Assembly (NCBI GenBank): GCA_017499595.2 | Contig: CM039010.1 | Span: 744,001-808,000, forward strand | Reading direction: 5' to 3' | Length of the DNA stretch: 64,000 nucleotides | Source: Psilocybe cubensis | Lineage: Eukaryota | Shown: positions 1-64,000 of the stretch, piece by piece | Numbering within the stretch: position 1 is the stretch's first letter | How the letters are laid out: each line of letters opens with the position of its first letter | Notes under the pieces: generated by a model | Seen by the model: only the letters and a program-made list of their open reading frames with translations | What the model was told of the DNA's origin: nothing | The model's database searches: none | Translations under genes and position numbers: made by a program

Positions 1-1099
1 AGTCACTGATACCAACGCCATTGACCCCATCTACACGGCCGCCTCCTATTTCATTTCCGACGAGGAAATATCTGGTGAAAAACACCCACGCCCCTCATCG
101 ATGCACGAACTAGGAAGCAAAGCAAAACATTCCAGGGTCTTATCGACAAAGAACCAGTTACCAAGAGTCCATTTCGTATTCAACAGAAACAGCCTGTTTC
201 CCAGCCCCCGAAGCCTCCCCTCGCTCCCATTCAAAACAAACAATCAACTTTATTTTCAACCCCACCCGCGCCGTCACATATTTCACCCCCGGTCTCTACA
301 CCCAATAATGGTCCATCTCCTGGTCGCATGGTTCGTCGTCGAATGCGACTAGCCCTGTGCTTTCGACTAGTACGTTGCAGACTACGCCTTCGCCTCCGCC
401 GCTTAGCGATGAGGGCTTGGGATCAGGGTCAGGGTCTGGGGCGGGGTTGGTTAGTAGGAAGGAGATGGAAGAATAGCACACCCAGCAGCATACCCAGCAC
501 ACCCAGCAACAGCAGCGCACTAGTACTCAACGCACAGGGACTGGTGCCCGTACTGGCACTGGCACTGGCAATGGTGTCCAGCGCACCAACGCAGAAGGAC
601 CACGGCTTATCCCTGTCGACCCAGTCCGCGCCACCCCGCACCTCCTTGCAAAAATCCCGTATGTGCCCGTGACGATTGCGCATTTGCCGCAGGATAGTTT
701 GGAGGCGCTTAGATCTGTACGTCTTGGCTGTTAATTGTTTGTTTGTTTTCTTGAGCACTTTCTGATGATGGATTGGTTGGTTGGTTTTTGGTCTTTTTAG
801 GCATGGCGCGAGGCATGTGCGCCGCTTTATCATTGTTGTCGTAGTGTGTGTGAGCGTGCGAAGGTGGTTGAGATGAGTGCACGCCCTGCTGCTGCTGCTA
901 TGGGTTCGTAGCAGGGTGTTGTACCGCGGGTCGCATCAGGCGGTGTACCCGACGCCGAATGTTCCGCCGCTGCAGCATGCGGGCGATGAGATTGTGTTAA
1001 AGGAGGATGAGGACGATGGCGTCGATGGCGTCGAGTTGGATACAGATATGGAGATGGAGATGGGGATGGGGAGGGTGAGGAGGAGGTTGATTATGATGT

Positions 1100-1385
1100 T
1101 TTGGATTATGAGGATGAGGATGAGGAGCAGGAGGAGCAGGAGGAGCAGGATGAAGAGGAGGAGGAGGAAAGGGAAGAAGTGCAGGAGGAGGAGGAGGAGG
1201 AGGAGGAGTACGACCCCGACCATGACCATGGCCATGCGGCGGAGAGGTATCGGTACTCTGGCTCTGTCTCTGTCTTTGTTTCTTCGAGTGTAGCTGTACC
1301 CGCTATATACTACTACCACCACCACCGCTACTACCACAACTACCACCACCACAACCACCGCCACCACAACTACAACCACCGCTGC
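1100..1385. repeat. Trinucleotide tracts (GAG/GAT)n followed by (CAC/TAC/AAC)n within unidentified low-complexity gene fragments
   Basis: Directly visible gaggaggag runs and taccaccaccac runs. They give poly-E and poly-H/T ORFs in several frames. Confidence 0.85.
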
Positions 1386-2029
1386 TGATATCCACACTCC
1401 GACGTATAGATCGGTCCCTGCCCCAACCCCGCTCTTCGCACAGCGCCCATTGCGCAAGAGGTCATCTGATGAGCTTAATGATGATGGAGATGGAGAGGGT
1501 GATGCGGGGTACGATACGGCGAGTAGAAGTAGCGAGACGCTTTCGTCTTCGTGGGTGTCTAGTGCTGGAGCCGGTGCGGGGGATAATGGGCGAGAGAATC
1601 AAGGGGATAATAGAGGGGTGTTCGACCTGTTGATGTTGCTGTGGGTGTGGGTGTAAATGTGGTGGCGCCGGAGCTTGTGATGAGGCCGAGGAAACGGAGT
1701 AGTGAGGAGTTGGATGATGAGCATGAACGTGAACGCGGGCGTGAGCGTGGGAGTGAAGAGAGGGTACCGTGTCGGGGAACATACCATAACGACAACCACA
1801 ACCACAACGACACATATAGCCTCCACAACCACCAACGTATCCGGGTGCACGCGCCGCTTTCGCCGTCGTCTGAGAGCCCGCGCAGTAGAAGGCGGAGCGG
1901 GAGTGTGTATTATTCATCGTCTGCCGATGCGGAGGAAGGTGATCGGGATGTGGTGTTTTCTGAGGTGGGCGATGGCGATGTTGATGTTGATGTGCATGTG
2001 GATGGGGATGGGGACGATATCTCAGGGGA

Positions 2030-2336
2030 CGAATTTCTCGATGTTGCCTCGGAGTGGCTGGACGACGCTAAGAAGGCGATTCTGAAAGGGAAGAAAAACC
2101 TTGACAAGTGGTTCCATGATGGAAGAGAATTCATAAAGCGAGATAACTTGCTCTGTAAGTCATTGTCAGATTCCTCATAATGCGATACATACTGATCGTG
2201 TTGTTCTTTTCTCTTAGACGAATATATTACGCATCCTGAATTCCAGAAATATGATTTGAGGGTGACGGAACCCAAGCTTTGTGACCCAACCGTCAAGCAA
2301 TTGTCAGGGTATCTCGACATTGCTGAAGACAAGCAT
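2030..2336 (+). pseudogene. Fragment of a serine carboxypeptidase (S10, carboxypeptidase Y/C-like): propeptide and start of the mature region only
   Basis: EFLDVASEWLDDAKKAILKGKKNLDKWFHDGREFIKRDNLL, then a GT-AG intron (about 2156-2217), then YEYITHPEFQKYDLRVTEPKLCDPTVKQLSGYLDIAEDKH. LCDPTVKQxSGYLD is the typical S10 N-terminal motif. Similarity stops before the expected LFFWFFES. Confidence 0.8.
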
Positions 2337-2535
2337 GGAGAGTGAGGAGATGCCGTATGTCCCTCCGCCGCTGCCGGCGCATTTACGTCGCCAGCGGCAG
2401 GGCCAGCAGTTTCAGCCAAGGAGCACGATTGGGAGTAGGTATAAGACTGCGATGATACCTACGCCGACGGCGAGGACGAGGACGACAGCGGCAACGAGGA
2501 CGGCAACGAGGACGAGGACGGCAACCAGAAGTTTG

Positions 2536-3249
<714 letters not shown>

Positions 3250-3251
3250 AA

Positions 3252-5720
3252 GGTGTGGTGCGTGTGCGAGACGACGGGATTGTGTGGGTGAGGTGGGATG
3301 TGCTCAACGATCGGTATAACTATTTTATTTTATTTTTCTTTCTTCCTCGCTAATGCTTTTTTAAATCTTTAGACGGGTCCTCGTAGTCGCCTATCCGTCG
3401 GCCCTGCAGATATGGGATACGTATGATCTGAAAGCTATTAGGGAGGTCGTACGGCTGCGATTCGATGCTTCTGCTCCTTCTGGCACGCAGACGCAGTGGA
3501 GTGCGCTTTTCGCTCTTGGTAGGGAACCGATGGGTACAGTAAAGGGCCAGGTTGCCGGTCATGGTGTCGGTGGTAGGATAGGGTCGGGAAGAGACGGTTT
3601 TACGATCCGCGTTGCACATGCGGTTATCCTTCCCGCTACCAGCCGGCGAGCGAAGGCTGCGACGCGCGACAAGGACGTGTTTGAGGATGAGAGGCCGTTG
3701 CTTGGTGTGTTACTTGAAGCGGAGGCGGCGGAAGAGGATGGTAATGCGGGAGTTGAGTCTGTGACGGAAGTGGTATTTGTGGTGTATTCGCTTCGGACAC
3801 ATCGGGTGGTGAAGCATGTACCGCTCTCTGGGGTTCCTGATTTTGGGAGTCGTGCGGGTACTTTTGATGTTAGCAAGGATTTCGTAGTCCTTGTAAGTTA
3901 CTACTTCTTCTTTATTCTCTTTGAGTTTGTTGATTTTCTTTGCTTTGTCTAGAGCACGAAGAGCCCACCAACACTACATATTCTTTCGTCCGCGACATTC
4001 CGGAGGCTTCACACTATCCACTCAACGTCCCTGGAAGCGTTCACAAGGCCCCCGCGCTTACCTCCTCCTACCCCACATGGCTCAGAAATGAATGTGGATG
4101 TAGCAGGTATCAACACCGCCACAGGAGGACCTCCCAGCGTGCATGCAGACGCAGCAACCGGAAAGTCCAGAACAGGCGCCTTTTCATCGGGCCTCTCATT
4201 GTCCATTGCCTCGAACGCGCTGTATGCTCCTGGGAGCCGCAGTAGCACGCCTGCTTCTGTCAATCCTAGTGGAAATGCTGAGCAAGCTGATGGATCAGCC
4301 TCTGTGCCAGTAGTGTACCCCTCTCCCGTGTTTGCCCTGTCTGGAAGACTCCTGGCGTATGCATCGCCCGTCCCTGGGCGCAGCACGGGGGCTAGTGGAG
4401 GAGATGCCGGCTCTATGTCTCCAGGGGGTGTTGGTGGCGTCGGCTCGTCCCCTTCTCCGTCATCCTTCCTCGGTGTCGGTACCGGTATCACTTCAGGTAT
4501 TAGCAAAGCCTCTCGCAGGCTCTCGTCATCGTCATCAGCGTCTGTACACTCGAACGCACCGTCCAGCGCGTCATCGTCGTCCGCGCCCTTCGGGTTAAGC
4601 GCTATAAGTGGGATTGGGGCAAGTATCCCGCGCACACAGGCGGAGGTGGGGCATGCTGCGCTGAGGGTCGGAGAGAGCGTGGTGAGTGGTATGCGGTTTT
4701 TGGGTGGTATGGCGGTGGATGCTGCGCGTAGCCGGGTGGGCGCTGGCGTGGGAGGTGGTGTGCCAGTCAGGCAGGGTACACCTGTTGGTGCAGGGCGGGC
4801 GGGCGGAAGTGTTAGTGGAGGAGGGAATGGGAGGTACATCTCGAGAAGTGCACCGGATAATGCGGAGGATGTGGATGATTCTGCGGCTGCGCAAGCTTTG
4901 CGTGAGCGCAGGTACTCCGCCAACGCGCCAGCTGCTGTTGGAAGTGTTCCGTCGTTCTCGTCGTATGTCAGTTCGCATGCCGTCGCACCACATACGACGG
5001 GCGTGGTTGAACATGGGCATTATGTGACGGTGCTGGATTTAGCACCGCTCCTGGACTCCAACTCTAGCGGGGTAGATAGATCTGGACTCGATCTGGAGAG
5101 CACTGTGAAGAACATACACGACGTCGACGTTGTCTATAATGACGAACTTGTCGACGACATGCGCCCAATCCGGACCCCTATGAAGATCGATGAATTCAAT
5201 GCGTCGCGCAGCCAGCCCGTTGCAGGTCTCTGCTTCGCGCAAGATGGGACAAGCGTGGGCGTGATCACGCGCGACGGGCACCGTGTCAAAGTATTCAGGC
5301 TCCGCCCCGTGCCATCCGTCGTGCGTCTAGGAGAAAGGAACACATCGTCAGAATTGGTGGAGGAAACTGGTTTGCAGGAGACACCACATGGCCCGCGTGC
5401 TGCGCAGGTGTATGACTTGTATCGCGGACGCACGTCTGCTGTGGTGGAGGGTGTGTATTGGGCGAAAGACAGCAGGTGGGTTGCGGTTGGTACTCGAAAT
5501 AGGACTGTTCATGTGTTCGCGACGAACCCCTACGGCGGAGAGACTGATTTACGAAGCCACATGGAGGGGAGGGTTAGAAATGTGGATGTGATTGTGAGTT
5601 TTGTTCTTTCCTTTATACCGTGCAGGCAGTATTTTTCAGCCTTGACTATGAGCGACTCGTAGCCGCTCGTCATGCTTCTTGATCCGCCCTACACTACAGT
5701 ACCGCCATCCATCAAATAAC
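3252..5720 (+). pseudogene. 5'- and 3'-truncated BCAS3-like (PROPPIN-related WD40) gene fragment with introns
   Basis: [15 protein letters not shown] | RVLVVAYPSALQIWD...VYSLRTHRVVK...PVFALSGRLLAYAS...HYVTVLDL...VYDLYRGRTSAVVEGVYWAKDSRWVAVGTRNRTVHVFATNPYGG. After the last intron only a short, unrelated-looking tail (PLVMLLDPPYTTVPPSIK*) remains. Confidence 0.75.
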
Positions 5721-6097
5721 GAGAAGTTTTCGGGATGTGACGAGTGTTGAGTGAGTGAGGAATGACGTTTAGTCCAGCTTATTTCAGGTCCTACAGCAGG
5801 TCATGCTAGGACATTTAATCACAATGACATATTTATCAAGAAAAAATATCGTAGAATAGTACAAATGGCTGGTAAGATAAACTACACAGGAATTTATTTA
5901 CAAGAATACGAAAGCAGAAAGCAATACGAGAGCATGAAGGAAGAATAGGATACTACCATGTCCAAACAAGAAATACAAGAAATGAATGAGGTACGGTATT
6001 ACGTCGAAAGAGAAACTCGTTCTTCATTAGCGACGCGTGCACAAAGGACGGTACGATGTGCTGAGGCTGCGTTGTTGGGACAGGCTAAGTAATGAAG

Positions 6098-6262
6098 GGC
6101 CCTATGTGTTGTATGGGTCCACGGGATAAGTGTTGGGGAGTAATGGACGCGAATGGGCGCGGTAGTTTCGTCGCAAACGGGCCTTACGCGTCGTATGGGT
6201 CCACGGGATAAGTGGTGGGGAGTAGTGAGCGCAAATGGGCGCGGCGGTTTTGTCGAAAACGT
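6098..6262. repeat. Imperfect tandem duplication of about 82 bp (two units)
   Basis: gtatgggtccacgggataagtg(t/g)tggggagta(a/g)tg..cgc(g/a)aatgggcgcgg occurs twice in succession. Confidence 0.85.
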
Positions 6263-6632
6263 GGGACCGAGCTAGTGGGTGATTGTCTGTTGCTGTGGTC
6301 CTCAACGTGCACCGACGACTCTGTAGAGGAGTTAGCAACTTGATTTTGTTAGAGAATATCAAAGCAGACGCACCGTCTACATGTGAACCCGTCTCGACGT
6401 TCCTTCTCAATCTCCTATCCCTCAACCGCTCGTACAAATTTTCTCTGATCTTCTCCGGTAGAATTTTCTGGCATCGGTTGTAGAGCCAGTCGCGGGCTTT
6501 CTCGATAGGGGCCATAATGTCGCCGAGGAACGTTAGGACGATGCACAATATCCCGCCAATGAAGATTGGGACTACCATCAGGAGGTTGAAGTAGTGCGTC
6601 GCTTTGTCCACGGGGATGTGCAAATCGGGCAT
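6184..6632 (-). CDS. Small two-exon orphan protein with one predicted transmembrane helix (about 130 aa)
   Basis: ATG at 6632 (MPDLHIPVDK...LLMVVPIFIGGILCIVLTFLG). An intron gtgcgt...gctaac...ctacag follows. The second exon ends TYPVDPYDA* at 6184. Confidence 0.5.
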
Positions 6633-6944
6633 GATCAGTTGAGTGAGAAAATTAGGATGATAAGAGCGGTTGAAGGAGTTGGTTTGAGGGAGGTTGTGAG
6701 GGAGGTGGAGGTTTGGAGAAGAGATCTGTATGTGGATGCTGTGCAGGTGAGCAGGGTTTTGTAGGGCTCTTACCAAACGTTGACAAACGAATCGGTTCTC
6801 GCGCTCACCCAGCGACTTCGAGCTCTCGAAGGCCATGTACTAGAGCACATCTCTTTCATTTACTCTACCTGTCTGAAGCGTCATCTTACGGTTTTTCTTA
6901 GCGCCCATTTTTGTTACTTACATATGTAAAATTACCTGTATCAC

Positions 6945-7027
6945 GCGCACCTAAATTTGCTGATTTGAAGCGCACCTAAATATGTAGTATCGAAAGCGCA
7001 CTAAATATAGCTATCTAGCTAACAGTG
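6945..7027 (-). mobile_element. Putative terminus of a CACTA/CMC-EnSpm-like DNA transposon (CACTG end plus subterminal repeats)
   Basis: Three direct repeats gcgcac(c)taaat at 6945, 6970 and 6996, then ...ctaacagtg ending at 7027, which reads 5'-CACTGTTAG on the minus strand. The partner end and TSD are not visible in the window. Confidence 0.45.
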
Positions 7028-8955
7028 TATCCAATACTCCACTAAGTACCGTTTAGTTTCCGAGAAAATCTGATGTATTGCTACAGTACTAATAATAATT
7101 TTTTCATTCACACCAAAATATCTTCTTTTCGTCATATCAGCTATTCTTACTGGTTCCAAAACGCCAAGCGATCATGTTTCAACTTTCAGCATGGGGAAAG
7201 ATGATTAGATCAATGATTATCATTGTGAAATTTGTCATTGTAATTTTCAACAGCATGTTTTAGTGTACAAACGGAGTAATTGCCGTTCCCTCAGTATATT
7301 TTGATGTTCCGGAGTCCCACAGTGTATATATATAATGGCTTCCTGAGTGAATGTTGGATTCGGTAACCATATGAGAATGGTCGTGTATCCAAAAATTAAA
7401 TTTGAAAAGTTCACGCACCACTTGCAGCCTGAGCTATGGGGAAAGGGCAAGGATATTGCGACTCGTTTCTCAGTGCTTAGCGAGATGTTCGCCGGGTTCA
7501 GCTTTGACAAGTTGTAACAAAACTATATAAAAAGCAGCTCTTAATCGGCTTAGAGAAGCTGCAGTAAGTATAACTTATCATATATAGAACCAGTGGCGCG
7601 CTAGAATCTTAGAAGTCGAGGATTCCGTATGCTTTAGACAAACTTGGTTCCGGAGGTGGACAATCATGAATTGCTTGTAAGCCTCAAGAATTTCATTGTG
7701 ATTATAAAAACGGAATAGAGGGTAACCCACTACTTCAAGATAACATCTATTAGGTGATTCCAACAAATCAATCCGTCAAACGAGAGGACTAGTACTTCAT
7801 TGAACTCCTGCCAAATGATTGAGTGAGTTTATGCAATGTGGGTATCAAAGGGTGTAATAAGCGTTTTTACTTTTCGGGTCTGGTGTGGCGTGTCTGGACG
7901 ACATTTCTTGGGATGGGATGGTTAACATGGTGATGAAGGAGATGAAAACAATACTCGATAACTATGAAATCCGATAAGAAAATTGTTTGGAGTTATTTCA
8001 CACTCGACTTGGGTTATTTCAAGGTTATTTGATGATTTTACTTCATTTTAGTCTACGATTTCCAAATGCGAGATATTTTAGGTCAGAGGCAGTAATTAAA
8101 CTCTGAATAAATAAACCCCCCTTATGCAGGCATAAATTAGGAAGAATATTGATGGGAAGGCAAAGCGCACATGTGAGTGGATGAGAATACTGTGAAGCGC
8201 TCAACAAGCGCTCGGACAATTATTTTCGTTCGGACTTTGAATATTGTAATTCAGTTCGTCGATCCCCCAAGAGCCTTTGGAGGATTGCCGCCCGACACAG
8301 GCCGAACATGAACGTTTGAACATTGAAGCTTGAAGGCTTAACAGACCTTTGCGTTTGCCTTTCTCCAATCCAGCTGACTAGTATTATTTCGTTCTATCTT
8401 ACCTTCCATAGCTTTGCGTATATTCAGTCTGAGCTTATGTTTTTCATCTCCAAGAGTCTGTTGAGTTATACGTGGTAGAAACGGTGATTTTTTCAGACAG
8501 AAAAACATTCATGCCATGATGCATTATCCATGGTAGTCGGTAACCGGCGCTCAAGCTCCCAGTCATGCCAACAAATTCATCGGCGAAGTGACGCAACCGT
8601 TACATGTCAGGCGTTGACATTATTGATCTCCACGATAATTGAGGTGAGATATATGTTATTTTCAGAGCATATACGAACACTTGAAATTTTGTTGGAATCC
8701 AGAGGTCCCTCTGCTGAAACAGTGGTTGTTTCCCTTTGATCATGCGTCTTTGATACTTACAGTCACTTGCGGCGCATGTGGGAAAGTAACCCCTGAAAAG
8801 TAGCTCAAAAAAGGAAAGAGCAAAAATGAGAGGGAATTACATTCATACGTTGTTCACGAACCTGCATTACATTCATTCAAGGCGCTGTCCATTTCTCTCC
8901 TTTTTTAACAAAATAAACATTTTCCGGGACTCCGCCAGCAGGCAAAAGCAGTCGC

Positions 8956-10975
8956 ATGCAACGACGCACAACAAGAGGGCAGGCACACATATCGCCGCCA
9001 GTCCAAGACCACCTTCTCTCCTCACACTCTATGGGTTCCGACTCTGAGAAAGCCTCGCGGCTCTCGCAGCGCTCACTGGGCGTGACGAACCGCATCTGGG
9101 CCCTCCTACTACTGCTCGTTTGCATCATCACATTCACCCGCCTCATTTGGCCGTCCCTGAGTGCAGCACCGCACCAGCAGAATTACTCAAATGCGGATTT
9201 GAAGCCGAAGAACTACTTCAATGCAACAGAGGCGGGCCCGAATCCTTTTGCGTTTTGTCCAAACTATGGGCCCGGGGATGAGCTGGGGATGAAGTATGGC
9301 GCATTGACATTGTCGAAAAGCAGGCTGCATTTGGGGAGCGGGGGAAGAATCCAGCGGGTGCTCAACCAAGCGCTGGCAGGACATCCCGTTACTATCAGCG
9401 TTCTCGGGGGATCAAGTGAGTCTTTGCTCTCTATGCTACCTTGAATAGTAACCTCGCTGACACGTATACTCGCCATTGTGCCTTATCACTCGCAGTATCT
9501 GCATGCCACGGCGCTGGCAATGACCCTATCTCGCCAAAATGCTACCCATCCAAGTTCTTCCAGTGGTGGAACTCTGTGTTCCCGCACCCCGCGTCCGAAC
9601 TGACGAACGGCGCGATGCGCAAGACAAACTCTGGATACTTTGGATTTTGCCATTCGCACCATTTGCCGGACGTCACGGACCTCGTCATCATCGAGCTTGA
9701 CACCGACGACCCGCCGTACGTGGCGCTTGCTCGCCTTTCATTCATCTTTCCGTGATTCAAATGCTGATTGACTGCTCTTTCCGATTGTATTCATGTTATC
9801 CATCCGCGTATTCATTCATGCATTATGCATCTGTCAACAGTGGCCAAGAGATGATGGAACACTTCGAAACCCTTGTGCGCTCCATCCTCATCCGCCCCGA
9901 CCAGCCCGCCGTGCTGCTCCTCGGACACTTCTCGCCCCAGGTGCACCAAACGCATGGCTATGCAGGCCCAGACCACTGGCACTCCATCGTCGCGCAGTTC
10001 TATGACCTCCCGCACATCTCGATCAAGTCTGCTGTGTTCCCAGACTACATGCGCGACCCGAACTCGGTGAACAAGTACTACGAAGACCCGATTCTCGCGA
10101 GCGTCGCGGGGCACGACCTCATCACGGATGTGCTGGTGGCGTACATGCAGAACCAGATCTGCACCGCATGGGATGTGGCGCATGGGGCGTCATTCGATGC
10201 AGCGCCGGTGTATACTTCGGGAGGTGAAGGCGGCGCGGGTGGTGATGGGCTGGCGCTGTTTGGGGGGATGGGTCAGAGGAAGGGCGTCCCGGAGCCGGAT
10301 GGGAGTAAAGAGGGCCAGGCTGCAGCTGCAGCTGCTGCGGCGGCGGATGCGAACCGCGCTAAGATTGAGGCGGCGAAGGAGGCGCTGGCGAAGCATGCCC
10401 TGCTGCGCGTTCCTGCTGGGAGGATCAACACGCGCCCGAATAGTGGGCGGCCATATGAAGAGGTCGCGCCGTACTGTGTGTCTGCGAATGATCTGATCAA
10501 CCCCCTCCCACCTTCTTTGTTTTATGGGTCAGGATGGTTTGCATACCACCCTGCTAATACGGGTGGCCAGGCACTCCAGAACGCGGCGCATTATTGGTAC
10601 TCAACCCTTCCCACGAGCAAACTTAGGATCCCGATCCAGGTTGGCGCAGGTGATATTGGTGTCTACTATCTCAGGGAGCCGGCGAAGGATATCGGCGAGG
10701 GTAGCTCTGTAGAATGTTGGGTCGATGATAACTATGGCGGAGCAAGGGTCATTGAGAACGCAGCAGACGTAGGAGAGCCGACACCTACGTGAGTGTCTTT
10801 CTCTTCATTTCTTCCCCTAATGTTCTGTGAAAAGGAAAACTTATATTTCGATGATAGATTGTATATTATCGACCACTACGTCTCTCGCGGCTCACATTAC
10901 GTCGAGTGCCAGCTTATGGGCGAGGAGGGACAGGGCGTCCCACCGTTCAAGATTATTGGCATATTCTCGACGTAA
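8956..10975 (+). CDS. CAP64: CAP64/CAS3-family (capsule-associated, SGNH-hydrolase-like) type II membrane protein, multi-exon
   Basis: N-terminal TM (IWALLLLLVCIITF), SRLHLGSGGRIQRVL..PVTISVLGGS|VSACHGAG, ELTNGA, DLVIIEL, FETLVRSILIRPDQPAV, GHDLITDVL, CWVDDNYGG. Introns are canonical, and the stop follows FKIIGIFST. Confidence 0.8.
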
Positions 10976-11635
10976 CGAATTCCTAGATATACACGCATCC
11001 AACCCTCAAACGCGAACGGCAGAGCGCCCCACAACAAAAAAGGACACACGCAACAACGACACAACGAGGAGAGTCACAGTCGGCAGGAGGCGAGCATCGG
11101 TAACATATTATTATAATTTCTATACATTCATACATACATACATACATACACATATACATAGTGCCTTCGTCGGCGGGTGGCTGGTGGACCCACAGAGAGA
11201 AAGAGCGGGAGACGGACTTGTTCTTTTTAGCTAGTTTTTTTTTCGCGATTTTGCACTTTGATAACCTTGTATGCATGCAAAGTACACTCATCACACGCCC
11301 CATCCCCCATCCTCCCTTCCATTCGTCTATCTACGTCTACCTTCTCCACGGCCCCTGACACACCCTCTCTTTGTTAGTTCTGTATTGCTGTCTCTTGTCT
11401 TCTTTTTTTTTTGGATCCTGTTGACTTCCCCTCGAAGTTTCTGGGCGAGGAGAGCGTATTAGTGCATCATGAGGAGTCAAGAAGATATTCTCTGGCCGCA
11501 AACGCGACTCCATAGACCATTGTACAACAATAAATATCATTCTGGCTTTGCATGGAGCCAATCCAGAGGCGTGTCACAAGTCTTAAAAAGCCAACATTGC
11601 GGATACAAACTTAAAAAATCAAATGACAAAAGAAT

Positions 11636-11720
11636 TGGACACTGTGGGATTTGAACCCACGACCTCATGCATGTATCGAATAGATGCAAAGCATGCGCGC
11701 TACCCCTGTGCCAAGAGCCC
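11636..11720 (-). tRNA. tRNA-Ala (anticodon TGC) with a 13-nt intron
   Basis: Minus strand reads GGGCTCT TG GCAC AGGGGTA GCGC G CATGC TT TGC A [TCTATTCGATACA] T GCATG AGGTC GTGGG TTCAAAT CCCAC AGTGTCC A. It forms a cloverleaf with the G3:U70 alanine identity pair and a canonical 37/38 intron. Confidence 0.95.
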
Positions 11721-12018
11721 GTATGAGTATGATTGATAAAGAGTCCTGATGTTCCGAGAGCAGTAGTCGAATGGCGGAATGTGGTCACTCATTTATTTTC
11801 TTTGCGTCTCCTTGGTCTTTGATTTTCTTGACTCCCTTCAAGTCTCTTTGGTTTGAGGGCAATATTTTTCTTATTCACCCTCTGTCGACTGTGAATCTAA
11901 ATCTTCCCACTCTTTAACCGATTGTATTGGTTTTATTCTGTTGTACACTACCCCAACTACGAACTTGGAGCTCTAATTTCCCGTCTTAATCACCCAAAAC
12001 ACAAAACCCTATACAACC

Positions 12019-13839
12019 ATGGCAACTTCAAAAGGGAAATCAAAAGTGTCGCCTTCATCCTCAGAGGCCGCCACCAAAAAGACCTCATCTTCAACTACCA
12101 CTAAATCCAAGGCGAAGCCTTCAAAATCGGCGATCGGGGCCCCGTCTCAGCTGAACCAGTCGAGCAGGAAGGGCAAGAAGGCATGGCGGAAGAATGTGGA
12201 CATTACGGATGTTGAGGCGACGATGGAGGAGTTGAGGGCGGAGGAGAGGGTTACTGGGTACGTTGACTTTTTTTCTTGTTTCTGTATGAGAATCATGTTC
12301 GAATTTTATGTGACGATTTTAGAACGACGATTGGGCAGATGAAAGATGGCGAATTGTTTTTCACTGATGTGAAAGGCGACGATAAAGGTGTGTGTTTTCA
12401 TATTCAGGTTTCAAAATGTATCAAGTATGCTAATGAGAGGTCGCTCCAGTCCGACACATCCTCCCCAAGTTCTCCACCGCCCAACTTACGTCCACCAAAA
12501 TTCTCGCACAGCGCTCCGCTGTGCCCGCCGTCTTCTCCCGCACCACCTCTTCCTCTTCGAAGCGGAAATCTGCGCTGTCCCGTGAAGAAAAAGAGAGGCT
12601 TCTGCGCATTGCGAAAAGGCCGAGGAAAGGCCCGTTCAATAGCGTGCTCGACCCATCTGAGTACAAGGATGGTAGCGGTGTTGTTGATCTCAGCGAAGCA
12701 GTGAAAAAGAGTGGGACATACGATGCGTGGGCACCTGAAGAGGTGCCGGAGGAGGCGATGAAGGATGGGATGGAGACGGTGTACAAGCCGAAGGTTAAGG
12801 TGAGTTTCTTGCCTTTAATTTTTAAAAATTTCCGTTCTGTATCACTATAGTCTTTATGCTTATACAATACCGGATTTCTAGCCCCCCACGACAAAAAAAA
12901 CCAAAGACCTGATCTCGATTCCCGCCATCGTGCAGCCCCATCAAGGGACATCATACAACCCACCGGCAGATGCACACCAAGAATTGCTAGAAAAGGCCGC
13001 TGCAATCGAGTTGAAACACCTTGAAAAGTTGGAGAAGATGGCTGAGGTGAAGAATAAGATGGACAGCGCAAAAGTGACCGCGGAGGCCAGAGAGGAAGGT
13101 GTCGCCCCTGGGATGAAGGTGCAGGAGATTGGAGATGTAGATATGGATGACGGCGAGCAAGAAGAAGAAAATCAGGACGGAGGGGAGGGACTGAAGACGA
13201 AAAAGGTGCCTGAGAGGAAAACAAAAGCGCAGAGAAGAAAAGCTGCGCGCGTGCTCGCAGAGGTTCGCATTTTCCAATTATCCTCTTGTGGTATTCTAAA
13301 TAATTTTTCTTTTCCTTTCTTCAGCAACGTGCTCTAGCGCTGCGTGCACAGCGTAAACGTATGCTCACTGCTATAAACGAAGCCAAATCGCTGCGCCGAT
13401 CTAACGCACGCGAGGCTGCCGCGCGCGAGGCAGAGCGGGAAGCCAAACGCCTTGCAGCCGAGGAGAAGCTCAAGACGCAAGGGTTGGCAGGGCAGAAACT
13501 CGGGAAGCACAAGGTCCCCGAAGGTCGGGTAGAAGTACAACTTGGAGAAGATTTGAGTGAGAATCTGAGAGGACTGAAGGTATTTTTTAATGGTTATTCG
13601 TTTTTGCTTGACGTTTACTGATTGTTCTACAATGTAGCCTGAAGGAAGTCTTTTCCATGATCGATTCCAGAGTTTGCAACAGCGAGCATTGATTGAACCC
13701 AGAGTTCCTGTGATGTACGTGTATCTTTATATTCACATTCATTCAGTTTTCCTGATTGTATCATATCCATTGTAGACCTAAGAAACGTAGGAACAGGATC
13801 ATTGAGTACGAAAAGCACGCATGGAAAAGATTCGAGTAG
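12019..13839 (+). CDS. NOP53: 60S ribosome biogenesis protein Nop53/GLTSCR2, multi-exon
   Basis: QSSRKGKKAWRKNVDI, LFFTDVKGD (AIM-like), PHQGTSYNPP, ERKTKAQRRK, VQLGEDLSENLRGLK|PEGSLFHDRFQSLQQRALIEPR, ending YEKHAWKRFE*. Confidence 0.93.
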
Positions 13840-14160
13840 ACTATTACAAGACTCATTGATTTTTCCATCCCCTTTGAGACCTCTGAGTAGTTTCTTTTTA
13901 CATTTATGCTCTTTTCTTCTTCATTTCATATATACTGAGCTTGGTATGAGGTTGCGTCTTGCGTCCAACATTTCGAAATCTCCGATTGAGGGCTGCACAA
14001 TCGCATCATTGTGCAGACATCATAGGGTTAGGGTTATTATCACATCTAACCAGAACCTCTGCACTTTGTAACATCACTCCCATCGCCACTATCGCCCGTC
14101 TCCTGAATTCTTCCTGGATATCCGCCACAGACGCGAATACCTATATAATATTCTGAAAAT

Positions 14161-16234
14161 ATGATGGACGTAGACACCATAGAAGAAATCCAGCCTCAAG
14201 ATGGCACTTCATCATCAAAGGTTCATAGACCTATGTTCCTACCTGTGGATGAAGCGCATCCGTTTGATCTGGATAGTTATATCGCGAACTACTCAGGTGA
14301 GAACTGGCTAATCCTATAGCTCACTTATTTATGTGAAAGATTGTAACGCTAAAGGCGCCCTTTATTCTTGATCTTGTTCATTACTTTCCACACTTTCATT
14401 TGAACAAACCACACAGGCCGTACAGCGATCGACCGGCTCGTGTTCATAATCGTACTCTGCCCATCCATCGCCCCAGAAGCCTTCTCGCTATGTGTGAAAC
14501 GCATACACCGCTCGCGCGATCCGTCTTTGTACCAGCATCTCTTGCAGGCGTACGAGCAGACGGCGAACGCTGCTGCATCGGACGGGGGCCTTGACATTAG
14601 TTTACCGAATACGATGGACCTCGCTGAGCTCGATACGAAGTGGGTGGACGACGTGACGGCGGAGAACCAGGCGGATCGGGTAAAGCTGGAGGTTGAGCTC
14701 AAGACGTATAGCAATAATATGATCAAGGAGAGCATCAGAGTGAGTGTCTATGCTTTCTTACTCTGTTGTAGAGTCTATCCAATACTTAACATAAACAATG
14801 CTGAATTTGTGTAGATGGCGCATCGCGATCTGGGCAATTTCTATCGCTCGATAGGCGACTTTGGTACGGCGCTGAAGCACTACACCAAATCGCGCGAGTT
14901 CTGCACGACGAGCCATCACGTCCTCGATATGTGCATGTCGATCCTCGAGGTAACGTCCCCCCTCAGGCCTCATACATATTCCGATAACACTAATATCAAT
15001 ATACGCTTATGTTCACGTTTACAGCTCCTAATCGAACAAAGGAACTACGCTCATATCACAACCTACGTCTTCAAAGCAGATGCAGCGCTGGACGCAGCTA
15101 CAGCAGCCTCGGCCTCTGCTACGGCCGCTACAGCCAACTCGTCCGGTAATCCCGCCGCAATTGCGCAGGCGATGAAGAAGACAGGAGGAAAGAACGAGAG
15201 GGACGCAGTGCAGGCCAAACTCGACTTTGCGACGGCGCTGTCGCACCTCGGCCAGGGGTCTTATGAGAAGGCTGCGAATGCATTTTTGAAAGTTGGACCC
15301 GCGAAAGACCTTGGGCATTGGATTGGACAGGTGTGTATACGCATTGTTATCACGATTACCCAATCGTTGCTATTTTTTTCGATAGTAATGATTACTTATT
15401 AAACTGTCTTTTTCATAGCTCATCGCGCCCGGTGATATTGCGATCTATGGCACACTATGTGCACTGGCCACGTTCCCGCGGTCGACAATAAAAGCGAGAG
15501 TGTTGGAAAACGTAACATTTAGCGCATACATTGAACAGGAACCTTACATCCGCGAGCTCATCGAGGCGTACATGAACAGCAACTTCAAAACGGTACTCGA
15601 GCTGCTTAACCGGTACTCTGTATGTTTTCTTTTTCTTTTTTAAAAAAACTTTAGGATTTAATCTATCGCACAGACTCGGCATGGAATTGACATTCACCTC
15701 TCGCCACATATCAATGACCTTGCAACCGCGATCCGCAACAGGGCTCTAGTGCTCTACTTCCAGCCCTTCGCGACGATTAAACTGGAACGGATGAGCGCTG
15801 CCTTTGGGTGGACCGTCGAGGAGGTCGAGCAGCACGTTGTCAATCTCATCCAGGCAGGAGATATCCAGGGCCGAGTGGACAGTCAAAATAAGGTGCGTTT
15901 GGCTTTCATCTTCTGCATTTGGATGTGGATAAATTTTTAAAATTTGTTTTTTTTTTTTGGCATAGATCTTGAAAGCAAAGAAGACAGATTATCGGGATGA
16001 GCTCTTTGCTCGCGCTATCAAGGCCGGCACCGATATGCAGGCCGCAAATAGAAAGCTGCTGCTTCGCATGCGATTGTACGTTCCTTTCCTTCTTTCACAA
16101 ACTGCATATATCTTCCTGTGAATCACGTTCATTTATGTATCTACTACAGACAACAAGCAGACCTCATCGTCAAACCTCCAAAAGGGGCCAATCAGTCGGG
16201 TGTCTTGACTGATTTTTACGCTGGTGGAGAGTGA
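14161..16234 (+). CDS. CSN1: COP9 signalosome subunit 1 (RPN7 and PCI domains), multi-exon
   Basis: [101 protein letters not shown]. Confidence 0.92.
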
Positions 16235-16677
16235 AAAAAAATCGATCTAGCTAGTCGGCCAATTTTCATGCTTGCTTTCAACTTTTGTTTCATGCATTGT
16301 ACCATATCTTTCTTTTCTTTTTGTTTCCGTCCCATTTGCTGTGTTAACTGTAGGCGCAATCATATCAATTGTTGGGAGTCCACAAGAGACTGTCTATACA
16401 CGACCCAACTTTGTTTCAAACATCCAGTCGCTGAAGTTGTGCATCGAGCATGAGAAGTTGAGAACCCAGAGATAAGTTATATTCCAATTTCCTTAGCGTG
16501 GGTACATATATACATCATGATACATCATAAAACAAGAAGGAATGAAAAAGTCGTGTAAAAGGGTTGAATGAGAGAAAAAATGAGAGTGAAAAACTGAGAA
16601 ATTGATTCCATTTTCATTAGTGTATATATAAATAATTCTGTTTCTGTTCCTCGTGTCCTTTCTGACGTGACCTGCCA

Positions 16678-19600
16678 TTAGCCAGTCTTGGTCCTCGTGC
16701 GCATGATCCTCGTGGTCTTTGGTTTACCTGCAGCAGGCACACTCGTCTCAGCTCCCAGTCGGTCATCTTCGTCGTTCTGCTCGGCCTTGGGCTTCGTCTT
16801 GCCCGTGCTCTTGGTGACACCAGCAGTTTTCGTAGTTCTGCCAGACCCAGCCGTCGCTGCGGCTCCGGTTTTCCTAGACACTCTGACCTTGGTAACAACA
16901 GGTTCGTCATCGCTCGCATCCAACGACCCGGACCCCGACTTCCCATTGCTAGTGCGCGCGTTCTCCTTCTCTTCCCCATCACCAGCGGAAGCAGACGTGG
17001 TGGCGGCGGCAGGCGCAGAGGCAGGCGTCTTAGGCCGGCCACGGATTCTGTTGGCTGTCCCGATAGCCGCAGCGGGGTTGGTGTTGCTGGCCGTAGGATT
17101 GCTCGCTGGTGTTTTGGCTTTTCGAGACTCGGATGCAGCGGGTGTCTTGAGGGTGTTGGCACGAGCACCTCTTCCGCCGCGAGTGGCTGCTAATGGCACC
17201 GGCTCTTCTGTCTCCTCTTCGACTTCGGGCTCGGGATGCACAGTAGGGGTTGCCTCGGCTGCCTTCCTGCCTCGGGCGAGTGCAGGAATGCGCCCTGGAA
17301 TCTTGCTAGCTTTCTTAGCAGTCGTTGAAGCCGCTGGTGCGGCAGCAGTGGGAGCCGCAACTTCATATGAGTCGAACTCATCTTCGTCGTCTTGAGCTGT
17401 CCGTGTTACCGGTACAGGAGTAGGTTCAGCGACTTTTCTCGGGCGACCTCTCTTGGCTGTTGGCGGTGGTGCGGGAGCTTCCTCTGCTTCATCTTCTTCC
17501 TGGATAGCAGTAGGCACCGGAGTAGCAATGACGCGGGGTTTCCGGCCCCGTCTAGGCGTAGGCTTAACCTTCTCAGCAACTTCTTCATCAGCCTCTTGTT
17601 CAACCTCAATTTCTTCTGGCTCAGTTTCAGATTCAGTTCGTTTGCCTTTCCTCTTCGAAGGAACAGCCACGTCAGCAGGCTCTTCCGGTTCAGCTGTTCC
17701 TCTCCTAGTAGCACGTTTCGCGGGGGCCGCAGTACCAACAGGTTCTTCAGGCTCAGCGGTACCTCTACGAGTCGAGCGTCTCGCGACAGGCTCCTCCGGC
17801 TCAGCAGTGCCCCTCCGGGTTGTCGTCCGCCTGGCTGCAGAACGTGTTGCTGACTGCTCGGCGCTATCTGCGTCAGGCGTCGTATCCATTTCTTCGGTGT
17901 CTGCAGAACGAGGTTGAGGAGTTTTCGAACGATGTCTATGTGGGCCAGAGCCGGAAGCTTCTGGCTCGAGAGACTGAGGTGCTGGCGATTTAGATTTCGC
18001 CGTTCTTGATCGAGGCTTGGATGATGAAGGAGGTTTGCTGCTTGAAGGTGGTTTGGTTGATGACTTGGATTTGGGCACAACAGAATCCTGAGTGTGAAGG
18101 AAGTGTATGTTAGACATTGAGGTGCGATAAAGGAAAAGAAGATCGAACAAAAACGATAAAGTGGATATTTTGAAAAAGTAAAAAATGATTTCGGTGAAAG
18201 AATGGCGTACCTCTTGTTCATCCTGATCAGCTTGATCATCGGTGGCTTCTTCCCGAGCTTTAGGTGCTCTCAGTAACCTTGGTCGACCCCTGGTTCTTCC
18301 ACGAGTTCTAGTCTCCGGTTCAGCCTCTTCTGATTCAATGGGAGATTGTTCCGCATCTTCAACAGGCTCGACAACAACAGTGGGAACACTCTGCATCACT
18401 ACATCAACCTCTTCTTCCTTCTTTTCTTTCTTAACTCTCACTGTTGGTGCAGTTGCGTCGACTTCGTAGCGTTTGGCAGGAGACAATGATAAAGATGCTC
18501 GAGCTCCAGGGCGAAGGAGAGTGAATTGCTCAGGTTCACCTTCTGTAGCTATTGCTTCATCCTCTTTCTCCTCCATCAGTTTTGTAAAGATCGATAATGA
18601 TGAAGATTCGGCCTGAGCTCTCGCTGTTGGCGTAGCCTCGGCCTCAGCACTCGCAGAGGTTGAGGGAATAGCGGACGAAGATCCAGCAAGTAATCCGTTT
18701 CCTTTTCTCGGCTGAGCAGGTGTTATCTTGGTGAAGTCAAGTTTCTTGACGCTCTCGCGAACAACAGATTCTCGCCACGCAGAGCCAGGAGCAGGCGTGG
18801 GGCCTGTGCCTTCGCCATCCAATAAGGTAGTCCGTGGAGTCGAGAGCGTCGCGATGCTACGTCGGCGTTTCATATCTTCCACCGTCTCGCGCATGCGCTC
18901 GAACAGACCAGTCGTTGTTTCGGCTTCGTCGTCAATTTCTTTGCTAGCGGTACGCGTAGGATCACTTTTGCCATTAGAGCTAGGATCGGAAGGTTTGTCG
19001 AGGAATATAGAATGCCCTTCGTCCGCCTCCGCTTCGGGGATGGCGTAGCCCAGCGAACGGCCCTTGGTAGGCGAGCCAAGTACACCTCTCCTGGGAGTCG
19101 CTGTTGTAGTTATACCAGAGGATGAGGGCCTGCCGAGCCCCAAGCCCGGCGGCGCTTTCGTAGGTGACGAGCCAGGAGCCGCCACTGCTCCAGGACGAGA
19201 CTTTGAGGGGCTCATACCAGGCGCACCGTCCTTCCAGAAACTGTCCTCGCGCACTTCGCGCACAGCGCTGCGCCGCCTCTCCTGGATCGCCTTGCGCTCC
19301 TCTGCTGTAATGGAAGGACGGGCAGAAGTGATCCTTGACGAAGTTGCAGGGAGTTCGGCTGTGGGTGTTCCAGCGTTTGGTGTACTTGGAGGGTCCATTG
19401 CACGCGTGCTGGTGGGTGTGGATGAGGCAGGGGCGACGATGGGTGGGACGACTAGGTCCTTGACGCGCCATGGTTGTTGGACAACAACACGACGCGCTTC
19501 GCCGCCGCCCAGAGAATACCTTCCTGGACCTGGGGCTGGGGCAGCTACTGGTGCGGGCGCAGCTGTAACCGCCGGTGCGGACCCAGCAGCTTCTGATGCA

Positions 19601-21427
19601 TTGGATGTGGTAGTAGTTGTGGAGGGGAAAATAGTCTTTCTCTGTAGCTGCACAGGCGGACGCGCCTGCGGGGTCATGAAAGATCCTAGAACCCTCCGTA
19701 TGGGAGTTTGTTGAGCCCGAGGTTGGGGTGCTAGTGGTAGAGATGGAACCTCATCATGCTCTTCTTCTTCCTCTTCCGTGCGTTCGTCCTCCGCGGCTTC
19801 TACATCAGGCTGATGTTCTTCTGCCTTTTCTTCTTGTTCCTCACCCTATAAATTGAATCAGTTTAATTTTAGCAAAGACCCCGGACAAAATAAACATACA
19901 TCTTTCTTAGCACTGAAGGGCCAAGGAATGATGCGCTCAAGACCTTTCTTCCAGAGAGGCTTATCCTCTTCTTTCTCTTCTTTCTCATCCTTCTCCGTAT
20001 CATCCTCCTCCATTTCTTCCGCAGAGTCGGTGTCCATATCAAGACTGTCACTATCGTCGCTCACATTGCGCATCTCAACATCTTGTGCATTCTCTTCTTC
20101 CTCTCCTTCTTCGCTGCTATCATCATCCATAGCTAGATCGTCGTCGTTCCGCTTGCCTCCTGGGGCAACGACAGCGTCCAAGACCTCCATCTCTTCTTCC
20201 TCTTCCTCTCTTTCCTTTTCGGCCCTCCACACTGCCCGCTGTGCAGATCTTATCAAGACGGCACGATGGAGTGCTGTGCCTCCCAGAGATTTACGACGTG
20301 GTGGCGTGCGTGGCGGCTGGGGTTGAACGAGATGAGGAACAGGTTGTGCTATTACTGGAGTTGGTGTCCCGGGTGGGCCTGCCCGTACAGGCTTGCTAGG
20401 TGTTCCTGCGGCATAGACTGAAGGGGAGGGTAGAACCAAATGCAGGGGAACGTCCTCCAAGATAACGAGGTCGCGGTCTTCTTCCACAACACGAGGATGG
20501 TTTGTGTGTACAAGCACAATATGGTCTTCCTCGGGTTCGCCCTCAGCATCGTTTTGGACATCTTCGTCGTCAGATTCTTCGTCGCTGGAGTCATTGTCAT
20601 CTGGTCCGATGCCGAATTTGAGTGGTGAGACAGCTCTTGGCTTGTTTGGGCTTGTGCTGCGATCCCATCCGTTGGCGTCGAGGGTGCTGCCGACACCGAA
20701 GATGCTGGTCTTAATGGGACTTTGTAGGATTTTGAGATTCTCTCTAGGGTCCTTTGAAGGTCGGGGGCTAAACACCTGTGCCGATTGAATCATGGACAAG
20801 CGTAGGGTACGATTTCTCTGAGCTAAATAAAACCAACGCGAATTTCAACGAAATGCCACATTGCTCCGACATTGCCAACGAACACATACCAACTGGAGTG
20901 GCTAGAAGAACTTTGCGTACGTCTTTAGGTGGGTATGTAAATCGGAAACGTTTGCTGTGAATCTCAAACTCAGAGTTGTTGACTAGTGGAGTGATTGTTT
21001 GTTGTGTCTCTGCTGAGGCACTGCTCGAAGACGACGATGACGTGCTGGGGTATACCCATGCGCCGTCAACAAAAGCACCTGCCTTGCCTTGTACGACAAG
21101 GAATGCCTTGGTGAACGGTATCGGCAACTTTCAACGATCACCGCAAACAATGCAACGCACCTTTCCATCCTCGTTGATGAGCCTGCAATGTACAGCGTCC
21201 ACTGTGGGGTAATACAACCTAACATCGCATTGTAAAGAGCTCCCAAAGGTCAGATTGGCGGAATCGATCCCAAAAGATGTTATAACTTGTGGCGGTGGGC
21301 TTGATGCCATGTCCTTTGGTTTGCCATCAGACTCCACTCCTGCTGGTGGAGCTGCCGTCGCGTTCTGCTTTTTGAGCAAGCTAAGCGTGCCGTAGCGTCC
21401 AACTTGGCTAAATCCCGTCGTATCCAT
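16678..21427 (-). CDS. Large protein with an N-terminal FHA-like domain and a long disordered, S/T-P-rich, basic C-terminal region (Ki-67-like architecture), multi-exon
   Basis: YGTLSLL...LTFGSSLQCDVRLYYPTVDAVHCRL | AFLVVQG...FVDG...LVNNSEFEIHSKRFRFTYPP. The following exons (ORFs 19858-20799 and 16678-19677) are low-complexity and contain 3x RRGTAEPEEP. Confidence 0.75.
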
Positions 21428-21508
21428 TTCCGAGATTTAGTTCCTGATATCGTTTCCCGGCCTGTGCGTGATAATCACAGCAAGTTGCAAACAGTTTGAA
21501 GAGGTTGA

Positions 21509-24500
21509 TACCCCTCTGCAAGCGAAGTTTGGGGATCGAGATAGGGCGTAAAGATGAGCCCTATAGAGCTTCGTCGGCTGAGATATACGCTCTTTGGAGG
21601 TTTAAGAGACCAATCGCGGTCGGCGGTGGTGGGGGAAGAAGCTGGTTGAATTTGGAGAGCAATTCAACAACAATCAAAAATGAGAACGCGCGAGGTTGAA
21701 CGACCACGTGCTCGCATCACATCAAATAAGTTATTCTCACGGTCTGAGGCACGTCTCGCTTAACGCAAACCAACACTTGAGCTTCACGTTGGTTGTAGGT
21801 GCACTCCTGGGTGCTCCAGGTCCTGTATATATTGTGAGCTGAGTCTCACATTTTCTCAACTTAATTCATACTAACCAATGAGTTGTTCTTGTCCTTCTAC
21901 TAGTGCCTTCTCCTACTAATTAATCACGTCGCTTTGCCGTAAGGGCACTCTATTTCTTGATTATTACGCGACTTTCAACTATTTCTCTCAGTCGGCGACG
22001 CGAGTGAGTCTTTCCTAATTGCCCATGATATGTATATATTTCTGTATTTCTGACTCTTTTCAGTCCCTCACTGACACCTCGCACGACATAACTGGGTACG
22101 CAGTTTGTGCCCTGCCATGGCTTACGAAATGGACGGAGAGTTTGTTACTTGCAGCATCGATGACTTTATGTCGCATTACTTTGCTTTTGTGCCAGACAAA
22201 AACAATGTTACGAGATGCATACAGAAGCATCTAATGCCATTGGGCGTGGCATCCATGAACCAGTCTCAACTTGTATTTTCTGAGTTCCCCGACACCCATT
22301 TTATTGCCAATAACAGCATAGGCAAGGAAAATGAAATGGAAGTTTATGCACCGTTGGCCAGTATCGCTAAACACATTGGCAATTATGTGTACCAGCACCA
22401 GCCCGGCCTCGCAGGGCCGACCCCCATACGCAATAAATTCAACTACCGAAATATCCTACACTCCTCTATCACCTCTGACACACATGAATCAAATCAAGTC
22501 GACGCATGTTTCGCATCCAATCAGGATAATTCCTTCAGTACCTGGGCAACGGCTGTACCCATTGAACAAAAAGTCAAGGTCAACAATGATGAACAGCGAC
22601 TCGATGTAAGTCTGTTTCTCCAAGCTATTAACTGTACTCGCTGACTCAAGCCTCACAAATCCGTAGAATATAGACACGGTGCTTTCCGCCAATGCTCAGA
22701 TCATGAACGACGATGTCCGGCGCATGTTTACATATGGAGTGCGTCTCAATATATTTTCATGCATTATCTGTTCTCATTCGAATGTAGATGACTTTTGACG
22801 CAGACCAGGTAGTTCTCTGGTTTCATTGTCGGTCCCACTCCGCAGTTTCTCAACCATTCAGCTTTGTCAAGGTATGCATTCACACTTTATCCTACCCAAA
22901 GGCTGAACGCTGAACGAAAAACTCCACAGGATCCTGAAAGACTCATCAAAATCTTTATGTTTTTCCTCTTCGCAACTGAGGAGCAGCTTGGATACGATCC
23001 ATTGGTGGAACGCCAAGTCGATGGCCAATATATCTTTCGAATTCGCCATTCCAAGCCAAACTCTAACGATGCAGATGATTCTCGATTCTATCGTACTGTG
23101 AAAGTGCTCTCCGGCTACCGGTCCAACAATATCACTTGTCGAATGCCTCGAGTATGGACCGTTGAACGTTATAATCCAACTACTGGAAAAGCAATGCCGG
23201 GCAGCCTGCAGGTCCTGAAGGATGTCTGGATTGACCATACTGTTCAAACGGAACGGCAAATTCAAGAGGCAATTTTCAAAGCGATCAACAAATTTGGCGA
23301 CGAGGAGGCGCCTGAGCATCCTGACCTTAAAATCATCTGGGAGGAGCGAAGGGAGCTTATTCGATCCAGAGACTATCGAAGACTTTTCCTCACTATCGCA
23401 GACGACTATGAAGGTCAAAGGTCAAAAGTAATCGCACCTGAATCGCGCCGCATACGCGGCCTTTTCGACCCTATGAGAATCTATGACCAAGCAAATCAAA
23501 CACACAGAAAATCTGATGTTGAGCAATATTATGTGCCGAGGAAGCAGTATCGCGTTGTGTTTGAGGAGATTTGTCTGCCCATAAAATCACTGCCAACACT
23601 TGGAGATGCGCTCGATGTCATCCAGGACATTCATATCGGTCAGTATTTACGAATGGCCACGCTCTATAGCCCAATACTTATTTTTCGTCCTGTAATTACA
23701 GCGCTGCAACTAATGTACTGTGCTGGTTGGGTTCACCGAGATATCAGCGACGGCAATATTTTAGCCTGCCAAAAACAAGGATCTCAATCGCAATCCACGG
23801 TTTGGCAGGCCAAGCTCATGGACCTTGAATATGCGAGGCCGTTCCAGCGTCCTGACGAAGCTGTTGCTGATCCGACAACTGTAAGCGTTTCAAGCAATAG
23901 AAGTAAGATCCGGCTTTGCAAATCTAATATCTTGCTACCAGGGCACGCCTTTTTTCATGCCTGTGGAGATTCTCAACAAAGACTACTTTTATTATAAAGG
24001 ATTTGAGCACCCCGAATATGATTCTGATTACGAGGACGCCAGCGACAGCCGCGTTCCTGCAGCTCCTGCAGAAGATGACATTGTCACTCATAACTTCCAA
24101 CACGATTTAGAGTCGGTTTGGTGGCTCATTCTCTATCTCATTGTTTCTCGCGTCTTTATTCAACCCAACGAATACTGGGAAGGTCGCATTCTTGACAAAG
24201 AACAAGCCAACCGGTGGATCTCCGGTGTCTTTCAAAACTTGCTTGTTTTGTCGAAAGAGCGAAGCAGATGCTTCGTTCGCGGTTCCATCAAACAACAGAT
24301 TATGAATTTCACGCCCAATCATCTGAAAGATCTGGTCGACCGTCTGCAGCGCAACAAAGACGTTTTACTGTCATTTTATACCAACCGCGAGCGCAAGGAA
24401 CAAATATACGATCATGCCTCGTACGCGAGAGTTCATGTCAACTTCGGTAAATTTCTTGCATCCATTCAGAATATGGAGCCTAAGACCTGGCGTGAATACG

Positions 24501-24950
24501 TGCTCCCTTTCCCTGAGCCTACTCTATCCACTCAAACCGAGACCCCAGCTAATGCAGCTCCAGAAACCCCGGCTCCATAGCCCTCGACATATGCAACAAT
24601 TCCTCCGAGGGAGTATCTGTTCCGCCCCTCTAAAGTTAAGGCAAAACGAAGACCTGAAAACGAAGACCTGAAGAAAATTTCAACCGTGGTGGAGGATGAT
24701 CCAAGAAAGGTACTAAGAGGTCTCGCCATGGTCCCTAAAACTTAATTCAACCACTTTCCTCTCAACTTGCATTTCGAGGTAGATATCGCAGTGGCCAGCA
24801 AGCCATACCTCTTTTCAACTTGTTCGTTTTACCCCACTCCGTCCTCCCCAGTCTTGTAATTAATATCTAGCACATTTCTACTGTACATGTATCCCCACTA
24901 TTGTCTTCAGTGGCTTTCAAGCTCTCGTATCTTACCCGACAATCTCTATA
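21509..24950 (+). repeat. Segmental duplication unit containing K1. Its 5' part is repeated inverted at about 49550-51733.
   Basis: caagcgaagtttggggatcgagatagg...tttaagagaccaatcgcggtcggcggtggtggggg matches the reverse complement of 51600-51722. Confidence 0.85.
22117..24580 (+). CDS. Fungal-type protein kinase (FunK1/Pkinase_fungal), copy K1. The ancestral upstream exons are degenerate and the C-terminal tail is shortened.
   Basis: QIMNDDVRRMFTYG, WFHCRSH, FATEEQLGYDP, VLKDVW, KQYRVVFEE, GWVHRDISDGNIL, KLMDLEYA, GTPFFMPVEI, HNFQHDLESVWW. The first exon (ATG 21878) hits TAA after 13 codons. TAG at 24578 stands where K3 has CAG. Confidence 0.88.
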
Positions 24951-25208
24951 ACCAACGGTCGAACCATTGCGTTCGTGGTTTTCTCGCTTTCCTTGGCATA
25001 TCTGTTGTTACCCATATTGGGTCTAAATCCCGCAGGGATTTGTTTATGAACAATGGTGGTACCGTGGGAGCTTTGCAACGCCATCCCGTGAAAGTGAACC
25101 AACACGACTGAACTTCACTTTTAGCAAGTGGCATTACCCAGGTTTCTTTCAAGCGTAGATAATGTGAAGATTTTGCCTTACTTTTCTGTATCTGACCGGT
25201 TTCTTACT

Positions 25209-28200
25209 ATGTCCTTAGCTTTGCCTCCTTCTCCTTCTCCTTTTCCTTCTCCTGATCACTCCTGGGGCGCTGGTAGTGGCTCGGATATTGAACTTGCGTT
25301 AGTCTCATTAGATTTTTATGGAGGTTTATTGATTTATTAACCACGTTGCACAGTCCTTCTACGAGACCAATAGAGACATCTAAGTACGTAATTATCTATG
25401 TGATGTGATGCAGTCTCTTTCTTACACCACGTAAAGTGGCAACAGGAGGAGGCTCCAGCGAAGTCACAGACCTTCGAACTCAGATGGGTCACGAAATGGA
25501 CGGGGACTTTGTTACCTGCAGCATTGATAAATTCATGAGATGCTATCTGCCATTTCTCCCCCTCGACAACGACATCAACCGCTGTCTAGATGAGCATCTC
25601 ATTCCAGACAATATCATAACCAGGATTGTTGACAAAGCAGGACAGGAAAGTCTTCTGTTCACTGAGTTTCCAGATACTCCGGTCATCGTTGTCGGGAAGA
25701 AAAACGAAATGCAAATTTACTCACCATTGGCCGATATCGCCAAAAGCATAGGAAATTATTCATTCCAGGTACCTGCTGGCGAAAAACCACGCACGCGCAA
25801 CAGGTTCAATTATCGTAATGCGTACAACTCCACCATCAAGTCAGATATTGAAGGAAGTAATCACAAAAATGACGGCTGCTTCACATCGGACCCTGACAAC
25901 ATTTTAAGCACATGGGGTACAGCCGTACCCGTGGAGCAGCAGGTTAGGGCCAAACACGAGGATCGGCTTGATGTGGGTGGTTTGGCTTTGACTGCTGGGC
26001 TCTGTCACTCACGTAACATTGTATAGAATATTGAAAAGATATTGTCAGCCAATGTCCAAATAATGAATGACGACGTACGACGCATGTTCACTTACGGGGT
26101 AGGTCCATTACATTTGGTCAACTCAGAAACTGACTATATTTCTCTCAAGATTACGTTCGACGCGGATGAAATGAGACTCTGGTATCATTCCAGATCTCAC
26201 TCTGCGGTTTCGGTGCCATTCAACTTTGTGAAGGTCATTTCAGTTCATTCATCTGAAATCATCTAGTCTGGTATTAACCACTGTTGACAGGAACCTCTGA
26301 AACTTGTCAAAATCTTTATGTCGTTCCTCTTCGCCACCGATGTTGAACTTGGATACGATCCCATGGTTGAGCGCCAAGAAGACGGCCACTATATTTTCAA
26401 GATTCCACGGCCTAAACCCACTGAAAGCACAATATTGCCAAGCGGTGACGCTTCATCTTCCCACAGCGCGTCTTCATCTTTGGACAGCGTGTCTTCATCT
26501 TTGGACAACGCGTCTTCATCCTCGGACGACAATGCTCTGTCTACGGATAGCAATTTTCCATCCACGGACAGCGATTCTCATCCTATAGAGGAGCAATTAT
26601 CAGTGAAGGAACAGCAAGACGCACCTGACGACTATCAGTATTACCGCACTGTCAGGGTCTTGTCTTGCTACCGTTCCAACAAGATCTCGGGCCGGATGCC
26701 CAGAGTATGGGTAATTGAGCCCTACGATCCGGTGACGAAGAAAGTCATTCCAGGAGACCAATTGGTACTCAAGGACGTTTGGATCGAGAAGAGTGCTCAG
26801 ACCGAAAGGGTAATTCAAACTGCAATTTTTGAGGACATCAACAAGTTTGGCGATTGCAAGGCCCCTCCAACAACAGACCCCGCTCTTAAAATAATCTGGG
26901 AGCAGCTCAAAGATTCTATACAAAGTCGAGAATACAAGAAACTATTTCTCACTATCGAAAATGATTACACTGGTTTTACGTCGAAAAAGCCTGCCTCTGG
27001 TTCAAAGCGCATCTGGGGGCTGCATAAACCGGTCGAGACGTCGTATAAATCTACCGGAACGACCCTTCGCAAAGAAGCCGGGCAATCTCACCCCATTCCC
27101 GCCAGCACAGAGACGAATATACATCGTCCTTTTATTCCCAAAAAGCAATACCGAATAATTTATAAGGAAGTATGTCGCACTGTAGGGGAAATGCGAACAC
27201 TGGGAGAAGCCATTGACGTCCTCCAACATATTCATACTGGTAACCATCTGTCTTTTATCTCGATTCAAATTATATAGTCTGATTGATTGTATAGCATTGC
27301 AACTTTTTTACTGCGGTGGCTGGGTGCATAGAGATATAAGCGAGGGCAACATCTTAGCTTATCGACAGGATTTTGCAGATGACTCGAAGCCCTGGCAAGG
27401 CAAGTTGATGGATCTCGAATATGCACGCAGGTTTCCTCCGCAATTTGGAGACACACAGGAACCTAAAACAGTATGCCATACTTCACTCAACTAAATTAAC
27501 TTGCCATCTGACGCAGGTATTGGAAAGGGCACTCCTTTTTTTATGCCGACGGAAATTCTTTTCGAGAGATTTCTCCATCATCCTCTACCAGATAGGCTTG
27601 GAATCAGTAATCCTTACGATAACAATGACACAGAAGAAGAAACACTTGATGAAGCGCGACACTTAGTCCATCATTTCCACCACGATTTGGAGTCTCTATG
27701 GTGGCTCATACTTTATCTCATCACCTCCCATGTCGAAGACCAACCTGCGGCAAGTTGGCCAGACTCGAATGCGCAAGCTGCTGCAATTAATGCTTGCCGC
27801 ATTTGGATCAGGCGCATCTTTCAGAACACTATGCAACTTTCATCTGAGAGGCATGCCTGCTTCATCCAATCACCGAAAAAGAAACTGGTCGAGATATTGC
27901 CCAAATCAGTGGCTGTTCATGCGCGGCATATTGAGACACTGAGAAAGGACTTATTCGATTCCTGCATAGTGTGCGTGCGGAACAATCGTATCCTAGATCA
28001 CGACTTCTATGCCACGTTACATGTACGATCTGGTTGGTTCTTTACGACGTTACAAGGTTCAGAACAAAAGGATTGGCGGAACTATGTGATAAACCCCAAG
28101 GAAACGACACCTAATGCAAAGTCTCTCACGACATCGAGCAACCCAAGTAATGCCCCATCGGATCCAGGCATAAAGGTGGGACAGGGTGATACTCCCGCTG

Positions 28201-28400
28201 CAGGCTCGAAATCTCTTGCAGCCATCGACAGTGTTAATGCTAAGCAATCGGGTCAATTAAAGCCAGCTGGCATTCAATCTAAGGAATGTCTTCCTCGACC
28301 AGTCAAAATGCAACCACTAAAACGAGGGCCCGAGAAGAATCCCAATCTAAATCAAGGGAGGTCTAAAAATGATAGTAAACGAAGCCGACATGATTCTTAA
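25209..28400 (+). CDS. FunK1 protein kinase, copy K2 (most divergent)
   Basis: Same motifs (QIMNDDVRRMFTYG, LGYDP, SGRMPRVW, VLKDVW, HRDISEGNIL, MDLEYA, GTPFFMPTEI, HDLESLWW) and the same intron positions. The start is inferred from two small 5' exons. One inferred intron is only 30 nt, so the 5' end is uncertain. Confidence 0.88.
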
Positions 28401-28759
28401 ATGTCTATCTTGTTTGCACAAACAGCCGTGCGCCATACCCCATGAAATATTCACGACGTCTGTCATTCTCTTCTCTTCTTTTACTTCCTTTTTACCGATA
28501 CTATTGCCACAGCTGCATCCAATCATTGAATGATTTGTCTTTGCCATATTGAATTTTGACTGCCGCGGTACGCAGTCGTACTACATAATGTAGTAAATAG
28601 CCTGTTAGATATAGTTTTTTGACACAACAAAAACCGAACCGAATTCATCATATGTTGGCCACATACACCGCGTCCACATCTTATTGTCCATAAACTTGGG
28701 ACAGTAACAGGAATGTGGCCCCTGTACCTATCACTATTTACTATCGGTGCTTTTATTGA

Positions 28760-29360
28760 ACCAGACTCGCCCAGCAGGAACTCGCACACTCAACAAGCCG
28801 TTACTCACCCGTTATTCAATGTGTGGTGCAAAATTTCAGCACGACGTGAAGTTCATCTGGGGCTACTTGTTTGGCTCATTATTTTTCATGTCAAAGATCA
28901 ACCCGAAGATCAGTGGCAAGGTCCAGTTACTTCTACTGAAGCAAAAAAAGAATCCAAAAACCTCATTCCAGTCTTCTAGAAGGTGTTCGACTACATTTCT
29001 GGAACAGAAAGGCATATTTTACTGGAGATAATCTTGGCATCGAGCTAAAGAGATTTTTGCCTTGTAATGTCTCCCTTCTTCCATATCCTTTCCATGTTCT
29101 CATAGCGTATATGAACAGCAAATATCCTGAGCAGGAGAAAGCTAGATCTAAAGGAAAAAAAGAATGTTATGCCAGTATTGACCGTCATCTTTGTATATTC
29201 CTCACAGATATACGTCAAACACGTCGATGGCGAAATTATGCTCTAAATCACCTCCAGTAAACGATGCCACAGACAATTATAACATACTGGCACCAATGGC
29301 CAGCGAAGAACGCAAAATGAACCGAGGTCCAGATCAAATCTTAAATGTAGATATAGAAAA
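28760..29360 (+). pseudogene. Degenerate relic of a FunK1 C-terminal exon
   Basis: FQHDVKFIW/xLLVWLIIFHVKDQPEDQW resembles K2 FHHDLESLWWLILYLITSHVEDQPAASW. CYASIDRHLCIFL..WRNYALN resembles FYATLHVRSGWFF..WRNYVIN. MNRGPDQILN resembles LKRGPEKNPN. Frameshifts and stops are present. Confidence 0.65.
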
Positions 29361-29592
29361 GACAATGGAAGTAACTTTTCTTGTAGACCGAAAGTACTAC
29401 TTTCGGTCTACAAGAAAAATTTAAAGTTCTGGTTGAATGAATTCATGCCCGCAAACCCTTCGGAGGCCCGACTGTTCAGAATACATGTGAAATATAAATA
29501 TACCGATGAGTCCAGACAGGACAATGTCGGAAGACAAGGATATTCTGTGAAGACAATGAAAGCGAATTGATGGGCTCTGCATGTTCGAATCT

Positions 29593-32500
29593 TGTTGGCC
29601 AGATTAGGAAGTTGCCCATGTGGGCTTGAATCGTGGGAACTTTGAAACACCATCCCGTGAACGCCAACCAACACAACTTCAACTTCGCGTTGTAGGTGCC
29701 TCCTCGGTGCCCCAGGTTCTGTGAAGGCATATAATGTGAGCTTAGTCCCAAATTCTATGTTCTTACCCATACTCACTGATGAGTTCTTCTCGTCCTTCCA
29801 CCCCACCCAACCCGGTACCTTCTACTACTAATGCCACTGTTGATGTCGCTTTGCCGTAAGGGTGCTGCACTTTTTTGGATTATCGCTCTACTGACACAGA
29901 ACAGACCTTCAGTTGTAGCCATCGATAAGCAACGCAAGTGAGTCTTTCGTGATTGCTCATACATATATTTGTCTGACTCTTTCTCAGTCCCTTTTTTACA
30001 CCCCGCAAGGCAGCAACTGCAGGAGGAACGAGCAAAGTTACGCAGCTTCGCACTGTCATGGCTTACGAAATGGAGGGAGAATTTATCACCTGCGGAATTG
30101 ACGACTTTATGTCACATTATTTCGCTTTTGTGCCCGACACAAACAATGTTACGAGATGCATACAGAGGCATCTGATTCCATCGGGCGTCGCCTACATAGA
30201 CAAATCTAAGCTTGTACTCTCAGAGTTCCCCGACACCCCTACTATTGACAAGGCCGTCCCAGGCAAGAAAAACGAAATGGAAGTTTTTGCACCGCTGGTC
30301 AATATTGCCAACAACATTGGCAAGTATGTGTACCAGCACCAGCCTGGCCTCGCAGGGCCGACCCCCATACGCAATAAGTTCAAGTACCGAAACGTCCCAT
30401 ACTCGTCCATCAGCTCTGACATACTTGGATCGAACCACAAAGTGGACGCGTGTTTCACATCCGATCACGATAATTTCTTGAGTACCTGGGGAACAGCTGT
30501 ATCTATTGAACAAAAGGTCAAGGTCAACAATGAACAACGACTCGATGTAAGTCTGTTTCTCAAAGCTATTAACCGAATCCGATGTATTAACTCCCACAAC
30601 TCTGTAGAATATGGAAAAGGTGCTTTCCGCCAATGTTCAGGTCATGAATGACGATGTCCGGCGCATGTTTACATACGGAGTGCGTCCCAATATATTTTCA
30701 TGCATTATCTGTTCTCATTCGAATGTAGATGACTTTTGACGCAGACCAGGTAGTTCTCTGGTTTCATTGTCGGTCCCACTCCGCAGTTTCTCAACCATTC
30801 AGCTTTGTGAAGGTATGCATTCACACTTTATTCTACCCAAAGGCTGAACGCTGAACGAAAAACTCCACAGGATCCTGAAAGACTCATCAAAATCTTTATG
30901 TTTTTCCTCTTCGCAACTGAGGAGCAGCTTGGATACGATCCATTGGTGGAACGCCAAGTCGATGGCCAATACATCTTTCGAATTCGCCATTCCAACCCAA
31001 ACTCTAACGATGCAGATGATTCTCGATTCTATCGTACTGTGAAGGTGCTCTCCGGCTACCGGTCCAACAATATCACTGGTCGAATGCCTCGAGTATGGAC
31101 CGTTGAACGTTATAATCCAACTACTGGAAAAGCAATGCCGGGCAGCCTGCAGGTCCTGAAGGATGTCTGGATCGACCATAATGCTCAAACGGAACGGCAA
31201 ATTCAAGAGGCGATCTTTGAAGCGATCAACAAATTTGGCGACCAGGAGGCACCTGAGCATCCTGACCTCAAAATCATTTGGGCACAGCGAAGGGAACTTA
31301 TTCAATCCCGAGACTATCAACGACTTTTCCTCACTATCGAAGATGACTATGACGGTAGACAGTCAAAAGTAATCGCCCCAGGGTCGCGCCGCATATGGGG
31401 TCTTTTCGACCCCGTTAGGACCTTTTACCAATCGCCAGGAACAAATTCTAGGCATGATACGGGGCACATTCGCCCGATTCATACATACAAAAAGACCAAT
31501 ATAGAGCGACATTACGTGCCCAAGAAGCAGTATCGAGTTGTATTCAAGGAGATTTGTCTGCCCATAGGATCATTGCCAACGCTTGGCGATGCGATGGATG
31601 TACTTCAGGACATTCATATCGGTCAGTATCTTTCAATCGCCACGGTCTACTGACCAATACTTATTTTTCATCCTGTAACTACAGCGCTGCAACTAATGTA
31701 CTGTGCTGGTTGGGTTCACCGAGATATCAGCGACGGCAATATTCTAGCCTGCAAAAAACAAGGATCTCAATCGCAATCTTCCACGATTTGGCAGGCCAAG
31801 CTCATGGACCTTGAATATGCGAGGCCGTTCCAGCGTCCTGACGAAGCTGCTGCTGATCCGAAAACTGTGAGCATTTCAAGTAATACTAAGATCCGGCCTT
31901 ACAAATCTAATATCTTGCTACCAGGGCACGCCCTTTTTCATGCCTATCGAGATTCTCAAGCAAGAATACTTTTATAGGAAAGGACTAGAGCAACCCGAAG
32001 ATGATGTTGATTATATTGCCTCCAGAGGCAGACGCCGTGCTGTAAAAGCTGCAAAAAATGACATTGTCACTCATAACTTCCAACACGATTTAGAGTCGGT
32101 GTGGTGGCTCATTCTCTATCTCATAGTCTCTCGCGTCTTTATTCAACCCCTCGAATACTGGGAAGGTCGCATTCTTGACGAAGGAAAAGCCGAGCGGTGG
32201 ATATCCAGCGTCTTTCAAAATCTGCTCCTTTTGTCGCAAGAGCGAAAGAGATGCTTCGATCTTGATGGCACCATCGAACAACAAATCATGGGCTTCACGC
32301 CCAATCATCTGGAAGGTCTGGTCGAAAGTCTAGAACTGAGCCAAACAGCTTTAATGTCTTTTTATCTTAACCGCGAGCGGAAGGAACAAATATACGATCA
32401 CGCCTCGTACGCCAGAGCTCATATCAACTTTGGTGAATTTCTTGAATCCGTTCAAACTCTGGAGCCTAAGACATGGCGCCAATATGTACTCCCTCTCTCT

Positions 32501-33013
32501 GACCCTATCATATCCACTCAAACCGACACCCCAGCCGACGCAGCTCCGGAAACCTCGGCTCCACAGCCCTCGACACATGCGACAATTCCTCCGAGGGAGT
32601 ATTTGTTCCGCCCCTCTAAAGTTAAGGCTAAACGAGGATCTGAAGAAAATCCCAACCGTGGTGCAGGAGGATCCAATAAAGGTGCTAAGAGATCTCGCAA
32701 TGGTGTCTGAGATTTAATTCAACGACTTTCCTCTCGACTTGGATTTCGAGGTAGATATCGCAGTGGCATGTAAGCTGCCTTGCCTCTTCCCAAGTTGTTC
32801 TTCTTCCCCTACTCCGTCCTCCCGAGTCTTGTACATATCTAGCACATTTCTGCGCTGCATGTATCCCCACGATTGTCTTTAGTGGCCTTTCAAGCTTTCA
32901 TATTTTTGATACACATATCCTGTCATCTCGTTACTTGCATGTAAACAAACGAATTTAACAAAGCGCGACCCTTGAAGCTTGACGGTTCAATGTTAAACGT
33001 TTAAGTTTAAATT
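29593..33013 (+). repeat. Segmental duplication unit containing K3. Its 5' part is repeated inverted at about 61700-63773 and its 3' part inverted at 47880-49530.
   Basis: tgttggccagattagga(a/g)gttgcccatgtggg matches the reverse complement of 63740-63773. tgacggttcaatgtt..aacgtt(t/c)aagtttaaatt matches the reverse complement of 47880-47920. Confidence 0.85.
29779..32710 (+). CDS. FunK1 protein kinase, copy K3 (appears fully intact)
   Basis: MSSSRPSTPPNP.. and two small exons splice in frame to MAYEMEGEF. All kinase motifs are present (TGRMPRVW, VLKDVW, HRDISDGN, DLEY, GTPFFMPIEI, HDLES), and it has the basic C-tail KGAKRSRNGV*. Confidence 0.9.
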
Positions 33014-33310
33014 CCTGTCTCGTGCGCCAGTGTCATGGTTGACGACAGCGAAGGTCCTCTGATATATTTTACTCATTCATCCGTTTGGCGCGTATAGGCG
33101 TATTTATTGTGATGTAGTAGACACTGGGCAGGAGGGCGATGTAGCATGCCCAGCACGGTAGTGGGGTGGTGCCAGACGTACTGGAAAACATAAAGTATAG
33201 TAATTAGAGTATATAGCGACAGGACCCTTAAACTAAAATACACCCAACCCCCAACCCACATACACATTCTAATCTAAATACTACCCTACCCCCTCGTCAC
33301 AGCAAACACC

Positions 33311-35756
33311 TCAGATCCCAACCCCATTTCGTCCAACTCGCCCATATACACCGGTCCCACGCACAACCGATCTCGCTCCGTCTCGACTCCAAACCGCTTT
33401 GTCACGTCCGAATTCCAAGTCATCTCCGGCGCGGTGCGTCCGTACGACGTCTGCACCGCCGTGAGAGGGTTGCTGAGATGCAGCGCTGCGAGGCCGACGA
33501 AGCGGGTGCGTGATGTGTGGATAATGATGCTTGTAGTGTACCATATTACCTGGCAGCTTTACAAAAATTCGATATACATGAGCCCATTAACGTCAACGAC
33601 TCGGAAGAAAGGTATGAAGAAGCAGGAGGGAGGGGAAGAACATACGCAAATACAAGAACCGCAGCCAAAAACAGCGCCAGCGCCGCGATCTGCAGCTCCG
33701 CACCGACAATATCGTCCTGCAGACGGATAAAATCGACCTCGCGGGGCTCATACATGAAGCCACCGGCGGCAAGCGCATACCGCGCGAGCTGCAGCGCGTA
33801 CACCTGCTCGTACGTCACACCGCCGTGCCCGTCTATCGTGCCTGCGCCGTCGACGGCGCGCGAGACGGCGGTGGTTTGGCCGGCGAATGCCGCGGCCATG
33901 ATGTGTTGGGTGTCGGTGGTCGAGGCGAGCGAGGCGTGTTGCATGATGAACTGTGCACCGGGGGAAGAGGACGAAGAGGAGGGGGGGTGGTAGGTGTAGG
34001 TTACGTCTAGTGCGGTGGTGTTACAGACGACGACGTTCCAGGCGCCCGTGTTCCCGTGTACGAACCAGCCACTGTATGAAAATGCAAAGGGTGTTGTTGG
34101 TAAAAATGTAATGGAAAAGAGGATCGAGCGGTTACGAACGTGTTCCCTATGACTGTTGTATGTTTTTGAGGGGGTTATAGAATAAAAAGAGGGGTTTGGT
34201 GAAGGCTTACATGTGTCAAGAGGCTGGTCGGGATCGAGATACGCGTTTGAGGTGACCACTTCACCTGTACTGAAAGGGCTTGACCCATAGTCAACACCAA
34301 ATTCCTGCAGTATACTATAGGAGCACAAAAACCCACTTGGACGAAATACTCGTGCCGTCTATACAAAAACCCTGGTCATCAAGCGCACATAAAGGTGACA
34401 TACCTGTCCCGTTCCGATACCTGATAGGCCGAGACTGCGAACAGTCCAAGTTCAACTTGACCTGTGGCCCATAAAACCCATCCGACATGAAAATACACTC
34501 TTTGGTGATCCTAACCCCCACCCCCAAGAAAAATTCAGTACCTCATCAAAACCACTCGAACTTCGAACCAACCGACTTACGTTGCACACTGCGTGCGCAC
34601 ACCAAGCGTGCGCGCCTGATACGTGACGTTCGGGGGGATGCTCGCGGGGACCAATATAGCCGTCTGGTCGTCGGCGAACGCGACGCTGTGCAGCGCCGAG
34701 TTGTTCGTGAGCACGCGTATGCCCTCTGCGAGCGTGCGGCCGCTCCCTGTGCTCTTGATGCTCAGCACGCCACACGACCCCGTGACGATCTGCTTCAGCG
34801 TGTCGGGGTAGCCCGCCGCGCTGGAGGCGGCAGCAGCGCACATCGTTGCGTTGATCGCGCGTGCGAAGGCGGGCTGCGATGGCGCGTTATTGTTGGGGTT
34901 GGTGGAGTTGGAGGAAGCGGTGGGTGTGTATGGGATGCTGGATGGGATGACGACGCTCGTGCTGCTCGCGTGCAGCCATGTGTCCGCGGCGGCGATGAGG
35001 TACGACGTTGCGAGGAGCGAGCCGAGCGTGACCACCGCGCGGCGGAGCAGTGGCGTCGCGCGCGCTTCACGCTCGGTGGCTGCGGCGGACGCGTCGGATG
35101 GGCGTCGGCTGAACATGTATTTGACCGAGACGAGCAGCGCGCCGCGGCGCAGGTTCGCGCCGTTGCATATTGACATCAACAAGCTAAGTCTAAAACCAGT
35201 TACACTCAGCGCGTAAATGGGATACAAATACTTACTGCATAGGAGTCGGCCTGTTCACATTTCCATTCCCATTACTCGCATCACCATCCTTTACCACGGC
35301 GCTCGAGCGCAGCCACCCCGCAGCCAACAAGTACGAAAACAGGCCCATCACAACAGGCACCGACACAGGCGCAACATGCGACGTCACCTGCGTAATAGTC
35401 AACACCCTGCCCAGCGGCGCGGTGCTCACGAGCGCACGCCGCGCAGGGACCACGCGGCACGCGTTGAACGCGCAGAGGTATGTGAGGAGCGCGGCGGTCG
35501 TCGCGAGCAGGCTTGCGAGGATGAGCGTGGCGGTGAGACATGTTGGGAGCACGACGCTGCGGCGCGCGGCGCGGGCTTGTGCGGTGTGTAGTTTGGATGA
35601 GGAGGGTGCGGGTGCGGGGGGTTTGGAATTGGGTGGGTAGGCGTATGTGTATGGTTCGTATGTGTGTTCTACTTCGGGGTGTTGGTAGAGTGCGGGTGGT
35701 GTCAGAGTGCTTGATTCCGGAGGGGTAAGTCTGAGCGCGGTGTACGCGGTGGCCAT
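33311..35756 (-). CDS. Uncharacterised multi-pass membrane protein with a large Cys-containing luminal/extracellular region (M1), paralogue of M2
   Basis: Exons STAPLGRVLTITQVTSH..RPTPMQ | LLMSICNGAN..ADTWLHASS..FARAINATMC..DDQTAILVP..TLGVRTQC | YGPQVKLNLDC | GWFVHGNTGAWNVVVCN..LQIAALALF, with several hydrophobic segments. Confidence 0.8.
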
Positions 35757-36645
35757 TTCAATTGCGAACGAGCACGGTTGTGTACCGTTCTCAATTCGTG
35801 TTTTTGAGGATACAATCGAGAGGATAGCGGGGGCTGGAACAGGCGCTTTGAGAGGGGTTTGACGTGAATCTCATAGCCTTCTGCTGGCGACTAAAATTTC
35901 TTGTGCCTGGAATAGAGCGCTAATACCGATAGATGCGTCTGCGTCGTGCACGATTACGGCGTCGGGGACATTGGCATTCACAGCATTCTAAATTTATCCA
36001 GGCGGTCAGTCTGTCACCAGGGAACGTCGGCTGGCTACAATTTACGAAACAAAACAATAAATTCAAGTTGTCCCTGAAGATGATTGGAATAACTTTGAAC
36101 TTTGTTTGACAATGACAGTGAACATGGAGAGTCGATGCGAGTTCCGTATTAATCGTGCTTACTTACATTATACATATCATCCTGTATCCAGATTCTATCA
36201 TTTTCCATTGAACTTGAACGAATCATGTCGATGTCCAGGGGCCAGAGTCCATCGAGTCTATAACAGTTTTATAGTCATTGATTAGTACTAGTAGAGCTCT
36301 ACTAGAGCAGAGCGTGTACTGGTACATTTTCACATCTCCAATTTAGAGCTTGTTACCCAAGGTTGAAGAGAGGGATGAGTTCAAATTCGCAAATTGCAAG
36401 GCCTTATGCCTTAGTCTGACGAGTCCAAGTGATATTTAGCGCCTTGAATCTCAATCTCGATCCTTAATTCAGCATTGTCAACTGATAAATGAGACGTTTT
36501 GGGAGTTGACAGCCTGAGGATCCGAGTCGTCACGGTGTTACTCGAGCGGCAAGATTTAGTCTAGTCCCACCCTCTTTTTACTTTTTACTTTTTACAGTAT
36601 GGCCGTGAAGAAAGGACTGGGATGAAAATATGGCTGCGACCGACT

Positions 36646-36746
36646 TGGAGTTGGGAGTCGGAGTTGGGAGTTGGGAGTTGGGAGTTGGGAGTCGGGAGTT
36701 GGGAGTTGGGAGTCGGGAGTGGGAGTCGGGAGTTTGGGAGTCGGGA
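36646..36746 (+). repeat. G-rich heptamer tandem array (GGGAGTT/GGGAGTC)n, about 13 units
   Basis: Directly visible: gggagttgggagttgggagttgggagtcgggagtt... Confidence 0.9.
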
Positions 36747-37081
36747 CGTGATAAATGCAAGCTAGTGAGTGAGCAAGAGCACCGTTTAGTTTAGAGATAC
36801 TACTACTAGCACTGTGGTTTTATCAGCATATCGTGGTATCGTGTATCGTGGTATCGTGTATCGTGTATCGTGTCTCATGTATCCTGAGAGTTAACCAAGA
36901 AAGAGACAACATGAAGTTTCGAGTTTCGAGTCTCGGGTCTCGATTCTTCAACCTCGATACTAATGCCATATCCCGAAGAACTGACGGCTTAGTGTTAGTG
37001 CTAGTAGTGCACACTGCTATCCTGATAAACCTGAGGAGCCTATGCATCAGAGTCGGATGCCGCATCACGCAAGCCAAGTCA

Positions 37082-37196
37082 ACCCCACCAATGACCTCGT
37101 CCGCTCCGACTCCTCGTCTGCATGACCACGTAGATTGGTCAAGGTTGAGACTCGACAAGCATACCAAGGCTCTGTCTGAGGCGGAAGATGGAGCAT
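37082..37196 (-). other. Candidate conserved structured-RNA/uORF motif, instance A
   Basis: Minus strand reads GCTCCATC-TTCCGCCTC-AGACAGAGCC...GAGCGGAC...GGTGGGGT. The same motif order and pairing potential occur at 63839-64000. A TATA-like TATAAAAG lies upstream on the minus strand at about 37600. Confidence 0.45.
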
Positions 37197-37863
37197 GGAA
37201 ACCAAGCGCAGGAGTGATGGCCAACTTAACAAGGGAAGAAGGGAAGAAGGAAGCAAGAGGGGACTCGACGATCGCGATTCGTGAAGGAGGAAGGGTTAAC
37301 CCGGATCACCGGACCGCGTATCGGAGTCCGGACACAGGATCACGGGACCTCCGTTTTTTTGTGGGCTGCAACGCCTTGGACTCGCTCTTTCGTCCTCGTC
37401 TTCGTCTTCGTTCTCATTTCGTTTCGTTTCATTTCGTTTCTCTTTTCCCTTGTTTTCACGTATCCAACTCATCGTATTCGGATTCGGGGCTTTGATACAC
37501 AGAATTAAAGGATAAAGGATAGACTCGAACGCACGACGTTCGCACTGCCTTGAAATCTGCTTCACTTCACGAATCCGAATCACATTTGCAAACTTTGCCT
37601 TTTATATCACACTCGCACTCAAACTCGCACTCGCACTCGCATCTAGAAAAACTCTTTCTCTCTCCAAAATATAGAGAGTAGAGTAGAATTGGGCCTTGGC
37701 ACTCGCGGACTCGAGTCTCGATAGAACGATAGAACAAGAACGATAGAGCACAACAGATTCGTTTACCAACCCTTTTATCCATCTACTTTTCTACCCGTCT
37801 ACCCATCTACCCGTACCAAAAAACCAATAACCTAGGCCCTAAAACCTAAAACCTAACACCACA

Positions 37864-39966
37864 ATGGCGTCTACCACCACCACCAACAACAATGACCCCT
37901 CCCACTCCCAATCCCAACAGCAAACACAAGCCCAACAACCCGTAACATTCACCACATCCACACCGTACCCGCTCCCCTCGCAAAAATTCATGATCCCGCT
38001 GGGATGGAGACGGTATCAGCTCTCGCAGCTCGTTAACAAGGCGCTCGCGCTCGACCGTGGTGGTAATTACGATAATGCTGGTGGTGGCGCGAGACCTGTC
38101 CCATTCGACTTTTTAGTGCGAGGCGAGATTCTGAGAGGCAGTTTGGCGGAGTGGTGTAAGGAGAAGGGGGTTGGTGAGGTGGGTGTCTCTTTTTTTTGTT
38201 TTTGTTTTTTTTTGTGTTTTTTTTAAGAGAAAAAATAATGGATATCTGACGAACGGACTTTTTCCTTTTTATTTTCCTTCTCTCCTTCCTCCAAAATTCC
38301 AATCCCAATTACAACCCCAATGCACATGCACACCACGAAACACACCACGAAAAACCCCACGAAACGCCCCGCCATGAAAAACGCCATAAAAAACAACAAA
38401 AACAACAACACAGGAAGAAACGCTCGAGATCGAATACATCGAGTCTGTAATGCCTCCGCAGAAAATGTTCGAGTTCCCACATGAAGATTGGGTGTCTGCT
38501 GTGTCGTGTTATATCCCTGGGTGTGTGTGTGTTTTTTTTTTTCTTTGGTTTGTTTTGTTTTCTTTGCTATGCTCTGTAACTTCCAAACTCTTCTCAATTC
38601 CTAAATTCTAAATTCCAAATTGTACATACTAAAATCCTCATTCCTCAATTCTCAAAACGCAGGTTATTCCTAACGACATCGTACGACGGCCACCTCCGCG
38701 CGTTCGACTACGCGCATAATTTGGCGTTTGACCGCGCAGTGCATAGTGCGCCTGTTACTTCGCTGTGCGTCGTGCCGTTCCCCTCTCCCTCTCCCTCCTC
38801 CTCTAACATGGGAGAGGGAGGGGGAGAGGAAGGGGAGACGTATACGATCGCGACGGCGTCGCATGATGCGAGCGCGCAGATTCTAAGGGTTACACTACCT
38901 TCTCCCTCCTCCTCTTTCAACCTCAACGCGAAAGAGAAAGCCACAGCAAAAGGAAATGGAAATGGAAAAGCACAGTCACTAGCAACGCTGTACCTGCACA
39001 CAGCGCCCATCGCGTCCGTCTCTGCGAACGCGCGGGGCACGCGGCTTATTACGGCGGGGTGGGACGGGCTTGTGGGTGTGTGGGCGTGGGATGGGGAGAG
39101 GGTTGCGAGGGATGAGGTGGATGTGCCTGTGCCGGTGTTTGGTGGGGTGGATGGTCGGGATCGGAAGAGGCGGAGGGTTGGTGCTGGTGCTGGTGGCGCA
39201 GGAGATGGGGATGGGGAAAGGGGGGAGGGGGATGGGGATGGGGGGATGGATGGGGGGAGGGGAAAGAGGAAGGCGCCGGCTAATGTTTTGAAGAGCCATG
39301 TTGGGAGAGTTTCGAAGGCGCTGTTTTTGGGTCTTGAGGAAGGTGAGGGGAGTGAGAAAGCTGTGAGCTGTGGGTTTGACTCGACGGTGCGTACGTGGGA
39401 TGTCGAGTATGGTCTTTGTATTGCGACTATCGTGCGTATTGTCTTTATTTTTTCTTTCTGGAAATCAATCTAACATAGTTTTTTTCTTTAAAAAAAAACA
39501 TTAGAACGCATCTGAAAAACCATTCCTCGATCTCAGCCCCCTCTCACACGCAGCACCTTCCTCGCCGCTCTCGTCCGTCCTTGCCGTATCGACGGATAGA
39601 ACGATGTGCATGTACGATCTCCGATTGCCCTCCTCCTCCTCCTCCACATCCGCGCTGTCCTCCGCGGCTACAGCGACCTTCGTTCACCCTTCAACGCCCT
39701 CGTGCGTAGCATCAAGTGGTAGTGGGAGTGGGAGTGGGAGTGGGTATCAGGCGATAACGGGCGCGTATGATGGGGTTGTGAGGGTTTGGGATGTGCGGAG
39801 TGTCAAGGGCGCCGTGGCGTCGTTTAAAGTCGGCGAAGAGGGCAAGGGCAAAGGGAGGAAGGTGTTGAGTGTGGATTGGGCGCGTGGGCTTGTGGGTGTT
39901 GCGGGTGAGTTTGGGGTCGAGGTGTGGAGGGTTGGGGAGGATGGGGGTGTGGGTGGACGTGTCTAG
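37864..39966 (+). CDS. YTM1: Ribosome biogenesis protein Ytm1/WDR12 (NLE/UBL domain plus WD40), multi-exon
   Basis: PYPLPSQKFMIP..RRYQLSQLVNKAL..PVPFDFLVRGEILR | EETLEIEYIES..PHEDWVS, LFLTTSYDG, ATASHD, TAGWDG, LKSHVGRVS, SCGFDSTVRTWD, GAYDGVVRVWDVRS. Confidence 0.92.
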
Positions 39967-40648
39967 TGTGCGGTTAGTGTGGGGAGGGGGAATAAAAAAG
40001 TATTTTAGTGTGGTTAATTGTGAGGCGTATGTGGATAATTAAGTAGATAGGTTGGATAGGTGGATGTATGCGCGATTTTTCGGTCGTTTTTGTCGTTTTT
40101 TTCTTTTTCTTGTCTTTTTCTTGACCTTTTCTTATGTGACAGTGTGAGTTGTAAGTTGTAAGGTATAGAATGTTACACCGGTGAGAGATCCTTTTCTTTC
40201 TTTCTTTCTTTCGTTCTTTTACACTTCAGCTTCACACCTGACCTGACCTGAGCGTAAATCGAGATCCGGAGAATTCAATCAAAGGCGCGCCGCGCATGTA
40301 CCCAATTCTACTTTTTTTCTACTTCCTGTCTTCCTCTCTTTTCCTTTTGTTCCTTTTGTTCCTTTTGAACTTTTTTTTCGTAATGCTTCCTTTCTCTCAA
40401 CCTTTTTTTTTTCTTTTTTTTGGTGAAGCTTTTCGTTCGTTTATTCTCTATATGATGAAGTGTACGATTTACGATGCGGAAGGTACGAGGTGAAAAGGAG
40501 GTGTGACGGCCACGAGCAGCACATTGACATAACGACATAACGACGGAGTCCATGTACATGTACATATGTGCGAATGGATACAGATTCCGTTCGCATTCGA
40601 GGATCGGCGAGCAGAGAGAGGGGAGGGGAGTGCTGTGCTGTGTTGTGT

Positions 40649-41922
40649 TTAGTGCGTCGTCGACTTTGAGCCGGCTGTTTCTTTGTCGGTGAACTCTTTG
40701 GCCCACTGCGGTTGGGTAGCGTAGCGTAGGGTTGGGGTTGGGTTGAGGGGCGGTTGTGTTACGTTGGGGTACGGGGCGGTATGTGGAGAGTTTAGGGCGA
40801 GGGCGAGGGCGAGGGCGAGGCGAGGCGAGGGGGTTGTGTGAGTGTGTAAATGTGTAAGTGGGTGGGGGGGTTGGGTATTCGGAGCGGAGTAAAGAGTAAG
40901 GAAAGCGGGATGTGGAATAACGAATAACGAGGAAGCCAAGCACAAAACACAAAGAAACACAGACACAAAAAACACAAATGCAAAAAAAAAAAATCAGCAA
41001 CGAGAACCAGCGAACACATAGATAGAAGAAGAAGATGGGAAGATGGGAAGAAGGACGTACGAGCATGGAGGGGATCCAGCGGGTTGGTTCGGCGGTGCGT
41101 TTCTGTTGTGTTGGTATTTTGTGTTGTGTTGGTGTTGAGTTGGGTTTTGGGTTGGGTTGGGTTGTGTGTTGGTGTTGTGGATGGTAGGTGGGAAAATGGT
41201 TTGTATGGTGTATGGTGTATGATGTATCAAAGTTGGTGTTGGTGTTGGTGTTGGAGCGAGTGTGCGAGACGAGACGAGGCGAAGCGAAGACAGAAAGGAA
41301 AGGCGCGATATAAGCAAACCGAACACAGCGACAAAAAAAGAAAAGCAAACGACAAAAAAAAGAAAAGCAAAACGACAGAAAACGTAAAACATAAACCATA
41401 AAACACAAAACATAAAACGCACCTCGAGCTTCGCACTCGCGCTCCAGACAACAGCTACGACAGCGGTGATCCCGAGGGACGCGACGACAGTGTTGGACGC
41501 CCAGTTTGAGGGGCGGACCCACCAGCCTCCTGTTTGTGGAAGGGGGTGGTGGTTAGTGTTTGTTGTGGGTAGGGATGATAGGATAGAGAAAACGCACCAG
41601 CGGGTGACCAGACGTATTTCGGGTACGGGTATCGTGCGCCTCCTCCCTGTGTTTTTGCCGTTCCGTGAGTTGGTGGATTTCCGTGAGTTGGTGGATTCCG
41701 TTTCGTTTGGTGTGGGAGTCGATTTCGTTTCGTGATTGAGTGAGTGAGTGAGTCGATGGGAATAGTGTCGGTCGTTCGTAGATTGAGTTCGCAGATTTCG
41801 TTTCGTTTCGTTTCGTTCGTTCGTTTGTAAATTCGTTACATTCGTTTGTAGATTCCGTTCGTAGAATCCATCAGCTACAAATGCAAATCCAACCCAACCT
41901 GCACAAGTCCAACACGCACCAT
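40649..41922 (-). CDS. Small mitochondrial complex I accessory subunit, NUUM-like (about 85 aa, 5 exons including an ATG-only first exon)
   Basis: Exons 41920-41922 (ATG|gtgcgt), 41598-41646, 41423-41529, 41061-41102 and 40649-40705 splice to MGGGARYPYPKYVWSPAGGWWVRPSNWASNTVVASLGITAVVAVVWSASAKLEKRTAEPTRWIPSMLWAKEFTDKETAGSKSTTH*. The YPxPKxVWSxxGGWW..PxNW motif and single TM match what I recall of fungal NUUM. Confidence 0.8.
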
Positions 41923-42495
41923 TTTATAATATAATTCTATCCGTGTCGGGTGGTGAGGAATGAGGAAAGGATTCGAATCAAGTGCAACACGGACGGTGAC
42001 GGTGACGAGCGGAATCGACGCGTTAGCTAACCCCATATTCCATATTATGTAATACCTTATTTCTTTTTATTTAAGTATTACCCAATTAATTAATTAGTTT
42101 GTAGAGTGAAAAACATGTGACATTGCCCTTTGCACTCTATCGCCGATTCCCGAATCCCCTTGCCGGGTGGGGCTCGTGTCTTTCTTCCGTCTGGCTTTCT
42201 TGCTTTCTGGCTTTTCGACTGCTGTGTCTTTTCTCCAACCTCCAACCTCCAACCTCGATATTCGACACGACGTTCGAGCACTTTTCGAGTTTGTTAGGGT
42301 GTTGAGATACACTGGACTAATTCTCATACATCATATCTGGACGAGCGTTTGATTGCGACGACTCACGAGCGTGTCTTGTCTCTTTCTTCTACTAGAGTGT
42401 AAAGTGTAAAGTAAAGTGAAGAGCGCAGAAGATAGAAGATAGAAGATATCGACACGACACAGGCTCGAATACCACCACCACCGCACACACCAAAA

Positions 42496-44311
42496 ATGCC
42501 CTCTCCGCCATCAGATCCACCCCTCCTCCCCCTCCTCCCCCCTCTCTCTCTCCCACAACCACTAACACATATCAAACCCCCAACGCAAATCCAACTACCA
42601 ACACCAACCCAAAATCAATCCCAATCCCTCCTCCGCACATTCACCACCTCCGCCCTCAAAACAACCACCATCCTCGGCGGGCTCTACGCCGCGCGCGGGT
42701 TCATGCGCGCGCGGCTTGAGGAGGTTAGGGAGAAGATGGAGGGCGAGGAACGGGCGAGAGATGTGTGAGTGTTTCTTTTTTTTTTTTTTTGTTCTTGGTT
42801 TTTTTTGGCTCTCTTGTTTTTTTTTTCGGTTTTGGGTTTTTGGTTTTTGGTTTTTGGTTTTTGTGGGTATTGGAGGTTTTGGAGGTTTGGAGGTGTACCT
42901 TTTTGGTTGGAGTCTTTTCGGAGTGTTTTCCGAGTCGTTTTGGAGTTCTGAAATTTCCGAGCGTGCTTCGAGACCTCAGACCTCGAAATCTCGAAACCGC
43001 AGTTCAGCTCAGGAGCAGCGGGCGGCTGCACGGCTGCGTATCGCGTGTTTCGTATCGCGTGTTTCGTGTTTCGTATCTCGTATCTCGTGTCTCTGGTGTG
43101 GACAGATTCCAGTGTCGGAGGATCTATTCCATGCATTGATCTTGCAGGGTACTTTGCACGAATACGAACACGAGCACGAGCACGAGAACGAGAACGGTTT
43201 TTGTTTTTGTTCTGGTTCTTGTTCGTTAGGGGTGTATCCTCGCCTTCACCTTTGCGCTGGATCATATTGGCCATACGACAACGAGCACTAGCCACGAGAT
43301 ATACTAGTAGGAGTAGGAGATGGATAGGAAGCATGATTGGATTGGATTCGATGGACTTTGCTCCTTCATCCCATTTATTCATTTCATCGCATCCCATTTT
43401 ATTCTTCTCTATCTCCTTTTCTACTCTATCTCTATCTCTATCTCTATCTCTATCTCTAATTTTCCAAACACAACTAACACCTCTTTCCTTTCCCCCCTTT
43501 CCCTACACTAATTAACTCGCAAATTCGCAACGACCTACAAGCCTCCGCACGCGGTTCACCCAAACACACGAAGACACCGCATACACCATCCTCGCGCTGC
43601 TCCCGACGCTGTCGGAGCAGGTTATGTGTGCGATGGATGTGGATGGGGTGACGCGGGAGTTGCAGGCGCGGTCGCGCGGGCGGGCGGGGGCGGGAGCGGG
43701 TGGGATGGCAGGTAGGGAGCACCAGCAGGTGTTGGGGAATCAGAACGTGGATCAGAATCAGAATCAGAATGGGAATGGGACAGCACAAGCACAAGCACAA
43801 GCGAAAGAGAGGAATGAGAGGAATGTGTACCCGCCTGGTCCTGCACCATACCCTTCCACTTCCACCTCTGCACCATCCACCACAACATCCACATCCACCA
43901 CAACATCCACAACAGGCTCGGCTCCAGCCTCATCAACAGGCTCGTCAAACGCCTCACGCACGTCTTCACCCGCACCAGCACAAGCACAAGCGCCCGGACA
44001 GTTCACACTCTCGCCGCGCGCGCCTGTGTTCGTGCCGCGCGCCGCCGCCGCGTCGTCGTTGTCGCGATCGCAGTCGAATGTGCATTCGGCGTCGTCTTCG
44101 TACCGCGGGTCGCCTGTGTCCTCGCACTCGCCGTCCCTTTCGCTTTCGCTTTCGGGGACGGAGTCGGAGTCTATCTCCGTCTCGCACGATACGAGGGATA
44201 CAAGAGAAACGGAGACGGACAGGGATACAGCGGAGATATCGATATCGTCGTCGTTTGTGTCGGAGAGCGGGTCTGTGAGTCGGAGTTGGGTCGTTGAAGG
44301 TTCGCGTTCAG

Positions 44312-44357
<46 letters not shown>

Positions 44358-47300
44358 GGGTGTGGGTTCGGAACACGCCGGTGCAGGTGGAAGAGCGCGA
44401 TCGCCTGCTTTGAGCTCTGTTTCTGGGATCGGGATGGTGCGTCCTTTACTTTTGCTTCCGATTCCGATTATTGGTTGGAATTTTGTCTGATTGAGAAACT
44501 GTGTGTGGGGGGGTGGTATGCATTTGTAGGCGGAGAGTGTGATTAGTGTGTATACGAATACTGATGCGGATGCTTTTGCTGTTGCTGTTGCTGGAGCGGG
44601 AGCGGGAGCGGGAACATCAGGATCGGGAGGAATGAGAACGAATGTAGGAGCGGGAGAAGGAGTAGGAGGGCAGGTGGATGTGAGGAGTAAAGCTGAATTG
44701 TGGAATGAAGTTAAAATGCTGAGTACGTCCCATTTACCATCCCTTCCCCTACCTCTATGCACTCAAACTAACCAACTCTCCTCTCTCTCTCTCTCCTTCC
44801 ACCAAAAAATAACAAACAAAACACACAAACACAGCACTAACAAGAACACTCACATCGCTCTACACAACCACGCTCCTCTGCCTACTCACCACAACCCAAC
44901 TGACACTCCTCGCACGCGCGAGGTATGTATGTGCGATTCGCGCGCTGGAGAGGGAGGAGGCGAGGAGGGAGAGGGTGGAGGGGATGGTTCCGGGAGTTGT
45001 GGGGTTGGTGCTGGGTGGGATTTTGGGGGCGAGTGGGTTGGGGGGTGTTTTTGGTGGGGGAGGAGGGGAAGAAGGGTTTGAGAAGCTTTTGAGGCAGTTG
45101 GAGAGTGGTGTTTTTGATGATGAGGATGAGGAGGAGGAGGATGGGGAAGGAAGCGAGGAGGAGGAGGAGGATGGATGGGGGTTCGGATGGGGCGCGCGCG
45201 CGCGCGCTTCGTCGTCTTTTCAGTCTAAAATCAACCCCGTATCCAAGTCCCGAGCGAACGCCAAATCCCAACACAGAATCCAATCCAAAGCGAAATCCAA
45301 ATCCAAAGCTAAATCGACATCGAAAAATCACCCCAAACCCCCGCAAATTTGGACAGACGAGATATCAGAAGAGGCAGAGAGCAAGTATCTGACGCTTAGC
45401 TGGTGGTTGTTGCATGTTGGCTGGAAGGATGTGGCTGAGCGTGTGAGGAGGGGTGTTGAGGAGGTGTTTGATGGGTATGTTGTGTTTTTTTTACTCTCTT
45501 TTTTCTTTGTTTTCTTTTTTCTTTGTTTTCTCTTTGGATGCCTCTTTTTTTCTTTGGATGCCTACTTTTTTTCTTTGCTTTTTTTTTCTCTTTGAATGTC
45601 CAAGACAAATCTGATCACTGACACTGACCTAAACCCACACAGCGTCTCGCTTAAAACGAAGCTCTCAGCAGCGGACCTGCACCGCCTTATCGCGGACGTG
45701 CGTAGACGCGTCGAATATGAGATCACATTTGAAGGAAACGAGAAAAAGTCGAGGTACGCGTTTTTGGCTATTTTTAGGTTTTGCTATTTTTTTCGAGGTT
45801 ACTGACGTCATTATCTTTCTTTCATTTCTTTTCTTCTCTCTCTCTCTCTTATACAGCTTCGTCTCATCGCTCCTCCCGCCTACGCCCGAGACGATCCACC
45901 ACGTGCTGCTCCAGGGGGGCTTTACACCCGCACCCGCACCCGCGTTGGAGCGTACATCGTCCTCATTGTCGCCTTATCCCCCAAGCCGCGCTGAAATCGA
46001 ATTTGACATCGCCGACAGAGGGCACGGGCACGGAGAAAGAGAAGGAGAAGGAGACGGAGAAGGAGAAGGCTACGACGCCTCGCCCTTTGAAGATCCGCTC
46101 GGGAAGCATATTGATGTGGACGGCGAGTACGAGGCGAGGTTTGGGAGGCGGGTTGTACTGCGCGAGCGGGAGGATGAGGAGGTGGGCAGTGAGGTGGGCA
46201 GGGGCAGGGATGGGTATGGGGATGAAAAGGGGTATGGGGATGAAAAGGGGTATGGGAGGGACAGGAAGCTCTCGGACGCAGCGACGACGGTGTCGACGTC
46301 GCTCTCGTCGTCGCAGCTTTCGCACGTGTTTGTGGATTCGCCTGCGGTTGCTGTGTCGAGTTATCAGCCTCATCCATCCTCCTCCGTCCACCCATCCTCA
46401 TCATTCCACCCTACCCACCCCTCGCACCCCTCGCACCCTACCCCTTCCTCTTCCTTCCACCCCTCGCACCCAACCCTAACCAACCAAACCCAACCCCTCC
46501 AACACACATACCTCCCCCCTCCACCACCACCACCACACACATACACACCCGTGCTGGACCCACCCGCGTTCGCGGCGCTCGTGGAGGAGACGAGGGGGAT
46601 ATTGGCGAGTGCGGATTTCGGGGTTGTGTTTGAGGCGTGTGTGGATGAGGCGGTGCGGGTGTTGATGGGAAGTGGGGGGGTGTTTGGGCGGGGTGGTGCG
46701 GGTGGTGGTGGAGGTGCGGGTGGTGGTGCTGGTGGTGTTGGTGGTGGTGGAAGTGGGGATAAGGGAGGGGACAAAGGTGGAGAGGGGAAGGGAAAGGGAG
46801 GGGATAAGGAAGGAGAGGGAGAGGAAGAGGAGAGGGTAAGACTTGCGGGGATGTTACCTGCCCTTGCGAGATGGAGCCAGGTTGCGATGGAGGGGTTGCC
46901 TAATGAGTTGGTTGATGTGAGTTTTTTCTCTCTTTTTTGTTTTTTTTCTCTCTTTCTTTCTTTCTCTCTCCTCTCTCTTGTTCTTCATATTCTGTCCTAT
47001 TTTCTCTCTCCCGTTCTTCATATTCTCTCCTATTCTCTTATATTCTCTCTCTCTCTTTTTTTTTTCTCTTCTCGCGTTTATATTTCTTCTTTATTTCTCT
47101 CTCTCTCTCTGTTTTCAATTTCTATGGTTTTCCGATTGATTTACTAACGATTTCCTCCCCTCCCCTTTCCCTTTCCTTCTTTCCGTCTTTCCGTCTTTTC
47201 CTCTCTCGCATTCTACGCGACGCGATACGACGCGATACGATACTTCTGCGCGATACTATGCGACACGATACCATACCACTACCGATAACCGATACAACAA

Positions 47301-47437
47301 CGATACCGATACCAATAACCGATACAACACCGATACGACACCGATACGACACACAGAAAATCCTCAACATGCGCCAAGTCGAGTGTCTTTCTGCGATCGT
47401 GTTTGGGAGGTTTGAAGAGCGGTTTGTGGATATTTGA
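42496..47437 (+). CDS. PEX3: Peroxin-3 (peroxisomal membrane biogenesis), heavily expanded with low-complexity insertions
   Basis: LGGLYAARGFMRARLEE..RARD|VLRTRFTQTHEDTAYTILALLPTLSEQV, SKAELWNEVKML|TRTLTSLYTTTLLCLLTTTQLTLLAR, KYLTLSWWLLHVGWK, RLAGMLPALARWS..PNELVD, LSAIVF. Confidence 0.9.
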
Positions 47438-47986
47438 TGGTTGAGGGTTGAGGTTTGGGGTTTGAGGTTGTGATGTTGGATGTTTGGGGTGGTGTGATTG
47501 GGATTGGGATTGAATAGTGAAAAAAAGTTACTGGGAAGGGTTAATATCAGACGGAAGAATGTCGTCGTGTGTAATGGGCGTTTTTGTTGATTGCTTCAGT
47601 TTTTCAGTTTTTCAGTTTTTTCAATTTTTCAGTTATAATTTTAGGTTCTTTTAGTTTTAGGACTAGGTTTAGTTTTGGTTCAAAAGTGAGGTGAGGAGAG
47701 CTGAGGAGGGAAGAAAGGAGACGAGAAGAGAAGAGAAAGGAGAGGGTGGTGGTTAATCCGAGATCATAATTATAATTTATCTTTTCGTTTTCGCTTTCGT
47801 TTTCATTTTCGTTGTCGTTGGGTTTTCGTTGGGTATTCGGTGGGTTTTCGTTGGGTTTTGATTTCTTTTATTCTTCGAGAATTTAAACTTGAACGTTGAA
47901 CGTTAAACATTGAACCGTCACGGGTCGCGCTTTGTTAAGCCTTAAAGTTCGTTTGTTCACATGCTAGTAGTGAGATGACAGGATAT

Positions 47987-48270
47987 TGTAGAAATCCAGA
48001 CCTAAGTAGATATGGTTAATGCCACTCAGTCACGAATAGTTGGACTATATTAATAACTGTACCTAAGTAGATATGGTTAATGCCACTATGGTACAGTAAG
48101 TAAATGTGTGAATATGAGAAGAAAAGGATCTCACCTCAGTCACGAATAGTTGGACTGAGGTGTAGAGTAACTACTGTACGGCCTATATACTATGCTGCGT
48201 TACAATGGCCGTTTGTGTATACTACAAAATGAGATGATAAAGGGGGAGACACGTGCGGTGGATTTTAACA
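47987..48270. mobile_element. Solo LTR (284 bp) with 5-bp target-site duplication GATAT
   Basis: It begins TGTAGAAATCC and ends GGATTTTAACA (TG...CA, imperfect inverted termini) and is flanked by gatat at 47982-47986 and 48271-48275. The paralogous empty site (reverse complement gatgacaggatatgtgtatc) is seen at about 32908-32927. Confidence 0.85.
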
Positions 48271-48487
48271 GATATGTGTATCAAAAATATGAAAGCTTGA
48301 AAAGCCACTAAAGACAATCGTGGGGGATACATGCAGCGCAGAAATGTGCTAGATATGTACAAGACTGGGGAGGACAGACTCGTGGGGGAAGAAGAAGAAC
48401 AACTTGGGCAGAGGCATTACATGCCACTGCGATATTAATCTACCTTGAACTTCAAGTCGAGACTCAGGAAAGTCGTTGAATTAAATC

Positions 48488-51110
48488 TCAGACACCATTG
48501 CGAGATCTCTTATTAGCACCTTTATTGGCTCCTCCTGCACCACGGTTGGGATTTTCTTCAGATCCTCGTTTACGTTTAGCCTTAACTTTAGAGGGGCGGA
48601 ACAAATACTCCCTCGGAGGAATTGTCGCATGTGTCGAGGGCTGTGGAGCCGAGGTTTCCGGAGCTGCGTCGGCTGGGGTGTCGGTTTGAGTGGATATGAT
48701 AGGGTCAGGGAGAGGGAGTACATATTGGCGCCATGTCTTAGGCTCCAGAGTTTGAACGGATTCAAGAAATTCACCAAAGTTGATATGAGCTCTGGCGTAC
48801 GAGGCGTGATTGTATATTTGTTCCTTCCGCTCGCGGGTAAGATAAAAAGACATTAAAGCTGTTTGGCTCAGTTCTAGACTTTCGACGAGACCTTCCAGAT
48901 GATTGGGCGTGAAGCCCATGATTTGTTGTTCGATGGTGCTATCAAGATCGAAGCATCTCTTTCGCTCTGCCGACAAAAGGAGCAGATTTTGAAAGACGCT
49001 GGATATCCACCGCTCGGCTTTTCCTACGTCAAGAATGCGACGACCTTCCCAGTATTCGAGGGGTTGAATAAAGACGCGAGAGACTATGAGATAGAGAATG
49101 AGCCACCACACCGACTCTAAATCGTGTTGGAAGTTATGAGTGACAATGTCATTTTTTGCAGCTTTTACAGCACGGCGTCTGCCTCTGGAGGCAATATAAT
49201 CAACATCATCTTCGGGTTGCTCTAGTCCTTTCCTATAAAAGTATTCTTGCTTGAAAATCTCGATAGGCATGAAAAAGGGCGTGCCCTGGTAGCAAGATAT
49301 TAGATTTGTAAGGCCGGATCTTAGTATTACTTGAAATGCTCACAGTTTTCGGATCAGCAGCAGCTTCGTCAGGACGTTGGAACGGCCTCGCATACTCAAG
49401 GTCCGTGAGCTTTGCCTGCCAAATCTTTGAAGGTTGCGAATCAGAGCCTTCTTTTTTGCAGGCTAGGATATTGCCGTCGCTGATATCTCGGTGAACCCAA
49501 CCAGCACAGTACATAAGTTGCAGCGCTGTAATCAAAAGCCAAAAAATAAGTGTTTGCCTGTAGACTGTGGTCATTTGATAAATACTGACCGATATGAATG
49601 TCCTGAATAACATCCATCGCATCTCCAAGCGTTGGCAATGATCCTATGGGCAGACAAATCTCCTCAAACACAACGCGATACTGCTTCCTCGGCACGTAAT
49701 ATTGCTCAACATCTGATTTTCTCCGTGCATGATTTGCTTGGTCATAAATTCTTATAGGGTCGAAAAGGCCTTGTATGCGGCGCGATTCAGGTGCGATTAC
49801 CTTTGACCGTTCGCCGTCATAGTCGTCTGCGATAGTGAGGAAAAGTCGTTGATAGTCTCGGGATCGAATAAGCTCCCTTCGCTCCTCCCAGATGATTTTG
49901 AGGTCAGGATGCTCAGGCGCCTTCTCGTCGCCGAATTTATTGATCGATTCGAAAATTGCCTCTTGAATTTGCCGTTCCGATTGGGCATTATGGTTGAGCC
50001 AGACATCCTTCAGGACTTGCAGGGCGCCAGGCATTGCTTTTCCGGTTGTTGGATTGTATCGCTCAACGGTCCATACTCGAGGCATTCGCCGAGAGATCTT
50101 GTTGAAGCGATAGCCAGAGAGTATCGTCACAGTGCGGTAGAAACGAGAATCGTCTGCAACGTTCGAGGTTGGGTTGGAATGGCGAATTCGAAAGATGTAT
50201 TGGCCGTCGACTTGGCGTTGCACCATTGGATCGTATCCCAGCTGCTCTTCAGTTGCGAAGAGAAAAAACATAAAGATTTGGACAAGTCTTTCTGGATCCT
50301 GTGGGGTTTGATGTTCAGCGTTCAGCCTTTGGTGGGGAAAAAGTGTGAATGTTTACCTTGACGAAGCTGAATGGTTGAGAAACCGCGGAGTGGGACCGAC
50401 AATGATACCAGAGCACTACCTGGTCTGCGTTAAAAGTCATCTACATCCGAGTGAGAATTGGATAATGCACGAAAATATATTGAGACGCACTCCATATGCA
50501 AACATGCGTCGGACATCGTCGTTCATGATCTGAACATTGGCGTACAGCACTTTTTCCATATTCTACAGAATTGTGAGGCTTGAGTCAGTGGGTTCAGCTA
50601 ATAGCTTGGAGAAAATATACTTACATCCAGTCGTTGTTCATTGTTGACGTTGACTTTTTGTTCAATGGGTACAGCCGTTCCCCAGGCACTGAAGGAATTA
50701 TCTTGATTGAATGCGAAACATGCATCCACTTGATTCGATTCATTTGTACCAGAGCTGATAGAGGACTGTAGGACACTTCGGTAGTTGAATTTATTGCGTA
50801 TGGGGGTCGGCCCTGCGAGGCCAGGCTGGCGCTGGTACACATAGTTTCCAATGTGTTTAGCGATACTGGCCAGCGGTGCATACACTTCCATTTCATTTTT
50901 CTTGCCTAGGATGTCGTTGGCAATAAAATGGGTGTCGGTGAACTCAGAAAGTACAAGTTGAGATTTGTTCATGGATGCCACGCCCGATGGAATCAGATGC
51001 TTCTGTATGCATCTCGTAACGTTGTTTTTGTCTGGCACAAAAGCAAAGTAATGCGACATAAAGTCGTCGATGCTGCAAGTAGCAAACTCTCCGTCCATTT
51101 CGTAAGCCAT
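48488..51110 (-). CDS. FunK1 protein kinase, copy K4 (5' half K1-like, 3' half K3-like)
   Basis: All motifs are present (LGYDP, VLKDVW, HRDISDGN, TDLEYA, GTPFFMPIEI, HDLESVWW). The upstream first exon (ATG 51359) is frameshifted, so the start is placed at MAYEMDGEF. Confidence 0.88.
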
Positions 51111-53103
51111 GGCAGGGCACAAACTGCGTATCCAGTTATGTCGTGCGAGGTGCCAATGAGGGACTGAAAAGAGTCAGAAATATATACAAATCATGGGGAG
51201 TTACGAAAAACTCACTCGCGTCGCCGACGGAAAGAAAGCTGAAAGTATGTGTCGTGTAATAATCAAGAAATAGAGTGCCCTTACGGCAAAGCGACGTGAT
51301 AAACTTTCGTATTAGTAGGAGAAGGCACCGGGTGTGGTAGAAGGACGAGAACAACTCATTGGTTAGTGTGAATCAAGTTGAAAAAATGTAAAACTCGGCT
51401 CACAATGATATACAGGACCTGGAGCACCCAGGAGTGCACCTACCACCAACGTGAAGGCTCCCAGTTGGTTTGCGTTAAGCGAGACGTGCCTCACACCGTG
51501 AGAATAGCTTATTTGATGGGATGTGAGCACGTGGTCGTTCAACCTCACGTGTTCCCATTTTTCATGATTGTTGTCGACTTGCTCTCCAAATTCAACCAGC
51601 TTTTTCCCCCACCACCGCCGACCGCGATTGGTCTCTTAAACCTCCAAAGAGTGTATATCTGAGCCTACGAAGCTCTATAGAGCTCATATTTGTGACCTAT
51701 CTCGATCCCCAAACTTCGCTTGTGGAAGGGTACCTACTTCTTCTACTTATTGTGATTTCCATTGTTTTACTATCTCCGTTCAAGTTTTGACCTGGAGTGA
51801 TCTGAACGGCGGCTAACTTTGCCTCCTCGCTGGGTATTGGCGCCATGGACAATCAATTTCAATTGTATCGTTTCCCTTCCCATTTACCAGGCGTCATTTA
51901 GTGCTTAGTTTCTCCACTCTTGCCGACGAGAAAAGATGATATATATCTGTGAACTATATCCAGTCTGAATTGACGGTGAATACTGGCATAGGAAAGTCTT
52001 GTAGTCTTGAAGTTTTGATATGTCTGGAACATTGGCATTGGTCTTTAAATATTAAAACTTAACATTGACCGTTGACCGTTAACGTGGGATTCAGGACTGA
52101 CAGGACAGGCGTTCAGATAATACATATATTTATGCCAAATCGGACAGAGAATCGTTCATTTAACCTGGAGCTGGAGACGTGGGTTTTCCAATATGGATAT
52201 GGGAAATGGGGATGCAACCACGCTTTTCACGGCGTGCGTGGGTATGCTGAGAAAGTTTATTTCACTTTTTATAAAATGCTTCCTGCCTTCTTTTCTTTCT
52301 CCAAGTTAACTTAGATTGGGAGAGTGTTCGAACTTCGGACGAGAGGTTGTTGTCTGTCTGAACATATATGTATATTCAACGACAGAGGGGGGAAGTAGCA
52401 ATGTAGCATTGGGTATACCAAATAGAACTAGACCTAGAATGTACAACGCGATTGCGAACACAAACGCAGCGGGAGCGAAATGAAAAAACGAAAAGGAACA
52501 AAGAGAAATAGAGATCGCAAAGGAGCAAAAGCCAAAGAATCACAATCAAGGGTAGGTTGTGATCTGGAGAGGAAAGAATGATATGGTGTGGTGAGTTCAG
52601 GCGGTGTGATGTGGTGCTATAGGGAAGTGAGGAGGGCGACGGGATGGTAGGTAAGGATAAGGAAACAGAAACGAATACGAATATGGATAACGATACGTAT
52701 AAAGATACGGATACGGGTGCGGGATATGAGATACGGATAAGGTGAAGTCGGCGTGTCCGGAAACGATGTGAATTCTTTTTGAAAAGTGGAATGTAACCAT
52801 CATGATCATGCATGGTACACGATACACGACAAGCGGACGCCGGATACTCGAGGGCGGAAGACGAGGCACATCATGATGTAACACGACACGACACGGCACG
52901 AATACGATAAGTTACGAAGGGGTTATTTGGCGAATAGATACCGGGACCGAGACCGAGAAAATGAATGTGAGGGAGCTTGAATCACAGGACCGACCGATAA
53001 GACGCGAACACACCGAACGCGCTACAACTCTAACGTCAACACCGCAACGCCGTCACCACCGACAACTCTAATTTCACGTCCATATTCAAGTTCAAGTTCG
53101 AGC

Positions 53104-53786
53104 TCATAGGGCAAGGAGCGCGGTGAGACCTGCAGCGAACAGGCCGAACAGGGTGTTGGCGTTTGCGCCGTGCGAGGAGAGCGCGGCGGAGCTGGGCGAG
53201 GAGTTTGCGCCGGATGCGCTGGTCGACGCCGACGAGGAGGAAGATGAGGAGGAGGAAGAACTGCCGGACGTGGACGACGAAGAAGGCGCGGTGCTCGTCT
53301 CGGACGCAAACGTCGAAGTCAGCGTAACACCCTGCAATCAACACCAAAACCAGCATCATCAGCATTCAAGAACAAGAAAAACAAGCAAAGCGGGTAGCAC
53401 GCACAACTTTAAGGCACAAGCTCCGCGAGAACGCTAGCGCATCATCGAGGTCCTGGCCGGAGCACGCATTTTGTATGCACGTCGTCGTGCTGCTCACAAA
53501 TGCCTTGTTCGTGCAGAGGCAGTGGGTATCTGTCACGGTGACGCAGTCGCCCAGGTCGGGGTTCGCGACGCATGGCAGGGCGCAGGCTACGTAGTGGTGC
53601 ACGGAATAGATTGGTCGGTGCAGAGGCGGTGGTGGGAGTGGAGGTAGACGTTAGACACAGAGCGCACGGGAAAGGACAGAAAGAATACGCACTTGGATAG
53701 TTGCTCTGCCGCGCAAGGAGGTTGGCGTGGACGCCCGTCGTGGACGCTGCAACAGCAACAGTGGCCACGAGAGTGGAGAAACGCAT
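53104..53786 (-). CDS. Secreted/GPI-anchored CFEM-domain protein
   Basis: Signal peptide MRFSTLVATVAVAA, then the 8-Cys CFEM pattern CALPCV..GDC..TDTHCLCTNKAFV...TCIQNACSGQD....SLC, a Ser/Thr-rich stalk and a hydrophobic C-terminus (LFGLFAAGLTALLAL). Two introns. Confidence 0.9.
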
Positions 53787-54995
53787 GATATCAACAGCGA
53801 GGAATAGCAGCGAAGCGTTTGACGAAGGCGATGGGAAAAAGGATAAAAGCAACGCAAAAAATATTCAACACGCTGCTCGCACTTTATATGACCGACCTCG
53901 GGGGTGCTCACGATAGGACGCGATGGGTGGGACTGAGATATAAACAGATTTATATAAACCCAGGGTGTGTGTGGGTGTACCCTTATAGCATCCATACGGT
54001 ACCTGATCAGAAGTCCCGTCTTGGTTCTTGATGATGGGAAAGATTGCGATTTCACCGATGGCCAACACACCCATACAGTCCACACCACACTCCAGCCAAA
54101 CGGTGCCGAGTTCTGGTCAGAAAAATCCTTGTTTGATGGCGGAGTGACAGTGCTCTCACGCAAACGAGGAGTAAGATGCAAAGTTGGGAGACCTCTCTTA
54201 CAGGCAGAATGACCATGGCCAAGAACGTCCAGAACCATAGCAGACCCAGCATAGAAGCCTCATGCCGCGTCGCTCGCGGAGGAGCGTGCTCCATATGGTA
54301 TCAGCATTGTGCTGTTGAACTCGTGAAAGGCGTCTCTGGGGAAAGGGGAACAGGGAACGGAGGCGTAGAAACAGTGATACGCCAAGGGTTTCAACCTTGT
54401 AAAAAAGTGAAGGGGAGGATTGGGGTGTATGTAATTTCCAGGTCTGTTCGACAGAAAAGATCAACGGTGATCATGATGCAATTTAGAGGAGTTGGGAAAT
54501 GATTGAGAAATGCGATGCGTATCAGTGGATATCATTGGTGGCGTTTATTGGATCGCTGACGGCTGAAGGGAAAATCAACATGTGTATCTCATAGAAGCTT
54601 AGAGCAATGTCAAGCGTTATCTGCACATACCGAAGGTAAAACGTTGTTGGCTTGCACGGAAATTCGAATAGGTTCTAAGTTCAAGGTGAACGCTGGACGT
54701 TGCTGGACGACGCAAGAAGTTCGGGCGATGTGAAAATTCCCGGCGGTTCGGCTATGGTTTCGATGAAGCCGGAGTTATGTAATTCGCACCCCTAAACGCT
54801 CTTGTAGGCGCCGTAACCTCTACCATTGCGAAAACGATTGCAAATATAGTCAAAATAGAACATTGTTAAGTATGCCACTGAAACGAAGTAGGTAGTGAGG
54901 TAGGGGGTATATGCAAAGGAAAACAAGCCGACCAACATGATGTGGGTATCCCGAAAGCAACGAAAACATTACGATCCTTACTAAAAGTACGATTT

Positions 54996-56771
54996 CTACA
55001 AACAATCCGAGTCTTCGGTGTCCAAATCAGCTCTGTGACACTCGTCCTTAAATGGTGCGTAGTATGCCTGCCGTAGGTTGAGGATGAGTCGTGGTCCAGC
55101 AATTCCAGGCCAGAATACGCAGATGAGGTAAACAATTTGAAAGATCGGGCCGAACTAGCAATGGAAGAGCGCCTTAAGTCTTCCGCAGAGTACTTGAAAT
55201 GTAAATCGTACTTACGGGCGCGCGTAGCAGGAGAACGAGGCACGCGAATAGTATCACCAGAGTTCTAGCAAAATAAAATGAGAAATTAATGGTTGAGACA
55301 AGAGAAAAGACGTACACGAACGGGATCATGATACTGTCCCGAAATAGAATACTAGCGAGTGAGCGACGACCCCGGAATGACCACGATATCCTCCTCTGTG
55401 CTTGGTAAAAGTGAAATCCTCGCGAAATGGTCAAGCACAGTAGAGTTAGTTCAAGTGCAATTATTGGGATGGTTTCGGCGTAAAGATAATTATACCCCGG
55501 GGATGTGATGCATATGTGAATACCAGGGATGGGATCCGGCACATCTGAAAAAAGTCTTATTAGTTTCCTTAAGAGCGAGCATGTAGACTTACTTACTATT
55601 GGCTGACACGTCATATATTATCTTTACCACGAAGAGTATGATCATTTCAAGAACACAACTAGTTGCCAGAAAAACGACAATTTTCCGACTATGATGATAC
55701 ATGCACAATATGCGGCATACCATGATACCTTCAAACAAAACATTAGCGCAGGAACCAAACCAAAAGAAATGTCTTAAAAATACCGTGCATGGAAACGAAA
55801 GGAATGACTGCAATGTATGTTTCCGCATCAAAAAAGAGTTCCGATTTACCGCCTGTTGAACGGGGATGATTCGTTCAATGGTCAAACAGATGTACAAACT
55901 CGGCCTTACAGCTGCGCAAAATGGAATGTACATGTTAGGTCAAAATTGCTAAAGAAGCGTAGTTTTTGTTCTTGGCAGAACAAAGCTCACCTCTGTCCGC
56001 CGGAGGGAAGTGAATGAACAACTGAATAAGTACATCAAAGTAGACATAAAATATTGAAAAGTTTGTACCTTTACTGAGTATAATGAATGTCCCGAAATAG
56101 CTTTGTGCGACGTTAATAATGAGACACTTCTTTTGAGGAACAGTCTTTTGCTGCATACCAAATGCGTAGAAGCAATATCTTATAACAAGAGCGGCTCTTT
56201 CAGTCGATGATAGCAGAGAAGGCTGTCTGTCTCTCACATTTGATTACAAAGGCCCATATAACGAGTCTAGTGGGAGATGCCGTACGTCAGCCAATTGAAA
56301 CCAAACCTTACAGAGCGATTGCTTACAATCACAAAAAGAACTTTAGGGATATTCCAACCGGCTTTGCGTCTCTAAAGTCCGCATCATATCAGCGCTGCAT
56401 AGCACCTGAGAGACAGCTTGAAAACTTACCCAAATTAGGTCTACCTATTGATGAGACGTCCAGAATTTTAATATCACAAGTGCCCGCCTAGTCAAGCGCT
56501 TTTTCACGCGGCCAATGGAGTTGAAAAACGAACCTCGTCCGAAAATGTGGCAACTGGTGTAGAAAAAACAGTTTATGATAAACTTAACTCCAGCGCACAA
56601 CTTCGAGGACAGAAGAGACGTACTTTGTTCATAAAGATGACAGGTTAAGGTTGCCGCTGAATGTGTCACCTGGCGCTCAGAGCTGACCTTGGCATACGAG
56701 ACTACTGACGTACCTGCCACATACCCGTGCGCCTGGCTTCGCAACAGCAACGTCGTCGTCTTGCTATCCAT
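54996..56771 (-). CDS. DUF6533-type multi-pass (GPCR-like) membrane protein, many small exons
   Basis: MDSKTTTLLLRSQAHGYVA start, hydrophobic exons, GIMVCRILCMY, PIIALELTLLCLT, LASILFRDSIMIPF and the family-typical final exon GPRLILNLRQAY...CL*. Exon boundaries are not all resolved. Confidence 0.65.
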
Positions 56772-58048
56772 CTTCCAAGGTTGTAGTCACGAGGGATGGA
56801 AGGAGAAGAGTCAACCCGCAGGCGCTGCTGAAGGCATCAACAGGCGCGTCGTACGAGTGGGGGATACCGACGGCACCATTTCGTTTGTGGTATCCTATTA
56901 ATATAGGAGTCGGCAATCTGGTGCTCAACCCTGGAGGATAACGTGAAGGCGAGGTTTGCGACTAGCCGACGGTGATGTGCTTTTACGTAGAATCGAAGAA
57001 CGGCGTCCGTGTATGCACGCTAAATTGAACAGGCCGAATTGCAAAAAAAAAATGTATCGAGCTGTTTAGGAGTGGGAACGCGATTAGGGTGCCAATGTAC
57101 GGGAGCCGACTGAGAGGGCTCACAAAGCTTTCGGAGAGTTCAACAGACGTTGAGTACATTTCGCCGACGAAAGTGGGCCTAAATCACGCATATAGGCTGT
57201 CGCATGATCGCAAAATTCTTCTAGGAGAAAAAACTGATACGGTATAGAATTTAACAGGTTGAATGGAAGAATAACGTACTCTGGGATTGCATTATCGCAA
57301 CGCAGTGGATAAGACTCATATAAGCGCTCCATTATGAAAGAATATAACGCATATATGTGCGTCAGAGACATGAAACACTCTGGTACCATAGCAAGTTCAT
57401 GATTCGCGGTTGTTGCGGGGCAAAACTCTGAGCTGAAGAAATCAATCCATATATTTGTCACTTATACTAATAGTTATACAAGCCACTTACCCAGTAAAAC
57501 CACGCGCTATACTAGCTCGATGGGTGATGGCAAAGATAATACTTGATTTTGGAATATAAACCAAAAAGGACCAGCCGAAACTACCAATAAGTACTACTCA
57601 AGTACTACAGTTACAAGTTGAAGCGAGGTCAAGGCAGTCGGTGGTGGCTGGCTGGCTGATCGTGAGAATTTTGCGCTATGTCTAGACTCGATTACTAATC
57701 AATATAATCTCTGTTAAAAATTTGACACCGCACCGATGTCTCCTGAGTCCGTTGCCCGTGGGGTTTCCTCATTACGAACCAATTACGAACATAGCACAGC
57801 TTCCAATGTACCTTACCTTGGAGTGGGATACTCTACCTGTCATGACTATTCCGACATGTTCGACGAACATTGACGCGTCCGCTTGAAACCGAATCGAGGT
57901 CGAAAACTATTCGCCGCTGGAGAGTCCTGGACCTTGGATTGACACTGTCAACGGTTTTACAGTACGCATACAGCAGTCAATGTCATTTTATGCCCTTAAT
58001 ATGCTTAAAACGGTTCAGCCACACTCGCAGCTGGTCCCATACAATAAA

Positions 58049-60293
58049 ATGGCTCACAGCGCTTGAAGAATGGTTTTCAAGGAACACCCATCCATTATCC
58101 TACTCTGTACAACCCCATGGATTCTTATTTACATCCAAGTGTATCTCCTACTGCCAAGGAGACGACCTTGAATGGTCCGGAGCATCGTTCCAGCGCATAC
58201 GAGATGCAATTCCAGCATCAAACGCGTCCTTCTCGCAAAGGAGTGTCCCTCAGAACCTGTATGGCGGCGTCATTCATCATCGCCAGCATCTTCGGCATGA
58301 CCGCAATACTGTTATCTTATCTGTGCGCTTTACACCAGTGCCAAATTTCGCGTCGATCCGTCATTAGTACAGCACCCCTCGGCAAGGTGCTGACTATAAC
58401 ACAGGTAACGTCTCAAATAGCTCCGGTGTCCACTCCAATCATCATGGGGCTATTGTCGTACCTTCTGTCTGTAAAATGGCTACGCTCCAGCGGGCAAAAT
58501 GGTGGGCGCAATAGACCCACTCCAATGCAGTAAGTCTGCACTTGATTTTGCAATCTAACCCGGCGACTGGACTTATGACTACTTTCAGGCTAGGTCTTTT
58601 AATGTCTATCTGTAGTGGTGCCAACATTGGATCTTTATTCTCTTCTATGAAATATCTAGTAATCAAACCTGCGATGAAGAATTCCGTTGATCGCGTTGCA
58701 CCTGCACCTATTCTTCGACAGTCAATCTTCGCTCTAGGTTCGCTCTTGGTCATTTCATACGTCGCTTCTGGGGCCGATGCTTGGCTTCATGCCAGCAGCA
58801 CAAGTGTGCTTATCACATCAATGTCTCCATATACTTCATCGACACCTTCTAACTTCGGTCGTGAGATCAACGCAACAATGTGCCAAATAGCTACCGCCCG
58901 CAATGATTCTACATGTGGAATAATCGGCACCGGGAGCGCTGGCACTGGAATTACTCTTTCTGAGGGGCTCAGAGTCATCTCTAATACCTCGAGCCTCCAC
59001 CGAGTTGTTTTCACTGATGACCAGACTGCCATATTAGTGCCTCAAACTTTGCCCCCGAACATCACATATACCTCACGGACTCTGGGGGTTAAATCTCAAT
59101 GTACTTCGTACGTTTCCTTTGATCGATTAATTGTAAGATTCAAGATCTCATCAGTTTGGGATCTAAGGATTACGAAGTACTGTATATTCAAAGACGGGGT
59201 ATTGGGATACGGTCCTCAGGCAAAGTTGAACCTAAACTGCGCGGATGCTGGAATCAAGTATGTAAACTCAACGGGGGTTTCTGGCTTGTGTCCGATAGAT
59301 AATCAAGGGTTATGCACCTCTGCTACCGGAATTCCATCCAAGTATGTTTATCCGAAACCCGTTTCTTTGGTCGTGGGACTCATATAGCTTTATTTTTACA
59401 AGTCCTTTTACGACGGGTGAAGTGGCCATTTCATTTGCGTATATAAATTTCGATCAACCAACGGATATATGTAGGTATTGCGTTCTATATTTCTTCGTGC
59501 GATATACTGATCAGAAATAGTTGTTGGAAATACGTTTGTGCAGACATGCATCCAGCAATCTACCATTCTCTGACGTCTTCCCTATGATTTAGGGGCTGGT
59601 TTGCGCACGGCAATAACGGAGCATGGAACGTCATATTTTGTAATGTTACTGCGTTGGATATCACCTATACATATACGTCGACCCGCTTTCTGCAACAAAG
59701 TACCAGCCCTATTTCTGTATCGGACACACGGTACATGATGATCGCCGGGTTTTATAACGGTGAAACCCTCATATCAACAGCCGTCAACGGAGCGGGCTTG
59801 GAAGCTAGTACGACTTATGAGCAAGCGTACTCTAACGAACTCTCGCGGCAGATGCTGGCTCGAGGAGCAATCATATACCAACCCAAAGACGTTATCAGGA
59901 TTGAATCTGAAAATACAGCAGTCGGTTCGAATTTACAAGTGATACCTCTCGCACTCTTCATCGCTGCTTTACTCTTGTTCTCGTACGTACATTGGCTGTA
60001 ACATGTGTCGTAAAGTCACTGAAGACCCTTTTATCATTTAAAGCTGCCAAACCTTGTGGATTACGGTGAGAGTTATCATCGCTACGTGGAATATGGATTA
60101 TGTAGAACTGGCGGCATTGTATATTCAAAATCCTTTGGTGGTAGTGCAAAGCCTGTATGGACGACCAGATCCCACTCTGACTTGGGATACGGATGTGGCG
60201 AAGAGGTTTGGAACCGAGACAGATAGGGATCGCTTGAACATAGGGCCGGCGTATAACGAATTTGGTTCAGTTTTCATTGTGTCAAGAAACTAA
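58049..60293 (+). CDS. Uncharacterised multi-pass membrane protein M2, paralogue of M1. The start codon is uncertain (58049 with a 1-nt frameshift, or 58117).
   Basis: STAPLGKVLTITQVTSQ..RPTPMQ | LLMSICSGAN..ADAWLHASS..FGREINATMC..DDQTAILVP..TLGVKSQC | YGPQAKLNLNC | GWFAHGNNGAWNVIFCN..LQVIPLALF. The exon structure matches M1. Confidence 0.8.
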
Positions 60294-60826
60294 ATCGCCA
60301 GAAACTATAGTGTTAGTGTACATATATCCGATGAAGCTTGAAGCTTGAAGCTTGACGCTGGGTTGTTTACACCGCACATTTTCTCTGGGTGTTGCTCAAG
60401 TGTTGCTTTGTTAAGTTGGCTTGTTCACATGCTGGTAACGAGATGATAGTATATTTGTATCTGAGATACGAGAGCTTGAAAAACTACTAAAGACAATAAT
60501 GTGGATATAGATGCAGAAAAAAATGTGTTAGATATGTACACAGTAAAAAGCCGGGAAGGAAAGACCGAGTGAAGAAAACAAGTTGCAAATAAGTGGCTTA
60601 ATGTCTACTGCGATATCTACCTCGAAATCCAAGTCGAGAGGAAAGTCGTTGAATTAAATTTCAGAGACCATTGCGAGATCTCTTATTACCTTTATTGGAT
60701 CCTCCTGCACCACGGTTGGGATTTTCTTCAGATCCTCGTTTAGTCTTAACTTTAGAGGGGCGAAACAAATACTCCCTGGGAGGAATTGTCGCATGTGTCG
60801 AGGGCTGCGGAGCCGGGTTTCTGGAG

Positions 60827-63313
60827 CTACATAGCTGGAGCTTCAATTTGAGTGGATGGAGAAGGTTCTGGTAAATGGAGCACATATTGACGCCAGGTCT
60901 TAGGCTCCGAAATCTGAACGGATTCAAGGAAAAGACCAAAGTCAATATGAGCTTGCGCGTATGAGGCGTGATCGTATATTTGTTCCCTCCGCTCGCGGTT
61001 GACATAAGACGACAGTAAAACTGTTTGGTTTCGTTGGAGACGTTGGACCAGATCTTTAAGATGATTCGGCGTGAAGCGCATAATTTGGCGTTCGATGGAC
61101 CCATAAAAGGAGAAGGCGCTCTCTCGATCATCCGCCAACTCAAGGGAGTTTTGAAAGACGCCGGATATCCACCGCTCGGCTTCTTCTTTGTCGAGAATAC
61201 GACCATCCCAGTATTCGTCGGATTGAATAAAGACGCGAGAAACTATGAGATAAAGGATGAGCCACCACACCGACTCTAAATCGTGTTGGTAGTTATGAAT
61301 GACGAAGCGATGTTCTGCAGCAAGGCGGCCACTGTCAACGACGGTGCTAACAACCTCGTAATGACCTTGTAATTGGAGAAAGTCAAGTCCTTGATTAAAA
61401 AGGTATCTCTTACGAAGAATTTCAACAGGCATAAAATACGGTGTTCCCTGGTAGCAAGATATCAGATTTGCAAAACCGAATCTTAGTATTGGTTAAACGC
61501 TTACAGTCTTCGGATCAGCAGCAGCCTCGTCAGGACGCTGGAACGGCGTCGCATATTCAAGGTCGATGAGCTTTGCCTGCCAAATCTTTAAAGGTTGCGA
61601 ATCAGATCCTTCTGTTTTGCAGGCTAGGATATTGCCGTCGCTGATATCTCGGTGAACCCAACCAGCACAGTACATTAGTTGCAGCGCTGTAGTCAAAAGA
61701 CAGTAAAATAAGTACTGTTCTGTAGACCGTGGCAATTGATAGATACTGACCGATATGAATGTCCTGAATTACATCCATCGCATCTCCAAGCGTTGGCAAT
61801 GATCCTATGGGAAGACAAATCTCCTTAAATACAACCCGATACTGCTTCTTGGGCACATAATGTCGCTCTATATTGGGCTTATTGTATGTATGAATTGCGC
61901 GAATCTGCCCCGTATCATGCCTAGAATTTGTTCCTGACGATTGGTAAAACGTCCTTATAGGGTCAAACAGACCCCATATGCGGCGGGACCCTGGGGCGAT
62001 TACTTTTGACTGTCTACCGTCATAATCATCTTCGATAGTGAGGAAAAGTCGTTGATAGTCTCGAGATCGAATAAGTTCCCTTCGCATCTCCCAGATCATT
62101 TTGAGGTCAGGATGTTCAGGTGGTTTGTCGTCGCCAAATTTATTGATCGCTTCGAACATCGCCTCTTGAATTTGTCGTTCCGTTTGAGCAGTATGGTCAA
62201 TCCAGACATCCTTCAGAACCTGCAAGTCACCCGGAATTACATTTCCAGTAGTTGGATTGTACCGTTCAACGGTCCATACTCGAGGCATTCGGCCCGTAAT
62301 ATTGTTGGAGCGATAGCCGGAGAGCATCTTCACAGTGCGATAGAATCGAGAATTATCTGCAGCGTTAGAGTTTGGGTTGGAATGGCAGATCTGGAAGATG
62401 TATTGGCCATCGCCTTGGCGTTCCACCATTGGATCATATCCCAGCTGCTCTTCAGTTGCGAAGAGGAAAAACATAAAGATTTTAACAAGTTTTTCAGGCT
62501 CCTGTGGAGTTTTTCGTTCATCGTTCAGCTTTTGGTAGGAAAAAGTATGAATATATACCTCGACGAAGCTGAATGATTGAGAAACCGCGGAATGGGATCG
62601 ACAATGATACCAGAGAACTACCTGGTCTGCGTCAAAAGTCATCTACATTCGAATGAGAACAGATAATGCATGAAAATATATTGAGACGTACTCCAAATGT
62701 AAACATGCGCCGGACATCGTCGTTCATGACCTGAACATTGGCGGAAAGCACCTTTTCCATATTCTACAGAGTTGTGGGAGTTAATACATTGTATTCAGTT
62801 AATAGTTTAGAGAAACAGACTTACATCGAGTCGTTGTTCATTGTTGACCTTGACCTTTTGTTCAATAGATACAGCTGTTCCCCAGGTACTCAAGAAATTA
62901 GCTTGATCGGATGTGAAACACGCGCCGACTTTGTGGTTCAATCCAAGTATGTCGAAGCTGATGGACGAGCATGGGACGTTTCGGTACTTGAACTTATTGC
63001 GTATGGGGGTCGGCCCTGCGAGGCCAGGCTGGTACTGGTAAGCATACTTGCCAATGTTGTTGGCAATATTGACCAGCGGTGCAAAAACTTCCATTTCGTT
63101 TTTCTTGCCTGGTACGGCCTTGTCAATAGTAGGGGTGTCGGGGAACTTTGAGAGTACAAGCTTAGATTTGTCCATGTAGGCGACGCCCGATGGAATCAGA
63201 TGCCTCTGTATGCATCTCATCACATTGTTTGTGTCGGGCACAAAAGCGAAATAATGCGACATAAAGTCGTCAATTCCGCAGGTGACAAATTCTCCATCCA
63301 TCTCGTAAGCCAT
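60827..63313 (-). CDS. FunK1 protein kinase, copy K5 (5' and middle K3-like, distinct C-lobe). The C-tail is frameshifted.
   Basis: TGRMPRVW, VLKDVW, HRDISDGN, IDLEYA, GTPYFMPVEI, HNYQHDLESVWW. Upstream exons from ATG 63588 are K3-like but appear out of frame. The basic tail is encoded in another frame (ORF 60661-61206). Confidence 0.85.
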
Positions 63314-63820
63314 GACAGTGCAATGCTGTGTAACTTTACTCGTTCCTCCTCCAGTTACGGTCTTGCGAGGTGTAATAGGCTAAGAAAGAGATAGACAAAT
63401 ATATGTATGAGTAATCACAAAAGACTCACTTGCGTTTCTGATCGGTAGGAGCAACTGAAGGTCTGCGCTGTGTCAGTAGAGCGATAATCCAAAAAAGTGC
63501 AGCACCCTTACGGCAAAGCGACATCAACAGTGGCATTAGTAGTAGAAGGTACCGGGTTGGGTGGGGTGGAAGGACGAGAAGAACTCATCAGTGAGTATGG
63601 GTAAGAACATAGAATTTGGGACTAAGCTCACATTATATACCTTTACAGAACCTGGGCACCGAAGAGGCACCTACAACGCGAAGGTCAAGTCGTGTTGGTT
63701 GGCGTTCACGGGACGGTGTTCAAAAGTTCCCACGATTCAAACCCACATGGGCAACCTCCTAATCTGGCCAACATGATTTTGTTGGCATTGACATGGACAC
63801 TTTGTGCAAACGCTTCAATA

Positions 63821-64000
63821 ATGCTTCTTGCTTTCAGCTTCCACCGTCCGTCTCAGACAGAGCCCTTAGTCCGTTCGTAGAATCCCAATCTGGTTCTCGA
63901 TTGCTGTGTGGTACGCCGTATCTATTTCTGATCATGACAGCTATGCATTGAGCTTGCAAGCACTTTTGGACGAGCGGACAACTTGACCTTGAAGGTGGGG
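63821..64000 (+). other. Candidate conserved structured-RNA/uORF motif, instance B
   Basis: TTCCACC-GTCCGTCTC-AGACAGAGCC...GAGCGGAC...GGTGGGG, overlapped by the short ORF MLLAFSFHRPSQTEPLVRS*. It runs to the window edge. Confidence 0.45.

Follow-up and report, generated by a model that had tools for sequence, protein, structure and literature searches.

The window, that is, the whole stretch of 64,000 nucleotides of Psilocybe cubensis DNA that was analysed, contains five FunK1 (PF17667) kinase genes, K1-K5, as an earlier note on this DNA had proposed. Pfam matched this family in ORF pieces at 5/5 loci, the full proteins P0001-P0004 (K1, K4, K3 and K5, respectively) scored 106-146 bits against PF17667 (cut-off 24.1), and the products matched P. 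cubensis JR316_0012973, JR316_0012974, JR316_0012975, JR316_0012979 and JR316_0012983 (K1 to K5, respectively). In self-BLASTN, the full-length copies K1, K3, K4 and K5 were 78.3-87.4% identical in pairs over ~3.3 kb, and K2 was ~65-67% identical to the other copies, in pieces.

The duplicated unit of K1, delimited by self-BLASTN (21498-24933, forward strand), has an alpha-type front. Its coding sequence (22117-24577, stop TAG at 24578-24580) comprises six exons (22117-22605, 22667-22738, 22788-22871, 22930-23638, 23702-23880 and 23942-24577), separated by five GT-AG introns of 49-63 nt, and its translation equals P0001 letter for letter (723 aa). K2 (25484-28400, forward strand; exons 25484-25972, 26027-26098, 26150-26233, 26291-27239, 27295-27470 and 27528-28397) is an older FunK1 paralog, ~65% alike, that served as outgroup. 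The K3 unit (29588-32964, forward strand; coding sequence 30058-32707, stop 32708-32710) has a beta-type front and middle and carries both recent tracts described below. On the reverse strand, the K4 unit (48271-51743; coding sequence 51110-48491, stop 48490-48488) has an alpha-type front and is the likely donor of the C-terminal module in K3; its translation is identical to P0002 (776 aa). The K5 unit (60405-63778, reverse strand) is of beta type throughout: the coding sequence runs from the MAYEM start at 63313 to 60830 (stop 60829-60827), and the 732-aa gene model is an exact suffix of P0004. The array ends given previously (21878 in K1 and 63588 in K5) coincide with the ATG of an upstream exon, 'exon 0'.

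Among the 130 non-kinase ORFs of the window, only housekeeping families were matched (BCAS3, Nop53, RPN7, NLE/WD40 and Pex3). Transposon-borne copying was considered and rejected: these 130 ORFs included no transposase or reverse transcriptase family, and no consistent terminal inverted, direct or long terminal repeats were found at the four unit ends. No extra FunK1 fragments or pseudogene donors were found in the window (one weak match of 37 outside the five loci), and the antisense ORFs within the kinase genes gave Pfam matches in 0/10 cases. Rfam and tRNA scans of the window returned one tRNA-Ala only, distant from the kinases.

Mosaic structure of the full-length copies

K1, K3, K4 and K5 are true mosaics, and a single tree does not fit all stretches of these genes. 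The topology test was carried out on 290 informative sites of the homologous core with the four copies as taxa: 21 topology switches were observed, against 147.7±6.7 in 10,000 shuffles (minimum 119), and the tree switches at least four times along the gene. In each of five segments (S1-S5), the informative sites backed that segment's tree (S1, 154/157; S2, 18/21; S3, 30/31; S4, 11/12; S5, 65/69) and AU tests rejected the other two trees (p≤0.011 in every segment: S1, <1e-41; S2, 0.003 and 0.011; S3, <1e-60; S4, 0.002 and 1e-5; S5, <3e-5); the segments were picked from the same data, a bias of which the permutation test is free. When the tree was allowed to change across the same five partitions, the gain was 93 lnL units.

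The pairings announced in the earlier note were all recovered. At the 5' end, where the promoter and N-terminal exon had been said to pair K1 with K4 and K3 with K5, exon 1 is identical at 448/486 positions in K1-K4 and at 469/489 in K3-K5, against 81.5-84.2% in the cross pairs. The central tract with introns, placed at about 22740-23220 and 30680-31160, was refined to 22747-23231 in K1 and 30688-31172 in K3 (S2, both forward strand). It begins inside intron 2, spans exon 3 and intron 3 and ends 302 nt into exon 4, reaching in the N-lobe as far as the beta3 lysine (VLKDVW). Here K1 and K3 are identical at 479/485 positions, compared with 86.0-89.9% in the other pairs; the informative sites favour K1K3|K4K5, and dS between K1 and K3 is 0.06 in this central part versus 0.43 in exon 1. 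A shorter patch of the same pairing lies in the catalytic-loop exon (S4; K1 23697-23795 = K3 31680-31778, forward strand), with 97/99 identical positions between K1 and K3 and 96/99 between K4 and K5.

The two K1/K3 patches are separated by an indel block. A 42-nt (14-aa) block at 31432-31473 in K3 (forward strand) and 61940-61899 in K5 was found in the alignments; it is also present in K2 and in a P. cyanescens protein (P0006), and is absent from K1 and K4, the division that had been noted earlier. Its absence is a derived deletion of 14 aa and a mark of the alpha type. The block codes for a loop of predicted disorder (pLDDT<50 at K4 residues 399-410). S2 and S4 may be one discontinuous K1/K3 event, interrupted at the 42-nt heterology.

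K3 (31834-32919, forward strand) corresponds to K4 (49376-48271, reverse strand) from the end of exon 5, across intron 5 and exon 6, and on through the 3' UTR until homology stops. In this segment (S5), K3 and K4 are identical at 786/795 core positions and at 272/284 positions of the 3' UTR, and dS between them is 0.008 in the C module versus 0.39 in exon 1. The C-lobe and 3' flank thus pair K3 with K4, and K1 and K5 are distinct as had been claimed: from the activation segment to the homology end they are only 77-84% identical to K3/K4 and to each other. A tail-coding patch within this stretch (32564-32764, forward strand) is alike in K3, K4 and K5 (K3-K5 194/201, K3-K4 197/201) and possibly records a further, older exchange.

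The recent tracts measure ~0.49 kb (K1=K3) and 0.8-1.1 kb (K3=K4), and each is ~1.1-1.2% diverged. On both sides of S2 and of S4, which are internal patches, the DNA is diverged; S5 extends to the end of the duplicated unit, where there is no 3' flanking homology for comparison. The tract edges fall where the coding sequence is best conserved: in the MNDD motif exon, after VLKDVW, and around HRD/DLE.

Falsely identical stretches could also be produced during assembly or polishing, if paralogous reads were mixed. Polishing can homogenise near-identical repeats of 0.5-1.1 kb, and the independent sequence placed on one copy alone consists mainly of short contigs (24 pieces listed on K3, covering 178-575 bases of it each, and 112 more, with no whole-gene record). 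This explanation is nevertheless scarcely credible. Every copy has unique flanks and single-copy neighbours, and the tracts retain copy-specific differences (6 and 9 substitutions and one 3-nt indel, in-frame). Contigs of runs X2, X5 and X6, which come from three studies, carry the own letters of K5, K1 and K4 exactly where those copies come near K3: the X5 and X6 contigs have 0 differences over 30971-31334 and 30971-31338, bridging the right edge of S2, K1's letters occur in X2 at 30996, 31044 and 31078, and K4's letters are found in the X2/X5/X6 contigs at S5. In seven runs from three studies, at least 62% of the sampled words of K4 are present (62-90%). A published P. cubensis reference assembly, not necessarily that of the window, was built from HiFi reads with an N50 of 13.9 kb, according to the accessible part of that source (PMC8220353). 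The isolates behind X2, X5 and X6 may be closely related to the source strain. X12, the sole raw-read run, had no reads at ≥97% over 30372-31845 or over K3's unique flanks and is too divergent at this threshold to bear on the tracts; judged at this locus, the array appears to differ in that isolate.

Probable gene conversion and its likely direction

Ordinary homology-dependent ectopic gene conversion is the likely origin of the mosaics. The array would be a young, species-restricted FunK1 subfamily, in which duplication of a gene-sized unit of ~3.3 kb gave two lineages, alpha (K1, K4) and beta (K3, K5). Breaks in one copy would then have been repaired on the template of another, 8-16 kb away on the same chromosome, for example by SDSA, with new combinations of N-part, core and C-part as the outcome. 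Older exchanges of the same kind would account for the uneven dS in the 'backbone' pairs.

Several observations argue for this reading. Near identity extends to introns 2 and 3 inside S2 and to silent sites (dS as low as 0.008 and 0.06 in the tracts), so selective constraint is not its cause. K2 sits between K1 and K3 yet takes no part: the longest exact matches are 139 nt (K1-K3), 214 nt (K3-K4) and 171 nt (K3-K5), and K2 shares at most 15 nt with any copy, which makes exchange dependent on homology. Among these sequences, exchange appears limited to copies ~80% or more alike. It links K1 with K3 and K3 with K4, probably also K3 with K5 and K1 with K4, and it has occurred between direct (K1-K3) and inverted (K3-K4) copies, with the intervening housekeeping genes unrearranged. 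On this account the patchwork genes are a side effect of sequence similarity, and no dedicated system produces them.

The earlier note had left the choice between repeated gene conversion and ectopic crossover; the former is supported, together with the new N/core/C mixtures, and the latter is improbable. Reciprocal ectopic crossovers (unequal crossing-over or, for inverted copies, inversion) are the classic origin of front/back chimeras in tandem arrays, S5 does reach the homology end and has a 3' edge without diverged flank, and unequal crossing-over would suit the 2x2 reassortment in the tandem array considered below. A crossover swaps parts, however, and here both partners hold the same sequence, as the K3=K4 and K1=K3 counts show; the exchange was thus non-reciprocal, with sequence duplicated rather than swapped. 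S2 and S4 are moreover flanked on both sides by diverged DNA, a crossover between K3 and K4 (convergent, 15.6 kb apart) would invert and swap rather than duplicate, and one between K1 and K3 would delete or duplicate K2, which is single. Crossover is accordingly a very improbable builder of these chimeras.

Within the gene conversion reading, the transfer of S5 probably went from K4 to K3. The C-terminal module of K3/K4 stands beside that of K1 (alpha type) both in a K2-rooted codon tree (FastTree) and in a protein tree with three outgroups (support 0.92). Its derived states are common to K1 at 24 sites versus 12 for K5 (unpolarised 63 versus 38), and C-module dS is 0.32 between K1 and K3/4 versus 0.53-0.55 between K5 and K3/4. 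Since the module groups with the alpha type of K1, K4 is the probable donor, and K3 would consist of a K5-like front and a K4-derived back. K4 had been described as a K1-like front joined to a K3-like back; the patchwork pairing is right, and the polarity is probably the reverse. For the K1/K3 exchange, codon and protein trees disagree on the direction and derived-state counts are 6 versus 9. K1 and K5 have distinct C modules, for which external donors were sought among 104 FunK1 proteins and rejected: in each case the remaining three copies came nearest (60-70%), and the next best sequence was at most 34% identical.

Interlocus gene conversion is known from small multigene families such as the globin, opsin and heat-shock gene pairs. 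The FunK1 tracts resemble these in their near-identical patches that include introns and silent sites, in their non-reciprocal nature, in their length (a few hundred bases to ~1 kb), in their restriction to similar copies and in edges that lie in conserved blocks. They differ in involving four dispersed copies in both orientations, with housekeeping genes between them and exchange in a network. The locus is a new example of a known process, in the FunK1 family.

Selection, protein modules and a second array

The arrays could alternatively represent a recombining modular repertoire: the conserved catalytic core (beta3-lysine, HRD/DLE) would act as a hinge about which folded N modules and substrate-side C modules (activation segment to tail) are reassorted between neighbouring genes. 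Selection for varied substrate or recognition specificities would then maintain the combinations, for instance where non-self, competitors or effector targets are to be recognised. If this were true, FunK1 would be a candidate recognition repertoire, akin to innate-immune and non-self families, and the large enigmatic expansions would have a role. We consider it unlikely.

Evidence in its favour comes from a second P. cubensis array, the adjacent genes JR316_0001356-1359, in which all four N x C combinations are present at the protein level (cross-identity 35-80% for the two N types and 9-90% for the two C types). Of the 35 quartets in this array, 24 showed clustered incongruence with p at its attainable minimum (0.0005), exchange edges fall in the conserved core (after VLKDVW, around DLE) in both arrays, and the repeated reassortment could reflect selection for combinations. 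In these protein-level data, however, core conversion between old paralogs would look alike. Among older paralogs of P. cyanescens, 0/15 quartets were incongruent at p<0.01, as expected if exchange tracks similarity. The C module is also the fastest-evolving part (dN 0.19-0.25 versus 0.055-0.077 in the core, a 3-4x faster protein change), surface loops are predicted at the two blocks that vary most (pLDDT<50, K4 residues 399-410 and 534-549), and X12 suggests that array content varies between isolates.

Against selected diversification, whole-gene dN/dS is 0.28-0.40, indicating purifying selection. In diverged pairs no segment had dN/dS>1 (with four to five sequences, at which site-wise tests are without power), and sliding pN/pS with Fisher tests on the same four to five sequences detected no robust positive selection; pN exceeded pS in a single stretch, a disordered loop compared between K1 and K3/K4 (30.8/100 versus 3.2/26), with a nominal p=0.043 and a post hoc choice of the loop. 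Both recent events in the window homogenised copies and lowered diversity, since the C module that K3 once had was replaced. The copies stand among housekeeping genes. In K1, a TAG at 24578-24580 (forward strand) replaces the CAG of K3 and K4, and the basic C-terminal tail (KRG..NPN..KRSR) is lost; in K5, two 1-nt gaps relative to K3/K4 at 60815-60833 (reverse strand) shift the frame, and the protein ends ahead of the conserved tail. Together with exon 0, which is broken in K1, K3 and K4, these losses look like relaxed constraint.

VLKD, (T/S)ERQIQ, HRDISDGN and DLEYA occur in all of K1, K3, K4 and K5 (in K2, HRDISEGN and DLEYA), and the catalytic columns (beta3 Lys, alphaC Glu, HRD..N and the Asp in DLE, the counterpart of DFG) are invariant or ≥90% conserved in 68 homologs; by sequence, the four copies have the residues expected of an active protein kinase. 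K4 is predicted to adopt a protein-kinase fold: its AF2 model has a mean pLDDT of 81.8 and a pTM of 0.83, and the best Foldseek matches were SRPK1/2, VRK2, TTBK1 and CaMKII (probability 1.00, TM by target 0.38-0.55). Profile matches to PDB kinases extended over the catalytic loop and activation segment only, and none of the PDB matches was a solved FunK1 structure. In 8/8 proteins scanned only PF17667 and PF00069 were detected, with no NACHT/NB-ARC, HET or repeat domains, and the four mosaic genes contain no repeat array; a 14-nt duplication (K1) and, in the older paralog K2, a 21-nt repeat were all that was seen. The likeness to an immune or non-self-recognition cluster drawn in the earlier note is therefore not borne out: constraint prevails, the recent events homogenise, and nothing found points to a dedicated diversity-generating system.

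In plant NLR/R-gene clusters and the vertebrate MHC/KIR loci, recognition surfaces are under positive selection and allelic diversity is high. Like the present array, these families have paralogs in clusters, chimeric genes and novel pairings of fronts with backs; the FunK1 genes differ in their low dN/dS and in having no recognition-type domain. In Podospora, HNWD/NLR genes undergo concerted evolution, WD/ANK/TPR repeat shuffling and diversifying selection, and PKinase is listed as one of the domains with which fungal NLRs may start (Dyrka et al. 2014, PMC4986451, in the accessible part of the paper). As far as that part of the source goes, the likeness is that of a fungal family in which recombination among members reshuffles parts; the HNWD genes have conserved internal repeats, repeat-number polymorphism and positively selected positions, unlike the FunK1 genes here, which are without a NOD, a repeat array or such a selection signal.

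FunK1 is among the largest kinase families of mushroom-forming fungi and has no known function. Lineage-specific expansions were reportedly described by Stajich and colleagues in 2010. According to the accessible parts of two papers, FunK1 (PF17667) has undergone lineage-specific duplication bursts, its function being unknown (Desjardins et al. 2011, PMC3203195; Krizsán et al., 10.1101/349894), and makes up 4-33% of the kinome in six species (Krizsán et al., 10.1101/349894). Those parts describe duplication and expansion, not inter-copy exchange, and a literature search found no report joining FunK1 with gene conversion. Young FunK1 copies exchange defined blocks whose edges lie at the same conserved motifs in two P. 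cubensis arrays, which yields a modular map of the protein (N-terminal module, catalytic core and substrate-side C-terminal module with a disordered tail); in this family, trees, ortholog assignments and tests of selection must therefore be recombination-aware. At E<=1e-10, 98/99 FunK1 matches bear fungal species names and the remaining one bears none, so that within the reach of that search the family appears restricted to fungi. An Atlas search with the N-terminal 165 residues returned fungal clusters only, some of them FunK1.

FunK1 genes and layout of the array

Translated ORF pieces at five loci matched the Pfam family PF17667 (Pkinase_fungal, FunK1). When the central exon of K1 was used as protein query, 98 of the 99 matches carried fungal names: the top five were P. 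cubensis JR316_0012973, 12979, 12975, 12983 and 12974, followed by P. cyanescens at ~50% identity. Self-BLASTN delimited four duplicated units of ~3.3 kb (K1, K3, K4 and K5, 78-87% alike), each consisting of the gene plus 5' and 3' flanks of 350-620 bp and ~350 bp, respectively. The older paralog K2 was ~65% alike to the four units. K1 to K3 lie on the + strand and K4 and K5 on the - strand, interspersed with single-copy housekeeping genes (BCAS3-like, Nop53, RPN7, Notchless-like NLE/WD40 and Pex3). No match to a transposase or reverse transcriptase was obtained for the 130 ORFs scanned in the window, and no terminal repeats were found at the ends of the duplicated units.

Elsewhere in the window, an 82-nt tandem repeat (6097-6261, 2 copies, 84% alike), a tRNA-Ala(TGC) (11636-11720, - strand) and a 1055-codon open frame without Pfam match (16681-19845, - strand) were recorded. 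Several ORFs of 110-290 codons, all lacking a Pfam match, lie in the 8 kb interval between K4 and K5 (52000-60300), where A is also in marked excess over T at 52-58 kb. Compared with K3 and K5, the 3' flank of K4 carries a ~280 bp insertion (47990-48270), within which one 27-nt and one 22-nt sequence each occur twice as exact direct repeats; beyond it, at 47879-47990, the flank is again homologous to those of K3 and K5. A short upstream element (73-84% identity) is common to K2 (25063-25167), K3 (29632-29686) and K5 (63628-63734), at the start of the upstream exon (exon 0) or slightly upstream of it.

Genes were modelled with six exons and five GT-AG introns of 49-64 nt each. The K1 and K4 translations were identical, letter for letter, to the deposited proteins P0001 and P0002, and the K5 model was an exact suffix of its deposited protein, P0004. 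The deposited K3 protein (P0003) begins in a doubtful upstream frame and lacks the 28-residue exon 3 (30729-30812), which is intact in the DNA with GT-AG introns on both sides. The deposited K2 protein (P0007, 832 aa) splices out the HRD/catalytic-loop region (window 27186-27491), where the DNA holds an intact exon (27295-27470) encoding ALQLFYCGGWVHRDISEGNIL; the K2 model obtained here has 880 aa, of which the first 508 and the last 324 also occur in P0007. Each of the five genes retains the beta3 Lys, alphaC Glu, HRD..N and DLE aspartate. K2 also contains a Ser/Asp-rich insert of ~64 residues, absent from the other four copies and encoded in part by a 21-nt tandem repeat (26451-26527, 3.7 copies).

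An AF2 model of K4 built with 68 sequences (mean pLDDT 81.8, pTM 0.83) predicted a well folded N-terminal region, a kinase core and a helical C lobe. Confidence was low at residues 399-410 (the indel site that separates the alpha type, K1/K4, from the beta type, K3/K5), 534-549 (the most variable loop) and 707-776 (the basic tail). With this model, Foldseek returned ordinary protein kinases (SRPK, VRK2, TTBK1 and CaMKII; TM by target 0.38-0.55); a profile search of PDB found no solved FunK1 structure.

Mosaic structure of K1, K3, K4 and K5

Sliding-window identity, computed on a four-way MAFFT alignment, reproduced all the changes of pairing along the genes that had been noticed in the earlier note. 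In exon 1, K1 pairs with K4 (448/486 identical) and K3 with K5 (469/489), with cross pairs at 81.5-84.2%. The following tract (S2, K1 22747-23231 and K3 30688-31172) is identical in K1 and K3 at 479/485 positions, the remaining pairs being at 86.0-89.9%. Over the next ~0.5 kb, which includes the 42-nt indel, the best pairs are again K1-K4 (89.6%) and K3-K5 (90.7%), and a 99-nt catalytic-loop patch (S4) then joins K1 with K3 (97/99) and K4 with K5 (96/99). From K3 position 31834 onwards (S5), K3 and K4 agree at 786/795 positions of the core and 272/284 of the 3' UTR.

The homologous core contains 290 four-taxon informative sites (188 for K1K4|K3K5, 32 for K1K3|K4K5 and 70 for K1K5|K3K4), which are strongly clustered by supported topology: 21 switches were observed, versus 147.7±6.7 in 10,000 shuffles (minimum 119). 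Penalised segmentation gave five blocks, with 154/157, 18/21, 30/31, 11/12 and 65/69 supporting sites. Both alternative trees were rejected by AU tests in all five blocks (weakest p=0.011), against a single tree for all windows; the AU blocks were picked from the same data under test, a weakness from which the permutation test is free. Letting the tree change across the same partitions gained 93 log-likelihood units. The mosaic among the four genes is thus confirmed.

Near identity of this kind does not reflect selective constraint: silent-site divergence drops in step with the mosaic (K3-K4 dS 0.008 in the C module versus 0.39 in exon 1; K1-K3 dS 0.06 in the centre versus 0.43 in exon 1), and the tracts contain whole introns and UTR.

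An assembly artefact, which would also create identical stretches, is made very unlikely by the few copy-specific differences retained in each tract and by matching letters in contigs from three further runs, which belong to three studies. In these contigs, the variant letters on K3 are exactly those of K5 in the 5' part, of K1 centrally and of K4 in the C module; the pieces listed cover 178-575 bases of K3 each, and the strains sequenced may be closely related to the source strain. Two runs (X5 and X6) each have a zero-difference contig that bridges the right edge of the K1=K3 tract, and 62-90% of sampled K4 words were present in seven runs from three studies. A published P. cubensis reference assembly, which may not be the assembly used here, is described as based on HiFi reads, N50 13.9 kb (PMC8220353). 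A single raw-read Illumina run with the same species label (X12), compared over the K3 region 29300-33300, gave no read reaching 97% likeness across the K3 centre (30372-31845) or the unique K3 flanks, and carried fixed differences in the K3 C module (e.g. 32034, 32140 and 32173), which suggests that the array diverges or has a different composition in this isolate.

Mechanism and direction of exchange

The mosaics were very probably made by ordinary ectopic gene conversion. The exchange events are non-reciprocal, because both partners carry the same sequence, and S2 and S4 are internal patches. Direct copies separated by 8 kb and convergent copies separated by 15.6 kb have both exchanged sequence, with the intervening genes undisturbed. 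For K2, situated between K1 and K3, the longest exact run to any copy is at most 15 nt, versus 139-214 nt for exchanging pairs. In K4 protein numbering, the S1|S2 edge is at residues ~166-186 (MNDD motif exon), S2 ends at residue ~315, immediately past VLKDVW, and the S4|S5 edge is at residues 483-501, around DLE. Homology-dependent ectopic conversion predicts the non-reciprocity, the internal patches, the exchange in both orientations across undisturbed genes, the exclusion of K2 and the positions of the edges; the repair pathway itself we infer.

K2 shares with P. cyanescens the 14-aa block, the basic tail at the C terminus and the upstream TPRK..GGTSK stretch, which makes K3 and K5 (beta form) ancestral-like and K1 and K4 (alpha form) derived. 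By four results, the C module of K3 and K4 is nearest that of K1, with K5 outside: the rooted codon tree, a protein tree with three outgroups (support 0.92), derived states (24 shared with K1 versus 12 with K5; 63 versus 38 unpolarised) and dS (0.32 for K1-K3/4 versus 0.53-0.55 for K5-K3/4). This makes K4 the likely donor and K3 the likely recipient of the shared C module; for the K1/K3 exchange, the codon and protein trees gave conflicting directions. The earlier description of K4 as a K1-like front joined to a K3-like back holds for the pairing of front and back, but its polarity is likely the reverse.

The two recent tracts (K1=K3 and K3=K4) are about equally diverged (1.1-1.2%); S2 and S4 may stem from a single discontinuous event broken around the 42-nt heterology. 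Uneven dS within the backbone pairs (K3-K5, 0.07 to 0.31; K1-K4, 0.17 to 0.39) suggests older exchanges. Among 104 FunK1 proteins, the closest relatives of the K1 and K5 C modules were the other three copies; judged from these sequences, an external donor is not needed.

Repertoire hypothesis and a second FunK1 array

FunK1 expansions by lineage-specific duplication, and a function that is unknown, are described in PMC3203195 and 10.1101/349894. Our literature search found no report joining FunK1 with gene conversion, and literature naming the Pfam family, at listing level, showed nothing on exchange between copies; the present array is thus an example in a family for which no earlier report was found.

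The array had also been proposed as a possible domain-shuffling diversification system resembling immune or non-self-recognition gene clusters. A selected FunK1 repertoire of this kind we consider unlikely. Whole-gene dN/dS is 0.28-0.40; pN exceeded pS between K1 and K3/K4 only in the loop at alignment residues 606-660 (30.8/100 versus 3.2/26, one-sided p=0.043, post hoc); the recent exchanges homogenise the copies; and no NOD or repeat domain was found in the proteins scanned. In Podospora NLRs, the closest fungal recombinational repertoire, WD/ANK/TPR repeats are shuffled, as described in PMC4986451, and the window FunK1 genes lack its defining NOD domain and repeat array and show no comparable selection signal.

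The state of the gene ends also speaks against a repertoire. K1 has lost the conserved tail to a TAG in place of CAG, and K5 to two 1-nt gaps. Exon 0 (MSSSRPSTPP...), together with a further mini-exon and the conserved TPRK..GGTSK (21878-22060 in K1, 29780-29960 in K3, 51360-51170 in K4 and 63588-63400 in K5), is intact only in K5: the K3 mini-exon has an in-frame TAA, and K1 and K4 carry frame-shifting deletions of 11 nt and 5 nt. None of the four copies combines an intact N-terminal extension with an intact conserved tail at the C terminus. Slightly 3' of the premature TAG, K1 contains a perfect 14-nt tandem duplication (24643-24670, AAAACGAAGACCTG x2), at a site that is tail-coding in K3 and K4.

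In favour of a repertoire, a protein-level quartet test on young FunK1 sets detected incongruence that is strongly clustered along the proteins of a second P. cubensis array. Older FunK1 sets show little signal of exchange, with 0/15 quartets at p<0.01 in P. cyanescens and 0/1 in T. calospora; the Pleurotus sets combine several strains and are therefore less clean. The modular pattern recurs, at the protein level, in adjacent genes on another contig: JR316_0001356, 1357, 1358 and 1359 (P0100/P0027, P0028, P0034 and P0037) represent every pairing of two N types with two C types. The repertoire reading nevertheless stays unlikely, because this protein-level pattern fits recent exchange or core homogenisation between old paralogs. 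In the N part, 1356 resembles 1358 (72-100%) and 1357 resembles 1359 (67-98%), with cross pairs at 35-80%; in the C part, 1356 resembles 1357 (85-100%) and 1358 resembles 1359 (79-100%), with cross pairs at 9-90%. The core between the N and C types is ~90% alike; the switch is located in the VLKDVW region, and divergence of the C types starts directly after DLE.
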